The position numbers and the translations under genes were made by a program. Source: Euglena gracilis (lineage: Eukaryota). Taken from it: a stretch of DNA of 64,000 bases. The stretch covers positions 19,206,642 through 19,270,641 of the forward strand of contig CP154954.1 in assembly GCA_039621445.1 (NCBI GenBank), in the 5' to 3' direction. Shown piece after piece: positions 1 to 64,000 of the stretch (within the stretch, counting starts at the first letter, position 1; each line of letters begins with the position of its first letter). The notes under the pieces are model-generated. The model was not told the origin of the DNA. It worked only from the letters and a program-made list of their open reading frames with translations, and made no database searches.

Positions 1-3000
1 TACAAAACTTAAAACCCGCTTCATTCCGGAGGTTCAAATGCACAAGTGACTGGGAAGAATTCTCAACCATTTGGACATCATTCAATTCCTCGGCAATGGG
101 ACTACAGACAAAGTCGTTGGAATATTGACATTCAACTGCGGCATCACAATCCGCTTGACCATGAACATCCCAAACACGGTATATGCCTTCCCCCTCCAAT
201 TAGAAACAAGCCTGCGAGAAGAGTTCTCCGTTGTAAAATTTAAATGCTAGGCATCTGCGGACATAAATAGACACCAGCAGAGCCCAAGATGGTACATCGT
301 GGCATTTATGGCACAGATAATCCGAGGGCATATTTCGAAAATGGTCACTTCGAGAAACCCATTGGGTCGCATTCGTAATATTTTAAACAAAAATAAATTG
401 TATATTGTCGGAAATCCACAAAAAATATTCAGTGATTCTGAAAAAGAAGCCTTCCAACTCCCCTGCCCTTCTGTATCAGCATTGATGAACTGAAAAAAAA
501 GCTGAAATGGTAAGGTGACAAAATTTTTTTGTATATTTACAGGCAAATAATAAAACATAATTGTGTCCAATAACTATCCCCACTGATACCCACCGAATGA
601 AAAATTTCTCCAAACTAGATATGACTGCAAATCACTGGCGCACTCCCTACTTACTGACTAGTGACCACAAATGGAAACTTGATCGAGGGGACAACTGGGG
701 AGAGCGAACCAGAATACAAATAATCTGGGAGAGCATCCGTGGTCCCCACCAATAGAGCCTTGATGAAGGGCATGAAATAAGACAGGTCGTCTTTGTTGTC
801 GGGGGCATTGACTCCTTTACAAACTAACCCAAAACGCACCTACCTGCTTTCAGAAAATGCAAGCAGGTAGATGCATGCACACATACATACAACACATACA
901 TACACACACACACATACATACATACATACATACGTACATGCATACATACATACATACACACACACATACATACATACATACATACATACATACATACATA
1001 CATACATACATACATACATACATACATACATACATACATACATACATACATACATACATACATACAGACAGACAGACAGACAGACAGACATACGTACGTA
1101 CGCACATACATACAAAAACCAAAAACAAAAAAATACTTCTCTGAGACATGCAAATGCAAAAAAAGAGATGCAATACACAATATTTCTCAGCAATTGTTGA
1201 AACAACTGTGTGCAAAGAGTTCGCGTCTGACTGGGGGTGATAGGACAGGGAGGCTGGCGCAAGGTACATCTAAACACGCCAGTGTTCTTTTCAAGACAGG
1301 GGGGGGGGCTCCTACGCACCCAGGGGGTACCCCTCCCCCCTCCTGGTTTGCACAAACAACAACAATGGAAAAAATCAGGATTTATAAGAGGTTACGGAGG
1401 AGCACCTTCCCCAGAAGAGCAGCGGTCCGGCAGACCCACCCATCCCCTCCTTCCCCTTGGGGCCCAACCTTAAAACTCCCTGATACATGCATGTGTTTGT
1501 GCGACAGACACTGTTGATTACGCAAATTTTGACAAGACATCTTGCAACAGGGACTAGATTTTCTCCCAAGCCCAAGTAAGTCAGCCCATGCTCCTCCCGG
1601 CAGGCTCTGTTGCATTCATGGTACAGCCATGACTCCAGGCTGTACAGCCACAACAGCGCCTTCGTGATCTGGTTGGGGTCCTCTTTGGCTGCCACACAGA
1701 GCGGGCGAACGTCCCGAACAGAGCGCAGGACCATTCCTTAAAAGCCATGGGGGGTGTCGAACCAGCTGGAAAGGGTAATGTGGCTAGGCTGGAACCCCCA
1801 AAATAAGCCCCCCAAAACTGGACAAAATAACCAAACAAGGTTAAATCCAGATGGGATGCAGTTTTGCAATAAATAAATAAAAATCAGAAAAAATCTGTTT
1901 TCTAATAAATCAAAAAAACCTCAAGGCCACCATTCTTTGACCATTTGCCTCCTTGTTTCGAAAAAAATGTCTCGATTTGTCTTTGTTTCAGCGGGTGGCG
2001 AGGGGGGGGGTGGACTGCAGCTCACAGTGTCCTGGGAGGAGAGACCCAAAGGGGGAGGGTGGACAGCGAAAGCCCTGAAAGGAGGAATGATGAAGGTGCT
2101 TTGCGTGGGGTGAGCTGCTCCATGCGGATGGCGAAGCCATCAGTGTCTGGGGGGCCGAGACCCCTCAGCTCGCCGTATTCCGGAACCAGGGCTGTGTAGT
2201 CTCGGGGGTCGGGCAGGAAAGGAGGGTGCACCCCAGCCCTACGGCCAACTCCTCCCGTGGGGTCGGTTCCCATTTGTTGCCTATGTGGAATGGCATGGGT
2301 GATCTCTCTCAAAGAAAAAGATGGATGACTATCAGAAAGGGGTGCCAAAGGTTTGCACACCAAAGTTAGAACCTGCCCCTGAAGGCAGAGATCTGAAAGA
2401 GGACACATGAACCCCATTTTTAACAGCCCCCCCTGTGTAGTTGTGTAGCATAATCGTTACAACGCTGTCACGGTGCTGGCTGGCTGATACAGTGCTCCAT
2501 ATCGAAAACGGAAACCTCCTTTTACTGGAGAGCACCATTCAAACTGTAACAACTTTGGATGCTCCAGCAAGCAACGCGAGAGAATCATACATACAAACTT
2601 GGTTAACAACACTGACGAGGGAGGGATTGGTCAAAATTGGGGGAATCTCGCACATAAATTTCATAATTTCTTGGGTGACAAATGGCACCTCCCAAGGCGG
2701 AGGTGAAAGTTGAGGTGCAGCTACCACCCAAATGATTTTCATCAAAGAAAAAATGCTTTTTCTACGTCCCAGCCCATCGGAAAACATCCACCGTAAACAC
2801 GACATAAAACCAACCAAAATTTCCGTGGACAATCTGTTGAATGGAACACACATCTGTTCCACAGCTTTAAGAAGATGTCGTCTTGGCTGTAATTCACAGT
2901 ATGGATGAGGTCGACGAAGTTAGTCCCCACCGCAGACATGGGAACTGAGCACCTTCGAGATAAGACAGACGTGTGCTTTGCAACTTTCCAACTGGGCAAA

Positions 3001-6000
3001 ATACCTCCCCCCCCCCCCTTGTCTAAGCACCGGAAAAGATGGGTAAGAACCGGGGGGGGGGTGCTTATTTTGCCAAAATATGGGTAAGAACCAGGGGGGT
3101 GGTGCTTGGACAAGGGTGGTGCTCAGACAAGGGGGGGGTAAGCTTCAAAAAAGGGGTTAAATATGCAATAAATTTGGAAATAAGCCAGAAATTTTGCCAT
3201 TTTCCCTCCATCCCTTTGTGGAGTATCATCATTTGAAAAATATTTCAGGCTGTGCTCGGCAATCTTGTGGCCGACACCAGCAGGGAATTTCTAATGGAGC
3301 GCCAGGGAGTGGGTGCAGCCGGCAGACTGGAAAAAAAGGGGCTGGCAGGAACCCCCCCACTTTAGGGGTGGGGGTTTGAACTGCCAGGCTGGACCTTGTT
3401 GGAAAAAGCTCAAACTGTGCTTGAATACATTTTTTTAGCCAAAATTTTTGAGGAAATCCTCAACAAAAAATATCAAAAAATCTCAGGCAGTGCATCTCGC
3501 ACTTAAGCTTTTTTCTTTGTCGATGTGCGCAAATGCGCACATTGACATTTTTTATTTTATTTACAAAAGTGACAAGACATGACCCCAAAAACCCCGAAAT
3601 CTGAGCAGGATGTGGTGGGGTGCCCCCGGACGCGGAGATGAAAACAAAGACTTTGGCAAATAGGTTGCCTAAGAGCTGGTGTCACTGCAGCATATGATTT
3701 ACATAACACCCAGCAGGTGTGTTTAGAACCCAACAATGGCCGTGTTATTAACTCAGAATATTGACTGAACGATTTGGTGGGGTGTGCACTATCCTGAAGC
3801 AATACCCTGAAAGCTGTGTGAGAAATTGGTGGTCGGTACAGGCAAATGTGCAAATATGTGGTGTGCGCAAATGCATAAAACAACCGTTAGCGTAACTGTG
3901 AAAAGGGCCATGTGCGCCAACTGCAATTGATGTGCTTGTAATATTGTCCAAGCGGTTGGTTGTGCAAATGCGAAAACAGACTTTTTGGGTCGGTTTGCAC
4001 ATCTGAGCACACCAACCTCGTGTGAAACTTAACACACGTGCCATTCAGAGGGTGTGGCACTACTGCAGTTTGGAAATCCTTAAATGCGAGATATTCTGTA
4101 GAATTTAAACACAACAGAATGACCAGCCTGCGGGCCCAAATTTGGGCATCGGCAATTGAAGCTGTGAAAAAAACATTTTTAGCCCCTGAAAAAATCAAAA
4201 TAAACAGCATTTTAAGATTTTATCCTGAAAAACTGAGTTTAGAAATGCCCTTCACCCTAGTACTTTGGTCCGAAAATGAGGCACAACACATTGGCTGAAA
4301 ATGGATTTGTCTGCTGACTTGAAAATCCCAGTGACCCGGGGTCACATAATGCAAATCTCGAACAGTCCATTGTATATGTGGCATGTGCACTTCCACTCCT
4401 TTCGTGACCAACTTCAAACACCTCCGCACGTGCAACATAACTTCAGAAAGCAAGCAAAGGGGTGGACCTACCACCTCACCTCCAGAGCATCACCTGGCGC
4501 TGGCAGTTTTCGCACAGGAAATGGGGGGAGGCGGTAATGGGCTTTTGGTGTTTTTGTTGGTGTTTTTTCAGCAAAAAAAATACACGCAATTCCCGGGAGA
4601 GCTGGGGTCAAGGATGAGAATCCGCTCATATTTTGTCCAGTCCCGCTCCTTCGCGCTCTCACCCTTGTAGCGCTAGTGCTCAAATTGGTTTTTGGTCGGT
4701 TTGTGAAAATGCGCACATCGACCAAAAAAAGTTCAAGTGCGAGATGCGAGATTTCCATCTCAGGGGATGCGGTGGTCCGGGGAGTGCAATAATGCAATAA
4801 AAAATGTGCATCAGGAAACCCCGCAACCACGGCCCTCTCCTCCGGCGGCACAGGCAGCCAAAGGCGCTCTGGGCGAACGTCGGGGACTCCCGATGCCGCT
4901 TCCGCGGGGCGACCGGGACGGGTTGGGCCGGCCCTGCCATGCCGGCAGCGCCTGGCTGGTCCTGGAGGCGCCTCACCAGCGGGGCCAGGCCCTTGCCGCG
5001 GCAAACGAGACGCTCGCGGCCGTCTCGGCTGAGACGGCCGCGGCAGGTGGCGCCGGCACCGTGGAATGACTGGATTAAGAACCTGTCGACTATTAATTTT
5101 TTGAGTGACTTTCACGCGTTTTGTTGTTGAAAAAAAAACACATTTCTCCGAGTTATATATAAATATTATATTGTATATTGTATATTGTATATTATATATA
5201 TATATATGATGTATTATATATGATATATTATATATTATGTATGATTTATGATATATGATATATTATATATTATGTATTGTATATTATATTATAAATGATA
5301 TATTATATATGATATTTGATATATTATACATTATATATATTATATATGATATATGATATATTATATGTGACATATTATATATTATACCTACCCCCCCCCC
5401 CGGGAAACTGTCACCTGACAGGTTGGCCAGTACCTGCCCGTTTCCCCGGCGGGACCCCTGCAGATTCCCGGGTAAGGCCTTTCAACGGAAAAATCAATGA
5501 AAAATGACCCTGACAGGTTGGCCGGTACCGGGGATGCTGACAGTTTCCCGGGCGGGACCCTGACAAGTTCTCGAGCATGAAAGTTTCCCGGGGGGGGGGG
5601 TAGGTATATGATTTCTGATATATGATATATTATAGATTATGTGTTAATATGTATATGTTATATTATATATATATGGTATATATATTAAATATTATATATA
5701 TATTATATATTATATATATTACATATATTATATGTATTATATATATTATATTATAGATAATATATTATATATTATGTATAATCAAAATTGCTTATTAAAA
5801 TACTTCAAACCCACTGCCTTTTCATTTCCCCTTTCCCCTGTTGAAGAGGGGTACTTTTCTGGTGGGATGTGAGAGTATGGAAAAAGCGAAGGTTGCATGC
5901 TTTGTTTGTTTCACATTGCACTTGGAAAGATAGAGACAGATAGGGACGGTTAAACGTGAAACTTGGCAGGGGAGGCAGTGGAAGGCGTGGTCCAGACTAG

Positions 6001-9000
6001 AGGGGGGCTTGGTACCCAACCACCCAATGGGGGGAGGGGGGCTCGGGGGACACACTCTGGGGGGCATAATTTCGAACTTCTCTCGGGTTCGGGGCAAAAA
6101 TAGAACAAAATCCCTGGTGAGCGAGGTGGAACCGCCCTCCCCCTGGCCAGCCATAAGCCATAAGAGAAAACCCTCTGCAGGAGTCTGGGAACAAATGCAA
6201 CTCAAAACACATCGGAAACTCAAAACAATCAAATGCTATTTGGCAAGAATGATACCCCCCCCCCCCCCCCCGCCAGAAACTCACCCAATACATCAGCGAG
6301 GTATGTGACAGACCATACGGACAGGACGTCCCGATCAACGACAATGAAGTTTCTGACCGAGCGGCGTCGAGGCCATATCTGGCAGGATCCGGACCTGGGT
6401 CCGGCAGGCTGGGGCCTGGGTAGCACCGCCTGGGGCTCCAGCACGCCGTGCCGCACAAGGTCCTCCTTCGTGGCCAGCGACAGCGCTTCCAGCGAGTTGT
6501 ACCTCGGGAGGGGGGCCGCCGAGGGTCCGCTTCCAAGGTACGGGGGTGAAAGCACACAAATACACAGCTCACACACATACTGGAAATTCAGTTCTTTTTT
6601 GTAAAATAAGAATATTCAGGTTTCTGCAGGAATTTTTTTTGCGCTTGATTTTTTTTTAAAAAAAATCATTTTTTTAAATTTTTTTTTAAAAAAAGAACAG
6701 CAGTAGCACATTCTTTTGCATCATAGGGGTGAGGGCAAGCTTTTAACACGCTTTCATCAGGCATAAGATACCCTTGGGAAGCTGCTTCTGTCTGAAGCGG
6801 CACAAATTGCCCAGCTATAAAACTGACAGGGCGAACTGAATTATCTCTTAAATATTTTTCAAAAAAATGCCCAAACCAACCCCCTTTTCTTGTCTGTTCC
6901 ACTTCCAATTCCGCCAACTCTCTTGGAAGGGGGAACAAAGGTTTCCAAAAAAAATTGTATTGTTTTTTCTTTGGTGTGATGTTGGGGTCGAAATTTGGTG
7001 ATTGAGAGCGATTAAAGCAGCTGCCAGGGCCCTCCTTTTAGAACACAGCAGGTGTTAGCGGTCTAAAATTAGGCTTTTGAGGAGCAAAGCAAGAACAGTA
7101 AAGAGGGACAAATCAGAAATGGGTGAACCCCCCCGACTGGTAGGTTGTGTCAATCAGAAACTTTCGGGGGAGTGTCAAAACAGCATCTCTTTCCCTCAAT
7201 ATCATCTTGAGAAACCGACCCATGTTTTTTTGGTGGTTTTTGCGGCATCACTTGTGAAACACCCGCCAACACAACAGGCAACAGCAACAACAGCAACTGA
7301 GACACGGTAATACCTACACATTGCAAGACGATACCAAAACACAAGCCTGGGAGAACGTGTCCGCCTGCGGGGTCCGAAAAAGGGTATGTGCCAATTGCTT
7401 AAAAGCCCAAAATCTTTTATGCCTTTGTCCTTTTTTTTACACGCATTATGCAGTGAATAATGGAAACCACAGAGACACCCCAATACCTATTCAAAATCAG
7501 GAGTTTTTCACCCAATTCAAACACTCCCATCATGACGCCAAAATTTTTCTGAAAAATTCTGGTGTAAAAAAACGAGACCTCAAAATAAGAAATTTGGGGC
7601 GCTTTTTGGGGTTAAAGAAACGGTCAAAGCATGTCAAAAAAAAAAAAACGTGGGGTGGGCAATTAGCGCCGCCTGAGACAGAGGTCAGAGGCAACTCCCA
7701 GCGAGGTATGGTATGCGTGAAATATGCGAGGTACAGTATGACGACTAATCCAATTAGCTTGTTATTTGCTTGATCATTCGCTCGGGTGATAAAAAAAATG
7801 TGAATTTTGTGAGCAGCTGCACCCCTGTTCAGCCCGGGCCAAAGGAATCGCATACAAGGACAAATGTAATCTATTCAGAAACGCCACCAGTTCCGCCGAT
7901 AACAGGGCATTGGCTACACGGCAGTTGGAATGGGGAACAGGCCATGCCCCCAGAGCACCTGTTGTTCAAAGACGGTGTCTGGGTATCCAACAAGGCGCCT
8001 TCCACAACCGACAACTGCAGGGACTACAACCATGTGCGGTTCAGCTGCAACGGAGGAACAGAAACCATGGACCCCGCTAAGCCCACAGCCAGGTTTCATT
8101 ACCCCAAGCAGACACATCGACCCACATGAACAAAACACAGGCACAAATGCTAAGGGCCTCTCTTTCCCCTTTCGGCACCTGGAGACAAACAATTTTCACA
8201 AGGCCCTGGGGGTAGGGTCGAACATGATGCCACCAACAGGGGGATCTTCTGCAAACCTCAGCTGTGGTGGGTACTAAAACCCAGGAGGGGGCAGAATCCG
8301 AAGAACAAAATATTCCTCGAAATTCAACGACCATCGTGGAAATGGTTCCCCAAAATGCCCCTAGCCTTACAATAAATAATTTAATTGCAATAAATATTTA
8401 GAAATACTTCTCTGGGGTATTTACTGACTGTGGGGGGTTTGGTCAAACAGGCTTTACCTGATTCCAGAACATGCCCGAAACCTTTTCGAGATTGAGAGAA
8501 ACAAATACCCAAAAGACACACAGCACACAAATGATCATGCGCAGAAGGTGATGAAGAGCTACTGGCAGAGCGGAGGCTTGGCCGGGGGCCTGTGGAAGTG
8601 GCGTCGGTTGCGGTGTCGGCGCCGGCGGCTGCGGGGCGGGGGCGGTCGGCCCGGGCTGGGCGGGGGCGGTGGGGTTGGGCTGGGCGGGGGCGAGGTCGTC
8701 CTGCCGGTAGTCCGCCACGTGGCACGCGTGGCGAGCAGCAGGGCTCCCGACCCGGACCATACAATTTTTTTACCGATTCCCGGGGGGGGTCACTCCACCT
8801 TTCAAAAAACCAGTCAGTCACTCCGAAAAAACCAGTCACCCGCCCGGGGGGGGGGTCAGCCAATGCTTAAGCAATTGACTGACCCGGACCCAACTTCGGT
8901 GGCTAACGTCAAGGGGGGACCGCTTCTCGCGCATGATCCCATTTAATAAAAAAACATCGCTGCGCATTGCGATAAGGCGGTATTGGGGGGTCCATCACCA

Positions 9001-12000
9001 TTACTCACCAAGGCCCATTGCAAGGGCAAATGACTTTCATCCCCATTCCAAAGAAACCGCTCGACCTGGAAATAAGTGTTATGGAAAAAGAAGGGAAAGA
9101 GGAGCAACCAGACCATGACGACAGAGGTGAACCGACTCCATCGGCTTCTGGGTGTGCTCGTTCAGATAGGGTTGTGGGGTGCTCCTTCACCCTGGTGAAT
9201 AAAGAAAATGGCAAATATAATTCACATAAATCTCTTCCTGTTAAATCCTGTTAAGCTGGAGTATGTCTCGAAAAACGTCACAATGTCCAAAAACAAAAGG
9301 GAATCACAACGAAACAAATTGAGGGCCTTCATGCGGACATACAACACGACAAAATCAATCGAAAAAATTAGTGGGTGTGAAGGGCCTTGGGAACATGCAC
9401 ACGAAACCACAATGCATCCCAGAGCCATGCTGGCCGCGCCCAGAACGCCACAACCGTACCATTGCTCACTGACAACCTCTGGGAAGACGTCAATTACTTC
9501 TTTCAAAAAGGCTTCTAAAGAAATGGCCGGACAAGACTCCAACCAACGCTTTGTAATAGGCAACATGCAATTTTGGCCTAAAATACTAGGATACAAAGCA
9601 ACACAAAATGTCCCAAAATGAACCACAAACCACACTTATCCAAACTGTTAAGACGAGATTATGCGAAATTCATGGGGGAACCGTTATGGGCTTTAAAATA
9701 GCATGTCTGTTTCCCACGAAGCGCCGCCCGGAAAACCGACTTTCAGCTTCTAAATAATACCTCTCCGTTCTAATACAATGATCTAAAAATGCAGAATTAA
9801 ATAAGCAGAAACATTGGAAAACCCACAAAAGTGATGAATTCGAGTTGAAAAGAAGCACATGCATTGTGTAAAAAAAAAACAATCCAAAATAAAATGCCTG
9901 GCAAAAGAAAAAAATCCGTCACCGAGGAAGAAAAGCAGGGCGGTCCTTAAGCAAATAAAAAAAAAAAAACTCCCCTGTCCCAGCACACTCAGTGAAAAAT
10001 ATACAGGAAAATGGGCAAGAAATTTTGGCATTTTTCAGCGAGAACAGGTCGACATCAGGAAAAAAATTGATTCCTGGCACCCTTGGACCATCGTCCGTCC
10101 ACCCAAACCATCAAAAACTGTGTTTTTCGACTGTTTGGTTTTTGTCCCCGTTCAAGTTCCAGTCTGGCCCTTAATCGGCACTTTGGCCGACTGGGGGGCG
10201 GTCCTTAAGGAAATAAAAAAAAAAACTTTCCTGTCCCTTGAGGACCGCCCTGAAGAAAAGGCCATCGCAAATTCCCAGGATGGGGGAACCCTCAAGCAAC
10301 GGGATGGCCACGACACTCGGACCATCTCTGGGTTTCTAAAATCCACGTCCGTCACGACGCCTACGTTGCCAGCGCCACCGTCCTGGCCACCCCACGACCA
10401 AGTCTCGCCCCGGACAACGCGATCGGTGGCAGGGATCTGGTTGCGCGGGCACCGTTCATCCACCTCCGGGGTTTTGTCCCCTGGGGGTCAACGAGTACAA
10501 AAAGAGGAGACAAATAGGTCCGTTCGAGAACCTGAAAGATCGGCAAACACCGAGGCCCTGACTGCCTGACGGTTGTTTTTTTTTTTTAGCTCAGGAAGGA
10601 CCATTTCTGAGGGAAGAGGGAGGCATGGCGAGAGGGAAGCTGTGAGTGCAGGCCATCCCTTGGACACAAGAAGCAATTGGTCAAATTTTGATGCCCTTGA
10701 TAAATTGTCCTTGTGTCCACAACCTGGCCTGCACTCATAACTTCCCTCTCGCCATACCTCCCCCCTCCCTGAGAAATGGTCCTGCCTCGGCTGAAAAAAA
10801 TCAGTATTTTGTTCCCGTCCATTTACATAAAACTCAAAAGACCGAAATCTTCAAATCCACTTTAATGTAAAACTTGAGGTGAGAGACAATTTTCCAGTGG
10901 ACCAGTCAGTGAGGTTGGAGGTTAGATATACTTCTCCAGAGATGACAGCGGGACAGGGGGGGGGGAGGTGGCAACAAGGACTCCTGGTTGCCAACGTGCC
11001 ACCGTGTATATCTGTCGCCCCCAAGCTTAAAGCGGCAATAGTCATCTGTTTGGATTGGACGTAAAAGGACAGCAAAAAGCAAAATAGGGATTGCAGACCA
11101 AACATCAAAATGACAAAAACACCCAATAATCAATGGCTACTTGGAGGAAACACACCACCAAAAATATATTCACAAAATTACGGTCGTCTTTTTTGAAAAC
11201 TGTGTTGTACCACAGAAGTCAGAGAAGCTGCAAAGAACAAAATCAAAAGCTAGAACATTATCAAGTCTCATTTCCCCAAGATCGTAACGAAAAGATCGTC
11301 TCTGACCGGGGGGGGGGTTCGTTGGACTAACCCGGTCGTTGGACAAGGGGGGGAGGTAAGTCACCCACACCAAAACATCAGAAAGATCCAGAATTGAAGG
11401 GGTTCAATGCAGCTTCATTCGAGGGCCACGTCGAAGCAGGAGCGCGGCAGCCAATACGCCTCGGACCCGCTGAACTCCACCAGGTGCTTCTCCTCTGCGG
11501 CGTCGTAGCTCTTCAGTGTACCCATGCTCGAGGCGAGGGGGGTGAGCAGCGGCCCATCCGACGGGGGCAGTCCAACGGGTGCATACGGGACAACCACATG
11601 ACTGGTCCATTGTCTGAATCTTGCAATTCAACGCCGAGCGCATTCTTGAACTACGTGGTGTGTTTGCAACCATGCTGCATTTGCACCATGTCCGTAAAAC
11701 AATCGAAACTTCCATGGAACCATGCCATAACCATACCATAAAACCATACCAAAACCATACCATAAGCCACACCACAAAACCCCGGCTTCCGCACACAATC
11801 CATAAAAACGGAGCACGTCCCTCGAGCCTTGAAGGTGCAGTCTCAGGACAGGGGGAAGGGGAGGGGAACTGCCACGGCCATTGAAAACAGATGCACACGC
11901 GGCCACGGCATCTTTGATCTGTTCGGCGTTGCGCATTCGCACCCGGTAGCCGGTAATGGAAGACCCACCGCCCCCTTCGATGGTGGCTGTTGCAGGAAGC

Positions 12001-12469
12001 TTGGGTTGGCAGATCGTGATACAACGGGAAAACAATGTCATCTTGAAGCCACCTCTCCGCGTGTTGAGGAGGAATCAAAACCCAGGGAACCAACCGGCCC
12101 CTGGCCCCCTGGCCCCCTCGCCCCCCCCCCCCTCCCCACCCTTCCGACCAGAGCCCCTGCCCCTGTCTCCGGCACTGGCAGCCAATACGGGATGTTCATG
12201 ATGGGACAGGGGGTATTGATGGGAAGAAACTGGGGGGGGGGGGGACGTCGGTCCCCCCGGCATTATTTCTTTAAAGGCGCCTGCAAAAACCTGAAAACCC
12301 TTTTAAAAAAAAGCTGAAAAAGTTTTTGGCCAAAATGCCTTAAAAACCTCAAATAATCTCAAAAATGCACCCTGGAAAATTTCTGAATTTCAACCAAAAA
12401 AATAAAGGGTCCTACTTCAGGTCCCGTGTGGTTTCCTTTGATTCCCCACCATTTCCGAGAGAGAGAGAG

Positions 12470-12511
<42 letters not shown>

Positions 12512-12754
12512 CAGAGATGATAGAGAGAAGGAGATAGGAGAGAGGAGATTAGAGGAATAGATAGATGCTAGAAGAGAGAGAGATAGAAGAGAGATAGAGA
12601 GATAGATAGAGAGTAGATAGAGAGATGCTACAATATACAGACAGAGACAGATAAGACAGACATAGAGAGTATATCGATATAGATATATATATAAGAGAGA
12701 GAGATAGAGAGAGAATAGTATATAGAGAGATATAATATAGAGATATATAGAGAT

Positions 12755-12836
<82 letters not shown>

Positions 12837-15800
12837 TCTTCATTTCATGTCGCCCGACATTTCCGAGATATTCTGGAGACATCGACACTTTCACTCCCCT
12901 CCCAAATGCCCTGAATGCCCAAAAGCCAAAATGCGATACCAAGAAATGGTTTTCCAAAAGATCATGCGGGACATTTCCTGAATTTTTTCGGGATATTTTG
13001 AAAATTGATACCTGACCAAACCAGGTGTAAAATGGGGAGGGGGGGGCAGGGTTCGATAGAAGGACAGGTGGGGGGTCCGGACCCCCCCCCCTGCGGGCCA
13101 GCAGGGGGGGGTGGGGGGACCCTCCCTCACCTAAACTGTGGCGCGGTCCAGGTGACCGAAAATTTTTGACCCCCTCCCCCAAAACGACCAAAAGTGCAAT
13201 TTTGGGCACTTTTTGGGCAAAAATGTGCCAAAAATGCAAAAAAAATTTGGCGCGAAGCGCCGGAGGAAAAAAATGACCCTTTTTGGGGGGGGGTCCCGGG
13301 AACCCCCCGAGGGTCGGTCCAGACCCCCCTGGCAGGTGGGGGGGGGGTGGTCCGGACCCCCCCCCCCTGCGGGCCAGGAGGGGGGGGTGGGGGGGACACC
13401 CCCCCACCTAAACGATGTACGCCCTCCTTATATCAAACCCTATGGGGGGGTCTGGACCCCCGGGAAAGGGGTCCGACACCTGACCCCATACCGTGCCTCA
13501 TTTTTTTTGTCGCCCGAATTGACCATTTTTTGTTGAGTCCAAGGGTCGCTTCATGCTGGAAAATTGTTTGCACGGGGGGGGGGGTGAGGTGTGTCGGTGG
13601 CCAAAATAGTGTAAGGGACGGGGGGCGATAGATCCCGAAAACATTTGGCTGGACGAAACTTTGAAAAAAACAAGTCATAACTGTGCAGTCAATCTTTGAT
13701 CCAAAAGCCTTCCTCCGCGAAATGGCAGAATGGAAAGTGGGGGTTTCATACACGGACCTTGTCGGCCAAATAACTCGAACCTGACAGGGAGTCGGGGTCA
13801 AAGGAAGGGGTATTTGAGAACACAAGTTGCTCGAGATTCGGGGGGAAAATCCAGGAATGGGGCTAGGAGTGACACCACGCAGTTACCATTTTCTTCTCTG
13901 AGCTGGGCGAGGGGAGACAAGATCAGAAACTCCTTTGATGTGGTGAGCTTCTGACTCCAAAGAGATACAAGACTCTGCCTCAACCAATTGTCTCTATGCG
14001 GTGACTTCTGTGCCATTGTGCTGATGCTTGCCATACTCACTGTTCCCGAGGGGGGATGAAATGCCCTTGACTCCCGGTGGGGAGAGTCAGGATGAGAGGT
14101 CCACAAGCCAAAAAAAAAAAACGGGCTAAAAAAATGCCACCGGGTGTTCCCTGCATGCCCGGGTGTTCGGCTCTAGCATGCTATAGCCCAGTGCAAAGGC
14201 AATTTGGAAATATGCCATTCCCAGGTTGGATATGGGTGCCTCGGACTGCCTTCCCAGGCAGGCGATCCCCCCCGGGACACTCACCTGGAGAGGTTTTCCC
14301 TCTGAAGGCGTCCTGGACGGTCGGGCCGCCTGCCTCCGCTGCGGTGGTAACGGGGCCGTCACCAAGCCTCAGGCCAAGCCAGGAGAGTGGACTCCCAGGG
14401 CTGTTTTCCCCGGCAGACTCTCCGGCAAGGCAGCTCCGGGCTATGTCTCAAAATGATGGATAGAGCCGGCTGGCAAATGCACCCAGCTGGAACGGGGGAT
14501 CCAAATCCAGTTTTGCATTGCCCCCCCCCTTGTCCAACGACCCCCCCCCCCGGGCAGTAGCGATATTTAGCTGTCGTTGGACAAGGGGGGGAACCAATTT
14601 TTTGAATTCAAACCCTCCTCGGGGGTATTCAAGAAAGCCCTGGCAGGTGCCCCGGGCGACCCATATGGCAACTTTTTTTCCAGCAGGCGGAAGAAGACCC
14701 CGCAAAAAGCACTCAAAATGGAATTTTTGGCGATTTTGATCACTTTCTCCAGACGTTTCAAACCCATTATTTCTTTACCATTTTGCTTACCGGCCAACAC
14801 CTGTGCCTTTGACGACTGCCCAGATGGTTCGATTCCTCTTCCAGACTGGGTGCAATTGTTGGTGAGTTGAATTGTTGATGAGTGGCATCCGAGGACGAGG
14901 CAGCCTCCCACCACTCTCAGAAAACACAATCCAGGTGTACACCAACCACACATCATTGCCACTGCGTGCCCTGCTCCCAACACAAGGCACAGGACCTCCC
15001 CGCCACACCGACCTGTAGAGACCACGTTACCCCCTTCCCAAAACCACCCCCGGGGGCCACATACCGACAGAAAGGGAGGGGGTGTATGCGCACCTGGGCA
15101 TTCACAGAACAGAGGAGGGGGTTGGCGGCGGGTACAAAAGCTTCACCGGACGAGGATTTGTCTGTGTGAAACAGTGTTTCCCGTCCACCGACTTTGGTGG
15201 ATGGGGTCCCCCCCCGTGGTTAGCAGAGGTGGTAAACCGCCATTTCAAAGACATGATAGCAAGAGAAAACACCCGGGCCCAAAGTAGTGGTGGCAACCAT
15301 TGACACAAATATTGGGTTTCCTTTTTGGATTTCTTTTGATGCCAAAGACACCCAGAGGGGAATGGGTCATGGGGGTGTCGACGATCTCCATGGCAGTTCT
15401 GCCAAACCTTGCTCGCTTGCCAGATAACACCTGTATACAGAAACAGAATGTGATGCCAAAAAAAATAATAAAATAATAAAAAAAGCCAAAATGCTGCTTT
15501 GGAATCCACACCTGAGGCTTTGCCAGGGGATCGTTCGCGTGGCATTGGTTGCCCTGGGGCATACCAGAGATCGGTTTGCCGATGATTCACACGGTTGCAG
15601 CGCCTGGAAACAGCAGAGCTCTTCAAAACGGGCACAACCTCTTCTGGCGGACCAGCCCCCTGGGGTCCTAAATCAAACACATGTTTGGCCGCGATAGGAA
15701 CGATTGCGGGCCAAGGCACTAATTTTTGCTGACAGCCTCCCTCAGGCTGCCTGTGTCCCTTCCCCCAAAGTTGTGAATCAAGGAATTGGTAAAGAGTCCA

Positions 15801-18800
15801 GGCAAAAAGCAAACACGATACCAGGGGGCAGCATTTTGGGGTAGGCGGAGGGGTTGGTATTGCCCACTTTTGGCTGCTTTTGGCATTCCCGCCCCCCAAT
15901 TAGGCTGCTATAAACCACATTTGGTTGCTTTTTATACACCGTGTTCCGGGTTGCTTTTTTGGCCAATTTTGGCTGCTTTTGATTTGTGGTAAATTTTTGG
16001 TCACGTTTGGCTTTCTTTGCCCACTTTTGTTTATTTTAGGCTGCTTCTACTGCTTTTTGGTCATTGTTGGTCAACGCTTGTGCTTTTGGACTTTTGGGCT
16101 TCTTTGCAGCTTTTGGTGACTTTCGTCTAATTTTTGCCCACTTGCTGTTTCTGCCAAATTTTTAGCCACTTCTGCCAGCTTGAGGCTGCTTCTGCTAACT
16201 TTTGGTAACTTCCTTCTCCTCCTCTTGACTTGCATCTTCCTTGAGGCAAAAGTGGACAAAAGTGGGGGGGAAATGGTCATTGGTGGACAAAAAAATGGCC
16301 AAAAAACAGCCACCTATGGGATTCTTTTATGTCACAGTCAGCCCTTGTCGCACCTGGTCGGCCCTTGCCGGCCGTGGACCCCCGTCTAGTCTACGAAGAC
16401 GGGGGGGGGGGTCGGAGAGATGGTTGGAGCTCAGAGGGTAGAGCTGTGCTTGCTGGGTCCGATCGGCCACGTGACACAGACGCATTCCGGGCCATTGAAG
16501 TCCACCTCCGTCACGGCCACACCGTTGCTGACCAACCCCTTGGGAGGAGGATTCCCAATTTTATGGGGAAAAAAAGCAGTCAATCAATCACTCCCGTTGG
16601 GGGGGGGCGAGGTGGAAACCCCCGAAGCAACGGTGTGGTCACGACGCCCACGTTGCCAGCTCCCCCATCATCGTCGCCCCACTGCCACGTTTTTCCCCTC
16701 ACGACGCGGTTGGGGGCAGGGACCTGTCCCCCAAGGCAGACAACTGGGCAGGGCACAGGAATTTGTTGAAACCCAGAGGGCGGAGGTGTTTGGGGTCCCA
16801 AAAATGTCGGTGTTTCGTACCGAAAATGGCGGTGTGTCTCTTCTTTCCAGAGGAGCCTAATTGTCCCAATCCGTCATCAACCTCAAAAATATCAAAAAAT
16901 GTTGGGCAAGAAGGCATGGCTTTGAACCTTTTGTACCCTCAACCAGGGTTTGATGTAAAGACAGCTGGGGGGTCCGGACCCCTTGCGGCCAGGAGGGGGG
17001 GGGTGGGGGGCACCCCCCCACCTAAACCTTGTACGCCCTCCTTATATCGAACCCTGCCCTCAACCCCCTGTTGGACCCCCACCCCAATTTGCTGATTGGC
17101 CTCCGGGAGAAGATGGGCCAATTTTGGCAAGGGCAAGGGCAGACGGTGCCAAAAGGGCTCACAAACCTTTAAAAATTCTGTTTCGAAAAAATTTGATTTT
17201 TTTGCCAGATAAGAAAAAGTCATGACGAATCCAACTATGCACAAAAAATACCAATGCCAATTTTGCACAGGTAAAGAATTAGGGGGTAGGGGCCCTCGTG
17301 CCAATTGTCCCTTCCAACTAATTGGCTAATGGGGGGTCTGAGGGAGTCTGGACATAGCCAAATGGGGGGGGGGGTACATGGGATGACTGTCAGTCGGCTA
17401 TGGAGTCCAAAGCCTCCTCAAATAACTCAGGATATGAGATATTTTATTTCTTGTAATTCATTTTTGCTCAGTTGGGACAAGGGGGTTTTCATTTCTTGGG
17501 AAAATGGCTTCAATCAAATTGACGCCAAGCAGGGAAGGGAACGTTCATTGAGGCCAATTTGGTGAGTAGTCCACAAAGAGCAACTTGCAAGTGGCAGATT
17601 TTTTTCTATTTCACTTTTTAGTCAAAAATCCAATTAAAAATGAACTTTCAAAAAAAGTCCACCAAATTTTTTTGAAAACCATTTCCCCAATAAAAGCAAA
17701 TTTCCGAGGAATCCCAAATGCGATTGCAGCAGGGGCACCTCTTGTGAGGCTAAATTGGTGGATACGAGCGAGAGTCTGGGGGAAATAACTTCCCAGTGGG
17801 GGGAGGGGGCAGGCAGAATGACGCCTTTCCTTCAAAAAAGCAGCCACGCGAAATTATTGTAATACCCACTTTTGTCGGTCAATTGGACAGGAACAATTCG
17901 ACAGGCAAGGTCCAAGTTCCTGGGCTCCGACGTGCCAGCGCGTGTACTTTCCATTCTCAGCACTGAAGTGGCAAGGAGGATGATAGCGCACCAACTGAAC
18001 CCGAAGCGGCAGCTTTGGACAACTGAACGAATTGGAAACCATTTAAAAGTGCACGTCCAAAGCCACAGAGAAAGGAACTACCGTGCAGAACTTCCCTGGC
18101 TCCCTTTGGGCACCAAAAAAAGACGGGTCTGCCTTGGCAACGCACATGCCTGCCACCCACCCCTCCCCCAGGAAAGGCTGATCCAAACCTACCAGGTTGC
18201 ATCGCTCGGGAGTGGGACAATCCATTAGGGCACGAGAGGGATTCAAATGCCTCCACATCGAAATGCAGACGACGGTTTCCAGAATAGGGTGAATCCATGC
18301 GGCTTCACACGAGGCTCACGTTGAAGCAGGAGCGGGGCACCCAATGGGACCCGCAGCTGTCGAACTCCACGAAATACGCGTCGTCCGCTGCGTTGTAGCG
18401 CTTCACGGTGCCCTGCTTGGATGCGAGGGGTACCAGCCGGACCGCATCTGCTGGCCGCGTGGCCATCGACTCCACATGCACATCTCCATGGTACCCCCCC
18501 CCCTATGTCGTACGCCCAGTAACCTCTGTCCTCCGACTGGGGAGGTGGTCGATAAAGGGTCCAAAAAAAAAGTTGGAAGGTACCTGGAACCCACAAAAAA
18601 GGTCAAAAGCTTTTACTTCTGGCATTTCTTGGGCAATGAAATCTTTGGAGCAATTTTGAGAAAACCGAAATGGGGCACTTTATTGAGAGTCTGCCATTTG
18701 AATCGAAATCATGGATGCACATGTGTTCATCACTTCTTGAATTGTTTCGGCTCTGCGCATTAGTATCCGGTGGCCCGCAATGGTGCAATAATCCCAGCCA

Positions 18801-21800
18801 TCAGTGGCTGCAGAGCATCTGGTCCGACACCGAAATGTAAAAAAGGCAAAGGTGCGATGGGTAGTGGCCGACACCCTCCCGTTTTGTCACAGGACCCCCA
18901 CAAGGGGGGGGGAAGGTGATGCGGGACTGGTTGGCCCAAAACACGATGCTCAAAACCAGGGCTCAAAAAAAAAATAAGAAAAGCCAGCAAGGGGTAAGTG
19001 GACCACTTTTGTCCACCCAAAGGTTGGCATACCTGAACCTGGATTTTTTGTCGAAATTCAGCTTGGGGTTGAGGGTGCTGGGTGGTTATGGACGGATGGA
19101 CCCTCACGTGGCAAGTGGGAGGGACCCTTCAAAAGAAAAAACAATCCGGCAGCGGAAAAACTCGACTTACCATCGACACAAGAAGACAAATGATGGCAAG
19201 GAGCCGGAACATAATGTCTAAAACTTTCCAACTCTGGAAGAAAAAATCCCTTTGGAAAGATAAAATGTCAGAATGAAAATTACAAAATTTGAAAAAGGAC
19301 GGAGATAGAAACGTGACCGAAAAAATCTGGGGATTTTGGTTGTTGAGGCTTTAAATCCAGCTTAAAATGGGGAGGGAGGGAAATAACGTTGGCTGTTATT
19401 ATGTCCTGTGACAGAATGATGGCAAACCAGCCAAAAGGCATGGAAGCAGGCTTTCGACATGGAACAACATGGAAAGACATGGAAGTGTTGCTATTTGCAG
19501 GTTTTCTTGTTAACGTTTTGGTATTACGTCATGTCGACACATTGTTTGGGTGGGAGCATATTGGAACTGGGGTCAAATACAAACGGCCCTGAGTGGCACT
19601 TTTCCCTCTGCTGAGGTCTCTTTGGCCATGGATGGCGTGCTTGTAGGTGGCCGGGGGACCCCGCATCCCGGGTTGGAGCCCGTGGGGCGGCGCAGTGAGG
19701 TGTCTGTGTGAGGTGCATTTCAATGAGCATTCAGAGACCACCTCCTGGGGATGAAGGAGGGGCGAGGGGATGCACCCGATGGGGGATCCCCGTCGTCATC
19801 CCAAGCGCTGCACTCCGGCGTTGCACCGGAAGATCCTCAGACCAATGAAATGAAAGACGGAAGAAAAAGCAAAGAGAAAAGAAGAGCGGGGTCGCCCCTT
19901 GAGGAGGTCCAGTGAGCTGAAACCCTAGGGGGGGGGGGGGGCCGGGGGGGCAAGTTGGAAACCAACGGAAAATCCAATGCCACTGGTTGGGAAGCCTCAG
20001 CCAAATTTCAGGCCAAAGACAACCATTTTTGCTGATTCTTAACCCTGTTTTCAATTACTTTTTTGCACAGATTCTTTTCATTTGGACAATCTGGGCTGAG
20101 CAACGGCGCGGACAAAAAATTTTGGTTGGCAAAAAATAATGGAAAATTACAAGGAATTCTGATTTTGAAAAACGACGTTTCATGCATAATGATGGTAATT
20201 ATTCTTCCTTGAAAACTTTGACTTGTAAAAACTTTCTGGCAGAAAAGCAACTCGAAATCCACCAAAAATGGTCAAAAAACCTGGTGATCTTTTTCAAAAT
20301 GTATAAATCCCAAAAAATGGATAGTATTTCACAGCCATGATTGGTTGTTTATGAAATTTGACCACCACTCAGAGTGCTCTTCCCAAAGGAAAACCACCCT
20401 GGACAAGAATCACCAGGAAAGTGGTTGGTTGCCTAAAACTTTGTTCTACCAACAAATTCTCGTCCGGGCTGCGGGCTGAGAAAAGGGTGCAAGCTGATTG
20501 GACTTAAAACGTGGCGCCCCCCCCCCCTGCCGAAGAAAGAACGCAACTCCAAAATTTTACGGAAGCAAATCAATTTGGCGGAGAAAATGAACGGCCGGAT
20601 GATCCTCCTGTGGAACACTCAGTGGGCCGGAGCTGGCAGGGTCTCTGCAACCACCAACGATCGCCTGCACTACCCTGTATTCTTCCCAAACGGTGGCAGC
20701 ATTCCGGGGAGAATGCTGCCACATCCCAGGTGAACCATGGGGGGGGGGGCAACTAGAGAGGTGCAAATGCAGTACAAAAATGATGGCCATTTTTATCACA
20801 GTCATGCACTTCTCAGGAATTCGGGGGGAAAGCTACACTACGATTTGAGGAGTCCTTTGGCAGGAAACTTTGCACCAAGGAAAGACAATGTTGAGGGTAA
20901 CCATTGAAGAAAATAAGGAATTCCACGGGTTACTCGATAAAATCCTCAGGGGTGAATTTTTCCATAACAAGAAAGAAAACATCACTTTTCATGACAAGAA
21001 AAAAACATCATTTTTCATGACAAGAAAAACACAATTTTGACGGTCTGGCTGAAACAGACCCACCTCCAGGCACGGCAGTGCGTCTCACCCGCTGGCCGGC
21101 GCCACACAGCGACACCCCGAACCGCAGCGTGCTGTCTTGCTCCACCGCTGCCGCGGCGAAATATTCACTTGGTTGCCCCCCAAGATCAAAACCCTCCAAC
21201 CCACTTTTAGGGGGAGGGGGGACCCGAAAAAGGGGTAAAAATATCGTCCAAGCGCATCTCCCCAAAAAAATTTGGCGCTTCACACTGAAATCCAACACCA
21301 GGGGGGGGGGGTCTGGCCCCCTGGTACACTGGACGCAATCACCCACCCACTGTCCCCCCAGGGGTGGTCCAAGTTCAAAAGAAGCCCGAGGTCGATCCAC
21401 CCGCCAGCCCACCCAACACCAACACAAAGCCATCCCAAAACCTTTGGAAAAAATATCTGTCTGGCAGAATGAACTATGGCACAGCCCTCCCGGGGGAAGG
21501 GCCGCGGTCCAAACCCGCCAGCTCTTGAACCCCCTGGGGGTCACGAAGGTGTCCAGTGCAAGGAACGGGGGGAGGGTCCAATAGGAGGTGGTTCGAAACC
21601 AGCTGCCAGGCTGGACCAGGCTGGGACCCAATAACAGGCAAAACGTCCAAATGCAGCTGGGTTGTACTTTTTGGCCCACATTTTTAGGTGAAGAACCCCA
21701 AAAAAGTGGCAAAACTGGCCATTTTCGGCCGATTTTGACCCCCATGTTCAAAACTGTCGGCACTTTGCGCCGAAATCTTCTCCACCCAGCCCGGCTTTGC

Positions 21801-24800
21801 CAGGCTGCGAAAGCTGAATTTCCATTCAACCCCGGGGGGGGGGGGGTTCGCAGCCCAGCCGGGAGCTGCTGGCTGGAAAAAAGGTGCTGGCTGGCTGGAC
21901 CCCCATCCCGGGTTGGGTGGGGCCGGGCTTAAGAAACTCCCTGGTTAAGTGAATGCATGGCCACCGCCCCGTGCGGCTGGCCATTGACGGCGAAGGTGAC
22001 CATGCCGTCCTCCACCGCGACCTCCAGCGTGTCCCCCAACGCCGGGCCACTGCCGCTGTCCCCGAATGGCTCGTTGGGGCCGGGGTCGCCCCCGGCCGGC
22101 CGGCCAGGCAAACCCCTGGCGCAGCACCGCGCCGATCGGGACGTATCCCACACTTTTTTCACAAACACTGCAAAAAAACCCTGCAAGAAACTGCAAAAAA
22201 GCCAAAACGTGAAAACTGCAAAAAACTGCAAAACCTTCACGGTGCATATTTCCCCCCCTCCCTGCCCACAGGGTGCAACCCCCGTCCCCCCAGGTGGGTG
22301 ACGTCAACAAGCTGACGGGAAACAAGGGTCCATAATGCCTAAACCCGAAAGAAAGAAAATGGCTCCGTGCAGCTGGGGCGAAGAAAGCTGGGGGCTGGAA
22401 ATTGAAAAGCTGGCTGGCAAGAACCCTACCCCCCCCCCCGGCAACACCAAAACTTGGGCCCAAGAGATGGTGCATACCGTCAGGGATGTAACATCGCCGT
22501 CTGTCAGTAATCTCGGGTGCTTTGGGGGGGGGGGAGGCTGGTTTTCAAAGCATTCCTTTGTCGGGCAGCGGCATTGGGGGGGACACAACCTTCGAAGACA
22601 TGGCAAAGACATCAGCCATTCGCAAATGAGACCCGATTGCACAAACTCCGTCCACCAGACACCATGGGTGAGGCCCCGGGAGGAGCTGAACAGCTGGCAC
22701 GTGTCGCCGGTGCACACCAGGCCAATGCTGTCGGGCAGGCCCTCCCCTCCGACGTAATGGTTGTGGGCATGGCCAGCACGCCCATGAGAGGGACAAACTG
22801 CGGCAAACAGGAGTACAGTTTTCTTTTTTGGCAGAAAAAAAAGTTGCGCAACAAGGACAGGTCTCGACTGCAACAAATCCAAACCATCGGCAGGGCTGTG
22901 GGAAAGCCTGGTGTGGTTTGGACGCCCAACCCACTCCACCTGGGCGGTGAAGGGGGTGGGTCAACCGCCCCCTCACCCACCGTTGCACCCTGCGAAAATG
23001 AATTTGCCGAAGGAAACTTTGATTTTGCATATGTCGACCCCAGGAATGTAGGAATGCCTTGTGGGGGGTTGGACCCCCCATACCCACCAGGACGGGGGCG
23101 GGGGCGGGGGTCGGCCAGTGTTCCAATACCGCCCTGGCCATGAGCCCCAGCACACGCAAACAAAATGACAATGGCGAGCACTCACCACCCACTCCCCCCC
23201 CCTTTGCTCACAGACCTGTTTCCTACAACCCCCGACCAGGGACGGCCAGGGCCCAAATTTCAAAGCCGCCTACACCGCCCACCAGGGGGAGGGTCTTTCA
23301 CACCCCCGACCTGCAACCCCCGACGGGGGGGGGGGTCGTTGTTTAGGGGTGGTCGGTGGGCGAAGGGGGGGGGTGCGGGGCAGCACCCAAGGTCACACAT
23401 GGCCGCCGCATTGGATGCCGGCGGCTGTCAGCCATGGGCATCCAATAGGGCTGCGGGGGTGTCGGCGGGGTAAACGCCCAGCGCCAGTGGGCCGCAGGGG
23501 TCTAGGCCCTCCAGCCGAAGCGCTCGCAGGAGTCGGCATCGTATTTGGAGCCCGTTCCCAAAGCGGAAGAACCCGACAGCGCTCTGGTTTGAGGCCAAAT
23601 GTGCCATGATTTCGTTGTAATGCCGGCACCCCCACATTTTCACATTTCACATTTTTGCCGTCACCCAAATTACCCAAATGGACACTGGAACAATACTTCC
23701 CCAGTCGCAGCCACCACCCTGCTGTCGCCTCATTAGCGGGGCCGAAACAAATCAGAATGTTCTCGTGTCCTGCGCACAGACCGACGCGAGGGTTTGAGCA
23801 GATGGGTTAGCCCCTTCGAACACAACTTATGCGACAAGGTTCTGCACGGAACCACTGCCGAGCCCTGGGCTTGAGGGAGTTGCGCCCGGTGGCGGAGAAC
23901 GTCCCCTTGATGGCCAGGGTGGAATGGCCGCCCTCAACAGCCGTGGCCTGCGTCGCCCCTTCCGCACGGACAGGATGCGGAGGTCAGCCTGGACCCCCAC
24001 CAGCCATGGGGTGAAATGTGGGCGGCAACTTACGCTATTGGTGCTGTTCCCCCAACCCCCTCCAGGAAAATATTATCCAGACGACCCCCCCCCCAGACAC
24101 TGTCCTCTGTCTGTGTACCTGCTAACATGGGTAAATTGAAAGTAAAGGCGACCATTGAAAGTAAAGGCGACCATTCATTTGGTGGGCCATTCATTCACCA
24201 CTCTGCGACCATTCATGGGCCATTCATTTGCGTGGTGACTCGAGGGGGAACTTTGCATACCGAAGCTGCAACCCACCAAAACCCCACTTTATTGAAGAGC
24301 CGTTCACCCACGACCCATCCAGCGACCCTACTCCCCCAAAAAAATCACTGCCGAAGTTCCGGCGTAGCATTCTGGGGTGGAATATTTTTGTGTTCAGAGG
24401 CACAAACCGATCCACAAAAAATACATCGGCCTAAGCGAAGCTACACTAGGCTTGAGAGTTTAGTGAATCCATGGCCATTGAACCCTGGGAAATCACCTTC
24501 TTTACTCTGATCTGAGGAAAATGTCCTCTTCTCCTTTCTGATCTGTCCTCATAAGAACTGTCTGACTTCGTTATTCGCTGAAGGAAAATGGGGGGTGGTA
24601 GCAAAGGAGGGGTGGGGCCCTTCTCATGTCGGACCATGTAAGGACGAGCCCATCCGATCCTGAAAACGGACCTTCGACGACGTGTCCTCAAAAGCCAACA
24701 GCAGGAGAGGGACGGGGATTCCCGAACACCAATGCATTCCGTTGCGGTGGGGGAGTCAGTCAGGGTCGCTCACTATATTTGACGGTGCCCGGAAAGGGCA

Positions 24801-27800
24801 AGAACTATGCATGCCAAGACCGACCCCCCCCCCCTATCGAGGGGGGGGGAAATTGAAGCTAGATAAAATTAGACCCGACAAAATTGGAAGCCTAAAAAAT
24901 TGGTGCCAAACCTGAAAACGGCTCGGAAAAAATTGGCAGGTTTTGTATGCAAGATGACTGGAAAAAGGGTGATCTTCAAAATTTTGAGGCAGGATTTTCA
25001 AAAAAGGCCTGGAAAAATTTGGCAGGATTTCTGTACGCCAATTTTTTCCCAATCAATTTTTTCGGCATCCAATTCCCCCCCCCCCCCGGTACCCCCGGAT
25101 GGGGGTCGGGGGGTCGACCCCCTGATGGGTTTGCGGGGATTCCCATACAGCCCTGCCCCTGGCCCAAGGAACAGTTGGGTCATGTGCAGCTGTGGTCATC
25201 CGGTGGCACGCCTCGCACGCAGCGTAGTGGCAGCACCGGCTTCGGGGCCCCCGTCTGTGGGGGAGCCGGCAACCCCCGCCAGACCAGGGGGACTGGAACC
25301 CGGAATTCCCCTCCTCCTCTCCCACTTCGTTCAACTGTGGCACAGACCCTCTTACCCCCCCCCCCTATGTCCAACGACCAGTAACCTCTGTCCTCCGACC
25401 GGGGGGGTGGTCGTTGGACATAGGGTAGTGACCAAAAAGGTGTCCTCTGACCGGGGGGGTGGTCGTTGGACATGGGGTCAAAAAAAAGTTGGTGGGCACC
25501 CGGGTCCCTACCCACCCAAAAATGCCCCAATTTTCCCTTCCGGCGCTTCGCGCCGAAAATTTTGGGCAATTTTGACAAATTTTTGTCCAAAAAGTGTCAA
25601 AAATGGCATTTTGGCCAAATTTTTGGCCAATTTTTGGGCAGAATTTTTCGTCCCGGCGCTTCGCGCCGGGACCAAAAATTTGGTCAAACCTCCGAAAAGG
25701 TGTCCTCCGACCGGGGGGGTGGTCATTGGACATAGGGGGGTCGTTGGACATAGGGGGGGGGGTACTTCCCGATTAGCCGCATAGCATCGCATAGCATACC
25801 ACCCCTCCAGTCAGGATGGGTGAGGGGTCCCCTCCAAAGCAGTGCCAAGTCCATCCCTCAGGAAGAAAAATGCTGGCAATAATGACTATTGATTTCTGGG
25901 GAATGAGAACTGAATTTAAGATTTTTTTTTAGAATATTTAGAACATTGGGCCCACATACAAGGGCCGGCTGAAAGAAGCCTCGGACGGCAGCCATACATC
26001 GGTGACGCCTGCAGCTCCGCTTTGCACACATTACAGGTGAAGCTGCTGTTTGAAGTTGAATGCTGGATGGCATGTCCCTGGGGGCATTGCCCATGCCCAT
26101 CCTCCCCAGGGCAGGTCTGCTGCAGTAACAACCTCCCCCCCCCCTGGGAAACTGTCCTGCCGGGGAACGGTCTTCTAATTCCCCGTACCCGCTAACCTGT
26201 CCACATAGAAATGTCTCCTAGCCTTGCACCTGCTGGTCTGTCTCCTTTCATTTTTTTTTTAATGTTTTAGTTGAAAAAACCAAATATTTTCCAAATTGAA
26301 AATATGCCAACGTTGTTTTCAGGATTGAATTCTGACACATTTTGGTAAATATCCACTATTTGGATTCTTGTGTCTGGTGGGGTCCGTCAAATGTCTTTTT
26401 TTTGCCCAGGAAACTGTCTCCTCTGACCTGACCTTTTGGGGACCTGTCTCTGTACTTGCTGACTTCCGCAGACCGTTTCCCAAGGGGCGGTAGGGGTATG
26501 TCTGGAAGGTATGAGAATAGCTGCAGGAAATGCATGCATGGAACACGGAAACTCCTGCCTGGATCGGCAGGTACAAGAAACTGAGAAGGTGTCAATGACC
26601 GCCCCTGGGTGCATCTTTAGAGTGACACACATGGGGTAAGCACACTGTTGGCTCAATTCACCAAGCATCAAACTTATCAATTTAGCAAATAGCCACACAA
26701 ATCAGACCAACCTCAGAAGTCAAAACAAAAGGCATGCCCTGGACATCTGCAACTAGCTCAAAGGAAGTACTTGGGAGCCATATCAGCTTTGACTGCACGG
26801 CAACGCGGTAGAGGGTGGCTGATCCCTTTAGAGTGCAAAGAATGGATGGCTGCATGAGCATCATACCGCACACGTCCACTGTGAGCGGATGGGTGGCTGG
26901 ATGGATTCCATTAAAAACAAATGGCATGCATTTGCTTGAAGGTGGACCATTGCAACGCCCGACAGCAGCTACAACCACACACATACACGCATGCTGCCAT
27001 GGGCATCAGCTAAACAGGCAAGGCCCCACAAAGCCCAATGAACATAAACGCGACAATCCGCACAGTCCGGACGTTGGGTGTGTGGACATTTGTGCTGCCA
27101 TAAAAGGGGACAACGATGGTCCGGACATTGGGCAAGGGGGTTCATTCACATGGGTGGGGGGCAGGAAAACAATTAAACAGCATTGGCCTGCATAAACCCC
27201 CCCACTTTTAACCCCCTCGGGGGTTATAAGATCCTGTTTAGTGGTTGGCCCCGAAGGGGGGTTATAAGTGGGGGGGTTAGAGGTCACGGTTTAGTGTCTG
27301 GCTGAGGAGGTATTGTGGACCCCCTAAGAGTTGGCTACACGTCCTCCTTTCATTCCCAGACCTGCTCCAATGGCCTCCATTGACCTGGGTGTGTCGTTTA
27401 CTGCTCCCGATATCGTGGAAGAGATGTCCAATGCGCCTTGGCGGTTCTCTTTGCCTTCTCATGCCTTCCGGGGGGGGGGGGTTATAAATCACGGTTTAGT
27501 GGTTGGGCCCGGGGGGGGGGGGGGATAAGGGGGGGGGGGGGTTTACACGCGGACAATGTGATGTGGCCATAAGATGCACATGATGCAGGCATAGCGTCGT
27601 GCATAAAGCCCTTCCAACCCAGTCCAGAGGGTTCAGGGCACCATCGGAGTTGTCAAAACCCCGAATCTCACCACACTTGCTGGCAACAGGCTCCTGTCCA
27701 TCATGCCAGTGGGCACAACACCGCACCGTTCAGAGGCAAAGACATGGACTTGCTACTACTCTACTACACTACTCTCTCCAAAAAATACACCCATGGGTTC

Positions 27801-30800
27801 CAACCTTTCAAAAATTCCTGTTATGATAATACTACCGTATATATTGTCTTAGAAGCTGCTATTAATAGAGATATTATCCTCGTATCATCCATAAATTACA
27901 TATATGATTATAAATATTTAAAATTTAAAAATTCATAATACTATGTTAAATTAAAATATTAGTTTGTTTGGAATAATAATTATAACTATAACTATAACTA
28001 TAATTATAATATATTATATAATTATAATTATAATTATAATTATAATTATAATTATAATTATAACTATAACTATAATTGTAATTATAATTATAAACTATAA
28101 TTATAATATTAATTGCAATTATAAATAATTATAACTAAATTATATTATATTATATAATATACAATATGTGAATATATTATATGCTATATTTTTTTAATTT
28201 AATTTATGTCATTATAATTATAACTATAACTATAACTATAACTATAACTATGACTATAACTATAACTATAACAATATAATCTAATTATAAGTATAATTGT
28301 CATTGCAATTATAACTAAAAGACATAAATTAAATTAAAATATATTATAATCCACATAAACGACAGAACGAAATCTGACTAAGAGGGCAAATAATGTATGC
28401 AGATTGAGAAGAGAGAGGAGAACATTCTTACAGGAGAGGATAGAGGAGAGGAGATAGAGATGACTAGAGAGGAGGAGAGGAGAATATTAGAGATCGAGGA
28501 TATTGAGGAGAGGATTAGATATTAATATATCTTCTCTATCTCTTCTTCTCTATTATCTTCTGAGTCTTCTCTTCTCTCTCTAGATTTTCCTCTTCTTTCT
28601 CTTCTTTCTTTCTTTCTCTTCTCTATATTTTATTCTTTCTTATATTTATCTATTCTTAGTATCTTTCTTTATATATTATTATATTATATTCTTCTCTCTT
28701 CTCTCTCTCTCTCTTCTATTCTCTTCTCTTCTATTCTTTATTATTTATATTATTTATTCTTCTTGTTATCTTATATATATTAGGTTATATTATATTATAC
28801 CTACCCCCCCCCCCAGGAAACTGTCACCTGAAAGGTTGGCCAGTACCGGGGACCCTAACAACTTCCCATACTTAAAGGTTGGCTGGTACCAGGGACACTG
28901 ACAGTTTCCCTGGCTGGACCCTGACAGTTTTTCGGGTAGGGCATTTCAAGGGAAAGTCAATGAAAAATGACCCTGACAGGTTGGCCAGTGCTGGGGACCC
29001 TGACAACTTCCTATACTGACAGGTTGGCCGGTTCCGGGGACCCTGACAGTTTCCCGGGTGGGACCCTGACAGGTTCTCGGGCATGACAGTTTCCCGGGGG
29101 GGGGGTATTATACTACATTATATATTATATTTTTTATATTAATTATATTGTATTATATATATATATTATATTATATATTATATCATATTATATTATATTA
29201 TATTATATTATATTATATATCTATTATAATTATATATATTATATATATTATAAGATTAGATTGATGTATTGTATTGTATTTTGTATTGTATCTCTTGTCT
29301 TATATTTCTATTCTATTATGTCTTATTTTATCTTTTCTTATCTTCTCTTTCTATCTTATTTCTCTTCTATTCTATTCTATATTCTCTTCTATTCTCTTCT
29401 CTTTCTCTTCTCTTTATTTCTTTCTCTTCTCTTCTTCTCTTCTCTTTCTTCTCTTCTATTCTCTTTCTTTCCTTCTTCTTCTCTCTCTTCTCTTCTCTTC
29501 TTTCTTCTCTTCTCTTCTCTTTCTCTTCTTTCTTTCTTTCTTCTATCTCTTTCTCTTCTTTCCTCTTCTTCTCTTCTTTCTTTATATTATATTTCTCTTT
29601 CTCTCTTTATATCTCTTCTATTCTATCTCTTCTATCTTTATATTATATTCTCTTCTCTTTCTTTATATTTTTCTCTTATATTCTGTTATTTCTTTTATCT
29701 CTTATATTTTATATTATTATCTTATATTTCTCTTATATTATATTTCTCTTCTTATATATATTATATTATCTTGTTCTGTTCTGTTATGTTAGATTATATT
29801 CTGTTGTTAGTTATGTTAGATTATTCTCTATTCTTATTCTCTTCTATTCTATTATATCTTTATTCTCTTATCTTCTATTATATTATATTATATTGTATTA
29901 TATTATATTATCTCTATGTATTTTATATATCTATTTATTGTGTTATATTTGTCTTGTATTATATTATATCTTCTTCTTATATCTATATTGTATGTATTCT
30001 TATTGTTGTATTGTATTCTATCCCCTATTATATTCTCTGTATCTTGTATTGTATGTCTTGTCTTGTGTTGTATTGTATTGTCTTGTCTTGTGTATTGTAT
30101 ATTGTCTTGTCTTGTATGTTGTTGTTTTTGTTGTTGTATTTATTATATTATATTATATATATTCTATTATTATTATATTATTCTATAGTATATTATATCT
30201 CTTATATTATATTATATTATATTATCTTCTCTTTCTCTTTCTCTTCTATTACATATAATATATCTCTCTATATGTATATGTAATTTATGTAATATATATG
30301 TTGTATATGTTACATCATGTGTTATTTAACATAATTGTATTCTAATACATTATTAAGATTGTAATATAACATAATACTTGTAATGTTATAATTACAATTA
30401 AATATTATAATTAAATATTATATTAAATACTATAAATACTATAAATATATAAATGTTTGTCTCTTTATAATTCTTGGGCTGTTTTTTCTTGCGGCCTATG
30501 TTAAAACAGGTGCAACACATTCTGTCACCAAAAGACAGTCGGTCACCAAAACAAAGACGCCTGGGGGGTCCTATTTTGGGGGGGCTTACTCCAAACAAGA
30601 AAAAAAACCATGGAGGGGTGTCCAGGCTCCTGTCTGCCTTCCTCGATGCACATCAGCTGCAGCTGCTCCGTGTTGCCACACCAGCCGGCGGTGCCGCTCA
30701 GCGCGGCATACATCTCCGCCGGGTCCTTCAGGGCGACCCGCTGCCCCGCCAGCAACGACCCCGCGCTCCGGTCGGCCGATGGTTTGCCGCCCTCCCCCTC

Positions 30801-33800
30801 CGGCTGGCTCGGCGGATGGGCCTCGGGGGCAGGCCGGGTGTGGGGCGCTGTGCCCAGCCCCTGCATACGGGAGCGTTCTCGGCCCAATCCGGTCCTGTAG
30901 TGTCCAACTGGGAACCCAGCCTGGTCTTCGACAATTCCAAGAATTGTATCCAAATTGCCACTTGGGATGCTAGGCTTCCTTTTCTGCGTATGGAGTAAAA
31001 GGCCGAGGAATGAAAACAACACCAGAGGGTAGTTTTTAAAAGCTCAAAAACACACAAGACCAGAATGTCCCTGCGATGGCTTACCCCCCCCAAAACATGT
31101 CCTAGGGTGGCAGGCTACTTTACAGGGAAATTCTGCAATCTGAACTTTTGGGGCGTTCACAGTTTCAGGGCACAGAAAAGCATCCTCCCTTAAACACTCC
31201 CAGGGATGTCCCATTCAGAGGCTATCAAAATAGACCAGGGACGCCTCGGCCAACTCAGCATTAAGCACCAACCATACAAGGAATCGACACTTCTAAAATC
31301 CCCACAACGAAAAAATAAATAAATAAATTCAATTTTTGTTTGAAAAATAAAAATAAAAAATTATTCAGAAAAGATTCATTGACCAAAAATAGCGGTGGTT
31401 AGGTAACTTTCGACCCCATTTTGCCCAATTTGGCAAACACCGGCTGATAAAACCAGTTATTTCAGCCTCCCAGCCAGTACAAAAGTGTCACACTTTCTCT
31501 ACCACTCCAGGATAATCTGGCCTACCCTGCCAAATGGACGCAGGCAAGTGGCAAATTGGGTTCCACCCTTTGACCAACATGGCACAGCGATACTGCAAAA
31601 CGGCAAACCCCTTCCAGTGGTGCCAGAACTTTGGATAGGTCACAGTGTAAAATAAAACAGAGAGATAATGCAGAGAGAGGTTCCCTGACCTGCGTGCTCA
31701 CCATAAGAATGACGGCACAACTTTGAAAGCAAATTCAAAGCAGGGACTCTGACAAGTTTGTGCTGGCAACCCTTGATCCTGATTTTTGATTATTTGCGGG
31801 TATTCTCAATTCTTTATTCATTTGTTCCACCAAAAAAAGCCAAATTCCATTTTTTTGTTGCACAAAACACCAATGCACGTTCATAATACAATACAAAAAT
31901 TTGCACAATTTTGCAGACTTTCGCAAAAAAAATCAGTTTCTGGAGGATGGTGTATGTACATGGGTTGTGGCCTGCCTTGTTGCACACAATTCAGGCGGGA
32001 ATATAAAGAGGGAGGTAATATTCCAGCCTGTCTTGCTGCAGACAATTCAGGAGGGAGTATCAGGAGGGAGGGAATATAAAAGAGAGAGAAAAAAGTATTG
32101 TTTATTTTCCATGTTTGTTTTTCACTTTGATAGAAAATCCTTGATCCTTGATGGAAAAGCCATTTTCAGAGGGACGCATTCATATATATGTTATTTATGC
32201 TTGCTTGTTGTTGTTTGTGGTTATTTATGAGTATTCATGATCATTTGTGATTCTGGATGGTTAAATTTGTGATTATTCTTGGCACAATTTGTAAGAATCC
32301 CTGTTCAAAATCAGAACTTCACCCTGACCTTTCAGGGGTCCAATCTTTCGTTTTTGGCAGTCCAGATTGTTCCCCATGTTGCTATGGGTTTTGCGTGCCA
32401 CAAACCTTGGATATCATTGGGCAAGATTTGACGTGAGGTCAGGTGGGGGGTAATATGGACACCCCCAACCAGCGGTCGAATTTTTCGGACGGGGGACAAC
32501 AGGGAAAACTCCCACTCTGTGTGGGGAAACCAACTGAACGCGATCCCTGATCGGGGGGGGGGGGGGCATCCAGCTAAATTCCACGTCAAAAACAAATAAA
32601 TGTGCAACGCATACACATTGGGGTTGGGAGTTCAGCAGAATTTTTTTTGACCAGAAGCACACTTCCACCAAAAGCACTTCAAATGCCCTATCTAATAATA
32701 TTGTGATTTTCATGTAACTCCCCACCCCACCTATCCGACATACCCATAAATGTCCAATTTACAGCCCAAAACAGCGCGGAAAACTCCCGACTTCGGAAGC
32801 CTGAGGCTTGCCGTTTTTGGCCACTGTCGGGTCAAAAAAACGATCTTCCTGAAAATTCTCCAAAATGGTGGGGAATTATTAAAAGAAATCTCTATCGACC
32901 TAAAACAAAGTCCTAAGAACACTCCATATGCTTGTCTGGTCATGTTTTTCAAATCCCCAACTGGCCATTTTTGGCCCGTTTTGGGTCGTTTTTGCGTCGA
33001 AAAAAAAACGCGAAATGCCCAGTATCTTGAAAACGAAGCAAAAACCAGCAAAAAGCCCCAAGACCTAAATTGAAGCCCTGTCTAACAGTACTTTGACTTC
33101 ACTTTAACTCCCCAATTCGGGGGGAGGCAAACTCCTGTCCAACACCGGCGCCGGGGCCAGCTCCACCCCGTCCACCGTGACGGTGAGCAGCCCCTCCGCC
33201 ACAACCATAGCGATGATGCTGCCCGCCCTCACCGTGGGGGCCAGGGGCTCGGTGGGGATGGACAGGCCGGCGACACGCGGGGACGGGGGACGGGTGACAC
33301 AAATGAATGTGCCACCGCCCAGGCGAGGGGCTGGGGGTCAGGTTGATGTCTTCCGCTGGCCAGCACGGCATTGACACCGAGGGTTCGACACAAAGGCAGG
33401 TGGAGGGCGGTCCAGAGCCCCCCAGCTCCAGTCAAGGTTGGTGAGAGGTGACCCCCACCAAAAAAACAGGGCAAGGAAAAAATTTGCAGTCCGGGGGTCG
33501 GTTCAGACTCACCCAGCAGGTGGGGGGGGGGTCCAGACCACCAACGCAAGAGAAGGGGGCACCACTCTCTTCTCTTCCCGCACACCACCCAACCAAACCC
33601 CCGACACTTTCTTGATTTCAACCCTGAACCCAGGTTACTGACTGTTCTCCAGAGCAACGCCATTTGGCCATATCTCAGGCTAGGTGGTAACATCCTTTGG
33701 GCTGGGGGGTCAAAAAACGCAGATCAGAAAATTGATTTTTTCAAAATATCACAAAAATGGTGGGGAATCAAAATAAATGTCCGGTGACCTTAAAAAAAAA

Positions 33801-35915
33801 GCCTTAGGAGCGCTCCATATGCCCGCATATAACGTTTTTCCTCTCCCCACCAGGCCACCTGCTTGTGTACCCAACCTTTTCGAATACACACCAACAATCC
33901 GTCCCCTTGTTCCTCCGCATGACGTTTCGGTCTCCACAGTCAAGGTCAGATGGCACACTGGCAACGAGGAGTGCAGCAGTTGTATCGAATCATACATCAA
34001 CAGCCAAAATTTGTTGCGGCAAACTTGTTGGATTTTTCCTTCACAGGCCGCGTTCTCCGACATTGCTCTAAGTCAGCGCAAAGGCACATTGACCTATTAC
34101 TGTCCCTGGGAAAAAAATAAAAACCAGAAAAAATAACAACCCAAGCCGTTTGAGTTATTATTTTTCGGTTTTGTTTTTCCATTTTTTTCCCCAGTGCAAG
34201 GCCCCGCCTGGTCATGGCTCTTTGGATACTTCTCGGCGCAAACACACAATGACCAAATAATCCCATTCTCCATGGGGTGTGCAATGCATTATACACCTGC
34301 TTGTCTTCCCGGTCCAATTGGCCAGTGGTGTGCATAGGGTGCACCAAAATTTGCCAAAGCCCCCGTAACTCTGCCTCTGCAAAGTCGGAGGTCTTAGGTA
34401 CCCAAAGCCAGGAATATATGCGGCCCAGGTGCTTTTATCCAGCGTTTGCACCGCCCTTTCACAGGGTATCTTCTTGGGCCCAAATGTTCAGAGGTGTCCA
34501 GCATCCCCCCCAGCATGGGCAAAATTGTCATGGCACCATCAGGTAGGAAAAGAGCTCAGTACTACACAAAACCTGGAAAGGGGGGGGCAAGGAGGGTATA
34601 AGCAAAGGGGGGCAAGGGGGAAAGCGGGGTTAATGGAGTTAAGGGGTCCCCACTTCGTTCCATGCCTTCTTTGTGGGTCATCAAAGAATAATAAATCACC
34701 AATTGCTCGATTCTGAGGGGAAAAAATATTGGGGAGATGAAATGGTTTTGTGTGCTTCCTTGTCTCCTGGAAAGTAGTACCCGCCCCCCCCCCCCCTTGT
34801 CCAACGACCGGGTTCCTGCAACCCCCGACCAGGGGGGGGGGTCGTACACCCCGCCCAACCTGCAACCCCCGACCGGGGGGTGGTCGGTATATAGGGATGG
34901 TCGGTGGACAAGGGGGGGGGGGGCGGGTAAGGAGTTGGACAGTTTGCGCGGAAGAATCAGGCATGGGCCCAATCGGAGCAGTTTCTTTTTCCTTCGCGCG
35001 GTGGCAGAGCATGCTTTTCAAAACGTCCCCGCCTGTGCCACTGGACATGAACTGCCCCTCCTCCCGGGAGCCGTTCCGGGAGAACACCAAGCCCACGCTG
35101 CCGGCAAGCCCCACCTCCCCCAGGTAGTAGTCGAGGGGCAGGGCAGCGAGGGAGGAAACATGCCCCTCCCTTGCAAGCCCCAACCAACCGGGGGGATCAT
35201 ATCCACCCCCTTGCCTGTGACCCCCATAAACAGGGGTTGTCGATGGGCAAAGGCATCCGTGTAGCCGAAATATCCCCCGCCCCCTGAGACCAAGCAAATT
35301 ATCGGCAACGTTGATTGGAAAATACGCGTGAGCATCAGATGGGTGGATGGATACCATATGGAGATATGGATATGTGGATATGTGTATTTCCAGATATATG
35401 GATACATGTATATTTGGATATATGGATACGTGGAATATGGATATATGCCATATGGAGATATGCCATTCACATTCACAGGGGCATCTGGACTCAGAAGAAA
35501 TTCTCACCACTGGCCTGGTTGCCGCACCCAGGCAGCAGCTGCCGATCGTCCGTGCCAGAGATTTGCTGGGAGGGCAAATGATCCACCACACCATTTGTTT
35601 CAACCACCCCAGCCCGGGAAACTGTCACCGGACCCCTCAGAGGTCCTTCTGACCGACTTTCTATCGTGACATGTGAATAAGTGCAGTGACAGCGTTATGT
35701 GGGGGGGTAACAAAAAAGAACTGGACGCTTTGCAAAGCCTTCGGGCCACCAAGCAAAGGCCTGGCTCCTGATGTCCAGCACAACACCGACCGCGAAGGGG
35801 CGGTCCAGGTTCACCGCCAGGACCTGCAGGCGAATGGAGTGCCGGCCGTTGGCCATGAACGTTTGCTTGGTGATCGTCGTGCTATTTGTCGACCTGACAC
35901 GGGGGCAGGCACCGG

Positions 35916-36006
<91 letters not shown>

Positions 36007-37831
36007 GCGGGTACCGCTTGTCGCTACCGGGTTGTACCGCTGTGTGCGGAAAGAGAGAGACACGCGGGAAACCGCGGCCACCCCACAACGGGTGGAACAA
36101 AAGTCCCGGCCTTCCTTCCGGGCAACTAGCGCTTGCGAGCCCTTCGAGGCCAGGCGCATGGGACTGAAGCGCTTCCCCACACAGCCCAAGACGGCTAGGG
36201 GCTCGGAGTCCGGGGTGAGCCGACGCCGCCACCGCCCACGGCGAAAAGAATATGGGCTCCCGCCAGCTGACGCGGTTTACAAACATCAGCTAGGCCACCC
36301 CACGCAGCAACCGAGGTGGTGCTTCTCGGCCTGCAAGGACTCGAGCGCAAAGTCCCGCCCGCACAGCCTCCAGTGCAAGTCGGCACAGAGGAAAGAGCCA
36401 CGTGTGGGTGAAGCCCGTTACCCTCCTGGTGAGTCGCGGGTCGGGCTCCCCATACCTTGCTTGGGGTCGAAGCAAGTGGCTCTATGCGGGCTGTAGCTCC
36501 GGGAAGGCTGGCCCATCTCTGGGTGAAGGAGGCGGGCTGACGGGGTGCCAGGACCCCAATCGGCGCCGGCCGTGGACCAGAGTATCCCAGAGTGGTGACC
36601 ACCTTCACGCCAAGGAGTGGGGCGAGTGGCCCCCGGGGTCCCCGCTCCTGGCAACCGGAGTTCCTGGGCCGTTCCTCGGGTGACGGCAGCACCCGAGGGC
36701 CATGCAACACGCGGAGCCGCTCTCCAGGTGGGTGCCCACGGGGCTTTATCTCGCCTGCCTGGATGGAGCCGTGGGTGGCCCTGAGGGTCCGCATACCCTT
36801 GGGGTCCATGACTCGCCCACCCGCGGAACATGAGTGCCCCGTCACCAGGCGGTCTGCCCCCACCAGCCGGGCGTCGGGGGCATCGACAAGGAAGGCCCGG
36901 CTGGATCCGAAACCGCCTGGCTCTTTTACCGCTGTGTGCGGAAAGAGAGAGACACGCGGGAAACCGCGGCCACCCCACAACGGGTGGAACAAAAGTCCCG
37001 GCCTTCCTTCCGGGCAACTAGCGCTTGCGAGCCCTTCGAGGCCAGGCGCATGGGACTGAAGCGCTTCCCCACACAGCCCAAGACGGCTAGGGGCTCGGAG
37101 TCCGGGGTGAGCCGACGCCGCCACCGCCCACGGCGAAAAGAATATGGGCTCCCGCCAGCTGACGCGGTTTACAAACATCAGCTAGGCCACCCCACGCAGC
37201 AACCGAGGTGGTGCTTCTCGGCCTGCAAGGACTCGAGCGCAAAGTCCCGCCCGCACAGCCTCCAGTGCAAGTCGGCACAGAGGAAAGAGCCACGTGTGGG
37301 TGAAGCCCGTTACCCTCCTGGTGAGTCGCGGGTCGGGCTCCCCATACCTTGCTTGGGGTCGAAGCAAGTGGCTCTATGCGGGCTGTAGCTCCGGGAAGGC
37401 TGGCCCATCTCTGGGTGAAGGAGGCGGGCTGACGGGGTGCCAGGACCCCAATCGGCGCCGGCCGTGGACCAGAGTATCCCAGAGTGGTGACCACCTTCAC
37501 GCCAAGGAGTGGGGCGAGTGGCCCCCGGGGTCCCCGCTCCTGGCAACCGGAGTTCCTGGGCCGTTCCTCGGGTGACGGCAGCACCCGAGGGCCATGCAAC
37601 ACGCGGAGCCGCTCTCCAGGTGGGTGCCCACGGGGCTTTATCTCGCCTGCCTGGATGGAGCCGTGGGTGGCCCTGAGGGTCCGCATACCCTTGGGGTCCA
37701 TGACTCGCCCACCCGCGGAACATGAGTGCCCCGTCACCAGGCGGTCTGCCCCCACCAGCCGGGCGTCGGGGGCATCGACAAGGAAGGCCCGGCTGGATCC
37801 GAAACCGCCTGGCTCTTTTACCGCTGTGTGC

Positions 37832-37867
<36 letters not shown>

Positions 37868-40800
37868 GTCCCGGAGGGTGCCCCGTAGGTAGTGGACCAT
37901 TTTTCCGTCCCGCGCTGCCTTGTTTTTGGGGCCGGTTTTTTTCAGCCCCCCCCCCTCCCCCACCCCCGGGAGGGTGACGCAGAGCTCGTTTGTAACGGTC
38001 TGCACCACACAGAAAAGAGCGGTCGGGGACGAGGGTTGGCAGGGTCGTCACCCCTGACGATGCCCCACCTGCCAGCCTGGGGCGAAACCGCAACACAGAC
38101 TGACAACACACGCGCCCACACCGACTGACAACACACTTCCCCCACAAGCACACACTCTCGGGTCGGCAAGGAGTTCCCCCCAAGGAGTTCCCCCAGCAAC
38201 ACCGATCAGAAGAGAGAGAGAGAGAGAGAGCAACGAGGAGGACGCGGAGGACGGGGAGGACGAGGTCGTGGACGAGGCGACGGAGCCCAAGATCGACACG
38301 GCCATGGAGATCCCCGAAACCCGCGTGCCGGGCACGGAACTTGCCAGCCGTGCCCGTCATGCGGGTACCAGAACGAGGTGTACCACGCCGACGGGGCCCT
38401 GGGGGGTGGGGGGCTCGCCGGCGGTGGCATCCCCGGGCCCCCGGGCCCTGGCGCGGGGTCCGGGGGTGGCGTGAAAGGCGTGCGGAGCCCATGGGGGGAG
38501 CGCCGCCCCCCCAGCACGCACGCACGCACGGGGACCGCCACACACCCACCAGCAGGCAAGGGAGGGGGGAGGGGGAAGGGGCAGCCCAGCGCGCCAGACA
38601 GACGGGCAGCCACCGGAGGACCGGAGGCAAAGGGGAGGGGGAAAGGGAAGGGGCAGCCCAGTGCGCCAGACAGACGGGCAGCCACCGGGGGACAGGAGGC
38701 CAAGGGAGGGGGGAGGGGGAAAGGGAAAGGCAAGGGAAACCCACGTGGTAAAAGAGAGAGCGACGCGGGCAACCGCGGCCACCCTACAACGGGTGGAGGG
38801 AGAGTGACGGTGAGCGTCGCGCGGCACACGCCAGCCCGCGACGACAGGCCGCTCCCATACCCAGTCCACGGGAAGCACGCGAGGCAGGTGGAGAGGAGCA
38901 CGGGAAGGCAGGCGTGGACGTGGAGGTCATGGGAGGACTGGCACGTGAACGCCGTGCAACGGCGTTCCTGGCGCAAGAGCCCGATTCGGCGACTGCTGGA
39001 GCTCCGGCACGCTGAAGCACAAGCCAACGGAGACCGGGCCAATTACTTCTCCCCGGAGGCAGTGACCACCTGGCACGGGATGATCTACGGGGCGTACCAT
39101 TTCCCTACAGGGAAGTGGTACGTGGGCCAGACAGTCAACACCATCCGCCAGCGGGCACGAGAGCACTGGTACGCACGAAAGTCGGCGCGGGACTTCCTGC
39201 ACCTGGCGCTGGCAGACGACCCGGACCCGATGACCTGGCTGGCCCTGCCACTGGAGATCATCCCCAAGGAGCTGTGGCGATGTCCAGAGGCAGACCGACA
39301 AGCAGGGTGGCGGAAGAAAGGCTCTCCAGGGGTACCTGCCGATCACTGGCAGGGCGTGTCCCGGCACGCCGTCAATCGGGACCCCAACAAAACCCACCAG
39401 CACCATGACACAAAAAATCGCAGGCATGCCAGGCAATGACGGCCTGCCCGGCGCAGAGCCTCTGCCCCGGGTGGCAGGCGGGGCGCCAGCCTAAGAACCC
39501 GCAACCGATCTGGGGCGGATCTCCAGGGGTACCTGCCAATCATTGGCAGGGCGTGGCCCGACATGCCGTCAAGCGGGACGAAGGAGCAGAAGAACCGTGC
39601 CCCAGAAGCAGAAGCCAAGACCAGCACGACTGGAAGAAAGGGGCACGGATCGGGGAAGCAAAGAACCCCGGACCACCCCAAAGAGGGTACCAACAGCCCA
39701 ACCCAAAAGGGGGGGCCCAGCGAGGAGGACAACAAACAGGAAAAGGGCAGACACAGCCCAGGAAAGGAGGCAAGGGTGGCAAAGGAAACGTCACCCCACA
39801 AGGAAGCCGGCAGGGCCAACCCCAAGGAGAGGGCTGGCAAACAGCACAAAGCACCGGCCGAAAACGCCTCCAAAAGCGCCTCCAAGGGCTCCAACGAGCG
39901 CTGCAAGAAATGCAGCAAGAGCTCGACCAATGGCGGCGAGCCTCTACCAATCAGTCAAGAGGAGGGGGACGCCCCAAACAGCCGCAGCACCAGGCCGGCC
40001 CACACCGGGGCGGGGTTTACGCCGGGCAGTGAACCGGGGGTGACGCCGCCAAGGATCCCGCCCCCGGGGAGCCCGGGCGGGCCTGAGGACAGCGAGGGGG
40101 ACGCCCCGAGCCACGGACTGGCCCACACCGTGACGGGGTTTACGTCGGGCTGTGAACTGGGGGTGACGCCGCCAAGGATCTCAGCCCCAGGGAGCCCGGG
40201 CGGGTCCGTGATCGTGCTGCCAGGACCGGCCTCAGAGCCGAGGGGGGACGCCCCAAGCGACAGGCTGGCCCACACCGGAGCGGGGTTTACGCTGGGCGGT
40301 GAACCGGGGGTGACGCCGCCAAGGATCTCGCCCCCGGGGAGCCCGGGCGGGCCTGAGAGTTGCCAGCCCAAGGCCATGGAGACGGAGACAGACGCCCTCG
40401 AGGGGGTTGCAGCGCAGCCAAGCACCGCCTCCCAATCCCCCAGCGCCCCAACGGCCCCCACAGCCTCCCAAGGCCCCCCTCTCTCCAACCCGGACTCCGC
40501 CTCCCCAACCCCATGCCTCCCCCCACCCACCCGTGAGGTCCTCCAGGAGCGGGTCGTCATCGTCGAGAGGCAGGTCCCCGTTCCCGTGCGGGAGCCTGTC
40601 TTCGTGGATCGGGTCATCGAGCGGGTCGTCCCGGTCCCCGTGCAAGTCCCCGTGGAGGTCCGGGTCCCCATGCCCGTCCCCGTCCCCGTGGAGGTCCGGG
40701 TCCCCATCCCCATCTACCTCCCTCCCTCCGCGCCACAAGCCCCCTCCATCATGCAGAATGTGCATGTCAACACACTCACCATCGGCCCCTCCTCCTCCTC

Positions 40801-42077
40801 GTCTTCCTTGGCCCTCCTCCAAGGTCTCCCCATTCCCGCCATCGAGGCCCCCAACCGCCTCCTCCTCACCGCTCCCCCGCCACCACCCAGCGACACCACC
40901 GACGACGACACCTCTTCCCAAGGCCCCACGAAGAAGAGGAAGTTCACTTCGTTGAGTGAGTGGCCTGCCGAGTGGCGAGCCAAGTACGAAGAGTGGAAGG
41001 CGGTGCTGAAGGACCCACGACAAGCAGGACGAGGACAAACCATGTACGAATCATGGGACCCGGACCTGCAGAACCAGGTCTGGGCCTCGTGCGGCCCCCA
41101 GCGGCGGAGCATCATCCAAGAATGGCAAGAAGCCGCAGCAGTCCAGAACGTCGAGCGCCCCGCGGACCTCGAGCGCCAGACGCATGACTGGCATGAAGGT
41201 GCCAGGATCGGGGAGGCCGACCACCCCGGTCCAAGGCGCCACCCCCACGGCCCCCACCAGGGCCACCAACCCTCCGGGAGCCACGTCCCCGGAGCGAGAC
41301 CGAGCCACGTCCGGGCGGGTGGCAGGCAGCGTGGTGCCTGTGCCCCGCCAACCCCGTCCGCAGGGGAGCAAGCGAAGCGGGATTCGCCCCGGCCCCAAGC
41401 CCCTTGGCGACCCAACAGGGAAGCGGCCCGTGGGCGCCGCCCTGGGGATTCTTTTTCTTCAGCAGCCATGAGATTTTCCAGACCCTCTCGCCCTGGGAGT
41501 GCGCAGGGCAACCCACCCCGAGGAGAAGAAAGAGACCGAAGAGACGAAGGTGTCGCATGGACACCGGTGCAAAGCCGGCGGGGGGCAGCACTGCACAAGG
41601 AGATCAAGAGAATGGCGGACACCATCTCCGCCCTGAGCGCGGAGCTGAAGAAGCTACAAGAAAAATGCCAAGCTCAACGCCACTTTCGGGGGGAGTCGGA
41701 GCCCCCAACCACATCGAGACCACCGCGGAGGGGAGAGAGAGAGAGAGAGGGAGGCAAGGGCCGGCCCCCCTCCGATCCCCTCTCATCCCAACCCGTGGGA
41801 TCCCCTGCGAGGCCATCGTCGCGGCGGACGGCGGCGGCAGCGGCGGCAGCAGGAGACGACGACCAGCACAGACGCGGAGGCGGCGACATCGCAGGTGTGC
41901 CACCCCCGGCCTGCCGGAGCTGGTATCTCCGGCCCTCCAGTTCGGGCCGCACCGGCTGGAGGTGGGCGTGCAACCCGTGCGAGGCCTCCCCCCTCTGCGG
42001 CACCCCCCCACCTCCCTCCCCATCCCCTCCCATCCCCACCCCCACCCACACCCAGAATACCCCGTCCATACCAATCA

Positions 42078-42135
<58 letters not shown>

Positions 42136-43020
42136 TCGGAACGAGTTATTTGCCGAAGGACCAGGCTTCTATTTAACAACCACGGGGGAGGGGGTGCCTT
42201 CTGCTGTGTGGGACCTGCCCAAAAGAAGCTGTTTCTGAAATCATACAAAAACAATGCACAAACCTGTATGGAATGGCTAACCCGAACTTAGATCCTAACC
42301 CGAACCCATACATAAAAAAAAAGCATCAGCGCAAAAATAGGCGGCATCGGAGTAGGTCACAGAAGAGGAACCCAACCACTGCGTTCACTACTGGACCCCG
42401 GGGGGGGGGGGTGGCAACAGACGCCACGTTCCCCTCGGATCTCACCTGTCATGAACAAATCAAACCCTGTGTCCTGGAGATCTTTCAACCTTGATACGGA
42501 TGAAACGTGAAATGACACAGCAAATTGCACGTTTCCCGGTGCGAAAATCGCGTACCACAAACAATCCTATGTGAAAGAGTGGATCCCACCTCATGCAATA
42601 TGCATCTGAAGTCGGGCCCGATATCCCCCTCCGAGCCTGGCCAGTACGCGACGGTATCAGCATTGGCGCAGTCCACGCTCTTCAGGGTGTCTTTGAAATT
42701 CCACTTCCCCCGGAACGGCTTCCCGTCCTCCAATGAGTCCTGGAGGACCCGCTCCAAACGGTCGGCCATCGTCCAGGGGTGTGGTGTGAGGAGCACAGAA
42801 CCCTGCGTGAGGGGAACGAGATAAATGGGAGGGCTGCCCTGTGTTTCTGTGCCAACACATTTGCCCTGGCCCAGCCCACCAATGCAAGCAACGATGACAC
42901 CCATTCGGCGTAAAAGAAGCTTGCTCCCTTTGAGGGTGGAGGGGTAACAGCCTTATTTGGTCAGTGTGCCCAACATCTGAATAATAGCTCGGCACTCTCT
43001 GAAACAGGCACCCATCACCA
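1..43020 (-). CDS. Gene B (multi-exon, 3'-partial, start uncertain): giant multidomain protein SPRY-like / Mib-repeat-like / Zn finger / SPRY-like / 2x(Mib-repeat-like + MIB/HERC2) / SAM / ADP-ribosyltransferase
   Basis: About 30 short minus-strand coding segments in a coherent domain order. The C-terminal segments are collinear and homologous with gene A exons (e.g. [33 protein letters not shown] vs [33 protein letters not shown]). It cannot be excluded that the N-terminal half is a separate gene. Confidence 0.7.
265..2950 (-). CDS. Gene B exons, N-terminal part of the ART domain and preceding helical region
   Basis: Segments ~2855-2950 (GTNFVDLIHTVNYSQDDIFLKLW), ~2110-2200 (TALVPEYGELRGLGPPDTDGFAIRM), ~1588-1730 (..[27 protein letters not shown]), ~745-800 ([19 protein letters not shown]) and ~265-305. 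The first four match gene A segments clearly; the last match is weak. LY..W.Y..CN.A.R resembles the helical region preceding ARTC catalytic domains. Confidence 0.8.
880..1115. repeat. (TACA)n/(GACA)n microsatellite, intronic
   Basis: Directly visible tandem TACA and GACA units. Confidence 0.95.
3002..3140. mobile_element. MITE-like element with poly-C/poly-G terminal inverted repeats (TACCTC(n)TTGTCT ... AGACAAG(n)TA)
   Basis: Inverted termini with TA at both ends and no coding capacity. Confidence 0.6.
4865..7375 (-). CDS. Gene B SAM-like domain exons and following linker
   Basis: ~7345-7375 (PQADTFSQA), 6422-~6505 (YNSLEALSLATKEDLVRHGVLEPQAV), ~4865-4980 (LVRRLQDQ...RHRESPTF). The SAM pattern 'L..Lt.EDL...Gv' is present, and the segments are homologous to gene A 58555-60420. 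Confidence 0.7.
5385..5606. mobile_element. MITE family 1 copy (C(n)GGGAAACTGTCA ... TTTCCCG(n)) inside an AT-rich tract
   Basis: Terminal inverted repeats and internal GGGACCCTGACAG subrepeats; homologous to copies at 28802, 50347 and 53282. Confidence 0.85.
8560..11970 (-). CDS. Gene B second Mib-repeat-like + MIB/HERC2 module and Pro-rich linker
   Basis: ~11895-11970 (ITGYRVRMRNAEQIKDAV), ~11420-11590 (LASSMGTLKSYD...LVEFSGSEAYWLPRSCFDV), ~10975-11050 ([17 protein letters not shown]), ~10300-10445 ([24 protein letters not shown], the MIB/HERC2 signature), ~8560-8720 (YRQDDL + PAQP-rich linker). Confidence 0.8.
12457..12838. repeat. (GATA)n/(GA)n/(TA)n microsatellite cluster
   Basis: Direct inspection. 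Confidence 0.9.
13045..13470. repeat. Dispersed GC-run repeat (GGGGTCCGGACCCC...CCACCTAAAC...TGTACGCCCTCCTTATATC); related copy near 16945-17060
   Basis: Internally duplicated and shared with 16945-17060. Confidence 0.6.
16440..18830 (-). CDS. Gene B first Mib-repeat-like + MIB/HERC2 module
   Basis: ~18715-18830 (IAGHRILMRRAETIQEVM), ~18310-18490 (LASKQGTVKRYN...FVEFDSCGSHWVPRSCFNV), ~17905-17975 ([17 protein letters not shown]), 16641-~16730 joined to ~16440-16512 ([39 protein letters not shown]). Confidence 0.8.
16513..16640 (-). other. 128-nt nonconventional (non GT-AG) intron with a 13-bp terminal stem
   Basis: Minus strand GACCACACCGTTGCT ... AGCAACGGTGTGGCCGT. Removal restores the MIB/HERC2 sequence seen uninterrupted in the other two copies. 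Confidence 0.85.
21075..23960 (-). CDS. Gene B second SPRY-like beta domain exons
   Basis: HSTLAIKGTFSATGRNSLK, LEGLDPCGPLALGVYP, YVGGEGLPDSIGLV, GDTLEVAVEDGMVTFAVNGQPHG, LRFGVSL. These follow the SPRY-like motif order and parallel the 33-36 kb segments. Confidence 0.6.
25190..26130 (-). CDS. Gene B Cys/His zinc finger (ZZ/C1-like), two exons
   Basis: CPQGHAIQHSTSNSSFTCNVCKAELQASPMYGCR (~25985-26100) + CHYAACEACHRM (~25195-25235). Confidence 0.7.
25353..25764. mobile_element. MITE family 2 (TAC(n)TATGTCCAACGACC ... GGTCGTTGGACATAG(n)TA)
   Basis: Long terminal inverted repeats with TA flanks; related pieces near 11300-11359, 14520-14592, 18492-18550 and 34778-34929. Confidence 0.8.
26750..30900 (-). 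CDS. Gene B Mib-repeat (SH3_15-like) exons
   Basis: ~30640-30760 (GQRVALKDPAEMYAALSGTAGW), ~27640-27710 (WHDGQEPVASKCGEIRGFDNSDG), ~26750-26820 (YRVAVQSKLIWLPSTSFEL); these resemble the Mind-bomb repeat pattern. Confidence 0.55.
27880..30460. repeat. Long AT-rich/CT-rich low-complexity tract of degenerate microsatellites, intronic
   Basis: ATTATA, GA, CT and TA-type repeats with high degeneracy; may partly be noisy consensus. Confidence 0.9.
28802..29107. mobile_element. MITE family 1 copy
   Basis: TAC(n)AGGAAACTGTCA ... TGACAGTTTCCCG(n)TA with internal subrepeats. Confidence 0.85.
33140..35900 (-). CDS. Gene B first SPRY-like beta domain exons
   Basis: ~35760-35900 (STTITKQTFMANGRHSIRLQVLAVNLDRPFAVGVV), ~35030-35150 (LPLDYYLGEVGLAGSVGLVF), ~33140-33280 (RAGSIIAMVVAEGLLTVTVDGVEL). 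Confidence 0.6.
34778..34929. mobile_element. MITE related to family 2 (TACCCGC(n)TTGTCCA ... TGGACAAG(n)CGGGTA)
   Basis: Clear inverted termini. Confidence 0.75.
36845..36920 (+). ncRNA. Type III hammerhead ribozyme, variant core (UCGACAA), copy 1
   Basis: Stem III CCAGGCGGU/ACCGCCUGG; GUC site (cut after 36854); stem I UGCCCCC/GGGGGCA; core UCGACAA; stem II GGA/UCC; GAAA; 10-bp loop-loop pairing CCAGCCGGGC/GCCCGGCUGG. Confidence 0.8.
37737..37812 (+). ncRNA. Type III hammerhead ribozyme, variant core, copy 2
   Basis: Same sequence as copy 1; predicted cut after 37746. Confidence 0.8.
38019..38091 (+). ncRNA. Type III hammerhead ribozyme, canonical core
   Basis: GCGGUC (cut after 38024); stem I GGGGACGA/UCGUC-A-CCC; CUGACGA at 38054-38060 plus an extra U; stem II GCCCCA/UGGGGC; GAAACCGC; loop-loop pairing GGUUGGCAGG/CCUGCCAGCC. 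Confidence 0.9.
38320..39439 (+). CDS. Element ORF with Gly/Lys-rich region and GIY-YIG endonuclease (C-terminally truncated)
   Basis: GMIYGAYHFPTGKWYVGQTVNTIRQRAREH at ~39077-39165. The expected downstream catalytic Glu helix and G.N motif are absent after ~39320. Confidence 0.75.
39436..42080 (+). CDS. Element downstream ORF region (one frame change near 39960) with two 2A-like motifs, two coiled coils, a triplicated repeat and a VPV-rich segment
   Basis: ORFs 39436..40032 and 39563..42238 of the supplied track; motifs HDWKKGARIGEAKNPGP and HDWHEGARIGEADHPGP. Confidence 0.55.
42221..43020 (-). CDS. Probable 5'-most exons of gene B (unknown domain)
   Basis: Coding-like VPLTQGSVLLTPHPWTMADRLERVLQDSLEDGKPFRGKWNFKDTLKSVDCANADTVAYW. 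The exon ending at 42221 joins in frame to the exon at 35900 across a consensus stem intron. Confidence 0.5.
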
Positions 43021-43779
43021 TTGAACAAAAGTAGGAGACAGAACTCGAAACAGAACAGAAAATGAGACAGAATGTGTTGCTATGAATAAGACGAATTCTA
43101 ATTGGTAAAAATCAGGGCAGAGATTTCTGCTGGTACCAAACGAGCATCCGCTTTTACATTTCTAACAATTTGGACGAAATAATGAGAGCAAAAAAAATGA
43201 AAACATCCTGAACGTCCTCATTTTGAAATAATTATTTTTACCCGTCTTATCATTTTTTTTGGGGGCTGCAATGAAGAAACAAAAAAAGGGTCACCAAAGA
43301 CCATCCTGACCATTTTCTTGAAAATTTTGAGTTTTCCTTTTGCCGAAATGCTCATTACAAATGCTAAATTACCATAATTTCCCCCAAATTTTTTTCATGA
43401 TTTTCCCCCGTATTTGTGGTATCCACCAATTTTTGTTGTCCAGAGCTATCCACCATAAAAAGGCAGTACAAACTTGCCAGGTTTGAAGGGTGGCCGTGGA
43501 GCCAACCATAGGGGGGCCAAGGTGGCAGTGAAAACTTGCATAATTTTGCAGAAATTTGTGAACATCTTTTTCGAAAAGGTGGGAGCTCGGAGTCAACCTC
43601 ACTTAATTACCGTTTTTGGCTGATTAAAACAAATTTTGGATGAATTGTCAGCATTGTTTGGCCGTTTTGGTAAATTTGGCCAATTAGTTTTCATTTTTGA
43701 CCATTTGTGTCCCATTTTGGCCATTTTTTTGGCATTATGGAAAAACTTTGGAATCCAATTAACTTTTTGTGTTGTCCTT

Positions 43780-44145
43780 GTAATTCTCCGTGGTGTATTC
43801 CTTTGACAATCGCTCTGTGCCTCCTCGGTTTGTTTTGATTTGGACCAACCAGGCTCCTTTTTACCAACCCAAGGGGGAGGGGGCTGCTTGTGCTATCTCC
43901 CTGGTGCCTGCCGACCAAGCAGGTTTTCCTTTGAAAATTGCCATTTTTCGGGCCCCCCAGCGCCTTCGGCACAACACACCCGAAACCCACTCCAAACAAA
44001 ACTCCCCCCAAAACCCTGCCACCCCTGGGGGGGTCGAAAATGCCCAACCCCCCTGCTTACCCACAGCACCCCCCTGGCTGTTTTAGGTGAACCCCCCGGC
44101 GGGTTGGAACCCCCAGGGGGCAGAATGGGGTGCATCTTAAGAAAC

Positions 44146-44186
<41 letters not shown>

Positions 44187-44218
44187 CGCACACACACACA
44201 CATGGACACACCCACACC

Positions 44219-44251
<33 letters not shown>

Positions 44252-46620
44252 CTTTCAACAAGCCGCGTGTTGATGACTTTGGCCTTGGCATTTGATTTGA
44301 TAATTTTCTTCTTTTAAAATACATGGCCACCATCAACGCACAGATTTGTGAAAAGAAAAGGCAATAATGCCAACATTTCGTCGAAACATCCATCAAAAGC
44401 ACATATCAGAAGAGTACGCCGGGCAGCATTGCTGGTTATACCCTCTGAATGGACTGAACAAAACAGGATTGCGCCAGAAAAGGGACGGAACGGGCAGAAG
44501 GGGCAAAACAAACTTGGAAATTACTCTGATAAAATGCACAGACCAGACAAAAAAAATCTCCAAAAACACACAGGAAACAATCACATGGAAAATTTTTGGT
44601 ACTGGGAGTGGTCGACCCCCCCAGGGGTTTAAATGACTGAATTGTTTGTTTTTTTTAGAGTGAAAATGACTCCTCGGGGGTCTTTCAAAGAAGCCTGGTA
44701 GCGTATCTCCTCGCCTCACATTCTTCAGCTCAGGTTGAGCGCACGCTGCAAGAGCGAAACGCGAACAACTGGCGAACATAATCCCGGCCAATGATTACGC
44801 AAGCCTCCGAACAAGAATTTACCTCTTGGCCCATAATCTGTCAAAAATAACCTTAGCAGAGGATTCTGTATCACCACGGTCAATCTTTGATCAAATCAAA
44901 AAATATTTCACAAATTTGCCCCCCAAAAGCCCACAAAAAATAAAAATCACCCCACCACTAATTATTGTTTGAACGTCCGAAGTTGGAAACCAGACCCTTT
45001 TTTTTTGAGTCCAAATAATTAACCACGCAGGACCTTGCGGGGTTAATGATTTGGACTCAAAAAATTGCCAAACAGGGCCTTCACCGGATCACCGGGTCGG
45101 TTGATTAACAGCGGACACCATTTCTTGTATATTCACGGCTGTGATTTCATCAACCTCCATCATTTTCCAAAATATCGAGTCACTCTTCTGCCTTTTGTTT
45201 TGTACTTACCTCACTGTCACTTCACCTCACGCGGGTGTGGCAGGGGCAGGACTGTACAGGAAGTCCTGGTGGAGGTGGGTCGACCCCCCCACCCACCATG
45301 GTACCCAGAAGAAAATTCCTTCGGCACCGAAAGATAAAATTTGACCTGAAAATTGCCGCCCCTTAAATACGGGAAAGCCTGGTGGGTGGTGGGCGGTGGG
45401 GGGGTAGGACCACCGTCCCCGCCCCACCAGGATCGGGGTGGGGGGGTCGACCCTCCTGCACACTTCACTCATGGATTTTGGGGATTCCTGCACAGCCCTG
45501 GGCAGGGGGTGGCATCAACAACCACCCACCAACGCCACGTGCGAACGCTTGATGGGGAGGTTCGACCCCGCATGGCAGGATGGCAAAGATAAACAAACGC
45601 CCTTGACGCAGAAGGCACCGAAGGACATTTTGGCCAAAAAAACTGGCGCTCTGAAATACAGGAAGGAGTGTGTGGATGGGTGGTCGCACTCCCCTGAAGA
45701 ACCAGATGGTGGGGGAATAGAATTTCCAGAATTCTTGTTCAGCCTGAAAACCCCAACAAGGGATAATTGTCACCTGGAAAGTCAGACATTCAGGGACCCC
45801 GACAACGTTTTTTCTCACAAATTTGCCAGCACCAGAGATCCTGACAGTTTCCTTTTGGTAATGGAAATAACCCATAGGGGTGGGTAGCCCAAGCCGGTCC
45901 TCAAGGCCTTTTTGGGGGGGCAGGCAACCCCCCCCCCCAATTCTAGGGACCTTTTTTTGGGGTGACCTGACTTTCGGATTTTTGCTACACCCCCCAGTTG
46001 AAGAAAGCGGATCAGGGGGATCCAAACCATACCATTGCTTTGCGACCCCCCAATTCCTCTCCAATTGTCTAATTGTGTCTCTGCAAACCCTCTAAACTCA
46101 TTAAGAAATATCGGTCAAGCCTCAGCGTTGAAGACGGACAAGTCAGCCAATAGAATAAGCCTCCTGAGTGAGCAAGTTGCATTTTTTTTCAGCGGATAAC
46201 TGCCTACTTAGTCTGTTGGTTCCCACCCAAACATACACTGACTGCTCAATTTGTTTTTGAAATCTTGGGATTGTTCGGCAATTTGCCGCCCAAAGCAAGC
46301 ATCGAACGTTGGTGGAAACATTTTGTGAAAAATAAATTTGATTTCCCAAATTTTGGAATGTTTTTTGGAGATGAACAGTTTTCGTTGCAAGACAGGATAA
46401 CACCAGAGCACCTGCCCACATCGTCGGGGAGTTCCTCACCTACCATGGGCTATGGGAGTCCCTGCTGTGCAAAGACCAGCAGCACCAACGTCTGGCCAAC
46501 GTCTGGCTTCAGCAAAGGGGAGGCTTCAATCTAATCCAAACACAAGTGCAAACAAACGGAATGGACCATAAAAGGGGCAAATCGAGCCTGGCGACAAAAA
46601 AAAAGGACACCCATCCTAAC
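43780..46620 (+). CDS. Possible small multi-exon plus-strand gene of unknown function
   Basis: Coding-like segments (RLINSGHHFLYIHG; RTVQEVLVE; NATCERLMGRFDPA; KNWRSEIQE; HIVGEFLTYHGLWESLLCKDQQHQRLANVWLQQRGGFNL) separated by stem-bounded spacers; no recognised domain. Confidence 0.3.
44998..45065. repeat. Near-perfect ~65-bp palindrome/hairpin
   Basis: TTTTTGAGTCCAAATAATTAACC...GGTTAATGATTTGGACTCAAAAA. Confidence 0.85.
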
Positions 46621-46709
46621 GTTCACCCGCTGGGTGGGGCATAGGATGGAAAATCGCCAGAAATGCACCCTCCAACTCACATACCCCGCGTCATTGAGAA
46701 TAGCAGCGA

Positions 46710-47600
46710 GGCCGCTGTGTGCCCTGTCCAGTGTGCAACGGTATCGGCCTTGTCGCAGTCCACGCTCCGCAGGCGGTCTTTAAAGGTCCGCTTCCACCAG
46801 AAGGGCTACCCCTCCTCCAACGCGTTCCAGGGCGGCGTCGGCCATAGCACAGAATCCTGCGTGAGGGGAATGGGAAGTGAATGGGAGGGGGATGGGGGAT
46901 CGATCTGACCAGATATCGGAGGCCTTATCACAAAAAATGCCAATCACAGAAATTGCGGAAAATTATGGAAATACAGCTATCAACCCCGCCGGGGGGAGGG
47001 GGCTGCCATGTGCCTCAGAGGGAATCCTGGTCCACTTCGCCTCATTTACGCCCAGCCCACCAGCACAGGCACCAATGGTCTAGCTTCGGTACACAGGAGG
47101 ACGGCTCCCTTTTTTGGTGATACCGATGTGATGTGATGCACGCTAAATCGTGCCCCCCCCCCCGTCTGGTAAAAAAGGGGATACCCCCACGTAAACAGTG
47201 GCATGGTCGAAAACGTTTTCTAAAATTGACCCGAAAGAGACTTTGGGCGTTTCGGGCACATGGTTTTCAGATTCACTTAAAAAAAATAGGCGTTTTGGGC
47301 ACATGGTTTTCAGATTCACTAAAAAAAATTGCAGAACAAAAGGGAGAAAAAATGAAGGGAAAACACCCAATCCCGAGATTTTTTCTCCGCACCTTTTACC
47401 AACGCCACCTGGGCGGCCCAAAAATCTACAGGTGCAGCCAAAATAACCCCTCCCCGAGACCGAGCAACGTGGCAGTAAAGTGAACAGCAATTGTGTGCAT
47501 TGGATGGGTGCAATGGTGGCAGCATTCGGACAGAACGATCACACCATGACTGGCCTGGTCGCTGAGCCCAGATGTCTTCCTGGCACTCACTGCTGGGTGG
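46710..47600 (-). pseudogene. Degenerate duplicate of the 42640-43000 exons
   Basis: IPLTQDSVLWPTPPWNALEEG*PFWWKRTFKDRLRSVDCDKADTVAHW aligns with the 42.7-kb segment but has an in-frame stop and a deletion; the upstream ACAGGLG segment is also duplicated. Confidence 0.6.
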
Positions 47601-47821
47601 CTCCCCCTGGCTGGGTGGATCCCTGGCCTGACTCCCTCAGTAGCGTCCGTCACCTTGGGGTAATCTTTGCGCGTTAGGGGTGAGGTTAGGTGCGGGGTTT
47701 TTTTCTTCTTCCACAATGCAGCCCAGTGTTTATGCCGAAGTGTGGGACGTTTCGGGCCAACATTCTTCCTATGTCCTAACCCTACGTCTATTGCTAACTG
47801 AACCAAAATCTTAATCCACAC

Positions 47822-47854
<33 letters not shown>

Positions 47855-49124
47855 CCGGACCAGGATTTTTTCTGAAAAAAAAAATTGGGGGGTTCAGGGA
47901 TAATTTTTTTCAGATGCACCTCAAAAGAGACCCTCAAACCCCGTTTTCCTTTCATTTCTCACCCCCCCCCAAGACAGCTTCGCGCCAGCAAATCACTACG
48001 CCACCCAAAATCAGACGCCCTGGTGGGGAAGCATCCCTCCCAGGGGGGGGGTCTTCTGGATTCAAAAACCTGATACGCGAGAACAATAATAAATCCATCA
48101 AACTTTTTGTTTGGAAATAAAATTTCGCAATATGAAGCACCTCTGTGCTGCATGCAACATTTGGGTTGTCACTTCCCCTGACAGCCTGACTATTATCCGC
48201 AAAATTAATTTAGAGAGTAAAGTAAAACAGCCAACGTTTTGCATCTTTCCATGGTGGCATTGACGCATGTTTGCATATAAATGTGGAATGCATCTGAAAA
48301 AATTTGGTGTGAGCTAGCAAAGCACGGCAGAACATTATCAGTGAATAATCAGGAATCACAGTTCGGATCAACAACGTCAACTGAATGGGGTCAAACAAAC
48401 GGGTAGGAGCAAAGCTCAGGCAATATTCACCCAAATAAACAAAATGATAAATAAATAAAGTACACAAGGTTGGAGAGATAGAACAAAAGCAAGGGGGCAA
48501 TGAGTTATGCGACTGTTTTGGGGAGGGAGAAATATCACTTAAAATAACAGATTTGTCCAGGTGAACTTACCGAAGTTCAAAAAATAATAACGATGACGTT
48601 TATTGTGCTTGTAGAATATAAAATTCTGTGAAACTTAACACACTGAGAGCGATGTTTTAAGGTCCCTATGAGACCACAAGGACACTGAATCAACGAACAG
48701 ACTGAATTATTCGCATTTTGGCATCATTTTGCATCGCATTTCGGCTTTTTTTTTTGCGATTGCTTAACACAAAATTCCAGGAAATTGCATATTGAAAACA
48801 GAAATTGGGGGTAAATGTTGAAGGAATCAAATAAAGTTGAAAGGTACGTTTGTTAATTGGCAGCACACCAGATGCAGGTGGAAATACAGGGAAAATGAAA
48901 AAAAAATGCATGCACCTCGGTTTCAAAAAGGCACATAATATCGAGCCGTCTCTGTCTGTGGCACACAAAGAACATTGACGATGATGAACAAAAAAAAACA
49001 AAAGAAAACACCTTAAAAATGACCCCCGTTTTAATGATTTTTCTGCAGGGAGTGGAACCAACTTACAATACCACACCTTGGTGATGAAGAGGTGTATCAA
49101 AAACAAATGTTAATCAAATCTGTC

Positions 49125-49233
49125 TATATGCAGGGGGGGGGGAAATGCGCTCGCTCGGCCTCGGAAAAAATGCGCAAAAAATGCGAAAAAAATGCGAAAA
49201 AATGCGAAACGCATTTCCCCCCCCCCCTGCCAT
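49125..49233. mobile_element. Small MITE-like element (CAG(n)AAATGCG ... CGCATTTC(n)TG)
   Basis: Inverted termini and internal AAAAATGCG subrepeats. Confidence 0.6.
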
Positions 49234-50127
49234 ATGTCTTGGGTGTATGGAAAGCATGTATGCATGCATGAACGGATGTATGGATGGATGGATGGATGCT
49301 ACAAATATGCATACATATGCAAAAAAAATGGAGAAAGGGACACAGAAGAGCGCTGGAGTGGAAAAGAATTGCCCTCTGCACATGGTGGCCTCAAAGGAGA
49401 GTAGAACACCAGAGATTCAGGATGGGGTAAATGGAAATACACAGAAGGAACCTGTGCTCGAAGTGGCGCCGGTGTGGTCATCTGGCTTTGCTGGGATTCA
49501 ATAACAACAACAACAACAACCCAACTGGATTTCTTTTCTTTGCTATTTTTTTGCCTGTTTTCGGGTGCCAGCCAGGTTTAGCCCAGCAGTCGGTGGGACC
49601 CCCCTGGACCCCACACCTTAGAGGGGGGTGGGGGTCCAGCCAACACCTTTTTTCGAGGCAACATATTCCCCCCCAGCACTGCTGTCCAACCAGCCAAATA
49701 ACTTGCCACGATGTTCGGGCCACCAATCATATTATTTTTTACTGATCTCCGGGGCTCACTTCCACCCTTCCAAAACCCAGTCAGCCCCTACCCCGGGCCG
49801 GGGAGGTCGGACATTCTGGGACCCCAGACTGCAAGAAAGGAAAATTGGCCACAAACATGAAAAATGGACAAAAATTTTCTTTCAGATTTAGCGCCGGGTC
49901 AAGTTGGTGTATTTTCCTTTGCAACGCCTCACCCGCCGGGGAGGAGGAGGTTGGGCCAAAACCCAATCAGTCACTCTGAAAAAAAACAGCCACCCACTCC
50001 GGGGCCAAGAGGGACCAACCAGTGATTGCAGGCCCCCAATGACGGCAAACCTCAGGAAGCCATGTACCCAGCTGTGACGAAAGCGAAGACGGGGGACAGC
50101 ACACACACAACACGCCGAGGGTCGCCG

Positions 50128-51009
50128 TCAGACACAGGTCGCTTCGAACTGCATCCGGATGTGGACCTTCACCTCGGTGGTGGGGGACGGCAGGGTTTCC
50201 TTGTGGCTGACGACGAAGCCGAGGTTGCACAGGGGCAGGCAAACCGAGTCACCACATCGGCGGTTTGGGGGACATGGGGAAGCCAACAAACTGTGATCTT
50301 TGATACACTTCAGAGCTGCCAACCCTCATCAAACGCTGCAACCCAACCCCCCCCCCCCCCGGGAAACTTGTCACCTGACAGGTCGGCCGGTACCGGGGAC
50401 CTTGACAACTTCCTATCGTACCAAAGACCCTGTCAGTCTGACGGGCGGGGACCGTGACAGTTTGCAGGGTGGGGAATTTCAAGGGAACGTCAATGAAAAC
50501 CGACCCTGACAGGTTGGCCGGTACCAGGGACCCTGACAACTTCCTGTACTGACAGGTCAGCTGGTAACGGGGACCCTGACAGGTGCTCGAGCATGACAGT
50601 TTCCCGGGGGGGGGGGGTATTTCATGTGGAATAATAAGTCACTTCCAAGTTGGTGGGTTGGTGGGTGGAATGGTGTTGGAGCTTGGGGCAGGGGGTGCTC
50701 TTGGGAGTTGGTCGGAATTTTTTTGAAATATTTGCGGACTGGCTCAGCACCACACAGGACATGGCTGGGACAGGGGGAAAAATCACATTTCAAGACAAAA
50801 AAGCAGGGCCCTACCAAGCAACATAGGGGAAAATAACACAAAAATCGGTGGCCCATTTCAGAGTTCAACGGGACTGTTCACAGCAAGATATATATATATA
50901 TACATATATACACACACATATATATATATATATATATATTGATTACACCTGCCATATATATATTTATACACCTGCCATATATATATTATATATATATATA
51001 TACATATAT

Positions 51010-51041
<32 letters not shown>

Positions 51042-54000
51042 TGATTTTTTTTCAAAAAAATTTGAAATCAAGTGCAGGATTTGAAATCAAGTGCAAAAAT
51101 TCAAGAATATTTTTTGAAAACCAGCGCAGCACACTTGGGAAGGAAAACTTCCACAATTAAGGCTTGAATCAGGAGACAGAGTTTGGGTTAGACCCACTGC
51201 ACAGCACGGGGCACTCCCCCCGTCTCATCAGTTGTTCCATTTTGCACACACGAGAAGCGAACTGTTTTGTTTACCTTTGCATCTTCAGTGCTCATAATCT
51301 TTCAAAGAGAACCAATCTAGAAACACCCTACACAATTACGGCCGCATATTTTTTCTCTTCGTTTTTGTTTTCTCTCAACACACCATCACTGTAACCGCCC
51401 AGATTGTAATTTTTCCCGGTTGGATCCAGGGTGTCTCGGCCATTATTGTCAATTTTAACATGCCTTTAAGGCCAGCAATGACACCTCGGAGCGTTGGCAA
51501 CAGTTGATGTTTGGACACACATAGATGGTCATTGTCAGGAAGCCCCGCTTAGTGCCCAGCCGAAAATCGCATGAAAAAGCCCATTATAAGGCCCTTGGAG
51601 CCATCGGTGCCAGGGCGATAGCACAGCCCACACAAAAACCCATCCTCCTGCAGGGGGGAGTGCACTCTCCCCCCTCACACTTTGGGGGGTACGACCCCCC
51701 TTAAAAAGAAACCTTGGTGTGTGTCGGTGTCAGAAGCTTTTTGTTGAGGGTGGACCTGTCCTTTCTTAGTTCTGACCGACCCAAAGAGGTTTGGGGGGGG
51801 GACCACGTTTTGGCGACCGTGAATTGAGGGGCAGCCTGGGCGGCAGCAGGATTTCGTGCTCTCCCGGGAAGGCGCTGCAACCACCCAAATGGATGAGCTT
51901 GTTGAAGAACGCGCGGGGGATGAGGATGACGAAGAGGTGCACCGTGGGCATCAATTCACACTCGGGCCCTCGGGGGAGGGGGTGGGCACCTTTCCTGGGC
52001 CAAAACCCACCACAGAGTTTTCTGTCGCAGGACGTCGCAAATGCACGCATGTGGGGGCCGAATGATTCACTGTGGATACTTCGTCCTTCACTTTCAAGCA
52101 CCTATAGTTGACCCTAGATTTTTGCCATTTTCGGCCATTTTTTCCTATAGGGGTAAAATTACCTTAAAACCCTTTCATACCAACAATGCAGTAGGGAAAC
52201 TAAATAGTGGGACACGAATTTTGTGGGTCATACCCAACCCCCAGCTCCAAAGCCTCTGCCAGGCCATGGAATGTGGTGATGGTGTGTGCACACTGGCATG
52301 GCCCCAGCCTGCTCCGCTGCAGCACACTGTGATAAATTTAGGCCAACCCTATGCGAGCAGGTCTTTTCCATTTTCTTACCCTTTTGAACTCGAAGCTAAC
52401 CCAGCCGTAGGTAAGGGGACGAGGCGGCTCACACTGCAGTGAGTGGCATTTGGACCCCAACTTTGAACAATGCAAGTTGGCAATCCCTGTCAACGTGGAC
52501 TGATGGTGCGATGGCCTCGACATGCCGACCAATTTGGGCAAAAGGAGGCCAAAAATGGTAGTTTCGCCCAAATTGGTCGTCATGTCGAGGCCATCGCCCC
52601 ATCAGCCCACGTTGACATGGGTTGTTTACTTGCATTGTTCAAAGTTGGGGTCCCCTTACCTGAGGCTGGGTTTGCTTTTGCAATCCCAAAAAGGTCGGAA
52701 AATGGAAATACCTGCTCGCATAGGGTTGGACTGAATTTTGCACAGGTTGCTGCAGCAGATCTGGCTGGGGAACTGCTGCGTTCGACAATTTTCGACCATT
52801 TTCGGCCATTTTCGGGACCCCCACCTGTAGAGCCCAAAATTTCATTTCGGCCATTTTCGGCCATTTTTACTGTAGGTGCTTGTTAACTTTTCAAGGTGGA
52901 TTGTCGCAAACAACTTTGCGTTTGAAAGCCACCAACCCACATGCACTCACCCATCCAAAGCCAGCCGAAATTGGCCTAAAATCCTCAAAATCAATCACAA
53001 CCCTGCCTGGTTGGGACTAAAGTACCTGTGGGTTGGTGGGCAAGCCGCAAACCGGGGGGGAGGGGTCCACCTGCCCAAACCCACCCAGCCACTCTCGAAA
53101 TTCCACTCACCCATCCCCCATGGGGGGTCACGCAGGGATTGAGTGAATGGATGGCCCCGAAGGTCGGGTTGCCATCCTGGAGGCTGGTGGAGGTGAACCC
53201 TGACCAGACAAACTGCTTCAACCCCAGGGACTCCGGCGGGCACTGCGGCGATGGGATGGTTTCGTGTGCACTGTGTGTATCTACCCCCCCCCCCCGGGAA
53301 ACTGTCACCTGACAGGTTGGCCAGTAATGGGGACCCTGACAGTTTCCCGGACGGGACCCTGACAGGCTCTCGGGCATGACAGTTTCCCGGGGGGGGGGGT
53401 ATAGAATGCTGATGAATGCACCGGAAAAAAGGGCTGCAAAGGGCAATTGTGGGAGTGGGCGGTTCCCGCAATTGCGCAATTGGTTCTTCTGCACAAAGGA
53501 AATGGTCCATTCAAATTATGGATTTGCACAATTGTGTGGTTATCAATAATTGTACATGAGCAATTAGAAGGATTTTTGTGTTCAAAGGCTGGGACACTTT
53601 TAGTTTGGGTGGAAATGGTCTGTTTCCACTCAACAAATCTTTCTAAAGTCAAAATTTATGGGTATGATGAATACATTTTGCAAATCTAGGTGCCGGTTAT
53701 TGGTGCTGCAAAAAAAAACGGTGCTTTGTGACTTCGCCCACCAAATCAATGCCCCCCAATTTTGGGGCCCAAATTTTGTCCCGAAAATGTGGGTACAAAT
53801 CTTAATATCTGACAAAAAATTATGGAAAAAATCGACGTTTCTGGATCATCTGCCGTCCAAAAAAAAAAGCAAAATTTCAATAGAAAGTGCAATAAATGAC
53901 CCCAAAAGGGTTCTTGGTTGCTATTTTGGGTCCTATGGGAGTTGGAAAATTTTCGAAAAAAATTAAGCAGCTGTTACACTCCCAAACATCACCTCCCTCA

Positions 54001-55420
54001 GGACGGGACTTTGGGAGAAAAAAATAATACCCCGCAGGGTATTATTTGGGGTGCAACCACAGTTTCTCGACATTGATTGTCCAGCTTCCACCAGACTGGC
54101 TTTGAAAGCTCTTGGTTGGTTTTGAATTGGTTTCTTTGTGCAAATGCGCAAAATGTTCCTACATGCAATTGTGCAAAGGCGAACGTGTTGGGGTCAACAA
54201 GTGTCAACATAAGGGGAGTGATGTGGCCCAGAACTTAACTACATTGTGGTGGAAATCCTTCTGTGCTCTTTATGCCTTCACCTACCACAATTTTCAGAGT
54301 CATACACCAGTCTTTTTCCTCCCATAATATTTTTGCGTGTGGAAGCCAGGCTTCGTTCAAGATCCCCGGGGAAGGGGTCCCCCCTTGGGAGAATGGGGGG
54401 TTCACTTATCCTGGGTATTTTCCTGTGTCAAACTGGGGGCAACAAATCAAGCTGCATTTGTCTGAAGACAGTTTCAGGGGGTAAGCTGTTTTCTTGTTCC
54501 TTTTCACGCATTTGTGCAAAGGAACCTGAGCAATTTTTTTTTTCAATGCCGGTTGGACACCGGCACTCTGTGTGTGGGCCGTCACCATTTTTGCGGGGCT
54601 GAACCGCAAAGGAAAGGCCAAATTCGATGTTCTTGAACTTCCAAGTCATCCAGTGCAAAGGGAGGAGACAGGTCCGGATAAGACAGGTCAGTGGGTACAG
54701 AATGCTGAAGAGAGTTTCCTGGGCAGTTGGCGGTTAAAAGGAAAAAAATTGACAAAGGTGACACAAAAAAAAAACAGAAATGAATTTTTTCAGAAATTTG
54801 TAAGCAGCAAAATTGCCTTGATTTCCAAAAAATTTTGGAGACAGGGCAGGGGGTACAGGGGGGGGGGGGCATCCCTATGGGGTTAGGGTTAGCAGTTGAG
54901 GACATTTTGCCGAGGGGGGGGGTAGGTAAATGTGAGATCAGCCGCCTAAAGGAAAGATGGGAAACACAGAGGACACAAAGCAGTTGTTTTTTTTTTTCAC
55001 CAATGAAAAAGAACATTAAACACAGATAATTGTTGTGTTGCATTGAAATTCCACGGATTGAAGCATGGTGGTATTTGGCATTGGTATTGGGGCATTGAGG
55101 TTGTATTTTGCTGGGTTTGTTGTGGTTGGATGTAAAGGTGGTTGGGTTGTTGTGTGGGGTTGGGTTGGTTGGGGTGGGGGTTCCCTGGAAACTCGAACCC
55201 AGTTAGGGAGTGTATTTTGCTGTTGAGGTTTTGTAGTTTTACGTCAGGTGTACTTTTGCCGAGAAAGAACTTTCTGAAGCGAGAAAGTTCTTGGTGGATT
55301 ATCTGGACAATTACGGCTGTGTATCAATTCCGGAATCCCTGGCCTTCTCCACATACAGCTGCAGTTGGCTGGGCTGTAGAGTGGTACGGCGGTACAGCGT
55401 GACAGACTGGTCAGAAGGTT
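50128..55420 (-). CDS. Gene A ART catalytic exons (55345-~55420, 53157-53219, 51842-51943, 50128-50230)
   Basis: Spliced reconstruction: [109 protein letters not shown], containing the R, STS and ExE motifs. Confidence 0.85.
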
Positions 55421-58400
55421 GCAATAATTTGCTCAGTAGCAGATCGCAACTTGGACTTTGGTGGCAAAATAGAGAACTGTCGACGATACACCATCCAGAT
55501 GTGTTTGAAACATTTTGTATGCCACACTGTTAATGTCAGGGTCAGGGTTAGGGTTAGGGTTAGGGTTAGGGTCAGGGTTAGGATTATGTCATGTTTACCC
55601 TACCCCAAACCTGCCCCTAGCCCCAGTCAGAACAATCACCCAACTCCTATCCAAACCCTAACTCTACCCAGGCGGCTGGGATGTCAGCGCCATTCCTTGC
55701 AGCAAACACCCCCCCCAAGCGGCGCCCTGAACCACCTTCCTGGGCATGAATATTCAACATGTGCAAAAGCTCCGCTTCCTCCTGGCTTTCCCACCCCCTG
55801 AAATTCAGGCTGCTTGGTGTTCAGGTTATGACTGGATATGATATGTTGTGGCTGCCCATCACTTCATTTTTCATTCAAAGACAACGGCTGTTTTTTGATA
55901 TTTTTTTCTTTGCTTGGGGACAATGGTATCAGGGTGTTTTTGGGACCGGCACGCCATCAACCCAACCCCCAGAACAGGGGACTTAGAGGTTGGGTGGGCA
56001 CTGTTAACCAGGTTTTTGAATAGTGCTGAGCTCTTTGTCTTTGCGGTTTTTGACTGTAAAACCGATAATGTGGCTTGGACGCTAGGCAGAGGCGGAGTTA
56101 TGGGAAGCAGTTTTGGTACGTTTTGATGCTCATTTTCGGCTCAAAAACAGTTTTTCTGGGTCCGGGGGGCAATTTTTTTCGATTTTTTTCGACTTTTTCG
56201 ACCCGTTTTTGACCCAAACTCCATGGGTCTCGGCCCAAAAACGGGGGGCGGGGGGGGGGGTTGAAAAACGCTCATGCTTCGCTCTTGCCCACGAAGGGAT
56301 AAGAGCTCAGCGACCCCCCACCTAATAGAAGCAAGGGGCCGCTAAAAGCGCAGGGTCCAAATAAAAGCGCACCCCCTGCTTTCGAAGGCCGAAAGCGGCG
56401 GTCCGCTACCAGGAAATCAACCAGGAAATCCTTACTAAGGATATCAACAAAAATCGCGCAGGCAGGGTCCAAATGGAAGCGCACCCCCGGAGGCGACGGT
56501 CCACTGTAAATGCACCTTTCTATTAGGGGGCTAGGGGTTAGATGGGTGTATCCCCTATCTTTACCAAACAACGCCAAATCCTAACATCATTTGAATGAAA
56601 CGTACTCCACCCGTCAGTGTTCATAAAGGCCTTCAGAACAGCAAAGCCCAAGGTTGTGCATCGTGGCATTTCTGACACAGATGCTCTTTTGACGTCTGAG
56701 CCCAAGTTTGAAAAACAAAACCATTTCCAGGAGACCAAGTGCTGGTGTTGAGTCCAAATCCGAAGGTTATTTCAGTGCATATGAAATCGTTTGGCGTTTA
56801 CAGGAGGAGCCGGCGAGAGCATCCGGTGGTCCCCACCAGCAGCGCCTTGATAAAAGGCATGAAGTAGGTGAGGTCCTCCTCCTTGTCTCTGGCATTGGGT
56901 GTTTATCGCTGATTGCACAACCACTGTCCGCGGATCTGTGCTGTCCTGACACTTTCCCATATGTCCTCTCCTTGAACGCCATTGCCTTTAGTGTTCATTG
57001 GGCTTGGGAGGCGTACTGCCTTCTCACCTTGGTATTTGTCCTGCCGCTGTCAACCTTTGTATTTTGCTGCAAGCGATGGATGTGACACAGGAATGTAATG
57101 ATCGGAGAAGAACATGGACACGGGCGTTTGCTGTTATCAGACGATCTTACCAGTACGCTTAGTCAGCCAATGTTCTTCCCGGCAGGCTTTGTTGCACTCC
57201 TGGTACACCCAAGTGTCCACGGTGTAGAGCCACAACAGGGCCTTCGTGATTTGGTTGGGGTCGTCTTTGACTGCCAAGCAAGGCACAGTGGAGGGAACCA
57301 GGTCAAAAGATGCAACAGAATGGACATGTTGAATGCCGTTAACATAAAAAACGAAACAAAAATGCACCTGGAAACTAAATATAAAGGCTATTTTGAATCA
57401 TTTAGAAAGGAAATCATTAAAATACTGTGCGGCTTTTGTTGTTTGATCCTCCAATGAGACACCCAAAAAACACCTGTTCCAGGCAGTATGGGAATGTATG
57501 TTGTCCCACAAGCCACCGGACGCCCCTACATACCCACCATCATACCAAGAATTTTTCTAGGACCGGAGGGCAGCATATCAAGGTTTTTTTTTGAGGCTGG
57601 GGTGGAAGGGAGTTCCCCACACTCACCAGGGCTCACCCCCTTCCCCTCCTGAAGGGCAGAGGGAGGGTCCAGGGGGGATCAATTTAGGGGCAAAAAAAGT
57701 CAAAAATGGCCAAACCCCGGGGGACCCACAAAGCAAAGCCCTTGGTGTACCCCCGAGGTTCCAGTTGCCCCCCCCACCCTCCCCCCCACCGTTGTCCACC
57801 GGTCCTCTAGGGTGCTGCCCAGGAAATGGCTAGCCGTTTCAGTTTCAGCGTGGCAGCCCTGCCTGGGGTATGCAATTGCATGCGATTGCTGAAGGCGTCG
57901 ATGTCGAGGGGCTCCAGCCCTTTCCGGTCGCCGTACTCCGGAGCCAGGGCTGTGCGCTGGGCTGGGATGGGGGGGGGGGGCGCCCCCCCCCAGCACCGTG
58001 CAAAGCACCGACGCTGAAAGAAACCAATGACCTAATAAAATAATAAAATAATAAAATAAAATAAAATAATAAAATAAAATAATATAATAATAGTACAAAA
58101 TAATATTTAAAAAAAATAACAATATGTGGGAAAAAAGGGGGGGAAGCAACGGGGTGGGAGATGGCAGGCCCCCCTGCCAACCCCCGCGCAGAGCCGAGGT
58201 GGGGTTGGCACCGCCTGTTTCTTCAGCCTTGTGCCAGTCGCACACCGCTGCGCCACAAACTCAGGAAGATGTCGTTCCCGGTGCAGCGGGCAGAGTGAAT
58301 GAGTTCGAGGAAATTGGGCCCCGGCTGGAGCATGGCAGCGGAGACCCAACGAGTGGCAGTGACATACCGGCAAACAGGAGGAAATGAATGGACCACTTCA

Positions 58401-61400
58401 TTCAACCAAAGACATGCCAAAAGCATTTGTAAAAACAGATGTGTATTTGTTGTACATGGCGTTAACGGTGAAAATCTGCTTTTCACCCTTTGTGGTGTTG
58501 CACCTGAACCGATGCATGGAGCCGCACACAGTGTTTGTGCACGGGGGCTCCGGGGGAACGTCGGGGACTCCCGGTGCCGCTGTGGCCGGGGGTGGGGGTG
58601 GCTGTGGCCAGGTCCGCCGACCGTCCCTCCGGCGGGGGAATCCTGGAGGCGTTTCAATAGCAAAGCCAGGAGCACCAAGGGCAGACAGGTAGAAGTTGAA
58701 CATCCACCATACACACACATTCACACACAGATGCACACACACACAACACGCAACAAACACGCACACAATTTCGTGTGCGTGTTTGTTGTTGACCCTTACA
58801 AACAACCATTTTGGAGACATTTTCCAAACAAGACAAACTCCAGATGGGTCAGAAATGTTTTGTTTCTAAAGTTGTCTGCAATCCGCCTTGAAAAGTGAAG
58901 GACGAAATATCCTCAGTGAATCATTCGGCGACAACATCCGTGCAACTGCGATGCCCTGCGACAGAAAATTTGTCCAAAAAAAACTCAGAAAATCTGGTCC
59001 AAGCCATCGACAGTTTTCGGGTTCTGTGCTTCACAATGGGAAACCATCAAAAATGTCTGGAACTATTATTAAAGGCATATTAAAGGCAGAACGGTCCAAT
59101 TTCACAAAAGGAAACGAACGTTGGATGTGCAATAAATTTCAAATTGATGCGGACTCTCCATTGGATCGGTTTTTGGTTTCAATAAAAGAGGTAAAGATAA
59201 AAGACATTACACCCATGGACGAAGGCGCCTAAAATGAATAGTTAGTAACATTGACACATGTCCTCACACAATTTGAAATGAAGCGGACACAATTAATTTT
59301 AGACAAGACCTTGCACAAATTGTAGAGGCTCCTGGATAAAACAGCGTGTGGTTCCAACACATCAAGGCGCAGAAGGTCTTCTTTATTGGCCAGAGACAAT
59401 GCCTGAAGTGAGTTATATCCCAGTCAGGGCAAAGGGGTAAAAAGTGTCTGTTCGTGTGGGCACAAAAACACAATCACAATCACAATCACAATCACAAGGG
59501 GGGCAGGGCAAAACGGGAAGACCTGGTGGGGGGTGGTCGACCCCCCCACCACAGCATTTTCACCAATTTTGGGAAAATGGAGACGTTGGACGGGGAAAAT
59601 TTTGAATTTTTTTGAAAAATGAACCCAAAACACATGATTTTTTGATGGAAAACCACATTTTCCACAAAAAAATGTCAAAAATTTCAGGGTTAAAAACTGG
59701 CAGCTTTTAGGAGGGGGGTGAAAAAAACGAAGCTCAAAAAAATTGGACCAAATCCTGGCAAAGTCGAATTTTACTGAAATTTTTTCTCTTTGATTTTTTT
59801 TTGATTTTCAATGGCATTTTTTTTGCTTCACCAACCTCTCAAAATAAAGATTTGGAGAACATAATGAAAAATTGGAAGATGTGAAAAAATGGGGTTTTGG
59901 GGGTTTTTGGAGGGACCCCCTACATGGGTTCCAAAATGGGACAAAAAAAAACACCCTGCGCCGAAAGCGGGGGAAAGTTTTTTCGGGCTCAAAAATTGGT
60001 CCACCAGGACAAAGGGAAGGGAGGGGTGGTCGACCCCCCACCCACCATGCAGGGGTGGGGGGGGGTCGACCCCTCCCACCACCCTGGCTGTTTGGCCGAT
60101 TCCTGTTCTGCCCTGGGGGGGGGGGGGCTTTGGGAAAACACCGAAAATTGATTGGAACCTTGGCACCTTGCCAGGTCTAAAGGCCGCTGCAGCCACAGGA
60201 TACCCACCCACACAAAATGCTTCCTGGAACCCCATTCCACAGCCGCGATTTGTCAGTATTTGTGGTTCCACAGAGAAATTCAAGGTAAGAATGCACTACT
60301 GTGCCCTGGACCAGCTTGAGCCAGGCGAGCGGCGTACGGGGACAAATGCAGTTCCGCCAGGAGGGCCTCCAATTCAGCCTGGGCCAGTGCGTTGGACATC
60401 GTAGGGGAGGTGACGTGTGAAGCAGATGAATCTCCCCAATGACATTTGGGTCCTTTGGCGTTTTTTCTTTTTCGGTCACCTGTTTCGATTTCATTTATAT
60501 CGTAACACTCTTCTTCGATTGTCATTTTACGGGCGATGCTGGGGTCAGGGATTTCCACCAGTTCGTGCTAGGCAGCCTGAACTCCGGTTCGTGATTGTTC
60601 GGGATTGTCCGTGCTTCCAAAGAGACCACCCAGTTTTCTGTTTTCCTTGGCAAAATAGGTGATCCCTCTTGTACTTTGGCTTCTTGTGGCGCTTTTAATC
60701 TAACTGGGAACCCGACACCAAAGGACAAAAATACACTTTTGAAAAAACCTGAGTAGCACGCTTTTGAGGGGTGATTTTGCCACCTCCTCTCTTCCATGAT
60801 CTTTTCTCTTTGGTTGATTGAACAACACCGTCATTTCTCAGAAGAAGCCATTTCTGCAAGGGTGACGAAAAAATCCGGTTCGTGATTGTTCGTGATTTTG
60901 CCAAAGTCCCAAGTTCGTGCTGGTTCGTGATTGTTCGTGATTGTTCGTGACACGAACCGGTGAAAAACCCTGCTGGGGGTCACCTGAGCTGTGCATCCCA
61001 CTGCCGCTATTTACCAAATAATCACAAGATCTTTCACTTTTTTCCCCACAACACCCCCTCCAAATCAACCCTGTCCTATTTGCTTCAGAGGTGAAATGAT
61101 GGGGGGAAAAATTCCCTTCCCATTCACCAGGTGCTTTGACAAAGGGGGAGATATTTGTGCATGTTGCGTGGAGCGGGTACAGTGGAATGCGCAAACCACA
61201 GATGCTCACAATTTTCGACGCTGGGGAGTTCCTGGCCTTTCTGAGAATCTCTCCAAAAAGCTTAGCAATCCTTTGAAGCTAGATTTGATGAGACATTGGT
61301 GATGGTATGCATCCTCGTGCTTTCAAATAGAACAGTAAACCAGAAAGAAAAGAATGGTTCGTAGGCTGGTTATGTAATAAATGGAACGCGTTTGCAACAC

Positions 61401-64000
61401 ACTGCAGGTGGGGGTAAAAGAAATACTTGTGCCTGTGGCGTCATGAGCAAGTTTCAGCTCTGGGTTGGATAATGAAGCTGGATACTTGGCGGCGCGCGCG
61501 CTCGCACACACACACACACACATCACACACGCACACACACAAATGTTCGGAGAGTTTGATAAAATTAAGGCCGGATGAACTCCCAACTTTACAGTGGTTT
61601 AATAACAAAAAAGGGTGGCATGGGTCAAATACTTTGGTGAGAAACCTTTAAATTTGAAAATTTCCTTAAAACAAGAAACCACCCCCGAATAATAAAAACC
61701 CGTGGGTCCCGACGCTGGTGCCAAACATTGATTCACTTAGTGGCCCCCCAGGTTCAGTCCGGATCGCCCGAAGGCTTGGCCTGGCATATTGTTTCAAGAA
61801 TTTTTGGCTGATTTTCGGCAGGTTTAAAGTGGGCTTTGGGCGGGTGGCTTGGTGGAGGGGGTTAGTCACGGGTGGGTTTTTGGGGGGGGGAAGTGGTTGG
61901 GTGGGTTTGGGACCGGGAAAAAAAACAACCAGTATCGAAAGCCCACCCACCCACCTACATCCTGGAGGCAGTGTGAGTGAATCCATGGTGTTCAATAAAT
62001 AAATTAGGAGTTTGATTGCAGGGGAAGACCAAGCTTACCAAGCCTACAACATTCCACGCTTCCCAGGCCAACCAACCCAAAATATGCTCCTCATGTCAAA
62101 GAGACAAAAAAATTCACAGAAAAAAACAAAGAAGAATACAAAACACAAAACTTGAAACCATGCAAAGCAAAAATGGACTTTGATTTTCAAATACCATTTC
62201 TGAAAGCATTGCACAGCAGAGATGCCCCAGTAAAGGCTTTTTTTTAATCCCCCCCCAAAAGACCCTTGGCCGCGTGTGACCCTCCGACGAGGAGGTAAGC
62301 ACAATGGAATTTCCTTGGGAAAAAGTTTTTGGGATGGAATTTTCTCCCAGGGGTATCAAACCCGCCATATTTCTCATCATATTTGGCCATTCCTCAAGAA
62401 TTATCGTGCTTTTGCACAAAACAATTTCGGCTCAACCCTAACCCAGGCCCACACCAGCCCAAGGGGGGGGGGTCCTCCAAGTCGGTAGAAAAAAGGTACT
62501 AGGTGGAACCCCTCAGAGGGTGGAGCTGAGAAAGAAGTTTCCATCCAAAATTTTATGCATTTCCCCCATTTTTTGACACCTTTCAAAAAAAATCAGCATT
62601 TTTTTCGCTTGGCGTCTGGCACCTCGTCCGAAACTTTTTTGACAACTTCCTCGTCCTTTTTAGGATCTGCAAATAACAGAATATACAAAAAAAATAATAT
62701 TTTGCACAGAGAATATGAACAAACACACAAGAGAATATGAATAAATATATGAATTCTTAAGAGAATATATAAATTTTTTTCTTGTATTGCAAACCTTGAA
62801 AAGCGCAGGCTTCTCAGCTGTAAACTTTGTTGGGTGCTTTGCGACCTGCTTTGCAATCTGCAGATCCGACTTCCGGTGGGGCCGGTGACAAATCTGTCTG
62901 TCGGTAATTTGAAGTGTAGATGGAGTTGGGGGCAGCATACCCCTCAAGCAACCGAAAAAAATAAATAAATGCATAAATAAATAGAAAATAAATGCATTCT
63001 TAAAAAGATGTTAAATCGGAAAAGTATATGGGATTTCTCTGAGGTGGCAAGTAGTCTCCTCTGCTTCCAAACATCAATAAAACCAAACGGTGTGCTCAAC
63101 CAGTTACTCTTGGAAAAAGCAATAAGGCAGCAGACTTGGTTTTTTTTTTACAAGGGCGGGCAGACCCCCCAACCTGATCCCTCAGAACTCCCTGGAGCTC
63201 TGCCCACCATCTTTACCTAGGGTTTACCTGGGGTTTAGGACTAGCTAAATATCTGAGAAGGCGTCCGCCGAGTCATTGGGCACAGGGGTCGGGACAAAAA
63301 AATCAAAAAAATATGACCCCCAAAATACGACCCCCCTGGGGGTTCCCTTCCAGCAACAACCCCAAAAGTAAGAGGTCATGATCTTGGGGGAGGGTAACCA
63401 ACAAATGCAAACTGCTTCTGGACTGGCTGAAATGGACTGTATTATTTTAAGGACGCCAGGGACTCTAGAAGAAATTGCCTATACCAGTCACTACTTCCAC
63501 AAATGGGTAGGAGGAGTAGATTTTCGAATGACTCCCCTTCACCCTTGGCAAATTTCTCATATGATCTGGCCCAACCTGCAACTACACATGCCATATACCT
63601 TGAACGGTATGAACGGTACGTTATTAATTAACAGGTTGCATTCATAACAATGATTGGCAGAGGGAAGTGCTGATGAGGTCCATTCCGCCACGACACTTTG
63701 ACCGACTGGGGGCCGTTGAAATCCACCTCGGTCACCACCCCCACGTTGCCGGCACCCCCGTCCTGGTCACCCCACTGCCACGTGGGCCCACGGATGACAC
63801 GGCTGCCGGCAGGAGCGTGCTCCAGTGATCAATTTTTTGTCAAAACCGGAGGGTGATGGAGGCACTGGAATCAGTATTTTCAGGCAGAGCACATGTTGAA
63901 CGAAGGTTGCATCACAGAGAATTTGGAAAAATGGATGGCATACAACCCCCTGGTTGCCAACGTGCCAACGAGTGTACTTGCCACCATCGGCATTGAAGCG
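50128..64000 (-). CDS. Gene A (multi-exon, 5'-partial): MIB/HERC2 - SAM - ARTC-type mono-ADP-ribosyltransferase
   Basis: Collinear homology with gene B; MIB/HERC2 at ~63660-63817; SAM at ~60305-60420 and 59338-59410; ART motifs; stop codon at 50128. Confidence 0.85.
50347..50619. mobile_element. MITE family 1 copy
   Basis: Same termini and subrepeats as 5385-5606. Confidence 0.85.
52334..52738. repeat. ~400-bp foldback (long imperfect inverted repeat), intronic
   Basis: 52347-52420 is the reverse complement of 52651-52727, and 52455-52542 of 52562-52651 (imperfect matches). Confidence 0.85.
53220..55344 (-). other. Nonconventional intron, 2125 nt, 13-bp terminal stem
   Basis: GGCCAGGGATTCCGG ... 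CCGGAGTCCCTGGGGTT; CAG at +4..+6 and CTG at -8..-6; joins the ART exons in frame. Confidence 0.85.
53282..53401. mobile_element. MITE family 1, short copy
   Basis: TAC(n)GGGAAACTGTCA ... TGACAGTTTCCCG(n)TA. Confidence 0.85.
55535..55582 (+). repeat. Interstitial telomere-like (TTAGGG/TCAGGG)n
   Basis: About 8 tandem hexamers. Confidence 0.8.
63660..63817 (-). CDS. Gene A MIB/HERC2 domain exon
   Basis: [43 protein letters not shown]. Confidence 0.9.

Follow-up and report, generated by a model that had tools for sequence, protein, structure and literature searches.

Organisation of the locus

The stretch of Euglena gracilis-type nuclear genome analysed here (the window, 64 kb) raises the question whether Mind bomb-type recognition modules and a toxin-type ADP-ribosyltransferase (ART) belong to one protein, and what such a protein would do in the cell. 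Two paralogous genes were found, both on the minus strand and arranged head to tail, taking up about 57 kb of the window and both split into numerous short exons by nonconventional introns. Their exons are collinear (56.6-64 kb against 0.3-11 kb in a self-comparison of open reading frames), with 68% identity over 44 aa for the MIB/HERC2 exon, 73% over 30 aa for the SAM exon and 72.5% over 40 aa for the ART exon; this comparison, together with tblastn, confirmed the first-pass annotation, which had described two collinear paralogues ending in SAM and ART.

Gene 1 runs from 64000 to 50128, its N-terminus lying past 64000, in the order MIB/HERC2, SAM and complete ART, closed by a stop codon. Gene 2 (gene B of that annotation) comprises at least 39 exons between the Met at 42769 and about 744 and carries the full N-terminal array, the last approximately 125 residues (R, STS and ExE exons) lying past window position 1. 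The features of gene 2 were located by tblastn with P0002, a Euglena gracilis transcript protein of 1232 aa (eukprot EG_transcript_755), and are given with its residue numbers:

31561..42769 (-): exons 1-6 (42769-42642, 35899-35764, 35547-35521, 35132-35037, 33265-33140, 31617-31561), start Met 42769 and first SPRY, aa 1-190
35900..42641 (-): intron 1, about 6.7 kb, separating the matches to exons 1 and 2
26745..30824 (-): exons 7-9 (30824-30636, 27681-27640, 26813-26745), first Mib-repeat-like (SH3-like) domain, X0, aa ~216-296, 95-100% identity
25161..26101 (-): exons 10-11 (26101-25985, 25235-25161), Cys/His finger with ZZ-like spacing
21083..23965 (-): exons 12-16 (23965-23872, 23522-23434, 22756-22682, 22075-21959, 21148-21083), second SPRY, aa ~365-520, 90-100% identity
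19592..20661 (-): exons 17-19 (20661-20611, 19821-19795, 19648-19592), linker, aa 518-562
15522..18802 (-): exons 20-25, Mib-repeat-like X1 (18802-18725, 18463-18310; X-repeat HMM 110.3 bits) and first MIB/HERC2 (17957-17926, 16711-16637, 16508-16455, 15605-15522; also Pfam)
8578..14350 (-): exons 26-31, linker (exon 26, 14350-14328), Mib-repeat-like X2 (11990-11907, 11570-11421), second MIB/HERC2 and Pro-rich linker (11022-10990, 10424-10302, 8736-8578; also Pfam)
4875..8240 (-): exons 32-35 (8240-8211, 7896-7830, 6503-6421, 4979-4875), SAM-like, aa ~917-1005
744..2939 (-): exons 36-39 (2939-2859, 2180-2111, 1685-1588, 797-~744), N-terminal, mainly helical part of the ART, aa 1006-1106

Between genes 2 and 1, and in the portion of gene 1 lying in the window, the following were identified (the first three gene 1 entries, together spanning 62874..64000 (-), by blastp/tblastn against gene 2, P0002 and P0003; the remainder by tblastn, for the SAM-like exons against P0003 and P0002):

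46731..46826 (-): degenerate duplicate of exon 1 (62.5% identical over 32 aa by tblastn) that lacks a Met and contains an in-frame stop
63985-63944 (-): gene 1 linker, 'KYTRWHVG'
63807-63664 (-): gene 1 MIB/HERC2
62930-62874 (-): gene 1 'YRQTDL' exon
58556..60378 (-): gene 1 SAM-like exons (60378-60310, 59435-59337, 58663-58556)
50128..58333 (-): gene 1 complete ART (tblastn and translations)
58333-58244, 57938-57867, 57271-57170, 56887-56804 (-): ART exons before the R exon
55454-55338 (-): catalytic R exon, 'LYRRTT' (also translation)
53218-53156 (-): STS exon, 'FTSTS' (also translation)
51942-51841 (-): ExE exon, 'GEHEILLP' (also translation)
50268-50131 (-): last exon, then stop 50130-50128

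Intron 1 of gene 2 contains a GC-rich repeat block (GC 0.58-0.66) and an 892-bp tandem duplication, and no Pfam family scored above cut-off within it. Residues 190-197, 360-371 and 721-726 of P0002 have no matching exon in gene 2 by tblastn.

Continuity of the reading frame

Residues 1-1106 of P0002 were placed by tblastn, in order, on 40 minus-strand segments without gaps that are spread over 42 kb, from 42769 to ~744. Identity was 955 of 1050 residues (91%) for gene 2 and 72% between gene 1 and its matching transcript, so that the transcripts come from alleles or paralogues and are not provably those of these two genes. P0002 and P0003, two independent transcript-derived proteins, both contain the array, SAM and ART in one continuous open reading frame, with which the exon order in the window agrees; the reading as separate genes is therefore disfavoured, and the fusion proposed by the first-pass annotation is supported.

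Recognition modules and SAM

The order of domains was deduced to be SPRY, Mib-repeat-like, ZZ-like finger, SPRY, two successive pairs of Mib-repeat-like and MIB/HERC2, SAM and R-S-E ART. The MIB/HERC2 identity, as had been proposed for the region ahead of SAM and ART, is shown at the level of sequence similarity: Pfam scored MIB_HERC2 at 37.9 bits on the ORF 10155-10487(-) and 35.4 bits on the ORF 16583-16873(-), above the cut-off of 33.5, and at 6.5e-19 on P0002, and the second domain matched MIB1 (4xi6) in a PDB sequence search (E 5.9e-12). The MIB/HERC2 domains model poorly (pLDDT 50-66).

The repeat ahead of each MIB/HERC2 is probably a relative of the Mind bomb REP (SH3_15), an assignment held with moderate confidence. 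The repeat family gave 77.9% probability against REP in hhalign (controls 1.8% and 8.8%), X0 of gene 2 scored 76.6 bits against an HMM made from 11 Euglena repeats, and the first Atlas matches of the repeat before MIB/HERC2 were SH3_15 clusters (0.86), which is a lead only. Mib-repeat-like domains had been suggested for gene 2 and can thus be retained as probable.

The SPRY-like domains also described there were borne out, their identity being shown by modelled folds and ESM Atlas features. The first SPRY, in the paralogue P0003, matched the TRIM67 PRYSPRY with Z 22.6 and rmsd 1.9 over 157 residues, and TRIM9 SPRY was found by Foldseek (E 7.5e-11); ESM Atlas features of the second SPRY of gene 2 matched SPRY/Neuralized clusters (0.95, 24 of 30 hits), and its counterpart in P0162 was modelled at pLDDT 75-92 with a beta-sandwich fold. 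A Pfam search of P0002 detected no SPRY, SH3_15 or ZZ at E<=0.1.

As to the ZZ/C1-like domain of the same annotation, a Cys/His finger is present in exons 10-11 of gene 2, with the ZZ-like spacing C-x2-C-x11-C-x2-C-x4-C-x2-C-H-x6-H, and its assignment to ZZ or C1 is weak. Pfam gave C1_2 at 25919-26191(-) with E 0.0045, under the cut-off, and in the paralogue P0162 ZZ at 18.8 bits (cut-off 21.4) and FYVE at 26.8 bits (cut-off 27.8); hhalign against the Mind bomb ZZ gave 32.8% (RING control 2%), and the region has pLDDT < 50 in the AF2 model. The identity of the SAM domain is moderately supported, SAM_1 scoring 18.8 bits on P0002 and 23.3 bits on the paralogue P0163 (cut-off 23), and residues 577-635 of P0003 being modelled as five helices with pLDDT ~90.

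The ADP-ribosyltransferase domain

P0002 scored above the Pfam cut-offs for both ART (25.8 against 22.3 bits) and ADPrib_exo_Tox (25.1 against 23.4 bits). The ART domain of P0003 was modelled with pLDDT > 90, and Tre1-type, XopAI, HopU1, ART2.2, SpvB, C3 and C2-I structures matched it at Z 12-16, led by 6drh_B (Z 16.4), XopAI (Z 16.1) and HopU1 (Z 15.3). The domain is thereby shown to be of the toxin-type R-S-E (C3/ARTC-type) class; no RING was found in the ART-bearing proteins by Pfam and fold searches, and the toxin-like ART in place of a RING, as first suggested, was upheld. The closest solved ART structures are those of toxins and injected effectors, and a killing role fits as well as a regulatory one.

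Relatives

In a set of 150 ART-clade representatives, MIB/HERC2 occurred in the E. gracilis protein only. The SAM-ART cassette was found with RCC1 in Euglena longa and Entosiphon, with LRR and Ank in Arcella and with Cys-rich repeats in P0004, and WWE is present in the wider clade. The architecture, annotated as unrecognised in the first pass, is one variant in a broader group of multidomain R-S-E ARTs from protists, themselves uncharacterised; the combination of Mind bomb-type modules, SPRY and toxin-type ART was seen in this analysis in Euglena gracilis only and was not found described in the literature searched.

Proposed function and alternative explanations

We lean towards reading the tandem paralogues as cytosolic arginine mono-ADP-ribosyltransferases, targeted by the array and assembled by SAM. 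By analogy, the SPRY, MIB/HERC2, Mib-repeat and ZZ-like modules would bind short peptide motifs of cytosolic or membrane-tail proteins, and SAM may assemble the enzyme into oligomers; the ART would then use NAD+ to mono-ADP-ribosylate the bound targets, arginine being the likeliest residue as judged solely from the E-x-E of the ARTT motif. The likeliest role would be to mark particular proteins in a regulated way, in signalling or trafficking, rather than to kill.

It is less likely, if worth serious thought, that the proteins are conflict or immune effectors whose array senses a foreign protein (virus, parasite or endosymbiont) and whose ART puts the invader or host cell out of action, in which case the family would diversify by duplication and module shuffling. 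The nearest solved ART structures are indeed interbacterial and host-targeting toxins or effectors (the toxin/immunity pair 6drh_B, XopAI, HopU1, SpvB, C3, C2-I), genes 1 and 2 lie in tandem with a relic copy of exon 1 between them, the N-terminal modules are shuffled among the relatives listed above, and SPRY and LRR are frequent immune recognition modules. Pairwise dN/dS between genes 1 and 2 was, however, 0.22 for the recognition exons (82 codons) and 0.31 for the ART exons (137 codons), at low power and with dS near saturation, which indicates, on codon comparison, that both copies are probably under constraint; no replacement excess in the recognition part and no sign of diversifying selection was seen in this pairwise test, and the 'diversifying' family of the first-pass annotation is unsupported. 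Moreover, the paralogues found so far are few (two ART transcripts and the two window genes), and Pfam on the ORFs revealed no partner immunity or antidote gene within the 64-kb window.

It is improbable that the protein is a non-catalytic scaffold, with the ART kept as a binding or NAD-sensing module of an adaptor acting through SPRY, MIB and SAM. P0162 and P0163 carry the same N-terminal array without ART, from which it follows that the array has ART-independent uses, and XopAI, among the best structural matches, reportedly lacks catalytic residues; yet gene 1, P0002, P0003 and P0004 each retain an intact R, S-T-S and E-x-E, conservation in alignment A2 reaches at least 90% for the R and the catalytic E (R784 and E850 in P0003), and the ART exons appear constrained.

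More doubtful still is an assembly artefact, in which array and SAM-ART would be separate adjacent genes and the long ORFs chimeric or read-through. The transcripts differ from the window sequence, and euglenid mRNAs are trans-spliced, hence their 5' ends are unreadable from DNA; but the same in-frame fusion occurs in two different transcript proteins that are 72% alike across the ART region, the window exons are all collinear on one strand with no further gene detected between the array, SAM and ART exons (Pfam and tblastn, 64-kb window), gene 1 independently repeats the MIB/HERC2-SAM-ART junction, and other genera also fuse N-terminal modules to SAM-ART. A secreted or surface ecto-enzyme like vertebrate ARTC, its array acting extracellularly, is the least probable of all. 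In its favour, the Pfam ART family (PF01129) is typified by vertebrate ecto-enzymes and rat ART2.2 matches P0003 with Z 13.8 over 200 residues; against it, no signal peptide or membrane span was detected in the large encoded proteins, whose N-terminus (MADRLERVLQD...) lacks hydrophobic character and whose hydropathy maximum over 19 residues (1.74) falls in a strand region of a SPRY, and SPRY, MIB/HERC2 and SAM are typically intracellular.

Comparison with known systems

As a targeted cytosolic ADP-ribosyltransferase, the Euglena protein would follow the same design logic as tankyrase (recognition repeats, SAM and an ART fold), although built from different parts. The same modules bind short peptide motifs in Mind bomb and in TRIM/SPSB proteins, and the whole reads like an E3 ligase with an ADP-ribose writer in the place of its RING.

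Gene Organization and Introns

The window has a GC content of about 0.45-0.55 and contains long open frames in all six frames. A window exon resembling an ADP-ribosyltransferase (ART) was used as query and retrieved two transcript-derived proteins, P0002 (EG_transcript_755, 1232 aa) and P0003 (EG_transcript_2083, 887 aa), both labelled eukprot. Their naming scheme is that of the Euglena gracilis transcriptome paper (PMC6366073). Self-comparison of the translated ORFs showed that the minus-strand segments at 56.6-64 kb are paired and collinear with those at 0.3-11 kb, a MIB/HERC2 exon pair being 68% identical over 44 aa and a SAM-like pair 73% over 30 aa. With the ART-like pair listed below, these minus-strand exons of 68-73% identity bear out the two collinear paralogues proposed in the first-pass annotation.

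Features of the window
1579-1698 and 57161-57280, minus strand: ART-like exon pair, 72.5% over 40 aa
881-1114, 5167-5386, 27972-28314 and 29331-29684: long intronic microsatellites, namely (ACAT)59, 7-mer TATATTA, AATTAT and TCTTC-type arrays
25919-26191, minus strand: weak C1_2 finger (Pfam)
near 28-30 kb: AT-rich microsatellite block (base composition)
36-42 kb: GC-rich block (base composition)
46826-46731, minus strand: degenerate exon-1 copy between the genes, 62.5% identical to P0002 over 32 aa, lacking a start Met and interrupted by an in-frame stop
58333-50131, minus strand: complete ART of gene 1, followed by the stop codon at 50130-50128
60378-58556, minus strand: SAM-like domain of gene 1 (tblastn)
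63807-63664, minus strand: MIB/HERC2 of gene 1 (tblastn)

Residues 1-1106 of P0002 were placed by tblastn on gene 2 in order on the minus strand; the match begins with the Met at 42769, reaches about 744 and is spread over at least 39 exons. In all, 955 of 1050 residues were identical over 40 ungapped segments, and no exon was found in the window for residues 190-197, 360-371 and 721-726. The last ~125 residues of P0002 had no match in the window, so that the catalytic motifs of gene 2 must lie past window position 1. Gene 1 is already inside its array at the window edge (64000), its N-terminus lying beyond, and its 72% identity (168/233 residues) to P0003 marks it as a further paralogue. The degenerate exon-1 copy is probably a relic of tandem duplication.

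A GT-AG solution at a protein-consistent position was possible in one of the 38 gene 2 junctions, the other 37 having none, and many junctions allowed 2-8 equally good positions. The absence of GT-AG together with ambiguous junctions characterises euglenid nonconventional introns (PMC6221363, PMC3935182, PMC4770533), and the pattern fits the assignment of the window to a euglenid. Gene 2 is interrupted almost wholly by introns of this type.

The intronic DNA has features of its own. Intron 1 of gene 2 (35900-42641; GC 0.58-0.66) carries a tandem duplication of 892 bp at ~36.2-37.9 kb, together with (GA)n tracts and, at 38548-38725, a 72-bp repeat. Long ORFs occur in each of its frames, and the one at 39440-42238 on the plus strand (932 aa) had no Pfam match; the block as a whole may be repetitive or a mobile element. 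A dispersed short repeat, probably a SINE- or MITE-like element, occurs on both strands in introns of both genes (~5390-5640, 28790-29120, 50250-50640 and 52990-53520), its copies being 60-90% alike in translation. Downstream of an exon, the intronic block at 275-324 and its counterpart at 56639-56688 (minus strand) are conserved between the paralogues in all three frames, which indicates conservation at the DNA level. An 'MPRC...' stretch at 276-305 was considered as a candidate for the exon that follows in gene 2, but was rejected, since the block resembles a gene 1 intron in all three frames and the real exon of gene 1 lies 1.2 kb further on.

The Pfam scan covered 300 ORFs (33 aa or longer) on the minus strand of 1-33 kb and, on both strands, 124 of 189 ORFs with a length of 95 aa or more; 303 minus-strand ORFs at 33-64 kb and the short plus-strand ORFs lay outside it, barring those among the 124. 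No Pfam family exceeded its curated cut-off in the 124 long ORFs, and no Rfam family was matched in the window.

The SAM-Like and ART Domains

The C-terminal toxin-like ART that had been claimed was recovered at three levels, that of the family profiles, that of the fold and that of the catalytic motifs. P0002 exceeded the Pfam cut-offs for both ART (PF01129, 25.8 bits against 22.3) and ADPrib_exo_Tox (PF03496, 25.1 bits against 23.4), P0003 remained under both (16.7 and 19.0 bits), and single window exons gave no match to either family. An AlphaFold2 model of P0003 was obtained from a 53-row alignment with a mean pLDDT of 76.4, and its C-terminal domain (650-887) had a pLDDT above 90. The VIA-align comparison of this domain gave R-S-E structures as matches, namely 6drh_B (Z 16.4), XopAI (16.1), HopU1 (15.3) and rat ART2.2 (13.8), followed by SpvB, C3, ExoS and C2-I at Z 12-13; Foldseek matched C3, Plx2a and HopU1. 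The best PDB sequence matches of the ART were C2-I (0.0083) and C3 (0.05).

The catalytic exons of gene 1 encode LYRRTT (R), FTSTS (STS) and GEHEILLP (E-x-E), and in P0002 the corresponding residues are R1129, STS 1154-1156 and E1193-R-E1195. The R, S/L-T-S and E-x-E elements are kept in P0002, P0003 and the relative P0004, and in the 53-row alignment conservation reaches at least 90% at R784 and E850 (P0003 numbering). E-x-E is the motif of enzymes with arginine as acceptor (C2/iota/ARTC group), as opposed to Q-x-E in C3. From the E-x-E motif only, arginine is predicted as the acceptor and the ART of the array proteins as an arginine mono-ART.

The SAM_1 profile (PF00536) gave 18.8 bits in P0002 and 19.9 bits in P0003 against a cut-off of 23, 23.3 bits in the ART-less paralogue P0163 and 48.7 bits at the same position in the relative P0008. 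The P0003 model has a five-helix unit at 577-635 with a pLDDT of about 90.

The Recognition Array

Two window ORFs on the minus strand, 10155-10487 (37.9 bits) and 16583-16873 (35.4 bits), exceeded the MIB_HERC2 (PF06701) cut-off of 33.5, and P0002 contains two such stretches (Pfam, E 6.5e-19). Its PDB sequence matches were MIB1 (4xi6, 5.9e-12), HECTD1 and C3. The MIB/HERC2 units of the P0003 model are poorly modelled (pLDDT 50-66), and the same model shows a confident beta-sandwich at 30-190. At 225-297 and 400-463 it has a pair of small units, likewise confident, with a beta-alpha-alpha-beta4 pattern that is also present in the model of P0162, a paralogue with the array and no ART.

The SPRY profile (PF00622) found no match at E<=0.1 in P0002 or P0003. 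The fold of the first SPRY in P0003 matched TRIM67 (Z 22.6, rmsd 1.9, 157/164 residues; VIA-align), the SPRY of HERC1 (Z 18.6) and an NHR domain (2e63, Z 17.3), and Foldseek gave TRIM9 (E 7.5e-11), with TM values of 0.81-0.85. For the second SPRY (P0002 aa 365-525), ESM Atlas features reached 0.95, 24 of the 30 matches being SPRY or Neuralized clusters. The Foldseek and VIA-align lists were filled by SPRY and ART, so these searches scarcely sampled the REP-like, MIB/HERC2 and SAM units by fold.

A REP-like unit precedes each MIB/HERC2 domain, with 11 copies in four Euglena proteins. The Mind bomb repeat profile SH3_15 (PF18346) had no Pfam match in P0002 or P0003; an HMM of the Euglena units gave weak matches in animal Mind bomb proteins, precisely at their REP domains. 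Comparison of the 11 Euglena repeats with 8 REP domains by hhalign gave 77.9% (E 1.8e-5, 53 columns), the controls giving 1.8% and 8.8%, and in the ESM Atlas the first matches were SH3_15 clusters (0.86 and 0.85), which is a lead only. A relationship of the REP-like units to the Mind bomb REP/SH3_15 domain is probable.

The finger at about residues 318-355 of P0002 has a ZZ-like spacing of Cys/His ligands with weak statistics: the ZZ profile (PF00569) gave 18.8 bits in P0162 against a cut-off of 21.4, hhalign with the Mind bomb ZZ gave 32.8%, and the region has a pLDDT below 50 in the AlphaFold2 model of P0162. Among the modules named in the first-pass annotation, MIB/HERC2 is confirmed by Pfam and SPRY by fold, the Mib repeat is probable (hhalign) and the ZZ assignment stays weak. 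Gene 2 is deduced to encode, in this order, SPRY, REP-like, ZZ-like, SPRY, REP-like, MIB/HERC2, REP-like, MIB/HERC2, Pro-rich linker, SAM and ART; P0003 has neither the ZZ-like finger nor the first REP-like repeat, and it lacks the second SPRY as well.

Relatives and Distribution

In a near-length search with the ART region, only P0002, P0003 and P0004 (699 aa; Cys-rich repeats, SAM and ART) matched among 438 candidates. A profile of the three ART regions was run against 1.84 billion representatives and matched 357 proteins with E<=1e-3, of which 51 reached E<=1e-10 and 7 reached E<=1e-30; the named relatives belong to Eutreptiella gymnastica, Entosiphon sulcatum, Euglena longa, Arcella intermedia and Didymodactylos carnosus. 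Pfam was then applied to 147 representatives among the matches listed, without P0001, P0003 and P0004. MIB_HERC2 or SPRY occurred in none of these 147, a SAM just upstream of the ART in five and RCC1 in two, and WWE was fused to the R-S-E ART in 43, including P0056 from the rotifer D. carnosus. An E2 (UQ_con) domain was present in one WWE-ART protein of Didymodactylos and UBA in one separate protein, the other modules being LRR, Ank, EF-hand, WD40 and TPR. The link of R-S-E ARTs to ubiquitin or ADP-ribose-reader modules is a broad and uncharacterised one.

The search with the array gave two more E. gracilis transcripts, P0162 and P0163, which carry the array and SAM but no ART; the last ~250 residues of P0162 consist of tandem 'DPSQKQ.EPSLMKHSPKDGDVFRSNAY' repeats. 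The nearest non-euglenid matches were animal Mind bomb proteins (E 8.5e-12 to 8e-5), the similarity being confined to the MIB/HERC2 domains. Since the array occurs without ART, and SAM-ART with other modules, both behave as mobile modules. Among the matches listed, their combination was found only in E. gracilis.

In the literature searched, neither a fusion of an ART with MIB/HERC2 nor any Euglena ART was found described; a domain-architecture catalogue may list this architecture. The terms ADP-ribos, HERC2 and SPRY are absent from the main text of the transcriptome paper, and the four transcripts are unlisted in five of its supplement files (PMC6366073).

Proposed Function and Alternatives

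The proteins probably act as targeted enzymes, in which the array would bind peptide motifs of chosen proteins, like its counterparts in Mind bomb and SPRY proteins, the SAM would oligomerise the enzyme, and the ART would mono-ADP-ribosylate arginine on the array-bound targets, a logic parallel to that of tankyrase.

A role as a conflict or immune effector is an unlikely alternative. The selection data bear on it, and on the earlier suggestion that the family may be diversifying. The dN/dS between the two window genes (Nei-Gojobori, one out-of-register SAM exon pair left out) was 0.22 over 82 codons of the recognition part and 0.31 over 137 ART codons, with a dS of 0.8-1.3, near saturation. 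Both genes are under constraint, and no sign of diversifying selection was found in this two-sequence test, which has little power.

A non-catalytic scaffold is a good deal less probable. P0162 and P0163, which have the array and SAM without ART, speak for it; against it, the catalytic motifs are intact in gene 1, P0002, P0003 and P0004. Slighter still is the chance that the transcripts are chimeric. The P0002 sequence is followed in order by the exons of gene 2, and gene 1 carries MIB/HERC2, SAM and a complete ART on the same strand. The fused array-SAM-ART architecture and the intact catalytic motifs are shown. The proteins have next to no likelihood of being ecto-enzymes: no hydrophobic N-terminus, membrane-span-like segment or signal peptide was detected in the array-ART proteins, and this argues for a probably cytosolic location.

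Returning to targeted ADP-ribosylation, it is tempting to extend it to a euglenid marking system of the E3 type, an idea we regard as decidedly speculative and improbable. ADP-ribose would replace ubiquitin; Mind-bomb/SPRY arrays, or RCC1, LRR/Ank or WWE modules in sister proteins, would choose the targets, for example the tails of membrane proteins; the SAM-assembled R-S-E ART would write arginine-ADP-ribose; and WWE-type readers elsewhere in the same genome would decode it. The RING of a Mind bomb-like ligase would thus have been swapped for a domesticated toxin domain.

Eukaryotic intracellular ADP-ribosylation is usually credited to PARP-type (H-Y-E) enzymes, and most known R-S-E ARTs are bacterial toxins or vertebrate ecto-enzymes. 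Here an expressed eukaryotic family places a toxin-type ART behind a full substrate-recognition set of E3 ligases and a SAM, and it belongs to a wider uncharacterised protist clade fused to WWE, E2, UBA, RCC1, LRR and Ank. If active, the array-ART proteins would be targeted intracellular writers of arginine-ADP-ribose. They would then represent a natural exchange of the output domain of a ubiquitin ligase, with the tankyrase design reinvented independently. The MIB/HERC2 and Mib-repeat-like domains outside animals also offer material for studying what such modules recognise.

Comparison with Known Systems

The Euglena proteins share two MIB/HERC2 domains with MIB1/MIB2; they also carry probable REP relatives and a finger whose ZZ-like spacing has weak statistics. 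The module order of Mind bomb is MIB-ZZ-MIB-REP-REP, whereas the Euglena proteins place a REP-like repeat ahead of each MIB/HERC2, add two SPRY, a SAM and an ART, and have ADP-ribose rather than ubiquitin as their predicted output. No RING or Ank family was found at E<=0.1 in P0002 or P0003 (Pfam); zf-C3HC4_3 was detected in the animal protein P0164 in a like scan.

Tankyrases (PARP5a/b) also have peptide-recognition repeats followed by a SAM and a C-terminal ART-fold domain, and polymerisation of the tankyrase SAM supports activity. A tankyrase-like order of Ank and ART is present in the Arcella relative P0010, whose source name is 'SAM domain-containing protein'. Tankyrases, however, are H-Y-E enzymes of the PARP type, produce poly-ADP-ribose and recognise their partners by ankyrin clusters, whereas the Euglena proteins have an R-S-E domain with E-x-E, a predicted mono-ART, and SPRY, MIB and REP modules. 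No PARP family was matched by Pfam in P0002 or P0003, and the resemblance is one of design only. Since PARP domain and RING are both absent, the array-ART proteins fall outside the tankyrase and Mind bomb families.

With the vertebrate ARTCs (ART1-5; rat ART2.2, 1gxy) the proteins have in common the Pfam ART family, the R-S-E residues with E-x-E and the fold (200 residues aligned). ARTCs are small, single-domain and secreted or GPI-anchored, whereas the Euglena proteins are multidomain, with ~900-1230 aa. The bacterial R-S-E toxins and effectors (Tre1-type 6drh, XopAI, HopU1, SpvB, C3, C2-I, ExoS) are the best structural neighbours (Z 12-16), but their sequence identity to the Euglena domain is 14-21%, and the latter is endogenous, intron-split and fused to eukaryotic recognition modules. 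It also has a conserved helical N-terminal extension, which the bacterial toxins lack and which is common only to the protist relatives.

The multidomain ARTs of protists and rotifers (RCC1-ART of Euglena longa and Entosiphon, LRR+Ank-ART of Arcella, WWE-ART, and E2-WWE-ART of Didymodactylos) belong to the same ART clade and likewise have variable N-terminal modules, many tied to the ubiquitin system (WWE, UQ_con, UBA, RCC1); unlike the array proteins, the 147 listed are devoid of MIB_HERC2 and SPRY. All their names are automatic, for example 'NAD(P)(+)--arginine ADP-ribosyltransferase'.

In a paper on NEURL4 (PMC8932523), ART activity is reported for a protein of SPRY-like NHR repeats and HERC2 is mentioned. 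NEURL4 differs in that no MIB/HERC2, SAM or R-S-E ART is described for it there. It resembles the Euglena proteins in combining reported ART activity with SPRY-like NHR repeats, the NHR/NEUZ structure (2e63) matching the Euglena SPRY, and may be regarded as an animal analogue of the array-ART proteins.

What the first reader, a model, noticed from the sequence alone, without database searches (positions are those of the whole stretch)
35918..42132. (GA)n-associated Penelope-like element: three hammerheads, upstream GIY-YIG, 2A-like polyprotein, no RT
Seen: the order is (GA)n, 2x892-bp ribozyme repeats, (GA)n, canonical hammerhead, (GA)n, GIY-YIG ORF, ORF region with duplicated 2A-like modules, (GA)n. 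Short (GA)n tracts mark the module junctions in the 5' half. Known: Penelope-like elements combine GIY-YIG endonucleases with hammerhead-bearing tandem pseudo-LTRs, and the Naiad/Chlamys clade has the endonuclease N-terminal to RT. Inference: this is an internally deleted or non-autonomous member of a possibly undescribed euglenid family that targets or generates GA microsatellites.
Basis: partly seen in the sequence, partly recalled or inferred. Interest (0 to 1): 0.82.

Follow-up and report, generated by a model that had tools for sequence, protein, structure and literature searches.

The report
Penelope-like retroelement pile-up in (GA)n
A 6.2-kb GC-rich island in a Euglena-type genome is a head-to-tail cluster of dead and helper-dependent pieces of one family of telomerase-related jumping genes, joined at GA repeats and carrying self-cleaving-RNA (hammerhead) motifs, which extends a known class of elements to a new group of protists.

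Summary
The order (GA)43, 2x892-bp repeat, (GA)15, hammerhead, (GA)10, GIY-YIG start, NPGP-motif region, (GA)26 is real, and the block is a 63-70% GC island.

It is not one element. It is a same-strand mosaic of at least four Penelope-like (PLE) units joined at (GA)n:
- two head-to-tail 892-bp non-coding units, each with a complete type III hammerhead that has a variant core (UCGACAA);
- a 345-bp unit with a near-canonical type III hammerhead;
- the 3' region plus 5' end of an autonomous element with a copy-specific deletion (aa 81-1551 of a 1954-aa Euglena transcript protein: half the GIY-YIG, the CxC motif, the RT);
- the 3' 2.1 kb of a second, more divergent copy.

Full-length relatives (1.6-1.95 kaa) have an N-terminal GIY-YIG (fold closest to I-TevI), CxC, GxK[F/Y] and an RT closest to TERT. 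This is the Naiad/Chlamys architecture without the CCHH motif, so Chlamys-like.

Related metagenome elements carry the same hammerhead upstream of the GIY-YIG ORF, with compensatory changes and a 7-11-bp loop-loop pairing. The "2A-like" motif (SH.W.EG.R[IV]GEA.NPGP) is conserved but fits no defined 2A core. (GA)n targeting is suggested, not shown.

This scan had already noted PLEs and the variant hammerhead elsewhere in this genome. Verdict: new member of a known kind.

The parts
35918..36003 (+). (GA)43 microsatellite, left border of the GC-rich island
   Evidence: TRF, 100% matches
36004..36031 (+). 28-nt piece whose start resembles the shared 5' motif (CACGCGGG...). It may be the short 'tail' described for PLE insertions.
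   Evidence: Read directly. 'Tail' is an inference from the Craig et al. 2021 passage.
36032..36923 (+). 892-bp non-coding unit, copy 1 (non-autonomous, retrozyme-like)
   Evidence: Direct repeat with 892-nt spacing, 99.89% identity over 921 nt. No Pfam hit for its ORFs.
36924..37815 (+). 892-bp non-coding unit, copy 2. It is followed by 29 nt of a third copy that run into (AG)15 at 37836-37865.
36050..36096 (+). Shared 47-nt 5' motif: a short GA run, then a 5-bp hairpin with a GNRA loop (GAAA), then a 6-bp hairpin. It is also at 36942-36988 and 38751-38797 (loop GCAA) and at L001 1377-1421 (loop GGGA).
   Evidence: 91% identity among copies. Hairpins read directly and recovered in the MFE fold.
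36845..36920 (+). Variant-core type III hammerhead of 892-bp unit 1. Core is UCGACAA (U3, C4, A8). Helices I/II/III have 7/3/5+ bp. Predicted cut is 36854|36855. Loop I and loop II are complementary over 10 bp.
   Evidence: Descriptor scan; loop test, 0 of 2000 shuffles reach it. Not found on this strand by model R1 or by Rfam.
37737..37812 (+). Identical variant-core hammerhead of 892-bp unit 2. Predicted cut is 37746|37747, 892 nt after the first.
37866..38210 (+). 345-bp unit 'C', bounded by (AG)15 and (AG)10. It is a separate, very abundant hammerhead-bearing repeat and is not part of the autonomous element's usual order.
   Evidence: Highest summed contig depth of the stretch in all 4 runs (a poor measure). 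An RNA-library contig joins 39523-39937 to 38239-38476 through 163 nt, without C.
38016..38095 (+). Near-canonical type III hammerhead. GUC cut site at 38024|38025, core CUGACGA plus one extra U, GAAA present. Helix I has 8 bp with one bulged A, helix II 5 bp, helix III 4 bp plus U-A. Loop I and loop II are complementary over 10-11 bp.
   Evidence: Rfam RF00008 16.8 bits, below the 48.5 gathering score. Own model R1 scores it 77.5 bits, but it is a training sequence. Covariation with L001, L003 and L006; loops.
38211..38230 (+). (AG)10, the element-internal tract that precedes the hammerhead position in relatives
   Evidence: Compare L001 945-965, and the (CT)n tracts in L003, L006 and L009.
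38231..38750 (+). Segment D: 3' region of an autonomous copy lying upstream of the next copy (pLTR-like). It contains a degenerate hammerhead relic at about 38270-38325, a CxPC motif and 72-bp repeats at 38548-38725.
   Evidence: 92% identical in translation to P0015 aa 1799-1952; TRF.
38751..39319 (+). Segment E: 5' motif, conserved W-rich N-terminal region, and the first half of the GIY-YIG endonuclease (39080-39319: GIY, YVGQT, R, H and first E)
   Evidence: 100% identical to P0015 aa 1-80; 62-63% to P0009 and P0011; alignments.
39319..39320 (+). Internal deletion junction. P0015 aa 81-1551 (about 4.4 kb) are missing: the rest of the GIY-YIG, CxC, GxKY, the RT and most of the C-terminal extension.
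   Evidence: The loose ends on both sides at 39320 read as the ERALFRAVAT and PKNHPRPAWG stretches of P0015. No listed contig bridges the junction.
39320..39937 (+). Segment F: C-terminal part of the same autonomous subfamily. It holds the 63-nt module twice (39320-39382, 39517-39579), NPGP motif 1 (39625-39675, frame 1) and a coiled-coil segment. It has frameshifts relative to the transcript.
   Evidence: (indels at 39385-39458)
39938..42080 (+). Segment G: 5'-truncated 3' portion of a second, more divergent autonomous copy. It holds three 123-147-nt repeats (39973-40358), a PV-rich region, a WPAEW region, motif 2 (41183-41233, HPGP, frame 2), a coiled coil, an internal (GA)8 at 41733-41748 and a 3' region with a CNPC motif.
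   Evidence: tblastn: P0012 aa 14-785 (E 3e-47) and P0011 aa 1124-1716 (E 3e-33). 13 contigs have loose ends before 39935.
42081..42132 (+). (AG)26 microsatellite, right border
   Evidence: TRF

Best explanation
What it is. The island is a same-orientation cluster of retrotransposed pieces of one euglenid family of Penelope-like elements with an N-terminal GIY-YIG endonuclease (Chlamys-like). It sits in, or is bordered by, a (GA)n microsatellite, and every piece joins the next at a (GA)n tract.

Order, left to right: a short 'tail'; two head-to-tail copies of an 892-bp non-coding partner element; a 345-bp hammerhead unit; the 3' region of an autonomous copy acting as a pseudo-LTR; the 5' end of an autonomous copy that lost 4.4 kb (half of the endonuclease, the CxC linker, the RT); and the 3' 2.1 kb of a second, more divergent copy. 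Nothing here encodes an RT, so none of the pieces can move unaided. Full-length copies elsewhere in the genome, one of them transcribed (P0015), would supply the EN-RT in trans.

Shown: the identity of the pieces, the deletion, the high copy number, the linkage GIY-YIG - CxC - TERT-like RT, and the conserved hammerhead fold.

Inferred mechanism:
1. Transcripts that run through tandem or pLTR arrangements are cut by the type III hammerheads into unit-length RNAs. For the 892-nt unit the ends (5'-OH and cyclic phosphate) could be ligated into a circle, as in retrozymes.
2. The PLE RT copies these RNAs at a nicked (GA)n site. The element's own internal and terminal (GA)n tracts give microhomology for priming and for template jumps.
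3. This would explain why all junctions fall at (GA)n and why partial tandems and chimeras arise.
For: Homology:
- The window ORF piece has 8 near-length and 11 longer homologues and 81 representative clusters at E<=1e-3.
- P0015, which EukProt names EG_transcript_109, is 100% identical over aa 1-80 and matches Pfam RVT_1 at 32.1 bits (cut-off 29.6).
- Pfam GIY-YIG matches 10 of 16 relatives at E<=0.1, one above the cut-off.

Folds:
- An AlphaFold2 model of relative P0001 matches the I-TevI catalytic domain best: VIA Z 8.0, rmsd 2.4 A, 90 of 97 residues; Foldseek probability 1.00 but E 0.04. UvrC, T4 EndoII, Eco29kI and Hpy188I follow.
- The model of P0014 has telomerase TERT as its top 15 Foldseek matches (E 1e-8 to 9e-6), ahead of DRT2 and group II intron RTs.

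Motifs:
- CxC...GH occurs in 14 of the 15 proteins scanned, and GxK[FY] in the same 14.
- C281, C283, G318, K320 and D408 are invariant in alignment A3.

Mosaic structure: tblastn map; loose ends at 39320, 39935 and 38797; contig order 39523-39937, then 163 nt, then 38239-38476. P0012 reads from an NPGP motif (aa 469) across a copy junction into CxC (aa 1177) and the RT.

Hammerheads:
- They lie on the ORF strand 260-360 nt upstream of the GIY-YIG match in L001, L003/L004 and L006. L009 is an independent hit at 54.5 bits, E 5e-12.
- 93.8% of cells are paired against 77.3% in shuffles. 6 of 16 pairs have compensatory changes. 0 of 500 shuffles reach the covariation score.
- Loop I-loop II helices are 7-11 bp in 6 of 6 motifs; 0 to 38 of 2000 shuffles reach them.

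Known behaviour: Craig et al. 2021 (PMC8557442: abstract, section 9 and passages read) describe pLTRs, head-to-tail non-autonomous partners, internal deletions and microsatellite insertion bias for Chlamys.
Against: - No Rfam hammerhead reaches the gathering score anywhere: searches gave nothing, and one search gave 16.8 bits.
- The covariation rests on 4 sequences, plus one independent hit.
- 5 of the 10 related loci with at least 400 nt upstream show no hammerhead (L002, L005, L007, L008, L010).
- The autonomous subfamily present here (segment D) has only a degenerate relic, so a hammerhead is not needed by every copy.
- U4 is changed to C in the 892-unit core, a position that I recall (no call) is normally required for activity.
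- In L003, L006 and L009 the tract next to the hammerhead is (CT)n on the ORF strand, not (GA)n.
- Two other (GA)n tracts of 8 or more units in the window (12457, 44232) are unoccupied.
- Target preference, circular RNA, self-cleavage and template jumping were not tested.
- All runs laid were contigs, so RNA ends could not be seen, and no listed contig bridges 39319|39320.
- RT phylogeny against reference PLE clades was not done.
Confidence: 0.8

Rival explanations
1. One reading: the whole 6.2 kb is one non-autonomous, internally deleted element whose modules always travel together in this order.
For: All modules lie on one strand, share (GA)n joints and belong to one family. The 47-nt motif is shared between the 892-bp unit and the GIY-YIG copy.
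Against: Other copies diverge from the window exactly at 39320 (both sides), at 39935 and at 38797. An RNA-library contig shows the order 39523-39937, then 163 nt, then 38239-38476. Summed depth differs several-fold between modules. Segment G is only 22-27% identical in translation to the relatives that match segments D-F at 92-100%.
Confidence: 0.07
2. The pieces were inserted as ordinary copies. The present mosaic (892-bp duplication, 4.4-kb deletion, loss of the 3' part of segment F) arose later by slippage or unequal recombination at (GA)n tracts and at the 63-nt repeats, not during reverse transcription.
For: The two 892-bp copies differ at 1 of 921 positions, which fits a recent duplication. 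The deletion ends exactly at a 63-nt module that occurs twice in the element. Microsatellites are recombination-prone (general knowledge).
Against: Craig et al. 2021 describe head-to-tail multicopy insertions and internal deletions as products of Chlamys and PLE insertion itself. Segment F lacks its 3' end while abutting a 5'-truncated copy, which is what a template switch would give. Neither route was tested here.
Confidence: 0.3
3. Assembly artefact: a very high-copy repeat family was mis-joined, so the deletion junction and the F|G junction are chimeras of different loci.
For: 14,917 contigs of one run match the 4.2-kb stretch. No listed contig bridges 39319|39320 or 39937. Contigs break at the (GA)n tracts.
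Against: 18 of the 24 runs listed hold half or more of the stretch's sampled 31-mers, with a best share of 0.74. Only a small part of the laid pieces is listed, so a missing bridge proves nothing. Flanking unique sequence and the strand-consistent order are ordinary for PLE clusters.
Confidence: 0.07
4. The hammerhead-shaped motifs are inactive relics or hitch-hikers with no role in the element's cycle.
For: Most Naiad and Chlamys elements proliferate without canonical HHRs (PMC8557442 passages). The autonomous copy here has only a relic. The 892-unit core carries U4C. 5 of 10 related loci lack the motif.
Against: The fold is kept by compensatory changes in all three helices and in the loop-loop pairing, across elements whose proteins are only 38-67% identical. 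This implies selection on the RNA.
Confidence: 0.25

Closest known systems
Chlamys elements of the Naiad/Chlamys clade of Penelope-like elements (Craig, Yushenova, Rodriguez & Arkhipova 2021, PMC8557442; abstract, section 9 and passages read)
   Same: - N-terminal GIY-YIG with R, H, E and N residues, and without the CCHH and CX2-5CxxC motifs.
- KR-rich stretch, CxC motif, GxK[F/Y] motif and a D[K/R] motif.
- Long spacing between RT motifs A and B.
- TERT-like RT.
- Partial tandems (pLTRs), head-to-tail non-autonomous partners and internally deleted copies.
- Association with microsatellites.
- Some families have ORFs of about 1,800 aa with C-terminal extensions.
   Different: - Host: the paper's main text lists green algae, streptophytes, Selaginella and Physarum, and 'euglen' has 0 occurrences.
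- The microsatellite is (GA)n, against (CA)n and (C)n.
- A full type III hammerhead is common here, while most Chlamys lack canonical HHRs (two subclades excepted).
- The motif is DR instead of DK in most members.
- The C-terminal extension carries the SH.W.EG.R[IV]GEA.NPGP motif followed by a basic coiled-coil part.
- Placement in the RT tree was not tested.
Retrozymes: plant LTR retrozymes with type III HHRs (PMC4918200, search listing only) and metazoan non-LTR retrozymes with type I HHRs (PMC7229834, passages read; bioRxiv 10.64898/2026.07.22.740005, abstract read)
   Same: The 892-bp unit is non-coding and head-to-tail, with one hammerhead per unit. It shares sequence with the autonomous PLE (the 47-nt 5' motif and the hammerhead region). 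Its size lies in the 600-1000-nt range quoted for plant retrozyme circles.
   Different: The host is a protist. The core is a variant (U3, C4, A8). No LTRs are present. Only two copies lie here. Neither circular RNA nor self-cleavage has been shown.
Typical PLE hammerheads (review PMC6155905, passages read)
   Same: A hammerhead sits in the repeated terminal region of a PLE, upstream of the ORF in partial tandems.
   Different: The review says PLE motifs are usually minimal versions lacking helix III and the tertiary contacts. The motifs here are full type III, with a 4-5-bp helix III and a 7-11-bp Watson-Crick loop I-loop II pairing. The same review describes that kind of pairing as usual for prokaryotic type II hammerheads.
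StopGo/2A peptides, class A (GDxExNPGP or GxExNPGP) and class B (W at about position 16, EEGIE, P-[N/H]-PGP) (bioRxiv 10.64898/2026.06.17.732966 and PMC12338488, passages read)
   Same: A terminal [N/H]PGP, an upstream Trp and an acidic/Gly centre. The motif lies inside a retroelement ORF, just before a basic coiled-coil part. In ORF1p-like proteins, 2A-like peptides precede the coiled coil.
   Different: E is one position off (G-E-A-x-NPGP against G-x-E-x-NPGP). Trp is at position 15, not 16. There is no Pro before N/H. In class B a one-residue shift of register abolished activity. Activity of this motif is untested.
EN-minus PLEs Athena and Coprina (as described in the PMC8557442 introduction passage)
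   Same: A short simple-repeat tract lies next to a hammerhead near the element's 3' end, and was proposed there to help the RNA attach to a matching DNA repeat.
   Different: Those elements lack an endonuclease and use reverse-complement telomeric repeats at chromosome ends. Here an endonuclease is present and the repeat is (GA)n, or (CT)n in relatives. The spacing between tract and hammerhead varies from 35 to 176 nt.

Membership tests
Naiad/Chlamys (N-terminal EN+) Penelope-like elements | GIY-YIG endonuclease N-terminal to the RT in one ORF | tested here: met
   Met in full-length relatives. YVGxT lies at aa 14-141 and the RT motifs at aa 570-840. Pfam GIY-YIG matches 10 of 16 relatives, and RVT_1 matches 5 of those 16 plus 3 of 6 others. 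The fold is closest to I-TevI, Z 8.0. The window copy keeps only the first 80 residues.
Naiad/Chlamys (N-terminal EN+) Penelope-like elements | CxC motif, then GxK[F/Y], between EN and RT | tested here: met
   CxC...GH and GxK[FY] occur in 14 of 15 proteins scanned; the 15th, P0002, ends before that region. The columns are invariant in A3 and A8. Both motifs are deleted from the window copy.
Naiad/Chlamys (N-terminal EN+) Penelope-like elements | DK(G/A) motif and an IFD-like insertion between RT motifs A and B | tested here: inconclusive
   The Asp is invariant. The next residue is K in 2 of 14 (P0086, P0089) and R in the others. The A-to-B spacing is 97 aa in P0015 (D570 to G667), which is long, but no reference alignment was available.
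Naiad/Chlamys (N-terminal EN+) Penelope-like elements | RT related to telomerase RT and grouping with reference Naiad/Chlamys RTs | tested here: inconclusive
   The top 15 Foldseek matches of the P0014 model are TERTs. A sequence profile against the PDB found only generic RT motifs. No phylogeny with reference PLEs was done because none were on hand.
Naiad/Chlamys (N-terminal EN+) Penelope-like elements | Partial tandems (pLTRs), 5' truncation and microsatellite insertion bias | tested here: inconclusive
   Tandem and pLTR arrangement is met: segments D+E in the window, P0012 reading across a junction, and L001. Segment G is 5'-truncated. Microsatellite bias is seen at this one locus and at one other copy's 5' joint, not genome-wide.
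Chlamys as opposed to Naiad | No CCHH motif inside the GIY-YIG and no CX2-5CxxC linker | tested here: met
   The GIY...YVGQT core has at most one Cys in any of the 14 aligned relatives, and the upstream region is W-rich with no Cys pairs.
Hammerhead ribozyme, type III | Conserved core (CUGANGA, GAAA, cleavage triplet UH) framed by helices I, II and III | tested here: met
   Met at 38016-38095 with one extra U after A9, and in L001, L003/L004 and L006. L009 has C4 in the core. The 892-bp units have U3, C4 and A8.
Hammerhead ribozyme, type III | Rfam RF00008 gathering score | tested here: not met
   16.8 bits against a gathering score of 48.5. No match. The long helix I and II loops are the likely cause (inference).
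Hammerhead ribozyme, type III | Helices supported by covariation; loop-loop tertiary contact | tested here: met
   6 of 16 pairs have compensatory changes, and 0 of 500 shuffles reach the score, on 4 sequences. Loop I-loop II pairing is 7-11 bp in 6 of 6 motifs.
Hammerhead ribozyme, type III | Self-cleavage at the predicted site | not testable with these tools
   Only contigs were available, so RNA ends are not visible. One other copy has (GA)n abutting position 38028, 3 nt from the predicted cut. This is a single observation.
StopGo/2A peptide | Core GDxExNPGP or GxExNPGP (class A), or W16...EEGIE-P-[N/H]PGP (class B) | tested here: not met
   The motif is SH.W.EG.R[IV]GEA.[N/H/Q]PGP in 5 of the 5 long proteins that reach this region, twice in the window and once in L001. 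E is one position off and W is at position 15. P0018 also has GDIHPNPGP.
Retrozyme (non-autonomous HHR-bearing retroelement) | Non-coding repeat with a hammerhead in each unit, expressed as a circular RNA | tested here: inconclusive
   Two head-to-tail 892-bp units, each with a variant-core motif. Contigs continuing into the unit occur in one RNA library and in two libraries only guessed to be RNA (loose end at 38797). Circularity is not testable. The MFE z-score is -2.6 on 20 shuffles.

The most novel reading that the evidence does not exclude
Euglenid Chlamys-like PLEs carry a selected cis module with three parts: a purine/pyrimidine dinucleotide tract, a monomeric type III hammerhead locked by a 7-11-bp Watson-Crick loop I-loop II pairing, and terminal hairpins (one with a GNRA loop).

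The module would cut unit-length, possibly circular, RNAs both from the autonomous element and from its 892-nt and 345-nt non-coding partners. Those partners would be the first protist 'retrozymes' tied to their PLE. The module would also guide insertion into (GA)n microsatellites by pairing between the RNA and the target.

In addition, the ORF would hold a third class of StopGo site (SH.W.EG.R[IV]GEA.NPGP) that releases a basic coiled-coil, ORF1p-like protein from the EN-RT protein.
Probability: 0.22. Interest if true: 0.72.

Novelty: new member of a known kind. Interest (0 to 1): 0.5.

Why it matters
- It places N-terminal-endonuclease Penelope-like elements in euglenids (Discoba), outside the hosts listed in the main text of the 2021 description. 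This supports the idea that the clade is very old.
- Most Naiad and Chlamys elements lack canonical hammerheads. This lineage keeps a complete, covarying type III hammerhead. It sits beside abundant short non-coding units that share its ends, a natural system for testing whether PLEs mobilise retrozyme-like RNAs.
- The conserved NPGP motif before a basic coiled-coil tail gives a simple reporter test for a possible new StopGo variant.
- For genome annotation, such (GA)n-joined mosaics are a likely source of assembly breaks and of false long ORFs. The T-poor strand stays open across non-coding parts.

Tried and rejected
- The whole-genome search was not possible because no genome is held.
- Rfam gave nothing useful. 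At gathering score over 64 kb there were 0 matches. At E<=10 over 35500-42600 there were 8 matches, none a ribozyme, all miRNA or lncRNA matches to GA-rich sequence. At E<=1 over L001-L012 there was 1 spurious lncRNA match.
- Pfam on five window ORFs gave no credible family. I dropped long + strand ORFs as evidence of coding, because A greatly exceeds T there.
- The single in-frame TGA at 39437-39439 was considered as a selenocysteine or readthrough site and rejected. That stretch is out of frame relative to the transcript protein.
- Earlier-findings look-ups by place (near) and by sequence returned nothing relevant.
- The PDB sequence profile search found only the generic RT B-C motifs.
- The protein-atlas look-alikes (Rotifera and Streptophyta clusters, HTH_animal, RVT_1) are leads only.
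- My first hammerhead regex missed the 38054 core because of the extra U. Two loose pattern hits elsewhere in the window (63670-63721; 52938-52837) lack good helices and were not pursued.
- Model R1 matched the 892-bp units only on the minus strand at 12.4 bits, which I treat as an artefact of their palindromic loops.
- Bins without cover in run X19, and the lack of a listed contig across 39320 or 39937, are not evidence of absence.
- The third homologue search and the complex-prediction tool were not used.

Full report
**1. The observation**

- (GA)43 lies at 35918-36003, (AG)15 at 37836-37865 and (AG)26 at 42081-42132.
- Shorter tracts lie at 38211-38230, 38753-38760 and 41733-41748.
- The 892-bp repeat is nearly perfect: 921 aligned nt at 99.89% identity.
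- Bases 36001-42000 are 63-70% GC in a window that averages 50%, so the block is a discrete island.
- On the + strand A greatly exceeds T (AT skew up to 0.52). Stop codons are therefore rare, and the long + strand ORFs are not evidence of coding. Pfam finds nothing credible in five of them.

**2. What the protein-coding pieces are**

The stretch 38879-39436 has 8 homologues of similar length and 11 longer ones. It also matches 81 representative clusters at E<=1e-3 in a library of 1.84 billion proteins.

The longer proteins run to 1613-1954 aa.
- P0015 is a EukProt record named EG_transcript_109. It is 100% identical to the window over its first 80 residues (39080-39319) and 92% over aa 1799-1952 (38189-38656).
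- P0015 passes Pfam's RVT_1 cut-off, 32.1 against 29.6 bits.
- Among 16 further relatives, 10 match Pfam GIY-YIG at E<=0.1 at the aligned position. One is above the cut-off (P0089, 24.5 against 22.6 bits). Five match RVT_1.

Predicted structures agree.
- A model of relative P0001 (mean pLDDT 76) is closest to the I-TevI catalytic domain: VIA Z 8.0, rmsd 2.4 A, 90 of 97 residues aligned. Foldseek gives probability 1.00 but E 0.04-0.08.
- UvrC, T4 EndoII, PD-T4-3, Eco29kI and Hpy188I follow.
- A model of P0014 (992 aa, mean pLDDT 76) has telomerase TERTs as its top 15 Foldseek matches (E 1e-8 to 9e-6). DRT2 and group II intron RTs come next.

Alignments show invariant Y/Y-V-G-T, R, H, E...E, W and N residues of the endonuclease. 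After them come a KR-rich stretch, an invariant CxC, GxK[F/Y], a D[K/R]xxH motif, and RT motifs (DFTTMY, PMG, [YF]IDD) with 97 residues between motifs A and B.

This is the architecture that Craig et al. 2021 define for the Naiad/Chlamys clade. The lack of Cys pairs in and before the GIY-YIG is the Chlamys condition.

**3. The window copy is broken, and the locus is a mosaic**

P0015 aa 81-1551 are missing at 39319|39320.

Contigs of four public runs were laid on 37866-42080.
- Copies that match up to 39320 continue with sequence that reads as the ERALFRAVAT stretch of P0015.
- Copies that match from 39320 onward are preceded by sequence that reads as its PKNHPRPAWG stretch. The deletion is therefore specific to this copy.
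- Thirteen contigs diverge just before 39935.
- One 816-nt contig from an RNA library joins 39523-39937 through 163 nt to 38239-38476. That is the order in P0015.

From this:
- Segment D (38231-38750) is the 3' region of the element. Lying upstream of E it acts as a pseudo-LTR.
- The 345-bp unit C (37866-38210) is not part of the autonomous element.
- Segment G (39938-42080) is the 5'-truncated 3' part of a different, more divergent copy. It matches P0012 aa 14-785 at E 3e-47 and 26% identity.

P0012 itself reads from an NPGP motif at aa 469 across a copy junction into CxC at aa 1177 and the RT. Head-to-tail copies are therefore usual in this family.

In the DNA run, 14,917 contigs matched the 4.2 kb. 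Summed depth was highest over the hammerhead of unit C in all four runs, though the tool warns that this is a poor measure.

No RT core is found anywhere in the 64-kb window.

**4. The hammerheads**

- A descriptor scan shows a complete type III shape at 36845-36920 and 37737-37812. It has a GUC cut site, a 7-bp helix I, a helix II, a helix III of 5 bp or more, and GAAA.
- The core carries U3 and A8, which pair with each other in the active fold, and C4.

The motif at 38016-38095 has the full canonical core, with one extra U after A9. Rfam gives it only 16.8 bits.

The same descriptor finds canonical type III hammerheads on the ORF strand 260-360 nt upstream of the GIY-YIG match in metagenome relatives L001, L003 (identical in L004) and L006.
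- On the alignment of four motifs, 93.8% of cells pair, against 77.3% in shuffles.
- 6 of 16 pairs show compensatory changes, spread over all three helices.
- No shuffle of 500 reaches the covariation score, and slid controls fall to 30-53% paired.

A covariance model built from those four found one new motif, in L009 (54.5 bits, E 5e-12, core CCGAUGA). It found none in L002, L005, L007, L008 or L010-L012. The motif is thus present in 5 of the 10 related loci that have at least 400 nt upstream; L003 and L004 are duplicates.

In all six motifs loop I and loop II can form a 7-11-bp helix with a different sequence each time. Between 0 and 38 of 2000 shuffles reach the observed length. A hammerhead review says such Watson-Crick loop contacts are usual for type II motifs. 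It also says PLE hammerheads are usually minimal and lack helix III.

The relic at about 38270-38325 in D resembles the 892-unit motif but has no helix III or cut site (read directly).

**5. The (GA)n joints and shared ends**

The 892-bp unit and the autonomous copy share a 47-nt start, 91% identical. It consists of a short GA run, a 5-bp hairpin whose loop is GAAA, GCAA or GGGA (all of GNRA form), and a 6-bp hairpin.

In this island, units end in a small hairpin followed by A-rich sequence and (GA)n.

In relatives a dinucleotide tract lies 35-50 nt (L003, L009) or 176 nt (L001) before the hammerhead cut site. In L003, L006 and L009 it is (CT)n on the ORF strand.

One other genomic copy has (GA)n abutting position 38028, 3 nt from the predicted cut. 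This is the same contig seen in two runs.

Two other (GA)n tracts of 8 or more units in the window are plain microsatellites.

Microsatellite association is therefore clear at this locus and is known for the clade, but a target preference is not demonstrated.

**6. The '2A-like' motif**

SH.W.EG.R[IV]GEA.[N/H/Q]PGP occurs in all five long relatives that reach this region (twice in P0015), twice in the window (39625-39675 and 41183-41233) and once in L001. A basic region and a coiled coil follow it.

Published definitions are GDxExNPGP or GxExNPGP for class A. Class B has a Trp at about position 16, an EEGIE stretch and a Pro before [N/H]PGP, and a one-residue shift of register abolished its activity.

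The motif here has the Glu one position off, the Trp at position 15, and no Pro before N/H. It is conserved and worth a reporter test, but it is not a member of either class.

**7. Mechanism**

Shown: the identities, the architecture, the deletion, the mosaic, and the conserved RNA fold.

Inferred, by analogy with PLEs and retrozymes:
- Read-through transcripts are cut by the hammerheads into unit-length RNAs.
- The 892-nt unit, measured cut site to cut site, could be circularised.
- The EN-RT of full-length copies nicks a (GA)n site and copies these RNAs.
- Internal and terminal (GA)n tracts give microhomology for priming and template jumps. This would yield partial tandems and chimeras joined at (GA)n.

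Later slippage or recombination at the repeats could have produced part of the present structure instead.

**8. Novelty**

Three full-text searches (Euglena with Penelope-like; Euglena gracilis with Penelope and transposable elements; hammerhead ribozyme with Euglena) found no paper describing PLEs or hammerheads in Euglena. The 2021 paper's main text does not mention euglenids; its supplements were not read.

This scan had already noted a variant-core hammerhead and a J-domain PLE elsewhere in the same genome.

The locus itself is a degenerate example of known PLE behaviour. The family behind it is a new member of the Naiad/Chlamys kind with some unusual features: a type III hammerhead with a loop-loop helix, the (GA)n joints, and the NPGP motif.

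Noticed in passing
39320-39382 and 39517-39579; L001 139-194: A 63-nt module occurs twice in the element and is 81-89% conserved at nucleotide level. That is higher than the 76% of the GIY-YIG coding part against L001. RNAalifold predicts three hairpins, with compensatory changes in the third (3 sequences only). The deletion junction falls exactly at its first base. It is translated as GSPGVPA[DN]H.QGV..HAV in P0015 and P0018, so it may be either RNA structure or peptide.
   Followed up: partly
36060-36096, 36952-36988, 38761-38797; L001 1387-1421: The 5' motif shared by the autonomous and non-autonomous units has a 5-bp hairpin whose tetraloop varies only within the GNRA form (GAAA, GCAA, GGGA). 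A hairpin with a 6-nt loop follows. This looks like a selected RNA element, although some database proteins translate it.
   Followed up: partly
38129-39086: In this subfamily there is no ATG upstream of the conserved, well-modelled W-rich helices that precede the GIY-YIG (P0015 starts at the Met of MIYGAY). Other relatives have Met codons at various upstream places. How translation starts is unclear. The frame is open back through the upstream copy.
   Followed up: no
P0018 aa 1432-1449: One relative has, besides the family motif, a second site GDIHPNPGP. It is one residue (E to H) from the canonical 2A core.
   Followed up: no
L003 1520-1560, L006 375-395, L009 305-340: In one metagenomic subclade the tract before the hammerhead is (CT)n on the ORF strand, the opposite polarity to the Euglena-type copies. 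The 150 nt before it and about 120 nt after the hammerhead are conserved between these loci.
   Followed up: partly
runs X19 and X20: An RNA-seq library labelled as a leaf-litter metatranscriptome holds 45% of the sampled words of the 7-kb stretch, with contigs at least 90% alike over segments C, D, E and F. Whether that is RNA or carried-over DNA cannot be told from contigs.
   Followed up: partly
28001-30000: A very AT-rich stretch (24-28% GC) with strong negative GC and AT skew in 29001-30000. It is unlike the rest of the window.
   Followed up: no
12457-12800 and 44140-44251: Compound microsatellites: (GA)8-(GATA)n-(TA)n at the first site and (GT)n-(GC)n-(CA)n-(AG)10 at the second. Neither holds any PLE sequence.
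   Followed up: yes
63670-63721: CTGATGA...GAAA with a 3-bp helix II turned up in a loose regex scan. No helices I or III were checked, and it is probably chance.
   Followed up: no

Follow-up and report, generated by a model that had tools for sequence, protein, structure and literature searches.

A tandem non-coding element with a variant type III hammerhead motif, adjoining a probable Penelope-like element

An 892-bp tandem array between GA microsatellites

The window, by which we mean the whole 64-kb stretch of DNA that was analysed, contains a series of insertions bounded successively by (GA)43, (AG)15, a GA run at 38208-38231 and (AG)26, the last of which closes a GC-rich island of 6.08 kb. 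The left part of this series is as follows.

35918-36003, strand not applicable: (GA)43 microsatellite, left flank and presumed target (TRF period 2, 43 copies, 100%)
36004-36034, + strand: 31-bp junction 'tail', made of 8 nt repeating the start of the element after its GA run (CACGCGGG) and a 23-nt filler
36035-36926, + strand: unit 1 of an 892-bp non-coding element, 100% identical to unit 2
36927-37818, + strand: unit 2, 100% identical to unit 1
37819-37844, + strand: start of a third unit, 26 nt, ending within the element's own GA run and merging with (AG)15
37836-37865, strand not applicable: (AG)15, separating the 892-bp tandem from the next insertion
42081-42132, strand not applicable: (AG)26 microsatellite, end of the GC-rich island

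The array spans 36035-37844 and corresponds to 2.03 perfect head-to-tail copies of the unit. Positions 36035-36952 and 36927-37844 are identical over 918 nt at an offset of 892, with 0 mismatches, which confirms the exact 892-nt spacing given in a preliminary description of this DNA. A BLAST search with the unit accordingly returned two full-length matches at 100% and the 26-nt third start. The 23-nt filler on the left side resembles the small hairpin that precedes the GA run, and the 31-bp stretch may be read as a 'tail' comparable to those, 30-40 bp in length, described for Penelope-like elements (Craig 2021, PMC8557442). Pfam searches with six overlapping open reading frames of the unit gave no meaningful family; a Conotoxin match (E 0.063) fell on translated GA repeat and was set aside as noise. 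The 14 large open reading frames outside the unit had no Pfam match.

The unit was also looked for in RNA-library runs. In a leaf-litter run (X6), a closed contig of 922 nt (892 + 30) reproduced the unit with 0 differences at a depth of 33.3. The head-to-tail joint, at which the sequence goes back 892 nt, was present in contigs of X6 and of a second run, X17, thus in two studies. At least half of the unit's words were contained in 16 of the 24 runs listed, and the unit was found unchanged in runs of several studies. The closed contig and the two joints are as compatible with a tandem as with a circle, and RNA libraries may also contain DNA. Position 36856, where the X6 contig begins, lies two bases past a predicted ribozyme cut; this was discounted, as a closed contig has no fixed starting point and contigs hold no RNA-end information. 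Parts of the unit are covered in plant and soil runs. Partial cover by X18 (36898-37157), X19 (36906-37123) and X17 (parts of the unit) is uninterpretable.

Perfect identity of the two copies might suggest that a single genomic unit was duplicated during assembly, all the more since such structures are known to trouble assembly (Craig 2021, PMC8557442). We regard this as very improbable: the junction occurs in contigs from two independent RNA-library runs, the two flanks are unique and differ from each other, a third unit begins with 26 nt, and multicopy head-to-tail insertion is described as typical of this class of elements (Craig 2021, PMC8557442).

The hammerhead-like motif and its relatives

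Each full unit contains a hammerhead-like motif, and a related hammerhead lies in the next insertion.

36845-36920, + strand: hammerhead-like motif A1, type III, predicted cut 36854/36855, UCGACAA core at 36883-36889, GAAA at 36909-36912
37737-37812, + strand: hammerhead-like motif A2, identical to A1, predicted cut 37746/37747
38019-38091, + strand: hammerhead C, GUC with cut after 38024, core CUGACGA with one extra U (38061), stem II GCCCC/GGGGC, 11-bp loop-loop complementarity

Direct reading and our own descriptor scans both recovered the complete type III hammerhead fold that had previously been described for each unit. Stem III has 9 bp (CCAGGCGGU/ACCGCCUGG), stem I 7 bp (UGCCCCC/GGGGGCA) and stem II 3 bp (GGA/UCC). 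The cleavage triplet is GUC, with C17 at 36854 and 37746, in agreement with the NUH requirement. The A15.1-U16.1 pair of A1 is present (U36853-A36912). The motif forms a three-way junction, open at stem III and closed by hairpins at stems I and II, in which all pairs are standard. Loops I and II are complementary over 10 bp (CCAGCCGGGC/GCCCGGCUGG). A ribozyme-like motif was found on one polarity of the unit only.

Rfam gave no family at gathering score in the 64-kb window. At E<=10, no hammerhead was returned in 35800-38000 (2.2 kb), nor in 36825-36940 (116 nt), where no alignment whatsoever was obtained. Since even the 116-nt search was blank, consensus searches do miss the motif, as had been anticipated from its core.

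Many stems can form in GC-rich sequence, and one may therefore ask whether the repeat is hammerhead-shaped by accident. A relaxed descriptor matched 25 times in the real 64-kb window, and the minimum-energy z-score of an 86-nt piece is only -2.44. However, A1 and A2 were the best of these 25 matches, with a stem sum of 19; when the 6.08-kb GC-rich island was dinucleotide-shuffled 300 times, that sum was reached in 0 cases. The next match in the window had a stem sum of 16, and at least 16 was attained in 4 of the 300 shuffles. The 10-bp loop pairing of A1 was equalled in 13 of 20000 loop shuffles. Two other matches from descriptor scans, TTGACTG on the minus strand (near + strand position 39215) and the weak TTGAAAA, had short stems and were judged to be chance. 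With ViennaRNA, the nested minimum-energy fold of A1 (-43.0 kcal/mol) turns the 10-bp loop complementarity into a regular helix that replaces stems I and II, and the hammerhead fold without the pseudoknot has -29.9 kcal/mol.

Two relatives with a canonical core argue further against an accidental likeness, as both follow the unusual design of motif A and occupy the corresponding position. Hammerhead C resides in a 366-bp fragment (37866-38231, with the GA run 38208-38231 at its end). It was matched in the descriptor scan; Rfam Hammerhead_3, searched over 131 nt, scored it at 16.8 bits (E 0.26), far under gathering. Its loop pairing was equalled in 25 of 20000 loop shuffles. The second relative lies at 1134-1211 of a metagenome contig (L001) and scores 28.2 bits with Hammerhead_3 (E 0.0091 in 7.8 kb, 0.00058 in 501 nt), also short of gathering (48.5). 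The core reads CUGACGA in both, and they share with motif A the type III topology, the GUC triplet, long loop-loop complementarity and a location 22-166 nt upstream of a GA run. Within stem III, GCGGUC...GAAACCGC is common to A and C. The loop-loop sequences differ among A (10 bp), C (11 bp) and L001 (7 bp), which suggests that the pairing has been kept by compensatory change among the three distinct hammerheads. Overall, the data support that A1 and A2 are real hammerhead derivatives that did not arise by chance, and we consider a chance look-alike extremely improbable.

By eye, 38340-38480 also resembles the L001 hammerhead (GCCCGUC, CGACGG); no consistent hammerhead could be built there and the candidate was dropped. 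A MAFFT alignment of the L001 hammerhead-to-module segment with window positions 38270-38800 was uninformative upstream of the module.

Kinship with a probable Penelope-like partner family

The unit shares a short module with a second element downstream.

36942-36987, + strand: conserved module, a GA run followed by hairpins CGCGG-GAAA-CCGCG and CCACCC-CACAAC-GGGTGG
38751-42080, + strand: element B, an internally deleted copy of the partner, with the module at its start and a GIY-YIG nuclease at 39080-39319 corresponding to residues 1-80 of protein P0002

The module occurs also at 36050-36095 and, as a 91%-alike copy, at 38751-38797, giving three matches in the window against 0 expected. L001 and four further X6 contigs also contain this 45-nt module. 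Kinship of the unit with the repeat region of the Penelope-like family is indicated by the module and the hammerhead design, which are shared with element B, the fragment bearing hammerhead C, and L001. A metagenome scan with the module yielded six loci, among which L001 was the sole clear relative: in L003 and L004 the match extended barely beyond the pattern (33-47 nt), L002, L005 and L006 had no BLAST match at E<=1e-3, and no 892-type relative was found among the six. Scans of viral contigs with the P0002 protein and with the module pattern gave no matches.

Element B follows P0002 at 100% over residues 1-80, then jumps to residue 1552 onward, and is therefore without a reverse transcriptase, so that this copy retains the nuclease alone. 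Pfam matches GIY-YIG weakly, with 15.1 bits (E 0.029) where the cut-off is 22.6. P0002 itself has GIY-YIG at residues 1-110, CPC at 281-283 and RVT_1 at 637-712, and RVT_1 lies downstream of GIY-YIG in both P0002 and P0001. The CxC cysteines (C281, C283) and the GIY-YIG residues are invariant in all nine aligned proteins. The domain order of the full-length relatives, GIY-YIG, CxC, reverse transcriptase, is that of Naiad/Chlamys Penelope-like elements. By domain order and motifs, the partner family thus looks like a member of the Penelope-like elements with an N-terminal nuclease. The label of P0002, eukprot:EG_transcript_109, presumably denotes a euglenid transcriptome. Against PDB sequences, P0002 returned a single match, which was meaningless. 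Atlas neighbours of P0002 carry GIY-YIG and RVT_1, which we note as a lead only.

From these features, the 892-bp unit is rather likely a non-coding, non-autonomous, retrozyme-like passenger of an N-terminal GIY-YIG Penelope-like family, equipped with a variant type III hammerhead and using a proposed circular-RNA cycle. The retrozyme-like context suggested by the preliminary description is borne out in that the unit is non-coding, linked to Penelope-like elements and inserted at a microsatellite. In the proposed cycle, the tandem array would be transcribed and the hammerheads would cut after C36854 and C37746, releasing an 892-nt RNA that may be ligated into a circle. The partner's nuclease would nick a (GA)n target, and the (TC)n 3' end would pair with the GAGAGAGA run of the RNA, thereby priming reverse transcription. 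Reverse transcription over more than one lap of the circle, or along a multimer, would leave a perfect tandem with its right end in the GA run. A perfect array of 2.03 copies that ends in its own GA run would then be a clean footprint of such rolling-circle or template-jumping insertion.

A closed 892-nt contig in a leaf-litter library, partial cover in plant and soil runs and a size within the viroid-like range could also be expected if the unit were an integrated autonomous viroid-like RNA replicon (retroviroid) instead of a transposon passenger. Such an origin appears most improbable, as the ribozyme-like motif is confined to one polarity, the 45-nt module and the hammerhead design are common to the adjoining DNA retroelement family, and the insertion has that family's microsatellite, tail and GA-run features.

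The passenger reading was compared with known systems. Animal non-LTR retrozymes are hammerhead-bearing tandem repeats, considered to derive from Penelope-like elements and to be non-autonomous (Li, Clavereau and Pollet 2026 preprint). The likeness includes tandem non-coding units that each carry a hammerhead, kinship with Penelope-like elements, and a circular RNA with rolling-circle reverse transcription, proposed in both cases. In contrast, the hammerhead of the unit is type III whereas type I defines the animal group; the 892-nt size, the partner with an N-terminal nuclease, the UCGACAA core and the protist-like, non-animal host also set the unit apart. Plant LTR retrozymes have type III hammerheads in their LTRs, and their circular RNAs measure 600-1000 nt (Li, Clavereau and Pollet 2026 preprint). 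The unit resembles them in being type III and non-coding and in its 892 nt, inside that range. However, the LTR-internal-LTR layout is absent here, the whole unit repeating at an offset of 892; neither a 4-bp target duplication nor PBS/PPT is evident (the latter without a dedicated search), the flanks are a microsatellite, and the partner is Penelope-like where that of the plant elements is Gypsy.

The hammerheads of Penelope-like elements, including that of Schistosoma mansoni with U3-A8 (PMC4209133), are alike in their location in a repeat region and in a natural U3-A8. They are minimal type I motifs thought to act as dimers, whereas the present motif is monomeric and type III, its stems are long, its loops are complementary over 10 bp, and C4 is added. 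Naiad and Chlamys elements, together with non-autonomous relatives of theirs like MRC1 (Craig et al. 2021, PMC8557442), share with the present family the order GIY-YIG, CxC and RT, the tails, a bias to microsatellites, partial tandems or pseudo-LTRs, and multicopy head-to-tail non-autonomous copies. In the text of Craig et al. 2021 (PMC8557442), canonical hammerheads are confined to two subclades of Chlamys, from Chara and from spike moss. The Naiad/Chlamys targets are (CA)n, (C)n and (TA)n (PMC8557442), as opposed to (GA)n here, and the present family has type III hammerheads. A literature search returned no paper describing a Naiad/Chlamys-like family with type III hammerheads for euglenids.

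These comparisons bear on the current sorting of retrozymes into two kinds, plant LTR elements with type III and animal tandem elements with type I hammerheads (Li, Clavereau and Pollet 2026 preprint), and on N-terminal-nuclease Penelope-like elements, which the sections of Craig 2021 (PMC8557442) used here report almost entirely without canonical hammerheads. The locus mixes these categories: a tandem layout, a Penelope-like partner with an N-terminal nuclease and a type III hammerhead come together in what appears to be a protist.

The UCGACAA core and predicted activity

Compared with CUGANGA, the UCGACAA core of A1 and A2 carries C3U, U4C and G8A and retains G5, A6 and A9, thus departing at three of the six specified positions. 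Two of the three changes are mutually compensatory, as U3-A8 restores the 3-8 pair. U3-A8 is a known natural covariation (Perreault 2011, PMC3088659) and is present also in hammerheads of Penelope elements, with about 1,300 matches (Cervera and De la Pena 2014, PMC4209133); hammerheads with this pair are active (Perreault 2011, PMC3088659; Cervera and De la Pena 2014, PMC4209133). In a viroid, U4C 'considerably decreases activity in vitro' while infectivity is still supported (Perreault et al. 2011, PMC3088659). The core had been described as a natural variant that consensus searches would miss. Neither U3-A8 nor U4C is new, each having a precedent; only the combination U3/C4/A8 looks new, being absent from the examined parts of Perreault et al. 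2011. The predicted Watson-Crick lock between loops I and II has a parallel in pseudoknot-stabilised hammerheads (Perreault et al. 2011, PMC3088659), for which U3-A8 and, in a viroid, a U4C tolerated in vivo are also described; the pseudoknots there are of about 4-6 bp as compared to 10-11 bp of complementarity here.

The preliminary description had also named CUGANGA cores in other copies as a sign that this copy was decayed. Canonical CUGACGA was indeed observed, though in related elements that are not copies of the unit, so that the objection applies in part. As the relatives are canonical, the UCGACAA core is, on sequence comparison, a derivative of the canonical core seen in the family's other hammerheads, and could be weakened or dead. 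Self-cleavage by this core is judged about as likely as not.

If cleavage has been lost, the motif would be a dead relic, that is, a descendant of a family hammerhead that no longer cuts; the tandem would then be a usual Penelope-like multicopy insertion, and the closed contig would merely reflect transcripts of the tandem or DNA that the assembler had collapsed. The canonical relatives, the three altered core positions together with the absent Rfam score, and the lowered in vitro activity of U4C (Perreault et al. 2011, PMC3088659) are all compatible with such a loss. Moreover, Naiad and most Chlamys elements are described as spreading well without canonical hammerheads (Craig 2021, PMC8557442), and circles and RNA ends are beyond what contigs can show. 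However, none of the 19 stem pairs is broken and the loops remain complementary over 10 bp, the core alone being changed; two of the three core changes compensate each other; and U3-A8 cores are natural and active in the cited reports. In addition, unit 1 does not differ from unit 2, and the sequence recurs without change in runs from several studies, which points to recent activity of the element in its present form. We therefore hold a dead relic to be unlikely, while giving it far more weight than the other alternatives.

A bolder form of the passenger reading remains tentative, and we are inclined to doubt it. UCGACAA would be a selected, active triple-variant core with a long loop-loop lock, and the 892-nt RNA a true circular retrozyme RNA of a euglenid-like protist, with rolling-circle reverse transcription into GA microsatellites primed on its own GA run. 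The element would then be the first type III tandem (non-LTR) retrozyme and the first tied to Penelope-like elements with an N-terminal nuclease. Within the family, the two canonical cores and the one U3/C4/A8 core form a natural series, which offers a test of how far a tertiary lock could rescue a weakened core.

The tandem array and its hammerhead-like motif

Self-comparison of the window showed that the 918 nt of 36035-36952 recur without a mismatch at 36927-37844, an offset of 892. Using one 892-bp unit as a BLAST query against the window, two full copies at 100% identity plus a 26-nt third start were found, and the array therefore corresponds to 2.03 copies of the unit. It lies in an island at ~36000-42300 with 66-69% GC (window, ~48% GC), which GA microsatellites both border and split:

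35918-36003, (GA)43 microsatellite
37836-37865, (AG)15 microsatellite
38208-38231, GA run
42081-42132, (AG)26 microsatellite

The right end of the array falls within the GA run of the unit itself, which merges with (AG)15. At the left end, (GA)43 is followed by 8 nt of the sequence found past the GA run, then by 23 filler nt. Overall, the window looks gene-poor and repeat-rich; 14 of the largest ORFs outside the 892-bp unit gave no Pfam family, the only match being a weak GIY-YIG (E 0.029) in the retroelement ORF. CpG is depleted across the window (observed/expected 0.4-0.9). An AT-rich patch at 28000-30500 (26% GC, CpG observed/expected 0.32) contrasts sharply with the rest; its short tandem repeats include TTGTA and TATTA.

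Each unit contains one hammerhead-like motif, hammerhead A (36845-36920 and 37737-37812), and the preliminary description of its fold proved exact. Direct reading and descriptor scans recovered every listed part: stems III, I and II of 9, 7 and 3 bp, the GAAA box, a GUC site with C17 at 36854 and 37746, the core UCGACAA, and loops I and II complementary over 10 bp. The exact 892-nt spacing claimed for the motifs agrees with the mismatch-free identity of the array at that offset. A relaxed hammerhead descriptor (up to 3 core mismatches, minimal stems), scanned over the whole window, gave 25 matches headed by the two unit copies with a stem sum of 19 (runner-up, 16). When the island was dinucleotide-shuffled 300 times, a sum of 19 was never reached. 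The loop I/II pairing was equalled in 13 of 20000 loop shuffles. As had been anticipated, consensus searches miss the motif: no Rfam family reached its gathering score over the whole window, and no hammerhead appeared at E<=10 in 2.2 kb around the tandem or in 116 nt around the motif.

We give the predicted UCGACAA hammerhead about an even chance of being active in vivo. All stems of hammerhead A and its loop helix are intact; stem II, however, has just 3 bp, and the kissing helix of 10 bp may pose a steric problem or be a competing fold. In the nested minimum-energy fold (-43.0 kcal/mol), stem III is kept and the loop pairing becomes an ordinary helix; the hammerhead fold without the pseudoknot is at -29.9 kcal/mol and the loop duplex by itself at -22.5 kcal/mol. 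Of the three core changes, C3U and G8A together re-form the 3-8 pair, bearing out the earlier view of U3-A8 as a compensatory change. U3-A8 is reported to be natural and active in vitro (Perreault 2011, PMC3088659), and ~1,300 Penelope-linked U3-A8 motifs are described in Schistosoma (Cervera and De la Pena 2014, PMC4209133). The third change, U4C, loses a U-turn contact, yet it too has a precedent that favors activity: according to the discussion in Perreault 2011, a viroid hammerhead with U4C was weaker in vitro and still supported infectivity. Activity of the U3/C4/A8 triple combination is a prediction.

The module and its partner retroelement

Immediately past the unit's GA run, 47 nt make up a module of two hairpins. 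It occurs again at 38751-38797 (91% identity), ahead of an ORF with a GIY-YIG motif that is weak by Pfam (E 0.029). Among metagenome contigs, the module pattern was found at six loci. A true relative is one of these, on contig L001, with 603 nt aligned at 76% identity. Its 600-aa ORF contains GIY-YIG, a CPC motif and the beginning of a reverse transcriptase (RT). Longer protein relatives are P0001 to P0008; RVT_1 was over the Pfam cut-off in P0002 (1954 aa; residues 637-712) and just short of it in P0001 (28.2 bits vs 29.6). In a nine-protein alignment, no variation is seen at the GIY-YIG residues or at either CxC cysteine. The window copy of the partner, element B, matches P0002 residues 1-80 at 100% and next from residue 1552; it is thus an internally deleted copy that lacks an RT.

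According to Craig et al. 2021 (PMC8557442), the nuclease-CxC-RT order is that of Naiad/Chlamys Penelope-like elements, which show a microsatellite insertion bias, 30-40 bp tails and pseudo-LTRs, and whose non-autonomous forms insert as multicopy head-to-tail arrays. The partner family has the same order, and its assignment to this type rests on that architecture.

One frame, 38378-42238 (+), is interrupted solely by a TGA at 39437-39439. Past the GIY-YIG part, this putative ORF is rich in repeats and of low complexity, and its match there is to the C-terminal region of P0002. The TGA sits between two copies (89% identity) of a conserved 63-nt element, 39320-39382 and 39517-39579, also present at L001 131-194. 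The element comprises a hairpin, CCUGCC/GGCAGG, then an apparent H-type pseudoknot, GGCGUG-loop-CACGCC, whose loop pairs with sequence further downstream. This last pair is UCCCG/CGGGA in the window vs CUCGG/CCGAG in L001, a change that looks compensatory. A 72-bp tandem repeat (38548-38725; 2.5 copies, 81-89% identity) lies within the retroelement 3′ region, with the GA run at 38208 to its left and the module at 38751 to its right.

Relatives with a canonical core

At 1134-1211, L001 carries a hammerhead with a GUC site and CUGACGA; its stem II is GCCCC/GGGGC and its loops can pair over 7 bp. In Rfam it was a Hammerhead_3 match of 28.2 bits, short of the 48.5 set for gathering, with E 0.0091 when 7.8 kb were searched and 0.00058 for 501 nt. 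A GA run and module follow 166 nt downstream. Direct reading and a second scanner located another in the window:

38019-38091, + strand, hammerhead C

It has a GUC site with a predicted cut after 38024, CUGACGA with an additional U past A9, stem II as in L001, one bulged A in stem I and an 11-bp loop-loop complementarity. Absent from the preliminary description, it also escaped Rfam in a 4.6-kb search, and Hammerhead_3 (16.8 bits, E 0.26) was returned just in a 131-nt search. The GA run at 38208 follows 116 nt downstream, at the end of the 366-bp fragment (37866-38231) that contains hammerhead C.

Hammerheads A, C and L001 are of the same design; the trait of the family is thus a type III hammerhead, monomeric and a short way upstream of a GA run, whose predicted loop-loop helix is long. 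The loop-helix sequences differ among the three (10, 11 and 7 bp, equalled in 13, 25 and 375 of 20000 shuffles, respectively), which is covariation. Stem III of A and C has in common GCGGUC...GAAACCGC. Since both relatives carry CUGACGA, the UCGACAA core is derived from a canonical one.

RNA-library contigs and a proposed insertion route

The unit's words occurred in 20 of the 24 listed runs, at least half of them in 16; 11 studies are represented and five runs are recorded as RNA. Four RNA-library runs were compared with the unit, all as contigs, which cannot reveal ends, strand or circles; such libraries may also contain DNA. In X6, a leaf-litter metatranscriptome, a 922-nt contig (0 differences, depth 33.3) runs through 36856-37300 then 36409-36885, which makes one length of 892 nt with 30 nt of overlap, and is therefore closed. 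The joint that goes back 892 was seen in X6 (side 255) and X17 (side 32), another RNA-library run. The contigs thus show the head-to-tail joint from data other than the present assembly; they do not demonstrate a circle. Four further X6 contigs, one of them element B, match solely at the 45-nt stretch of GA run and two-hairpin module (36942-36989; 84-1597 nt, depth 2.8-51, 3-5 differences). Their flanks differ, and in each the GA run is immediately preceded by a short CCNNNGUGG stretch resembling a hairpin. The X6 library therefore contains several family members.

We infer a route in which the partner's nuclease would nick a GA microsatellite and the (TC)n end would pair with the GA run of the RNA, priming reverse transcription. 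Synthesis would then make 2.03 rounds of the template, a circle or a multimer, which would also account for the 100% identity of the units. The structure of both array ends fits this route.

By title and abstract, no relevant paper was found on Euglena and hammerhead ribozymes or on Euglena gracilis and Penelope-like elements. Craig 2021 describes canonical hammerheads in just two Chlamys subclades. Two kinds of retrozyme are distinguished in the preprint of Li, Clavereau and Pollet (2026). The plant LTR kind has type III hammerheads, as at this locus, whose layout is however tandem. The animal kind is tandem and derived from Penelope-like elements, a layout and link found here, but its hammerheads are type I. 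At this locus, tandem units go together with a type III hammerhead, predicted to be pseudoknotted and with the core U3/C4/A8, and with a Penelope-like partner whose nuclease is N-terminal.

Follow-up and report, generated by a model that had tools for sequence, protein, structure and literature searches.

The window, by which we mean the whole stretch of 64,000 nt of Euglena gracilis contig CP154954.1 analysed here, contains a hammerhead ribozyme motif at 38019-38091, 200 nt before a copy of a Penelope-like element (PLE-1). The initial annotation proposed that it could define the 5' end of the ORF-bearing transcript and that two ribozymes of different speed, this one and a variant upstream, could partition transcripts. 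The features discussed below are listed in Table 1, and genome-wide counts refer to the 2.37-Gb assembly of 46 contigs.

Table 1. Features around the hammerhead motif (window coordinates)
Feature	Position	Strand	Basis
Two head-to-tail 892-bp family-B units	36050..37833	+	Arrays elsewhere, e.g. C2:6.73 Mb
Variant hammerheads of family B	36848-36917 and 37740-37809	+	Predicted cuts 36854, 37746
(GA)15 target tract between families B and A	37836..37865	+	Sequence
5'-truncated copy of the family-A unit (unit positions 308-661), with the fixed 3' end of the family	37865..38217	+	99.4% identical to units of tandem arrays (354 nt compared)
Type III hammerhead motif of family A	38019..38091	+	Pairs verified, descriptor match, 732 exact genome copies
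Loop I (38034-43) x loop II (38068-77), 10-bp complementarity	38034..38077	+	9 Watson-Crick pairs + 1 G-U
Predicted anti-core hairpin (38044-50 with 38055-61)	38044..38061	+	MFE fold -36.0; hides catalytic core
(GA)10 tract comprising the 3' end of A and the target DNA ahead of PLE-1	38211..38230	+	Sequence
Copy of autonomous PLE-1 with an internal deletion (unit 1-1096 fused to 5512-6136)	38231..39937	+	BLAST to full 6,288-bp unit
PLE-1 junction signal (GA run + two hairpins), common to B and C, not A	38751..38797	+	
3' part of autonomous PLE-2, likely helper of A	39935..42086	+	3' end + junction

The motif has type III topology, with loops closing stems I and II and an open stem III. Stem III is formed by 38019-23/38087-91 (5 bp), stem I by 38025-32/38045-53 (8 bp, A38050 bulged) and stem II by 38062-67/38078-83 (6 bp, with G10.1-C11.1). 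The core reads C38054-U-G-A-C-G-A38060, with GAAA at 38084-87, and the predicted cut site is C17 at 38024, preceded by GU (GUC). This agrees throughout with CUGANGA/GAAA, A15.1-U16.1 and an NUH site, plus one extra U (U38061) after A9. An extra U occurs in plant satellite RNAs. Loops I and II are complementary, predicting a tertiary contact, and their duplex has a computed energy of -18.6 kcal/mol. The initial annotation had described the CUGACGA/GAAAC core, the GUC site, the 10-bp loop pairing and the extra U between A9 and stem II, and each of these is present, every pair included. It had also placed the cut site of the variant 278 nt upstream, which is correct (37746), and had noted a kissing architecture common to both ribozymes; the loops of the variant pair over 10 bp too.

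A structural descriptor of the motif matches the window exactly three times (cuts at 36854, 37746 and 38024). In 200 dinucleotide shuffles of the whole window there was one match, and none with a loop pairing of at least 7 bp. The search with Rfam hammerhead models suggested at the outset gave no match to the motif at gathering score or at E<=10, likely because of the long loops, and among the metagenome matches listed 0 of 119 stretches fit the descriptor. On the evidence of the sequence, the hammerhead identity and kissing-loop architecture of 38019-38091 are confirmed, and cleavage is predicted. Watson-Crick pairing between stems I and II in place of a non-canonical contact is given for about 40% of hammerheads by Perreault et al. 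(2011, PMC3088659), and similar pairing is described for HDV-like type III motifs of toad and termite (PMC7936874). The pairing here involves 10-12 bp between two terminal loops, in contrast with the 4-6 bp described for those pseudoknotted hammerheads. Family A differs further in that its pairing uses all of loop II, the extra residue is a U and an anti-core hairpin competes with the ribozyme. An extra nucleotide between A9 and G10.1 is reported to slow the CChMVd(+) ribozyme moderately (PMC1636495).

The motif lies within a copy of a repeat that we call family A. Together with its flanks it is found at 1,127 candidate places in the genome, the best of which are arrays with a period of 661 bp (C1:29.85, 29.17 and 17.46 Mb). 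The 661-nt unit (GC 0.62) is present in (GA)n tracts both as monomers truncated at the 5' end and in tandem, and the tandem units have one hammerhead each, an arrangement characteristic of retrozymes. There are 732 exact copies of the 73-nt ribozyme (control, 0), among which the single copy in the window is ordinary, and 549 exact 3' ends of the family run into (GA)n. Among the family-A ribozymes compared, 47 of 51 are identical and the other four carry changes that break pairs or the core, none of them compensatory; the copies are too young to show covariation inside the family. Apparent variants at loci L071 and L086-L088 were considered as covariation and rejected, as they share flanks and have broken pairs and represent one decayed insertion that was duplicated. 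At locus L110 no ATG frame on the strand of the ribozyme exceeds 98 aa. On the opposite (minus) strand of L110, ATG frames in family-A arrays reach 205-259 aa, and family-B arrays have an antisense frame of 327 aa, probably as a result of composition.

The differences between the two window ribozymes had been read as structural covariation within one element. This does not hold, because the two motifs belong to separate families, A (661 bp) and B (892 bp), which are independent genome-wide. Family B has 1,111 candidate places and a core of U3-C4-G-A-C-A8-A9, i.e. U3-A8 plus U4C; U3-A8 covariation has been described as a natural variant. A third family, C, was found outside the window by pattern search (2,511 matches against 310 in the control). 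It has a 272-bp tandem unit (C1:10.23, 10.91, 16.56 and 23.53 Mb; loci L074-L093 and L116-L118), a canonical type III core, a 12-bp bulged loop pairing and the PLE-1 junction described below. When the pattern was set to leave out A and C, it matched 447 times, fewer than the 710 matches of the control, indicating no further large families with a canonical core. All three families keep stems I-III and the 10-12-bp loop pairing with different letters, and family C changes a stem III pair from C-G to U-A. Covariation is seen when A, B and C are compared with one another and not within A. Their units are 272-892 nt long with 62-67% GC, and the hammerhead is 88-194 nt before the 3' end. Separately, there is a short piece at 36004-36051 that starts like the tail of B and runs into the last bases of B before the first full unit; it resembles the 30-40-bp extensions described for Penelope-like elements.

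Two families of autonomous Penelope-like elements, PLE-1 and PLE-2, are represented downstream of the motif. A, B, C, PLE-1 and PLE-2 all end in a short GA run, after which tandem copies have two hairpins. We aligned the 100 nt after the GA run between families and compared the scores with those of 300 shuffles. The tail of A aligns with that of PLE-2 (z=11.4, 0/300 shuffles) and not with that of PLE-1 (z=-0.4). The reverse is seen for B and C, which align with PLE-1 (z=9.1 and z=7.5, respectively) and neither of which aligns with PLE-2. Between A and PLE-2, 94 of 134 junction columns are identical, both hairpins are retained with paired changes, and identity is 76% over unit positions 1-101. 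Family A therefore has a 3' end similar to that of an autonomous family over a junction of ~130 nt. These homologies suggest that PLE-2 mobilises A, for which it is the likely helper, and that PLE-1 does so for B and C. PLE-2 may not be the only helper, as L128 and L267 hint at a further A-like helper end. A further 3' end resembling those of PLE-2 and A is present at L128:1960, L267, L279 and L291 (oriented), followed in L128 by a related tail, which suggests another family using a PLE-2-like junction.

The intact PLE-1 unit is 6,288 bp long and encodes a GIY-YIG-like motif, a CxC motif and a reverse transcriptase (RT). The RT matches Pfam RVT_1 in both families (PLE-1, E=4.6e-08; PLE-2, E=1.9e-04), and both have the order N-terminal GIY-YIG, CxC, RT, which is that described for Chlamys elements (PMC8557442). 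By this motif order PLE-1 and PLE-2 are of the Chlamys type. Pfam gave no GIY-YIG match in either family, so the nuclease assignment rests on the motif. The 18 homologues found are all unnamed or 'hypothetical protein'. The window copy of PLE-2 is 97% identical to an intact copy over 39935-41788 and ends at (GA)26 (42081-42132). A search for the hammerhead core plus stem II found none in two copies of PLE-1 and two of PLE-2, and the same search finds A, B and C. As the helpers are without ribozymes, the hammerhead looks like the parasite's own addition.

Several other features of these elements were observed. The window PLE is chimeric, with an internal PLE-1 deletion of ~4.4 kb (39314-39320) and a switch from PLE-1 to PLE-2 (39934-39937), which suggests RT template switching between families. 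At L101/L102 (C5:3.48 Mb), L147 and window 38129-39439 the reading frames were followed across units. The 6,288 bp of PLE-1 correspond to 2,096 codons, and in one copy the frame continues through the unit junction without a stop for 3,300 aa. In PLE-2 the spacing of 5,523 bp corresponds to 1,841 codons and there is a 1,855-aa open frame; spacings in other copies are not divisible by three. An open frame of 25,172 aa at C24 was rejected as a simple-repeat artefact, all six frames being open. There are GEAxxPGP motifs in both families, and a Val/Pro-rich repeat of the PLE proteins resembles euglenid articulins. PLE-1 also has a duplicated 63-nt motif (39320-39382 and 39517-39579, 89% alike), each copy of which is upstream of a 2A-like or similar region. 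By eye, it forms a hairpin with a paired G-C to A-U change between the copies and a possible pseudoknot; it had no Rfam match.

Taken together, these data lead us to think it probable that family A works as a retrozyme that is copied by PLE-2 into (GA)n, and that the window copy merely travels beside PLE-1 and plays no part in the ORF. The ribozyme would cut multimeric A transcripts to 661-nt units, which would be ligated into circles. The GIY-YIG nuclease of PLE-2 would nick (GA)n DNA, and its RT would bind the two hairpins 3' of the GA run, prime on the GA template and run round the circle through the sealed cut site to give arrays. A fold that hides the core may prevent re-cutting of the circle, with the pseudoknotted fold forming transiently. 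In the published model for retrozymes, circRNAs likewise serve as templates for multimeric cDNA, and PLEs are regarded as the likely helpers (PMC7229834, PMC7761336).

The core-hiding fold is seen in the predicted minimum free energy structure, in which the 3' strand of stem I pairs with the core to form the anti-core hairpin, predicted to stack on the loop-loop helix. It has an energy of -36.0 kcal/mol; the nested ribozyme has -26.5, to which the kiss would add -18.6, loop strain being outside the model. Steric constraints may keep two closed loops from forming all 10 bp of the kiss. Pseudoknot-free ensembles give the hidden-core fold a probability of 1.00 in circle, linear unit and window context alike, and stems I-III a probability of 0.00 in the circle and the linear unit. 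Folding of prefixes has the hidden-core fold emerging once loop II is made. In family B a similar 5-bp hairpin hides the variant core, matching the variant letters, and folding found no anti-core hairpin in family C. There is precedent for inactive alternative folds in viroids and also for Watson-Crick pseudoknots that speed hammerhead cutting. For the barley yellow dwarf satellite ribozyme, Miller and Silver (1991) are reported to have described an alternative tertiary structure that attenuates it.

The positions at which insertions end bear on the template. At 22 family-A loci the 3' ends meet at unit position 661, 194 nt past the cut site, except at two diverged loci (L071 and L072). The 5' ends are at unit positions 27-605 and none is at the cut (468). 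This sample is biased because the loci were found by the ribozyme; in addition, L100 and L146 are the same insertion and L109/L112 and L114/L115 look duplicated. We also searched the genome for (GA)5 joined to A inside the ribozyme, which gave 105 matches. Among the 100 of these listed, representing 19 places, none starts at 38025, one starts at -1 and two at +3 with GA microhomology, in comparison with the 549 exact 3' ends of the family. Linear cut monomers would stack 5' ends at 38025. That the insertions of A do not stop at the cut site suggests that the template is a circle or an uncut multimer, and the absence of 5' ends there fits an inactive ribozyme as well as it fits a circle.

An alternative is that A is a non-autonomous, PLE-2-dependent element like MRC1, multiplied from uncut linear read-through transcripts or by RT template jumps, with the hammerhead mostly locked in the core-hiding fold and cutting rarely or never. 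The dominance of the hidden-core fold in pseudoknot-free predictions, and its appearance once loop II is made, is consistent with this, as is the lack of insertions starting at the cut site among the matches listed. The ribozyme-less PLE-1 and PLE-2 are also found in head-to-tail arrays, and so are non-autonomous elements of the Chlamys clade, which is described as mostly without canonical hammerheads, with exceptions in Chara and spike mosses (PMC8557442); arrays therefore do not prove circles. However, a complete hammerhead with a long loop pairing is retained in each of three families whose bodies are unrelated and which depend, as suggested above, on two helpers; this is hard to explain without selection for cutting, and family C has no anti-core hairpin. 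We regard this alternative as unlikely.

Sequencing runs were also searched for words of family A. None of those listed (24 rows) is on record as RNA, and 20 of the 24 rows contain half the family-A words or more. Contigs from four runs cover all 29 bins of the A unit. Run X1 gave a closed contig of 691 nt (661+30), and the same back-joint is present in the large run X18. The closed contig fits a circle or a tandem equally, because tandem DNA also gives a back-joint.

A second alternative is that the ribozyme serves to free the element RNA from host transcripts by linear 5'/3' processing, and that circles are not templates. Such a role has been proposed for the ribozymes of LINE-type elements (PMC7761336). 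Cut monomers would, however, halt the RT 194 nt from the primer; 0 of the 19 junctions listed are at 38025 and most of the insertions examined extend past the cut site. We consider linear processing very improbable as the sole role.

Finally, the neighbours of the motif were surveyed. There are 34 places in the genome where PLE-1 starts at the junction seen in the window, 33 of them outside it. Directly upstream of these 33 starts there is B at 4, PLE-2 at 3, A at 2 (one without the ribozyme) and none of these at 24. Within 1 kb upstream the core of A is found at 2, that of B at 6 and that of C at 1, and among 20 loci with the PLE-1 endonuclease one has the ribozyme of A upstream. Neighbours come in different orders at different loci (A-B, B-A, PLE2-A, C-PLE1). 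The region 35918-42132 therefore consists of insertions made independently into a single (GA)n microsatellite, and the ribozyme is not the leader of the ORF. Within the window, (GA)10 separates A from PLE-1, and the first Met of the downstream frame is at 39080, 1,055 nt past the cut, where a GIY-YIG-like motif begins in a PLE-1 copy that has no RT. Given this variable order, the proposal that two ribozymes of different speed partition transcripts is unsupported. The reading in which the PLE ORF transcript owes its 5' end to this ribozyme, which would partition transcripts with the slower variant, is hardly tenable and is largely refuted by the copy survey: the motif does lie close to PLE-1, a stop-free frame runs from 38129 into it (38129-39439) and the A-PLE-1 order recurs at L050/L295, but PLE-1 and PLE-2 units have no hammerhead of their own and the junction of A matches PLE-2, not PLE-1. 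The host flank contains a dispersed repeat family based on 43 nt (5509-5602, 28827-29108, 50374-50624 and 53265-53401), which is unrelated to the hammerhead.

In the open-licence literature searched, neither hammerheads nor retrozymes nor Penelope elements are reported from a euglenid, and we have compared family A with systems from other organisms. The animal non-LTR retrozymes (Cervera & de la Pena 2020, PMC7229834), for which PLEs have been proposed as helpers, are non-coding and, like A, B and C, are repeated head to tail, each unit having one hammerhead, in copies that range from monomers to multimers without an LTR. In Xenopus, retrozymes are reported to have similarity to PLE pLTRs (Li et al., preprint 10.64898/2026.07.22.740005). 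In contrast with the non-LTR retrozymes as described, the euglenid families are type III rather than type I, have units of 272-892 nt rather than ~170-400 and have 62-67% GC rather than under 45-50%; A itself, at 661 nt and GC 0.62, falls outside all three limits. The helper here has no hammerhead, the two-hairpin junction assigns each family one helper, and targeting of (GA)n is strict. The plant LTR retrozymes (Cervera et al. 2016, PMC4918200) share with A a type III hammerhead, a length of ~700 nt and a GC content above 55%. Unlike them, A shows no LTR pair and consists of head-to-tail units with fixed 3' and variable 5' ends, the fixation of the 3' end in a microsatellite and the 5' truncation being as in target-primed insertion; its likely helper is a PLE and not Ty3/Gypsy.

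Family A also resembles non-autonomous Chlamys elements such as MRC1 (Craig et al. 2021, PMC8557442), with which it has in common multicopy head-to-tail insertions, 5' truncation, microsatellite targeting and a 3' end similar to that of an autonomous family that has GIY-YIG at the N terminus and CxC. It differs from these elements in having a full type III hammerhead and in its target, (GA)n and not (CA)n or (C)n. On sequence criteria, then, family A behaves like a non-LTR retrozyme but lies outside the type I, size and GC limits of that class and has the characters of non-autonomous Chlamys-type elements; it joins both kinds.

This locus bears on which enzyme mobilises non-LTR retrozymes and on how it would be primed on a circle; a 2020 review noted that the repeats show no motif indicating a helper (PMC7761336). 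What is added here is the pairing of parasites with helpers and the 5'-end test. A short junction signal divides the three parasites cleanly between the two helpers and lends itself to a direct swap experiment, and in the 10-bp kiss with its competing anti-core hairpin nature provides a compact system for testing whether a hammerhead is accelerated or locked by long loop pairing. We tentatively suggest that three protein-free circular RNAs with long-kiss type III hammerheads might parasitise two ribozyme-less PLEs, each carrying inside the circle a helper-specific GA template and two-hairpin signal. A telomerase-related RT would start internally and copy by rolling circle straight into (GA)n, and a fold switch would turn the ribozyme off in the circle. 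If true, this would be the first retrozyme system in which the helper, the priming site and the target are all readable from sequence.
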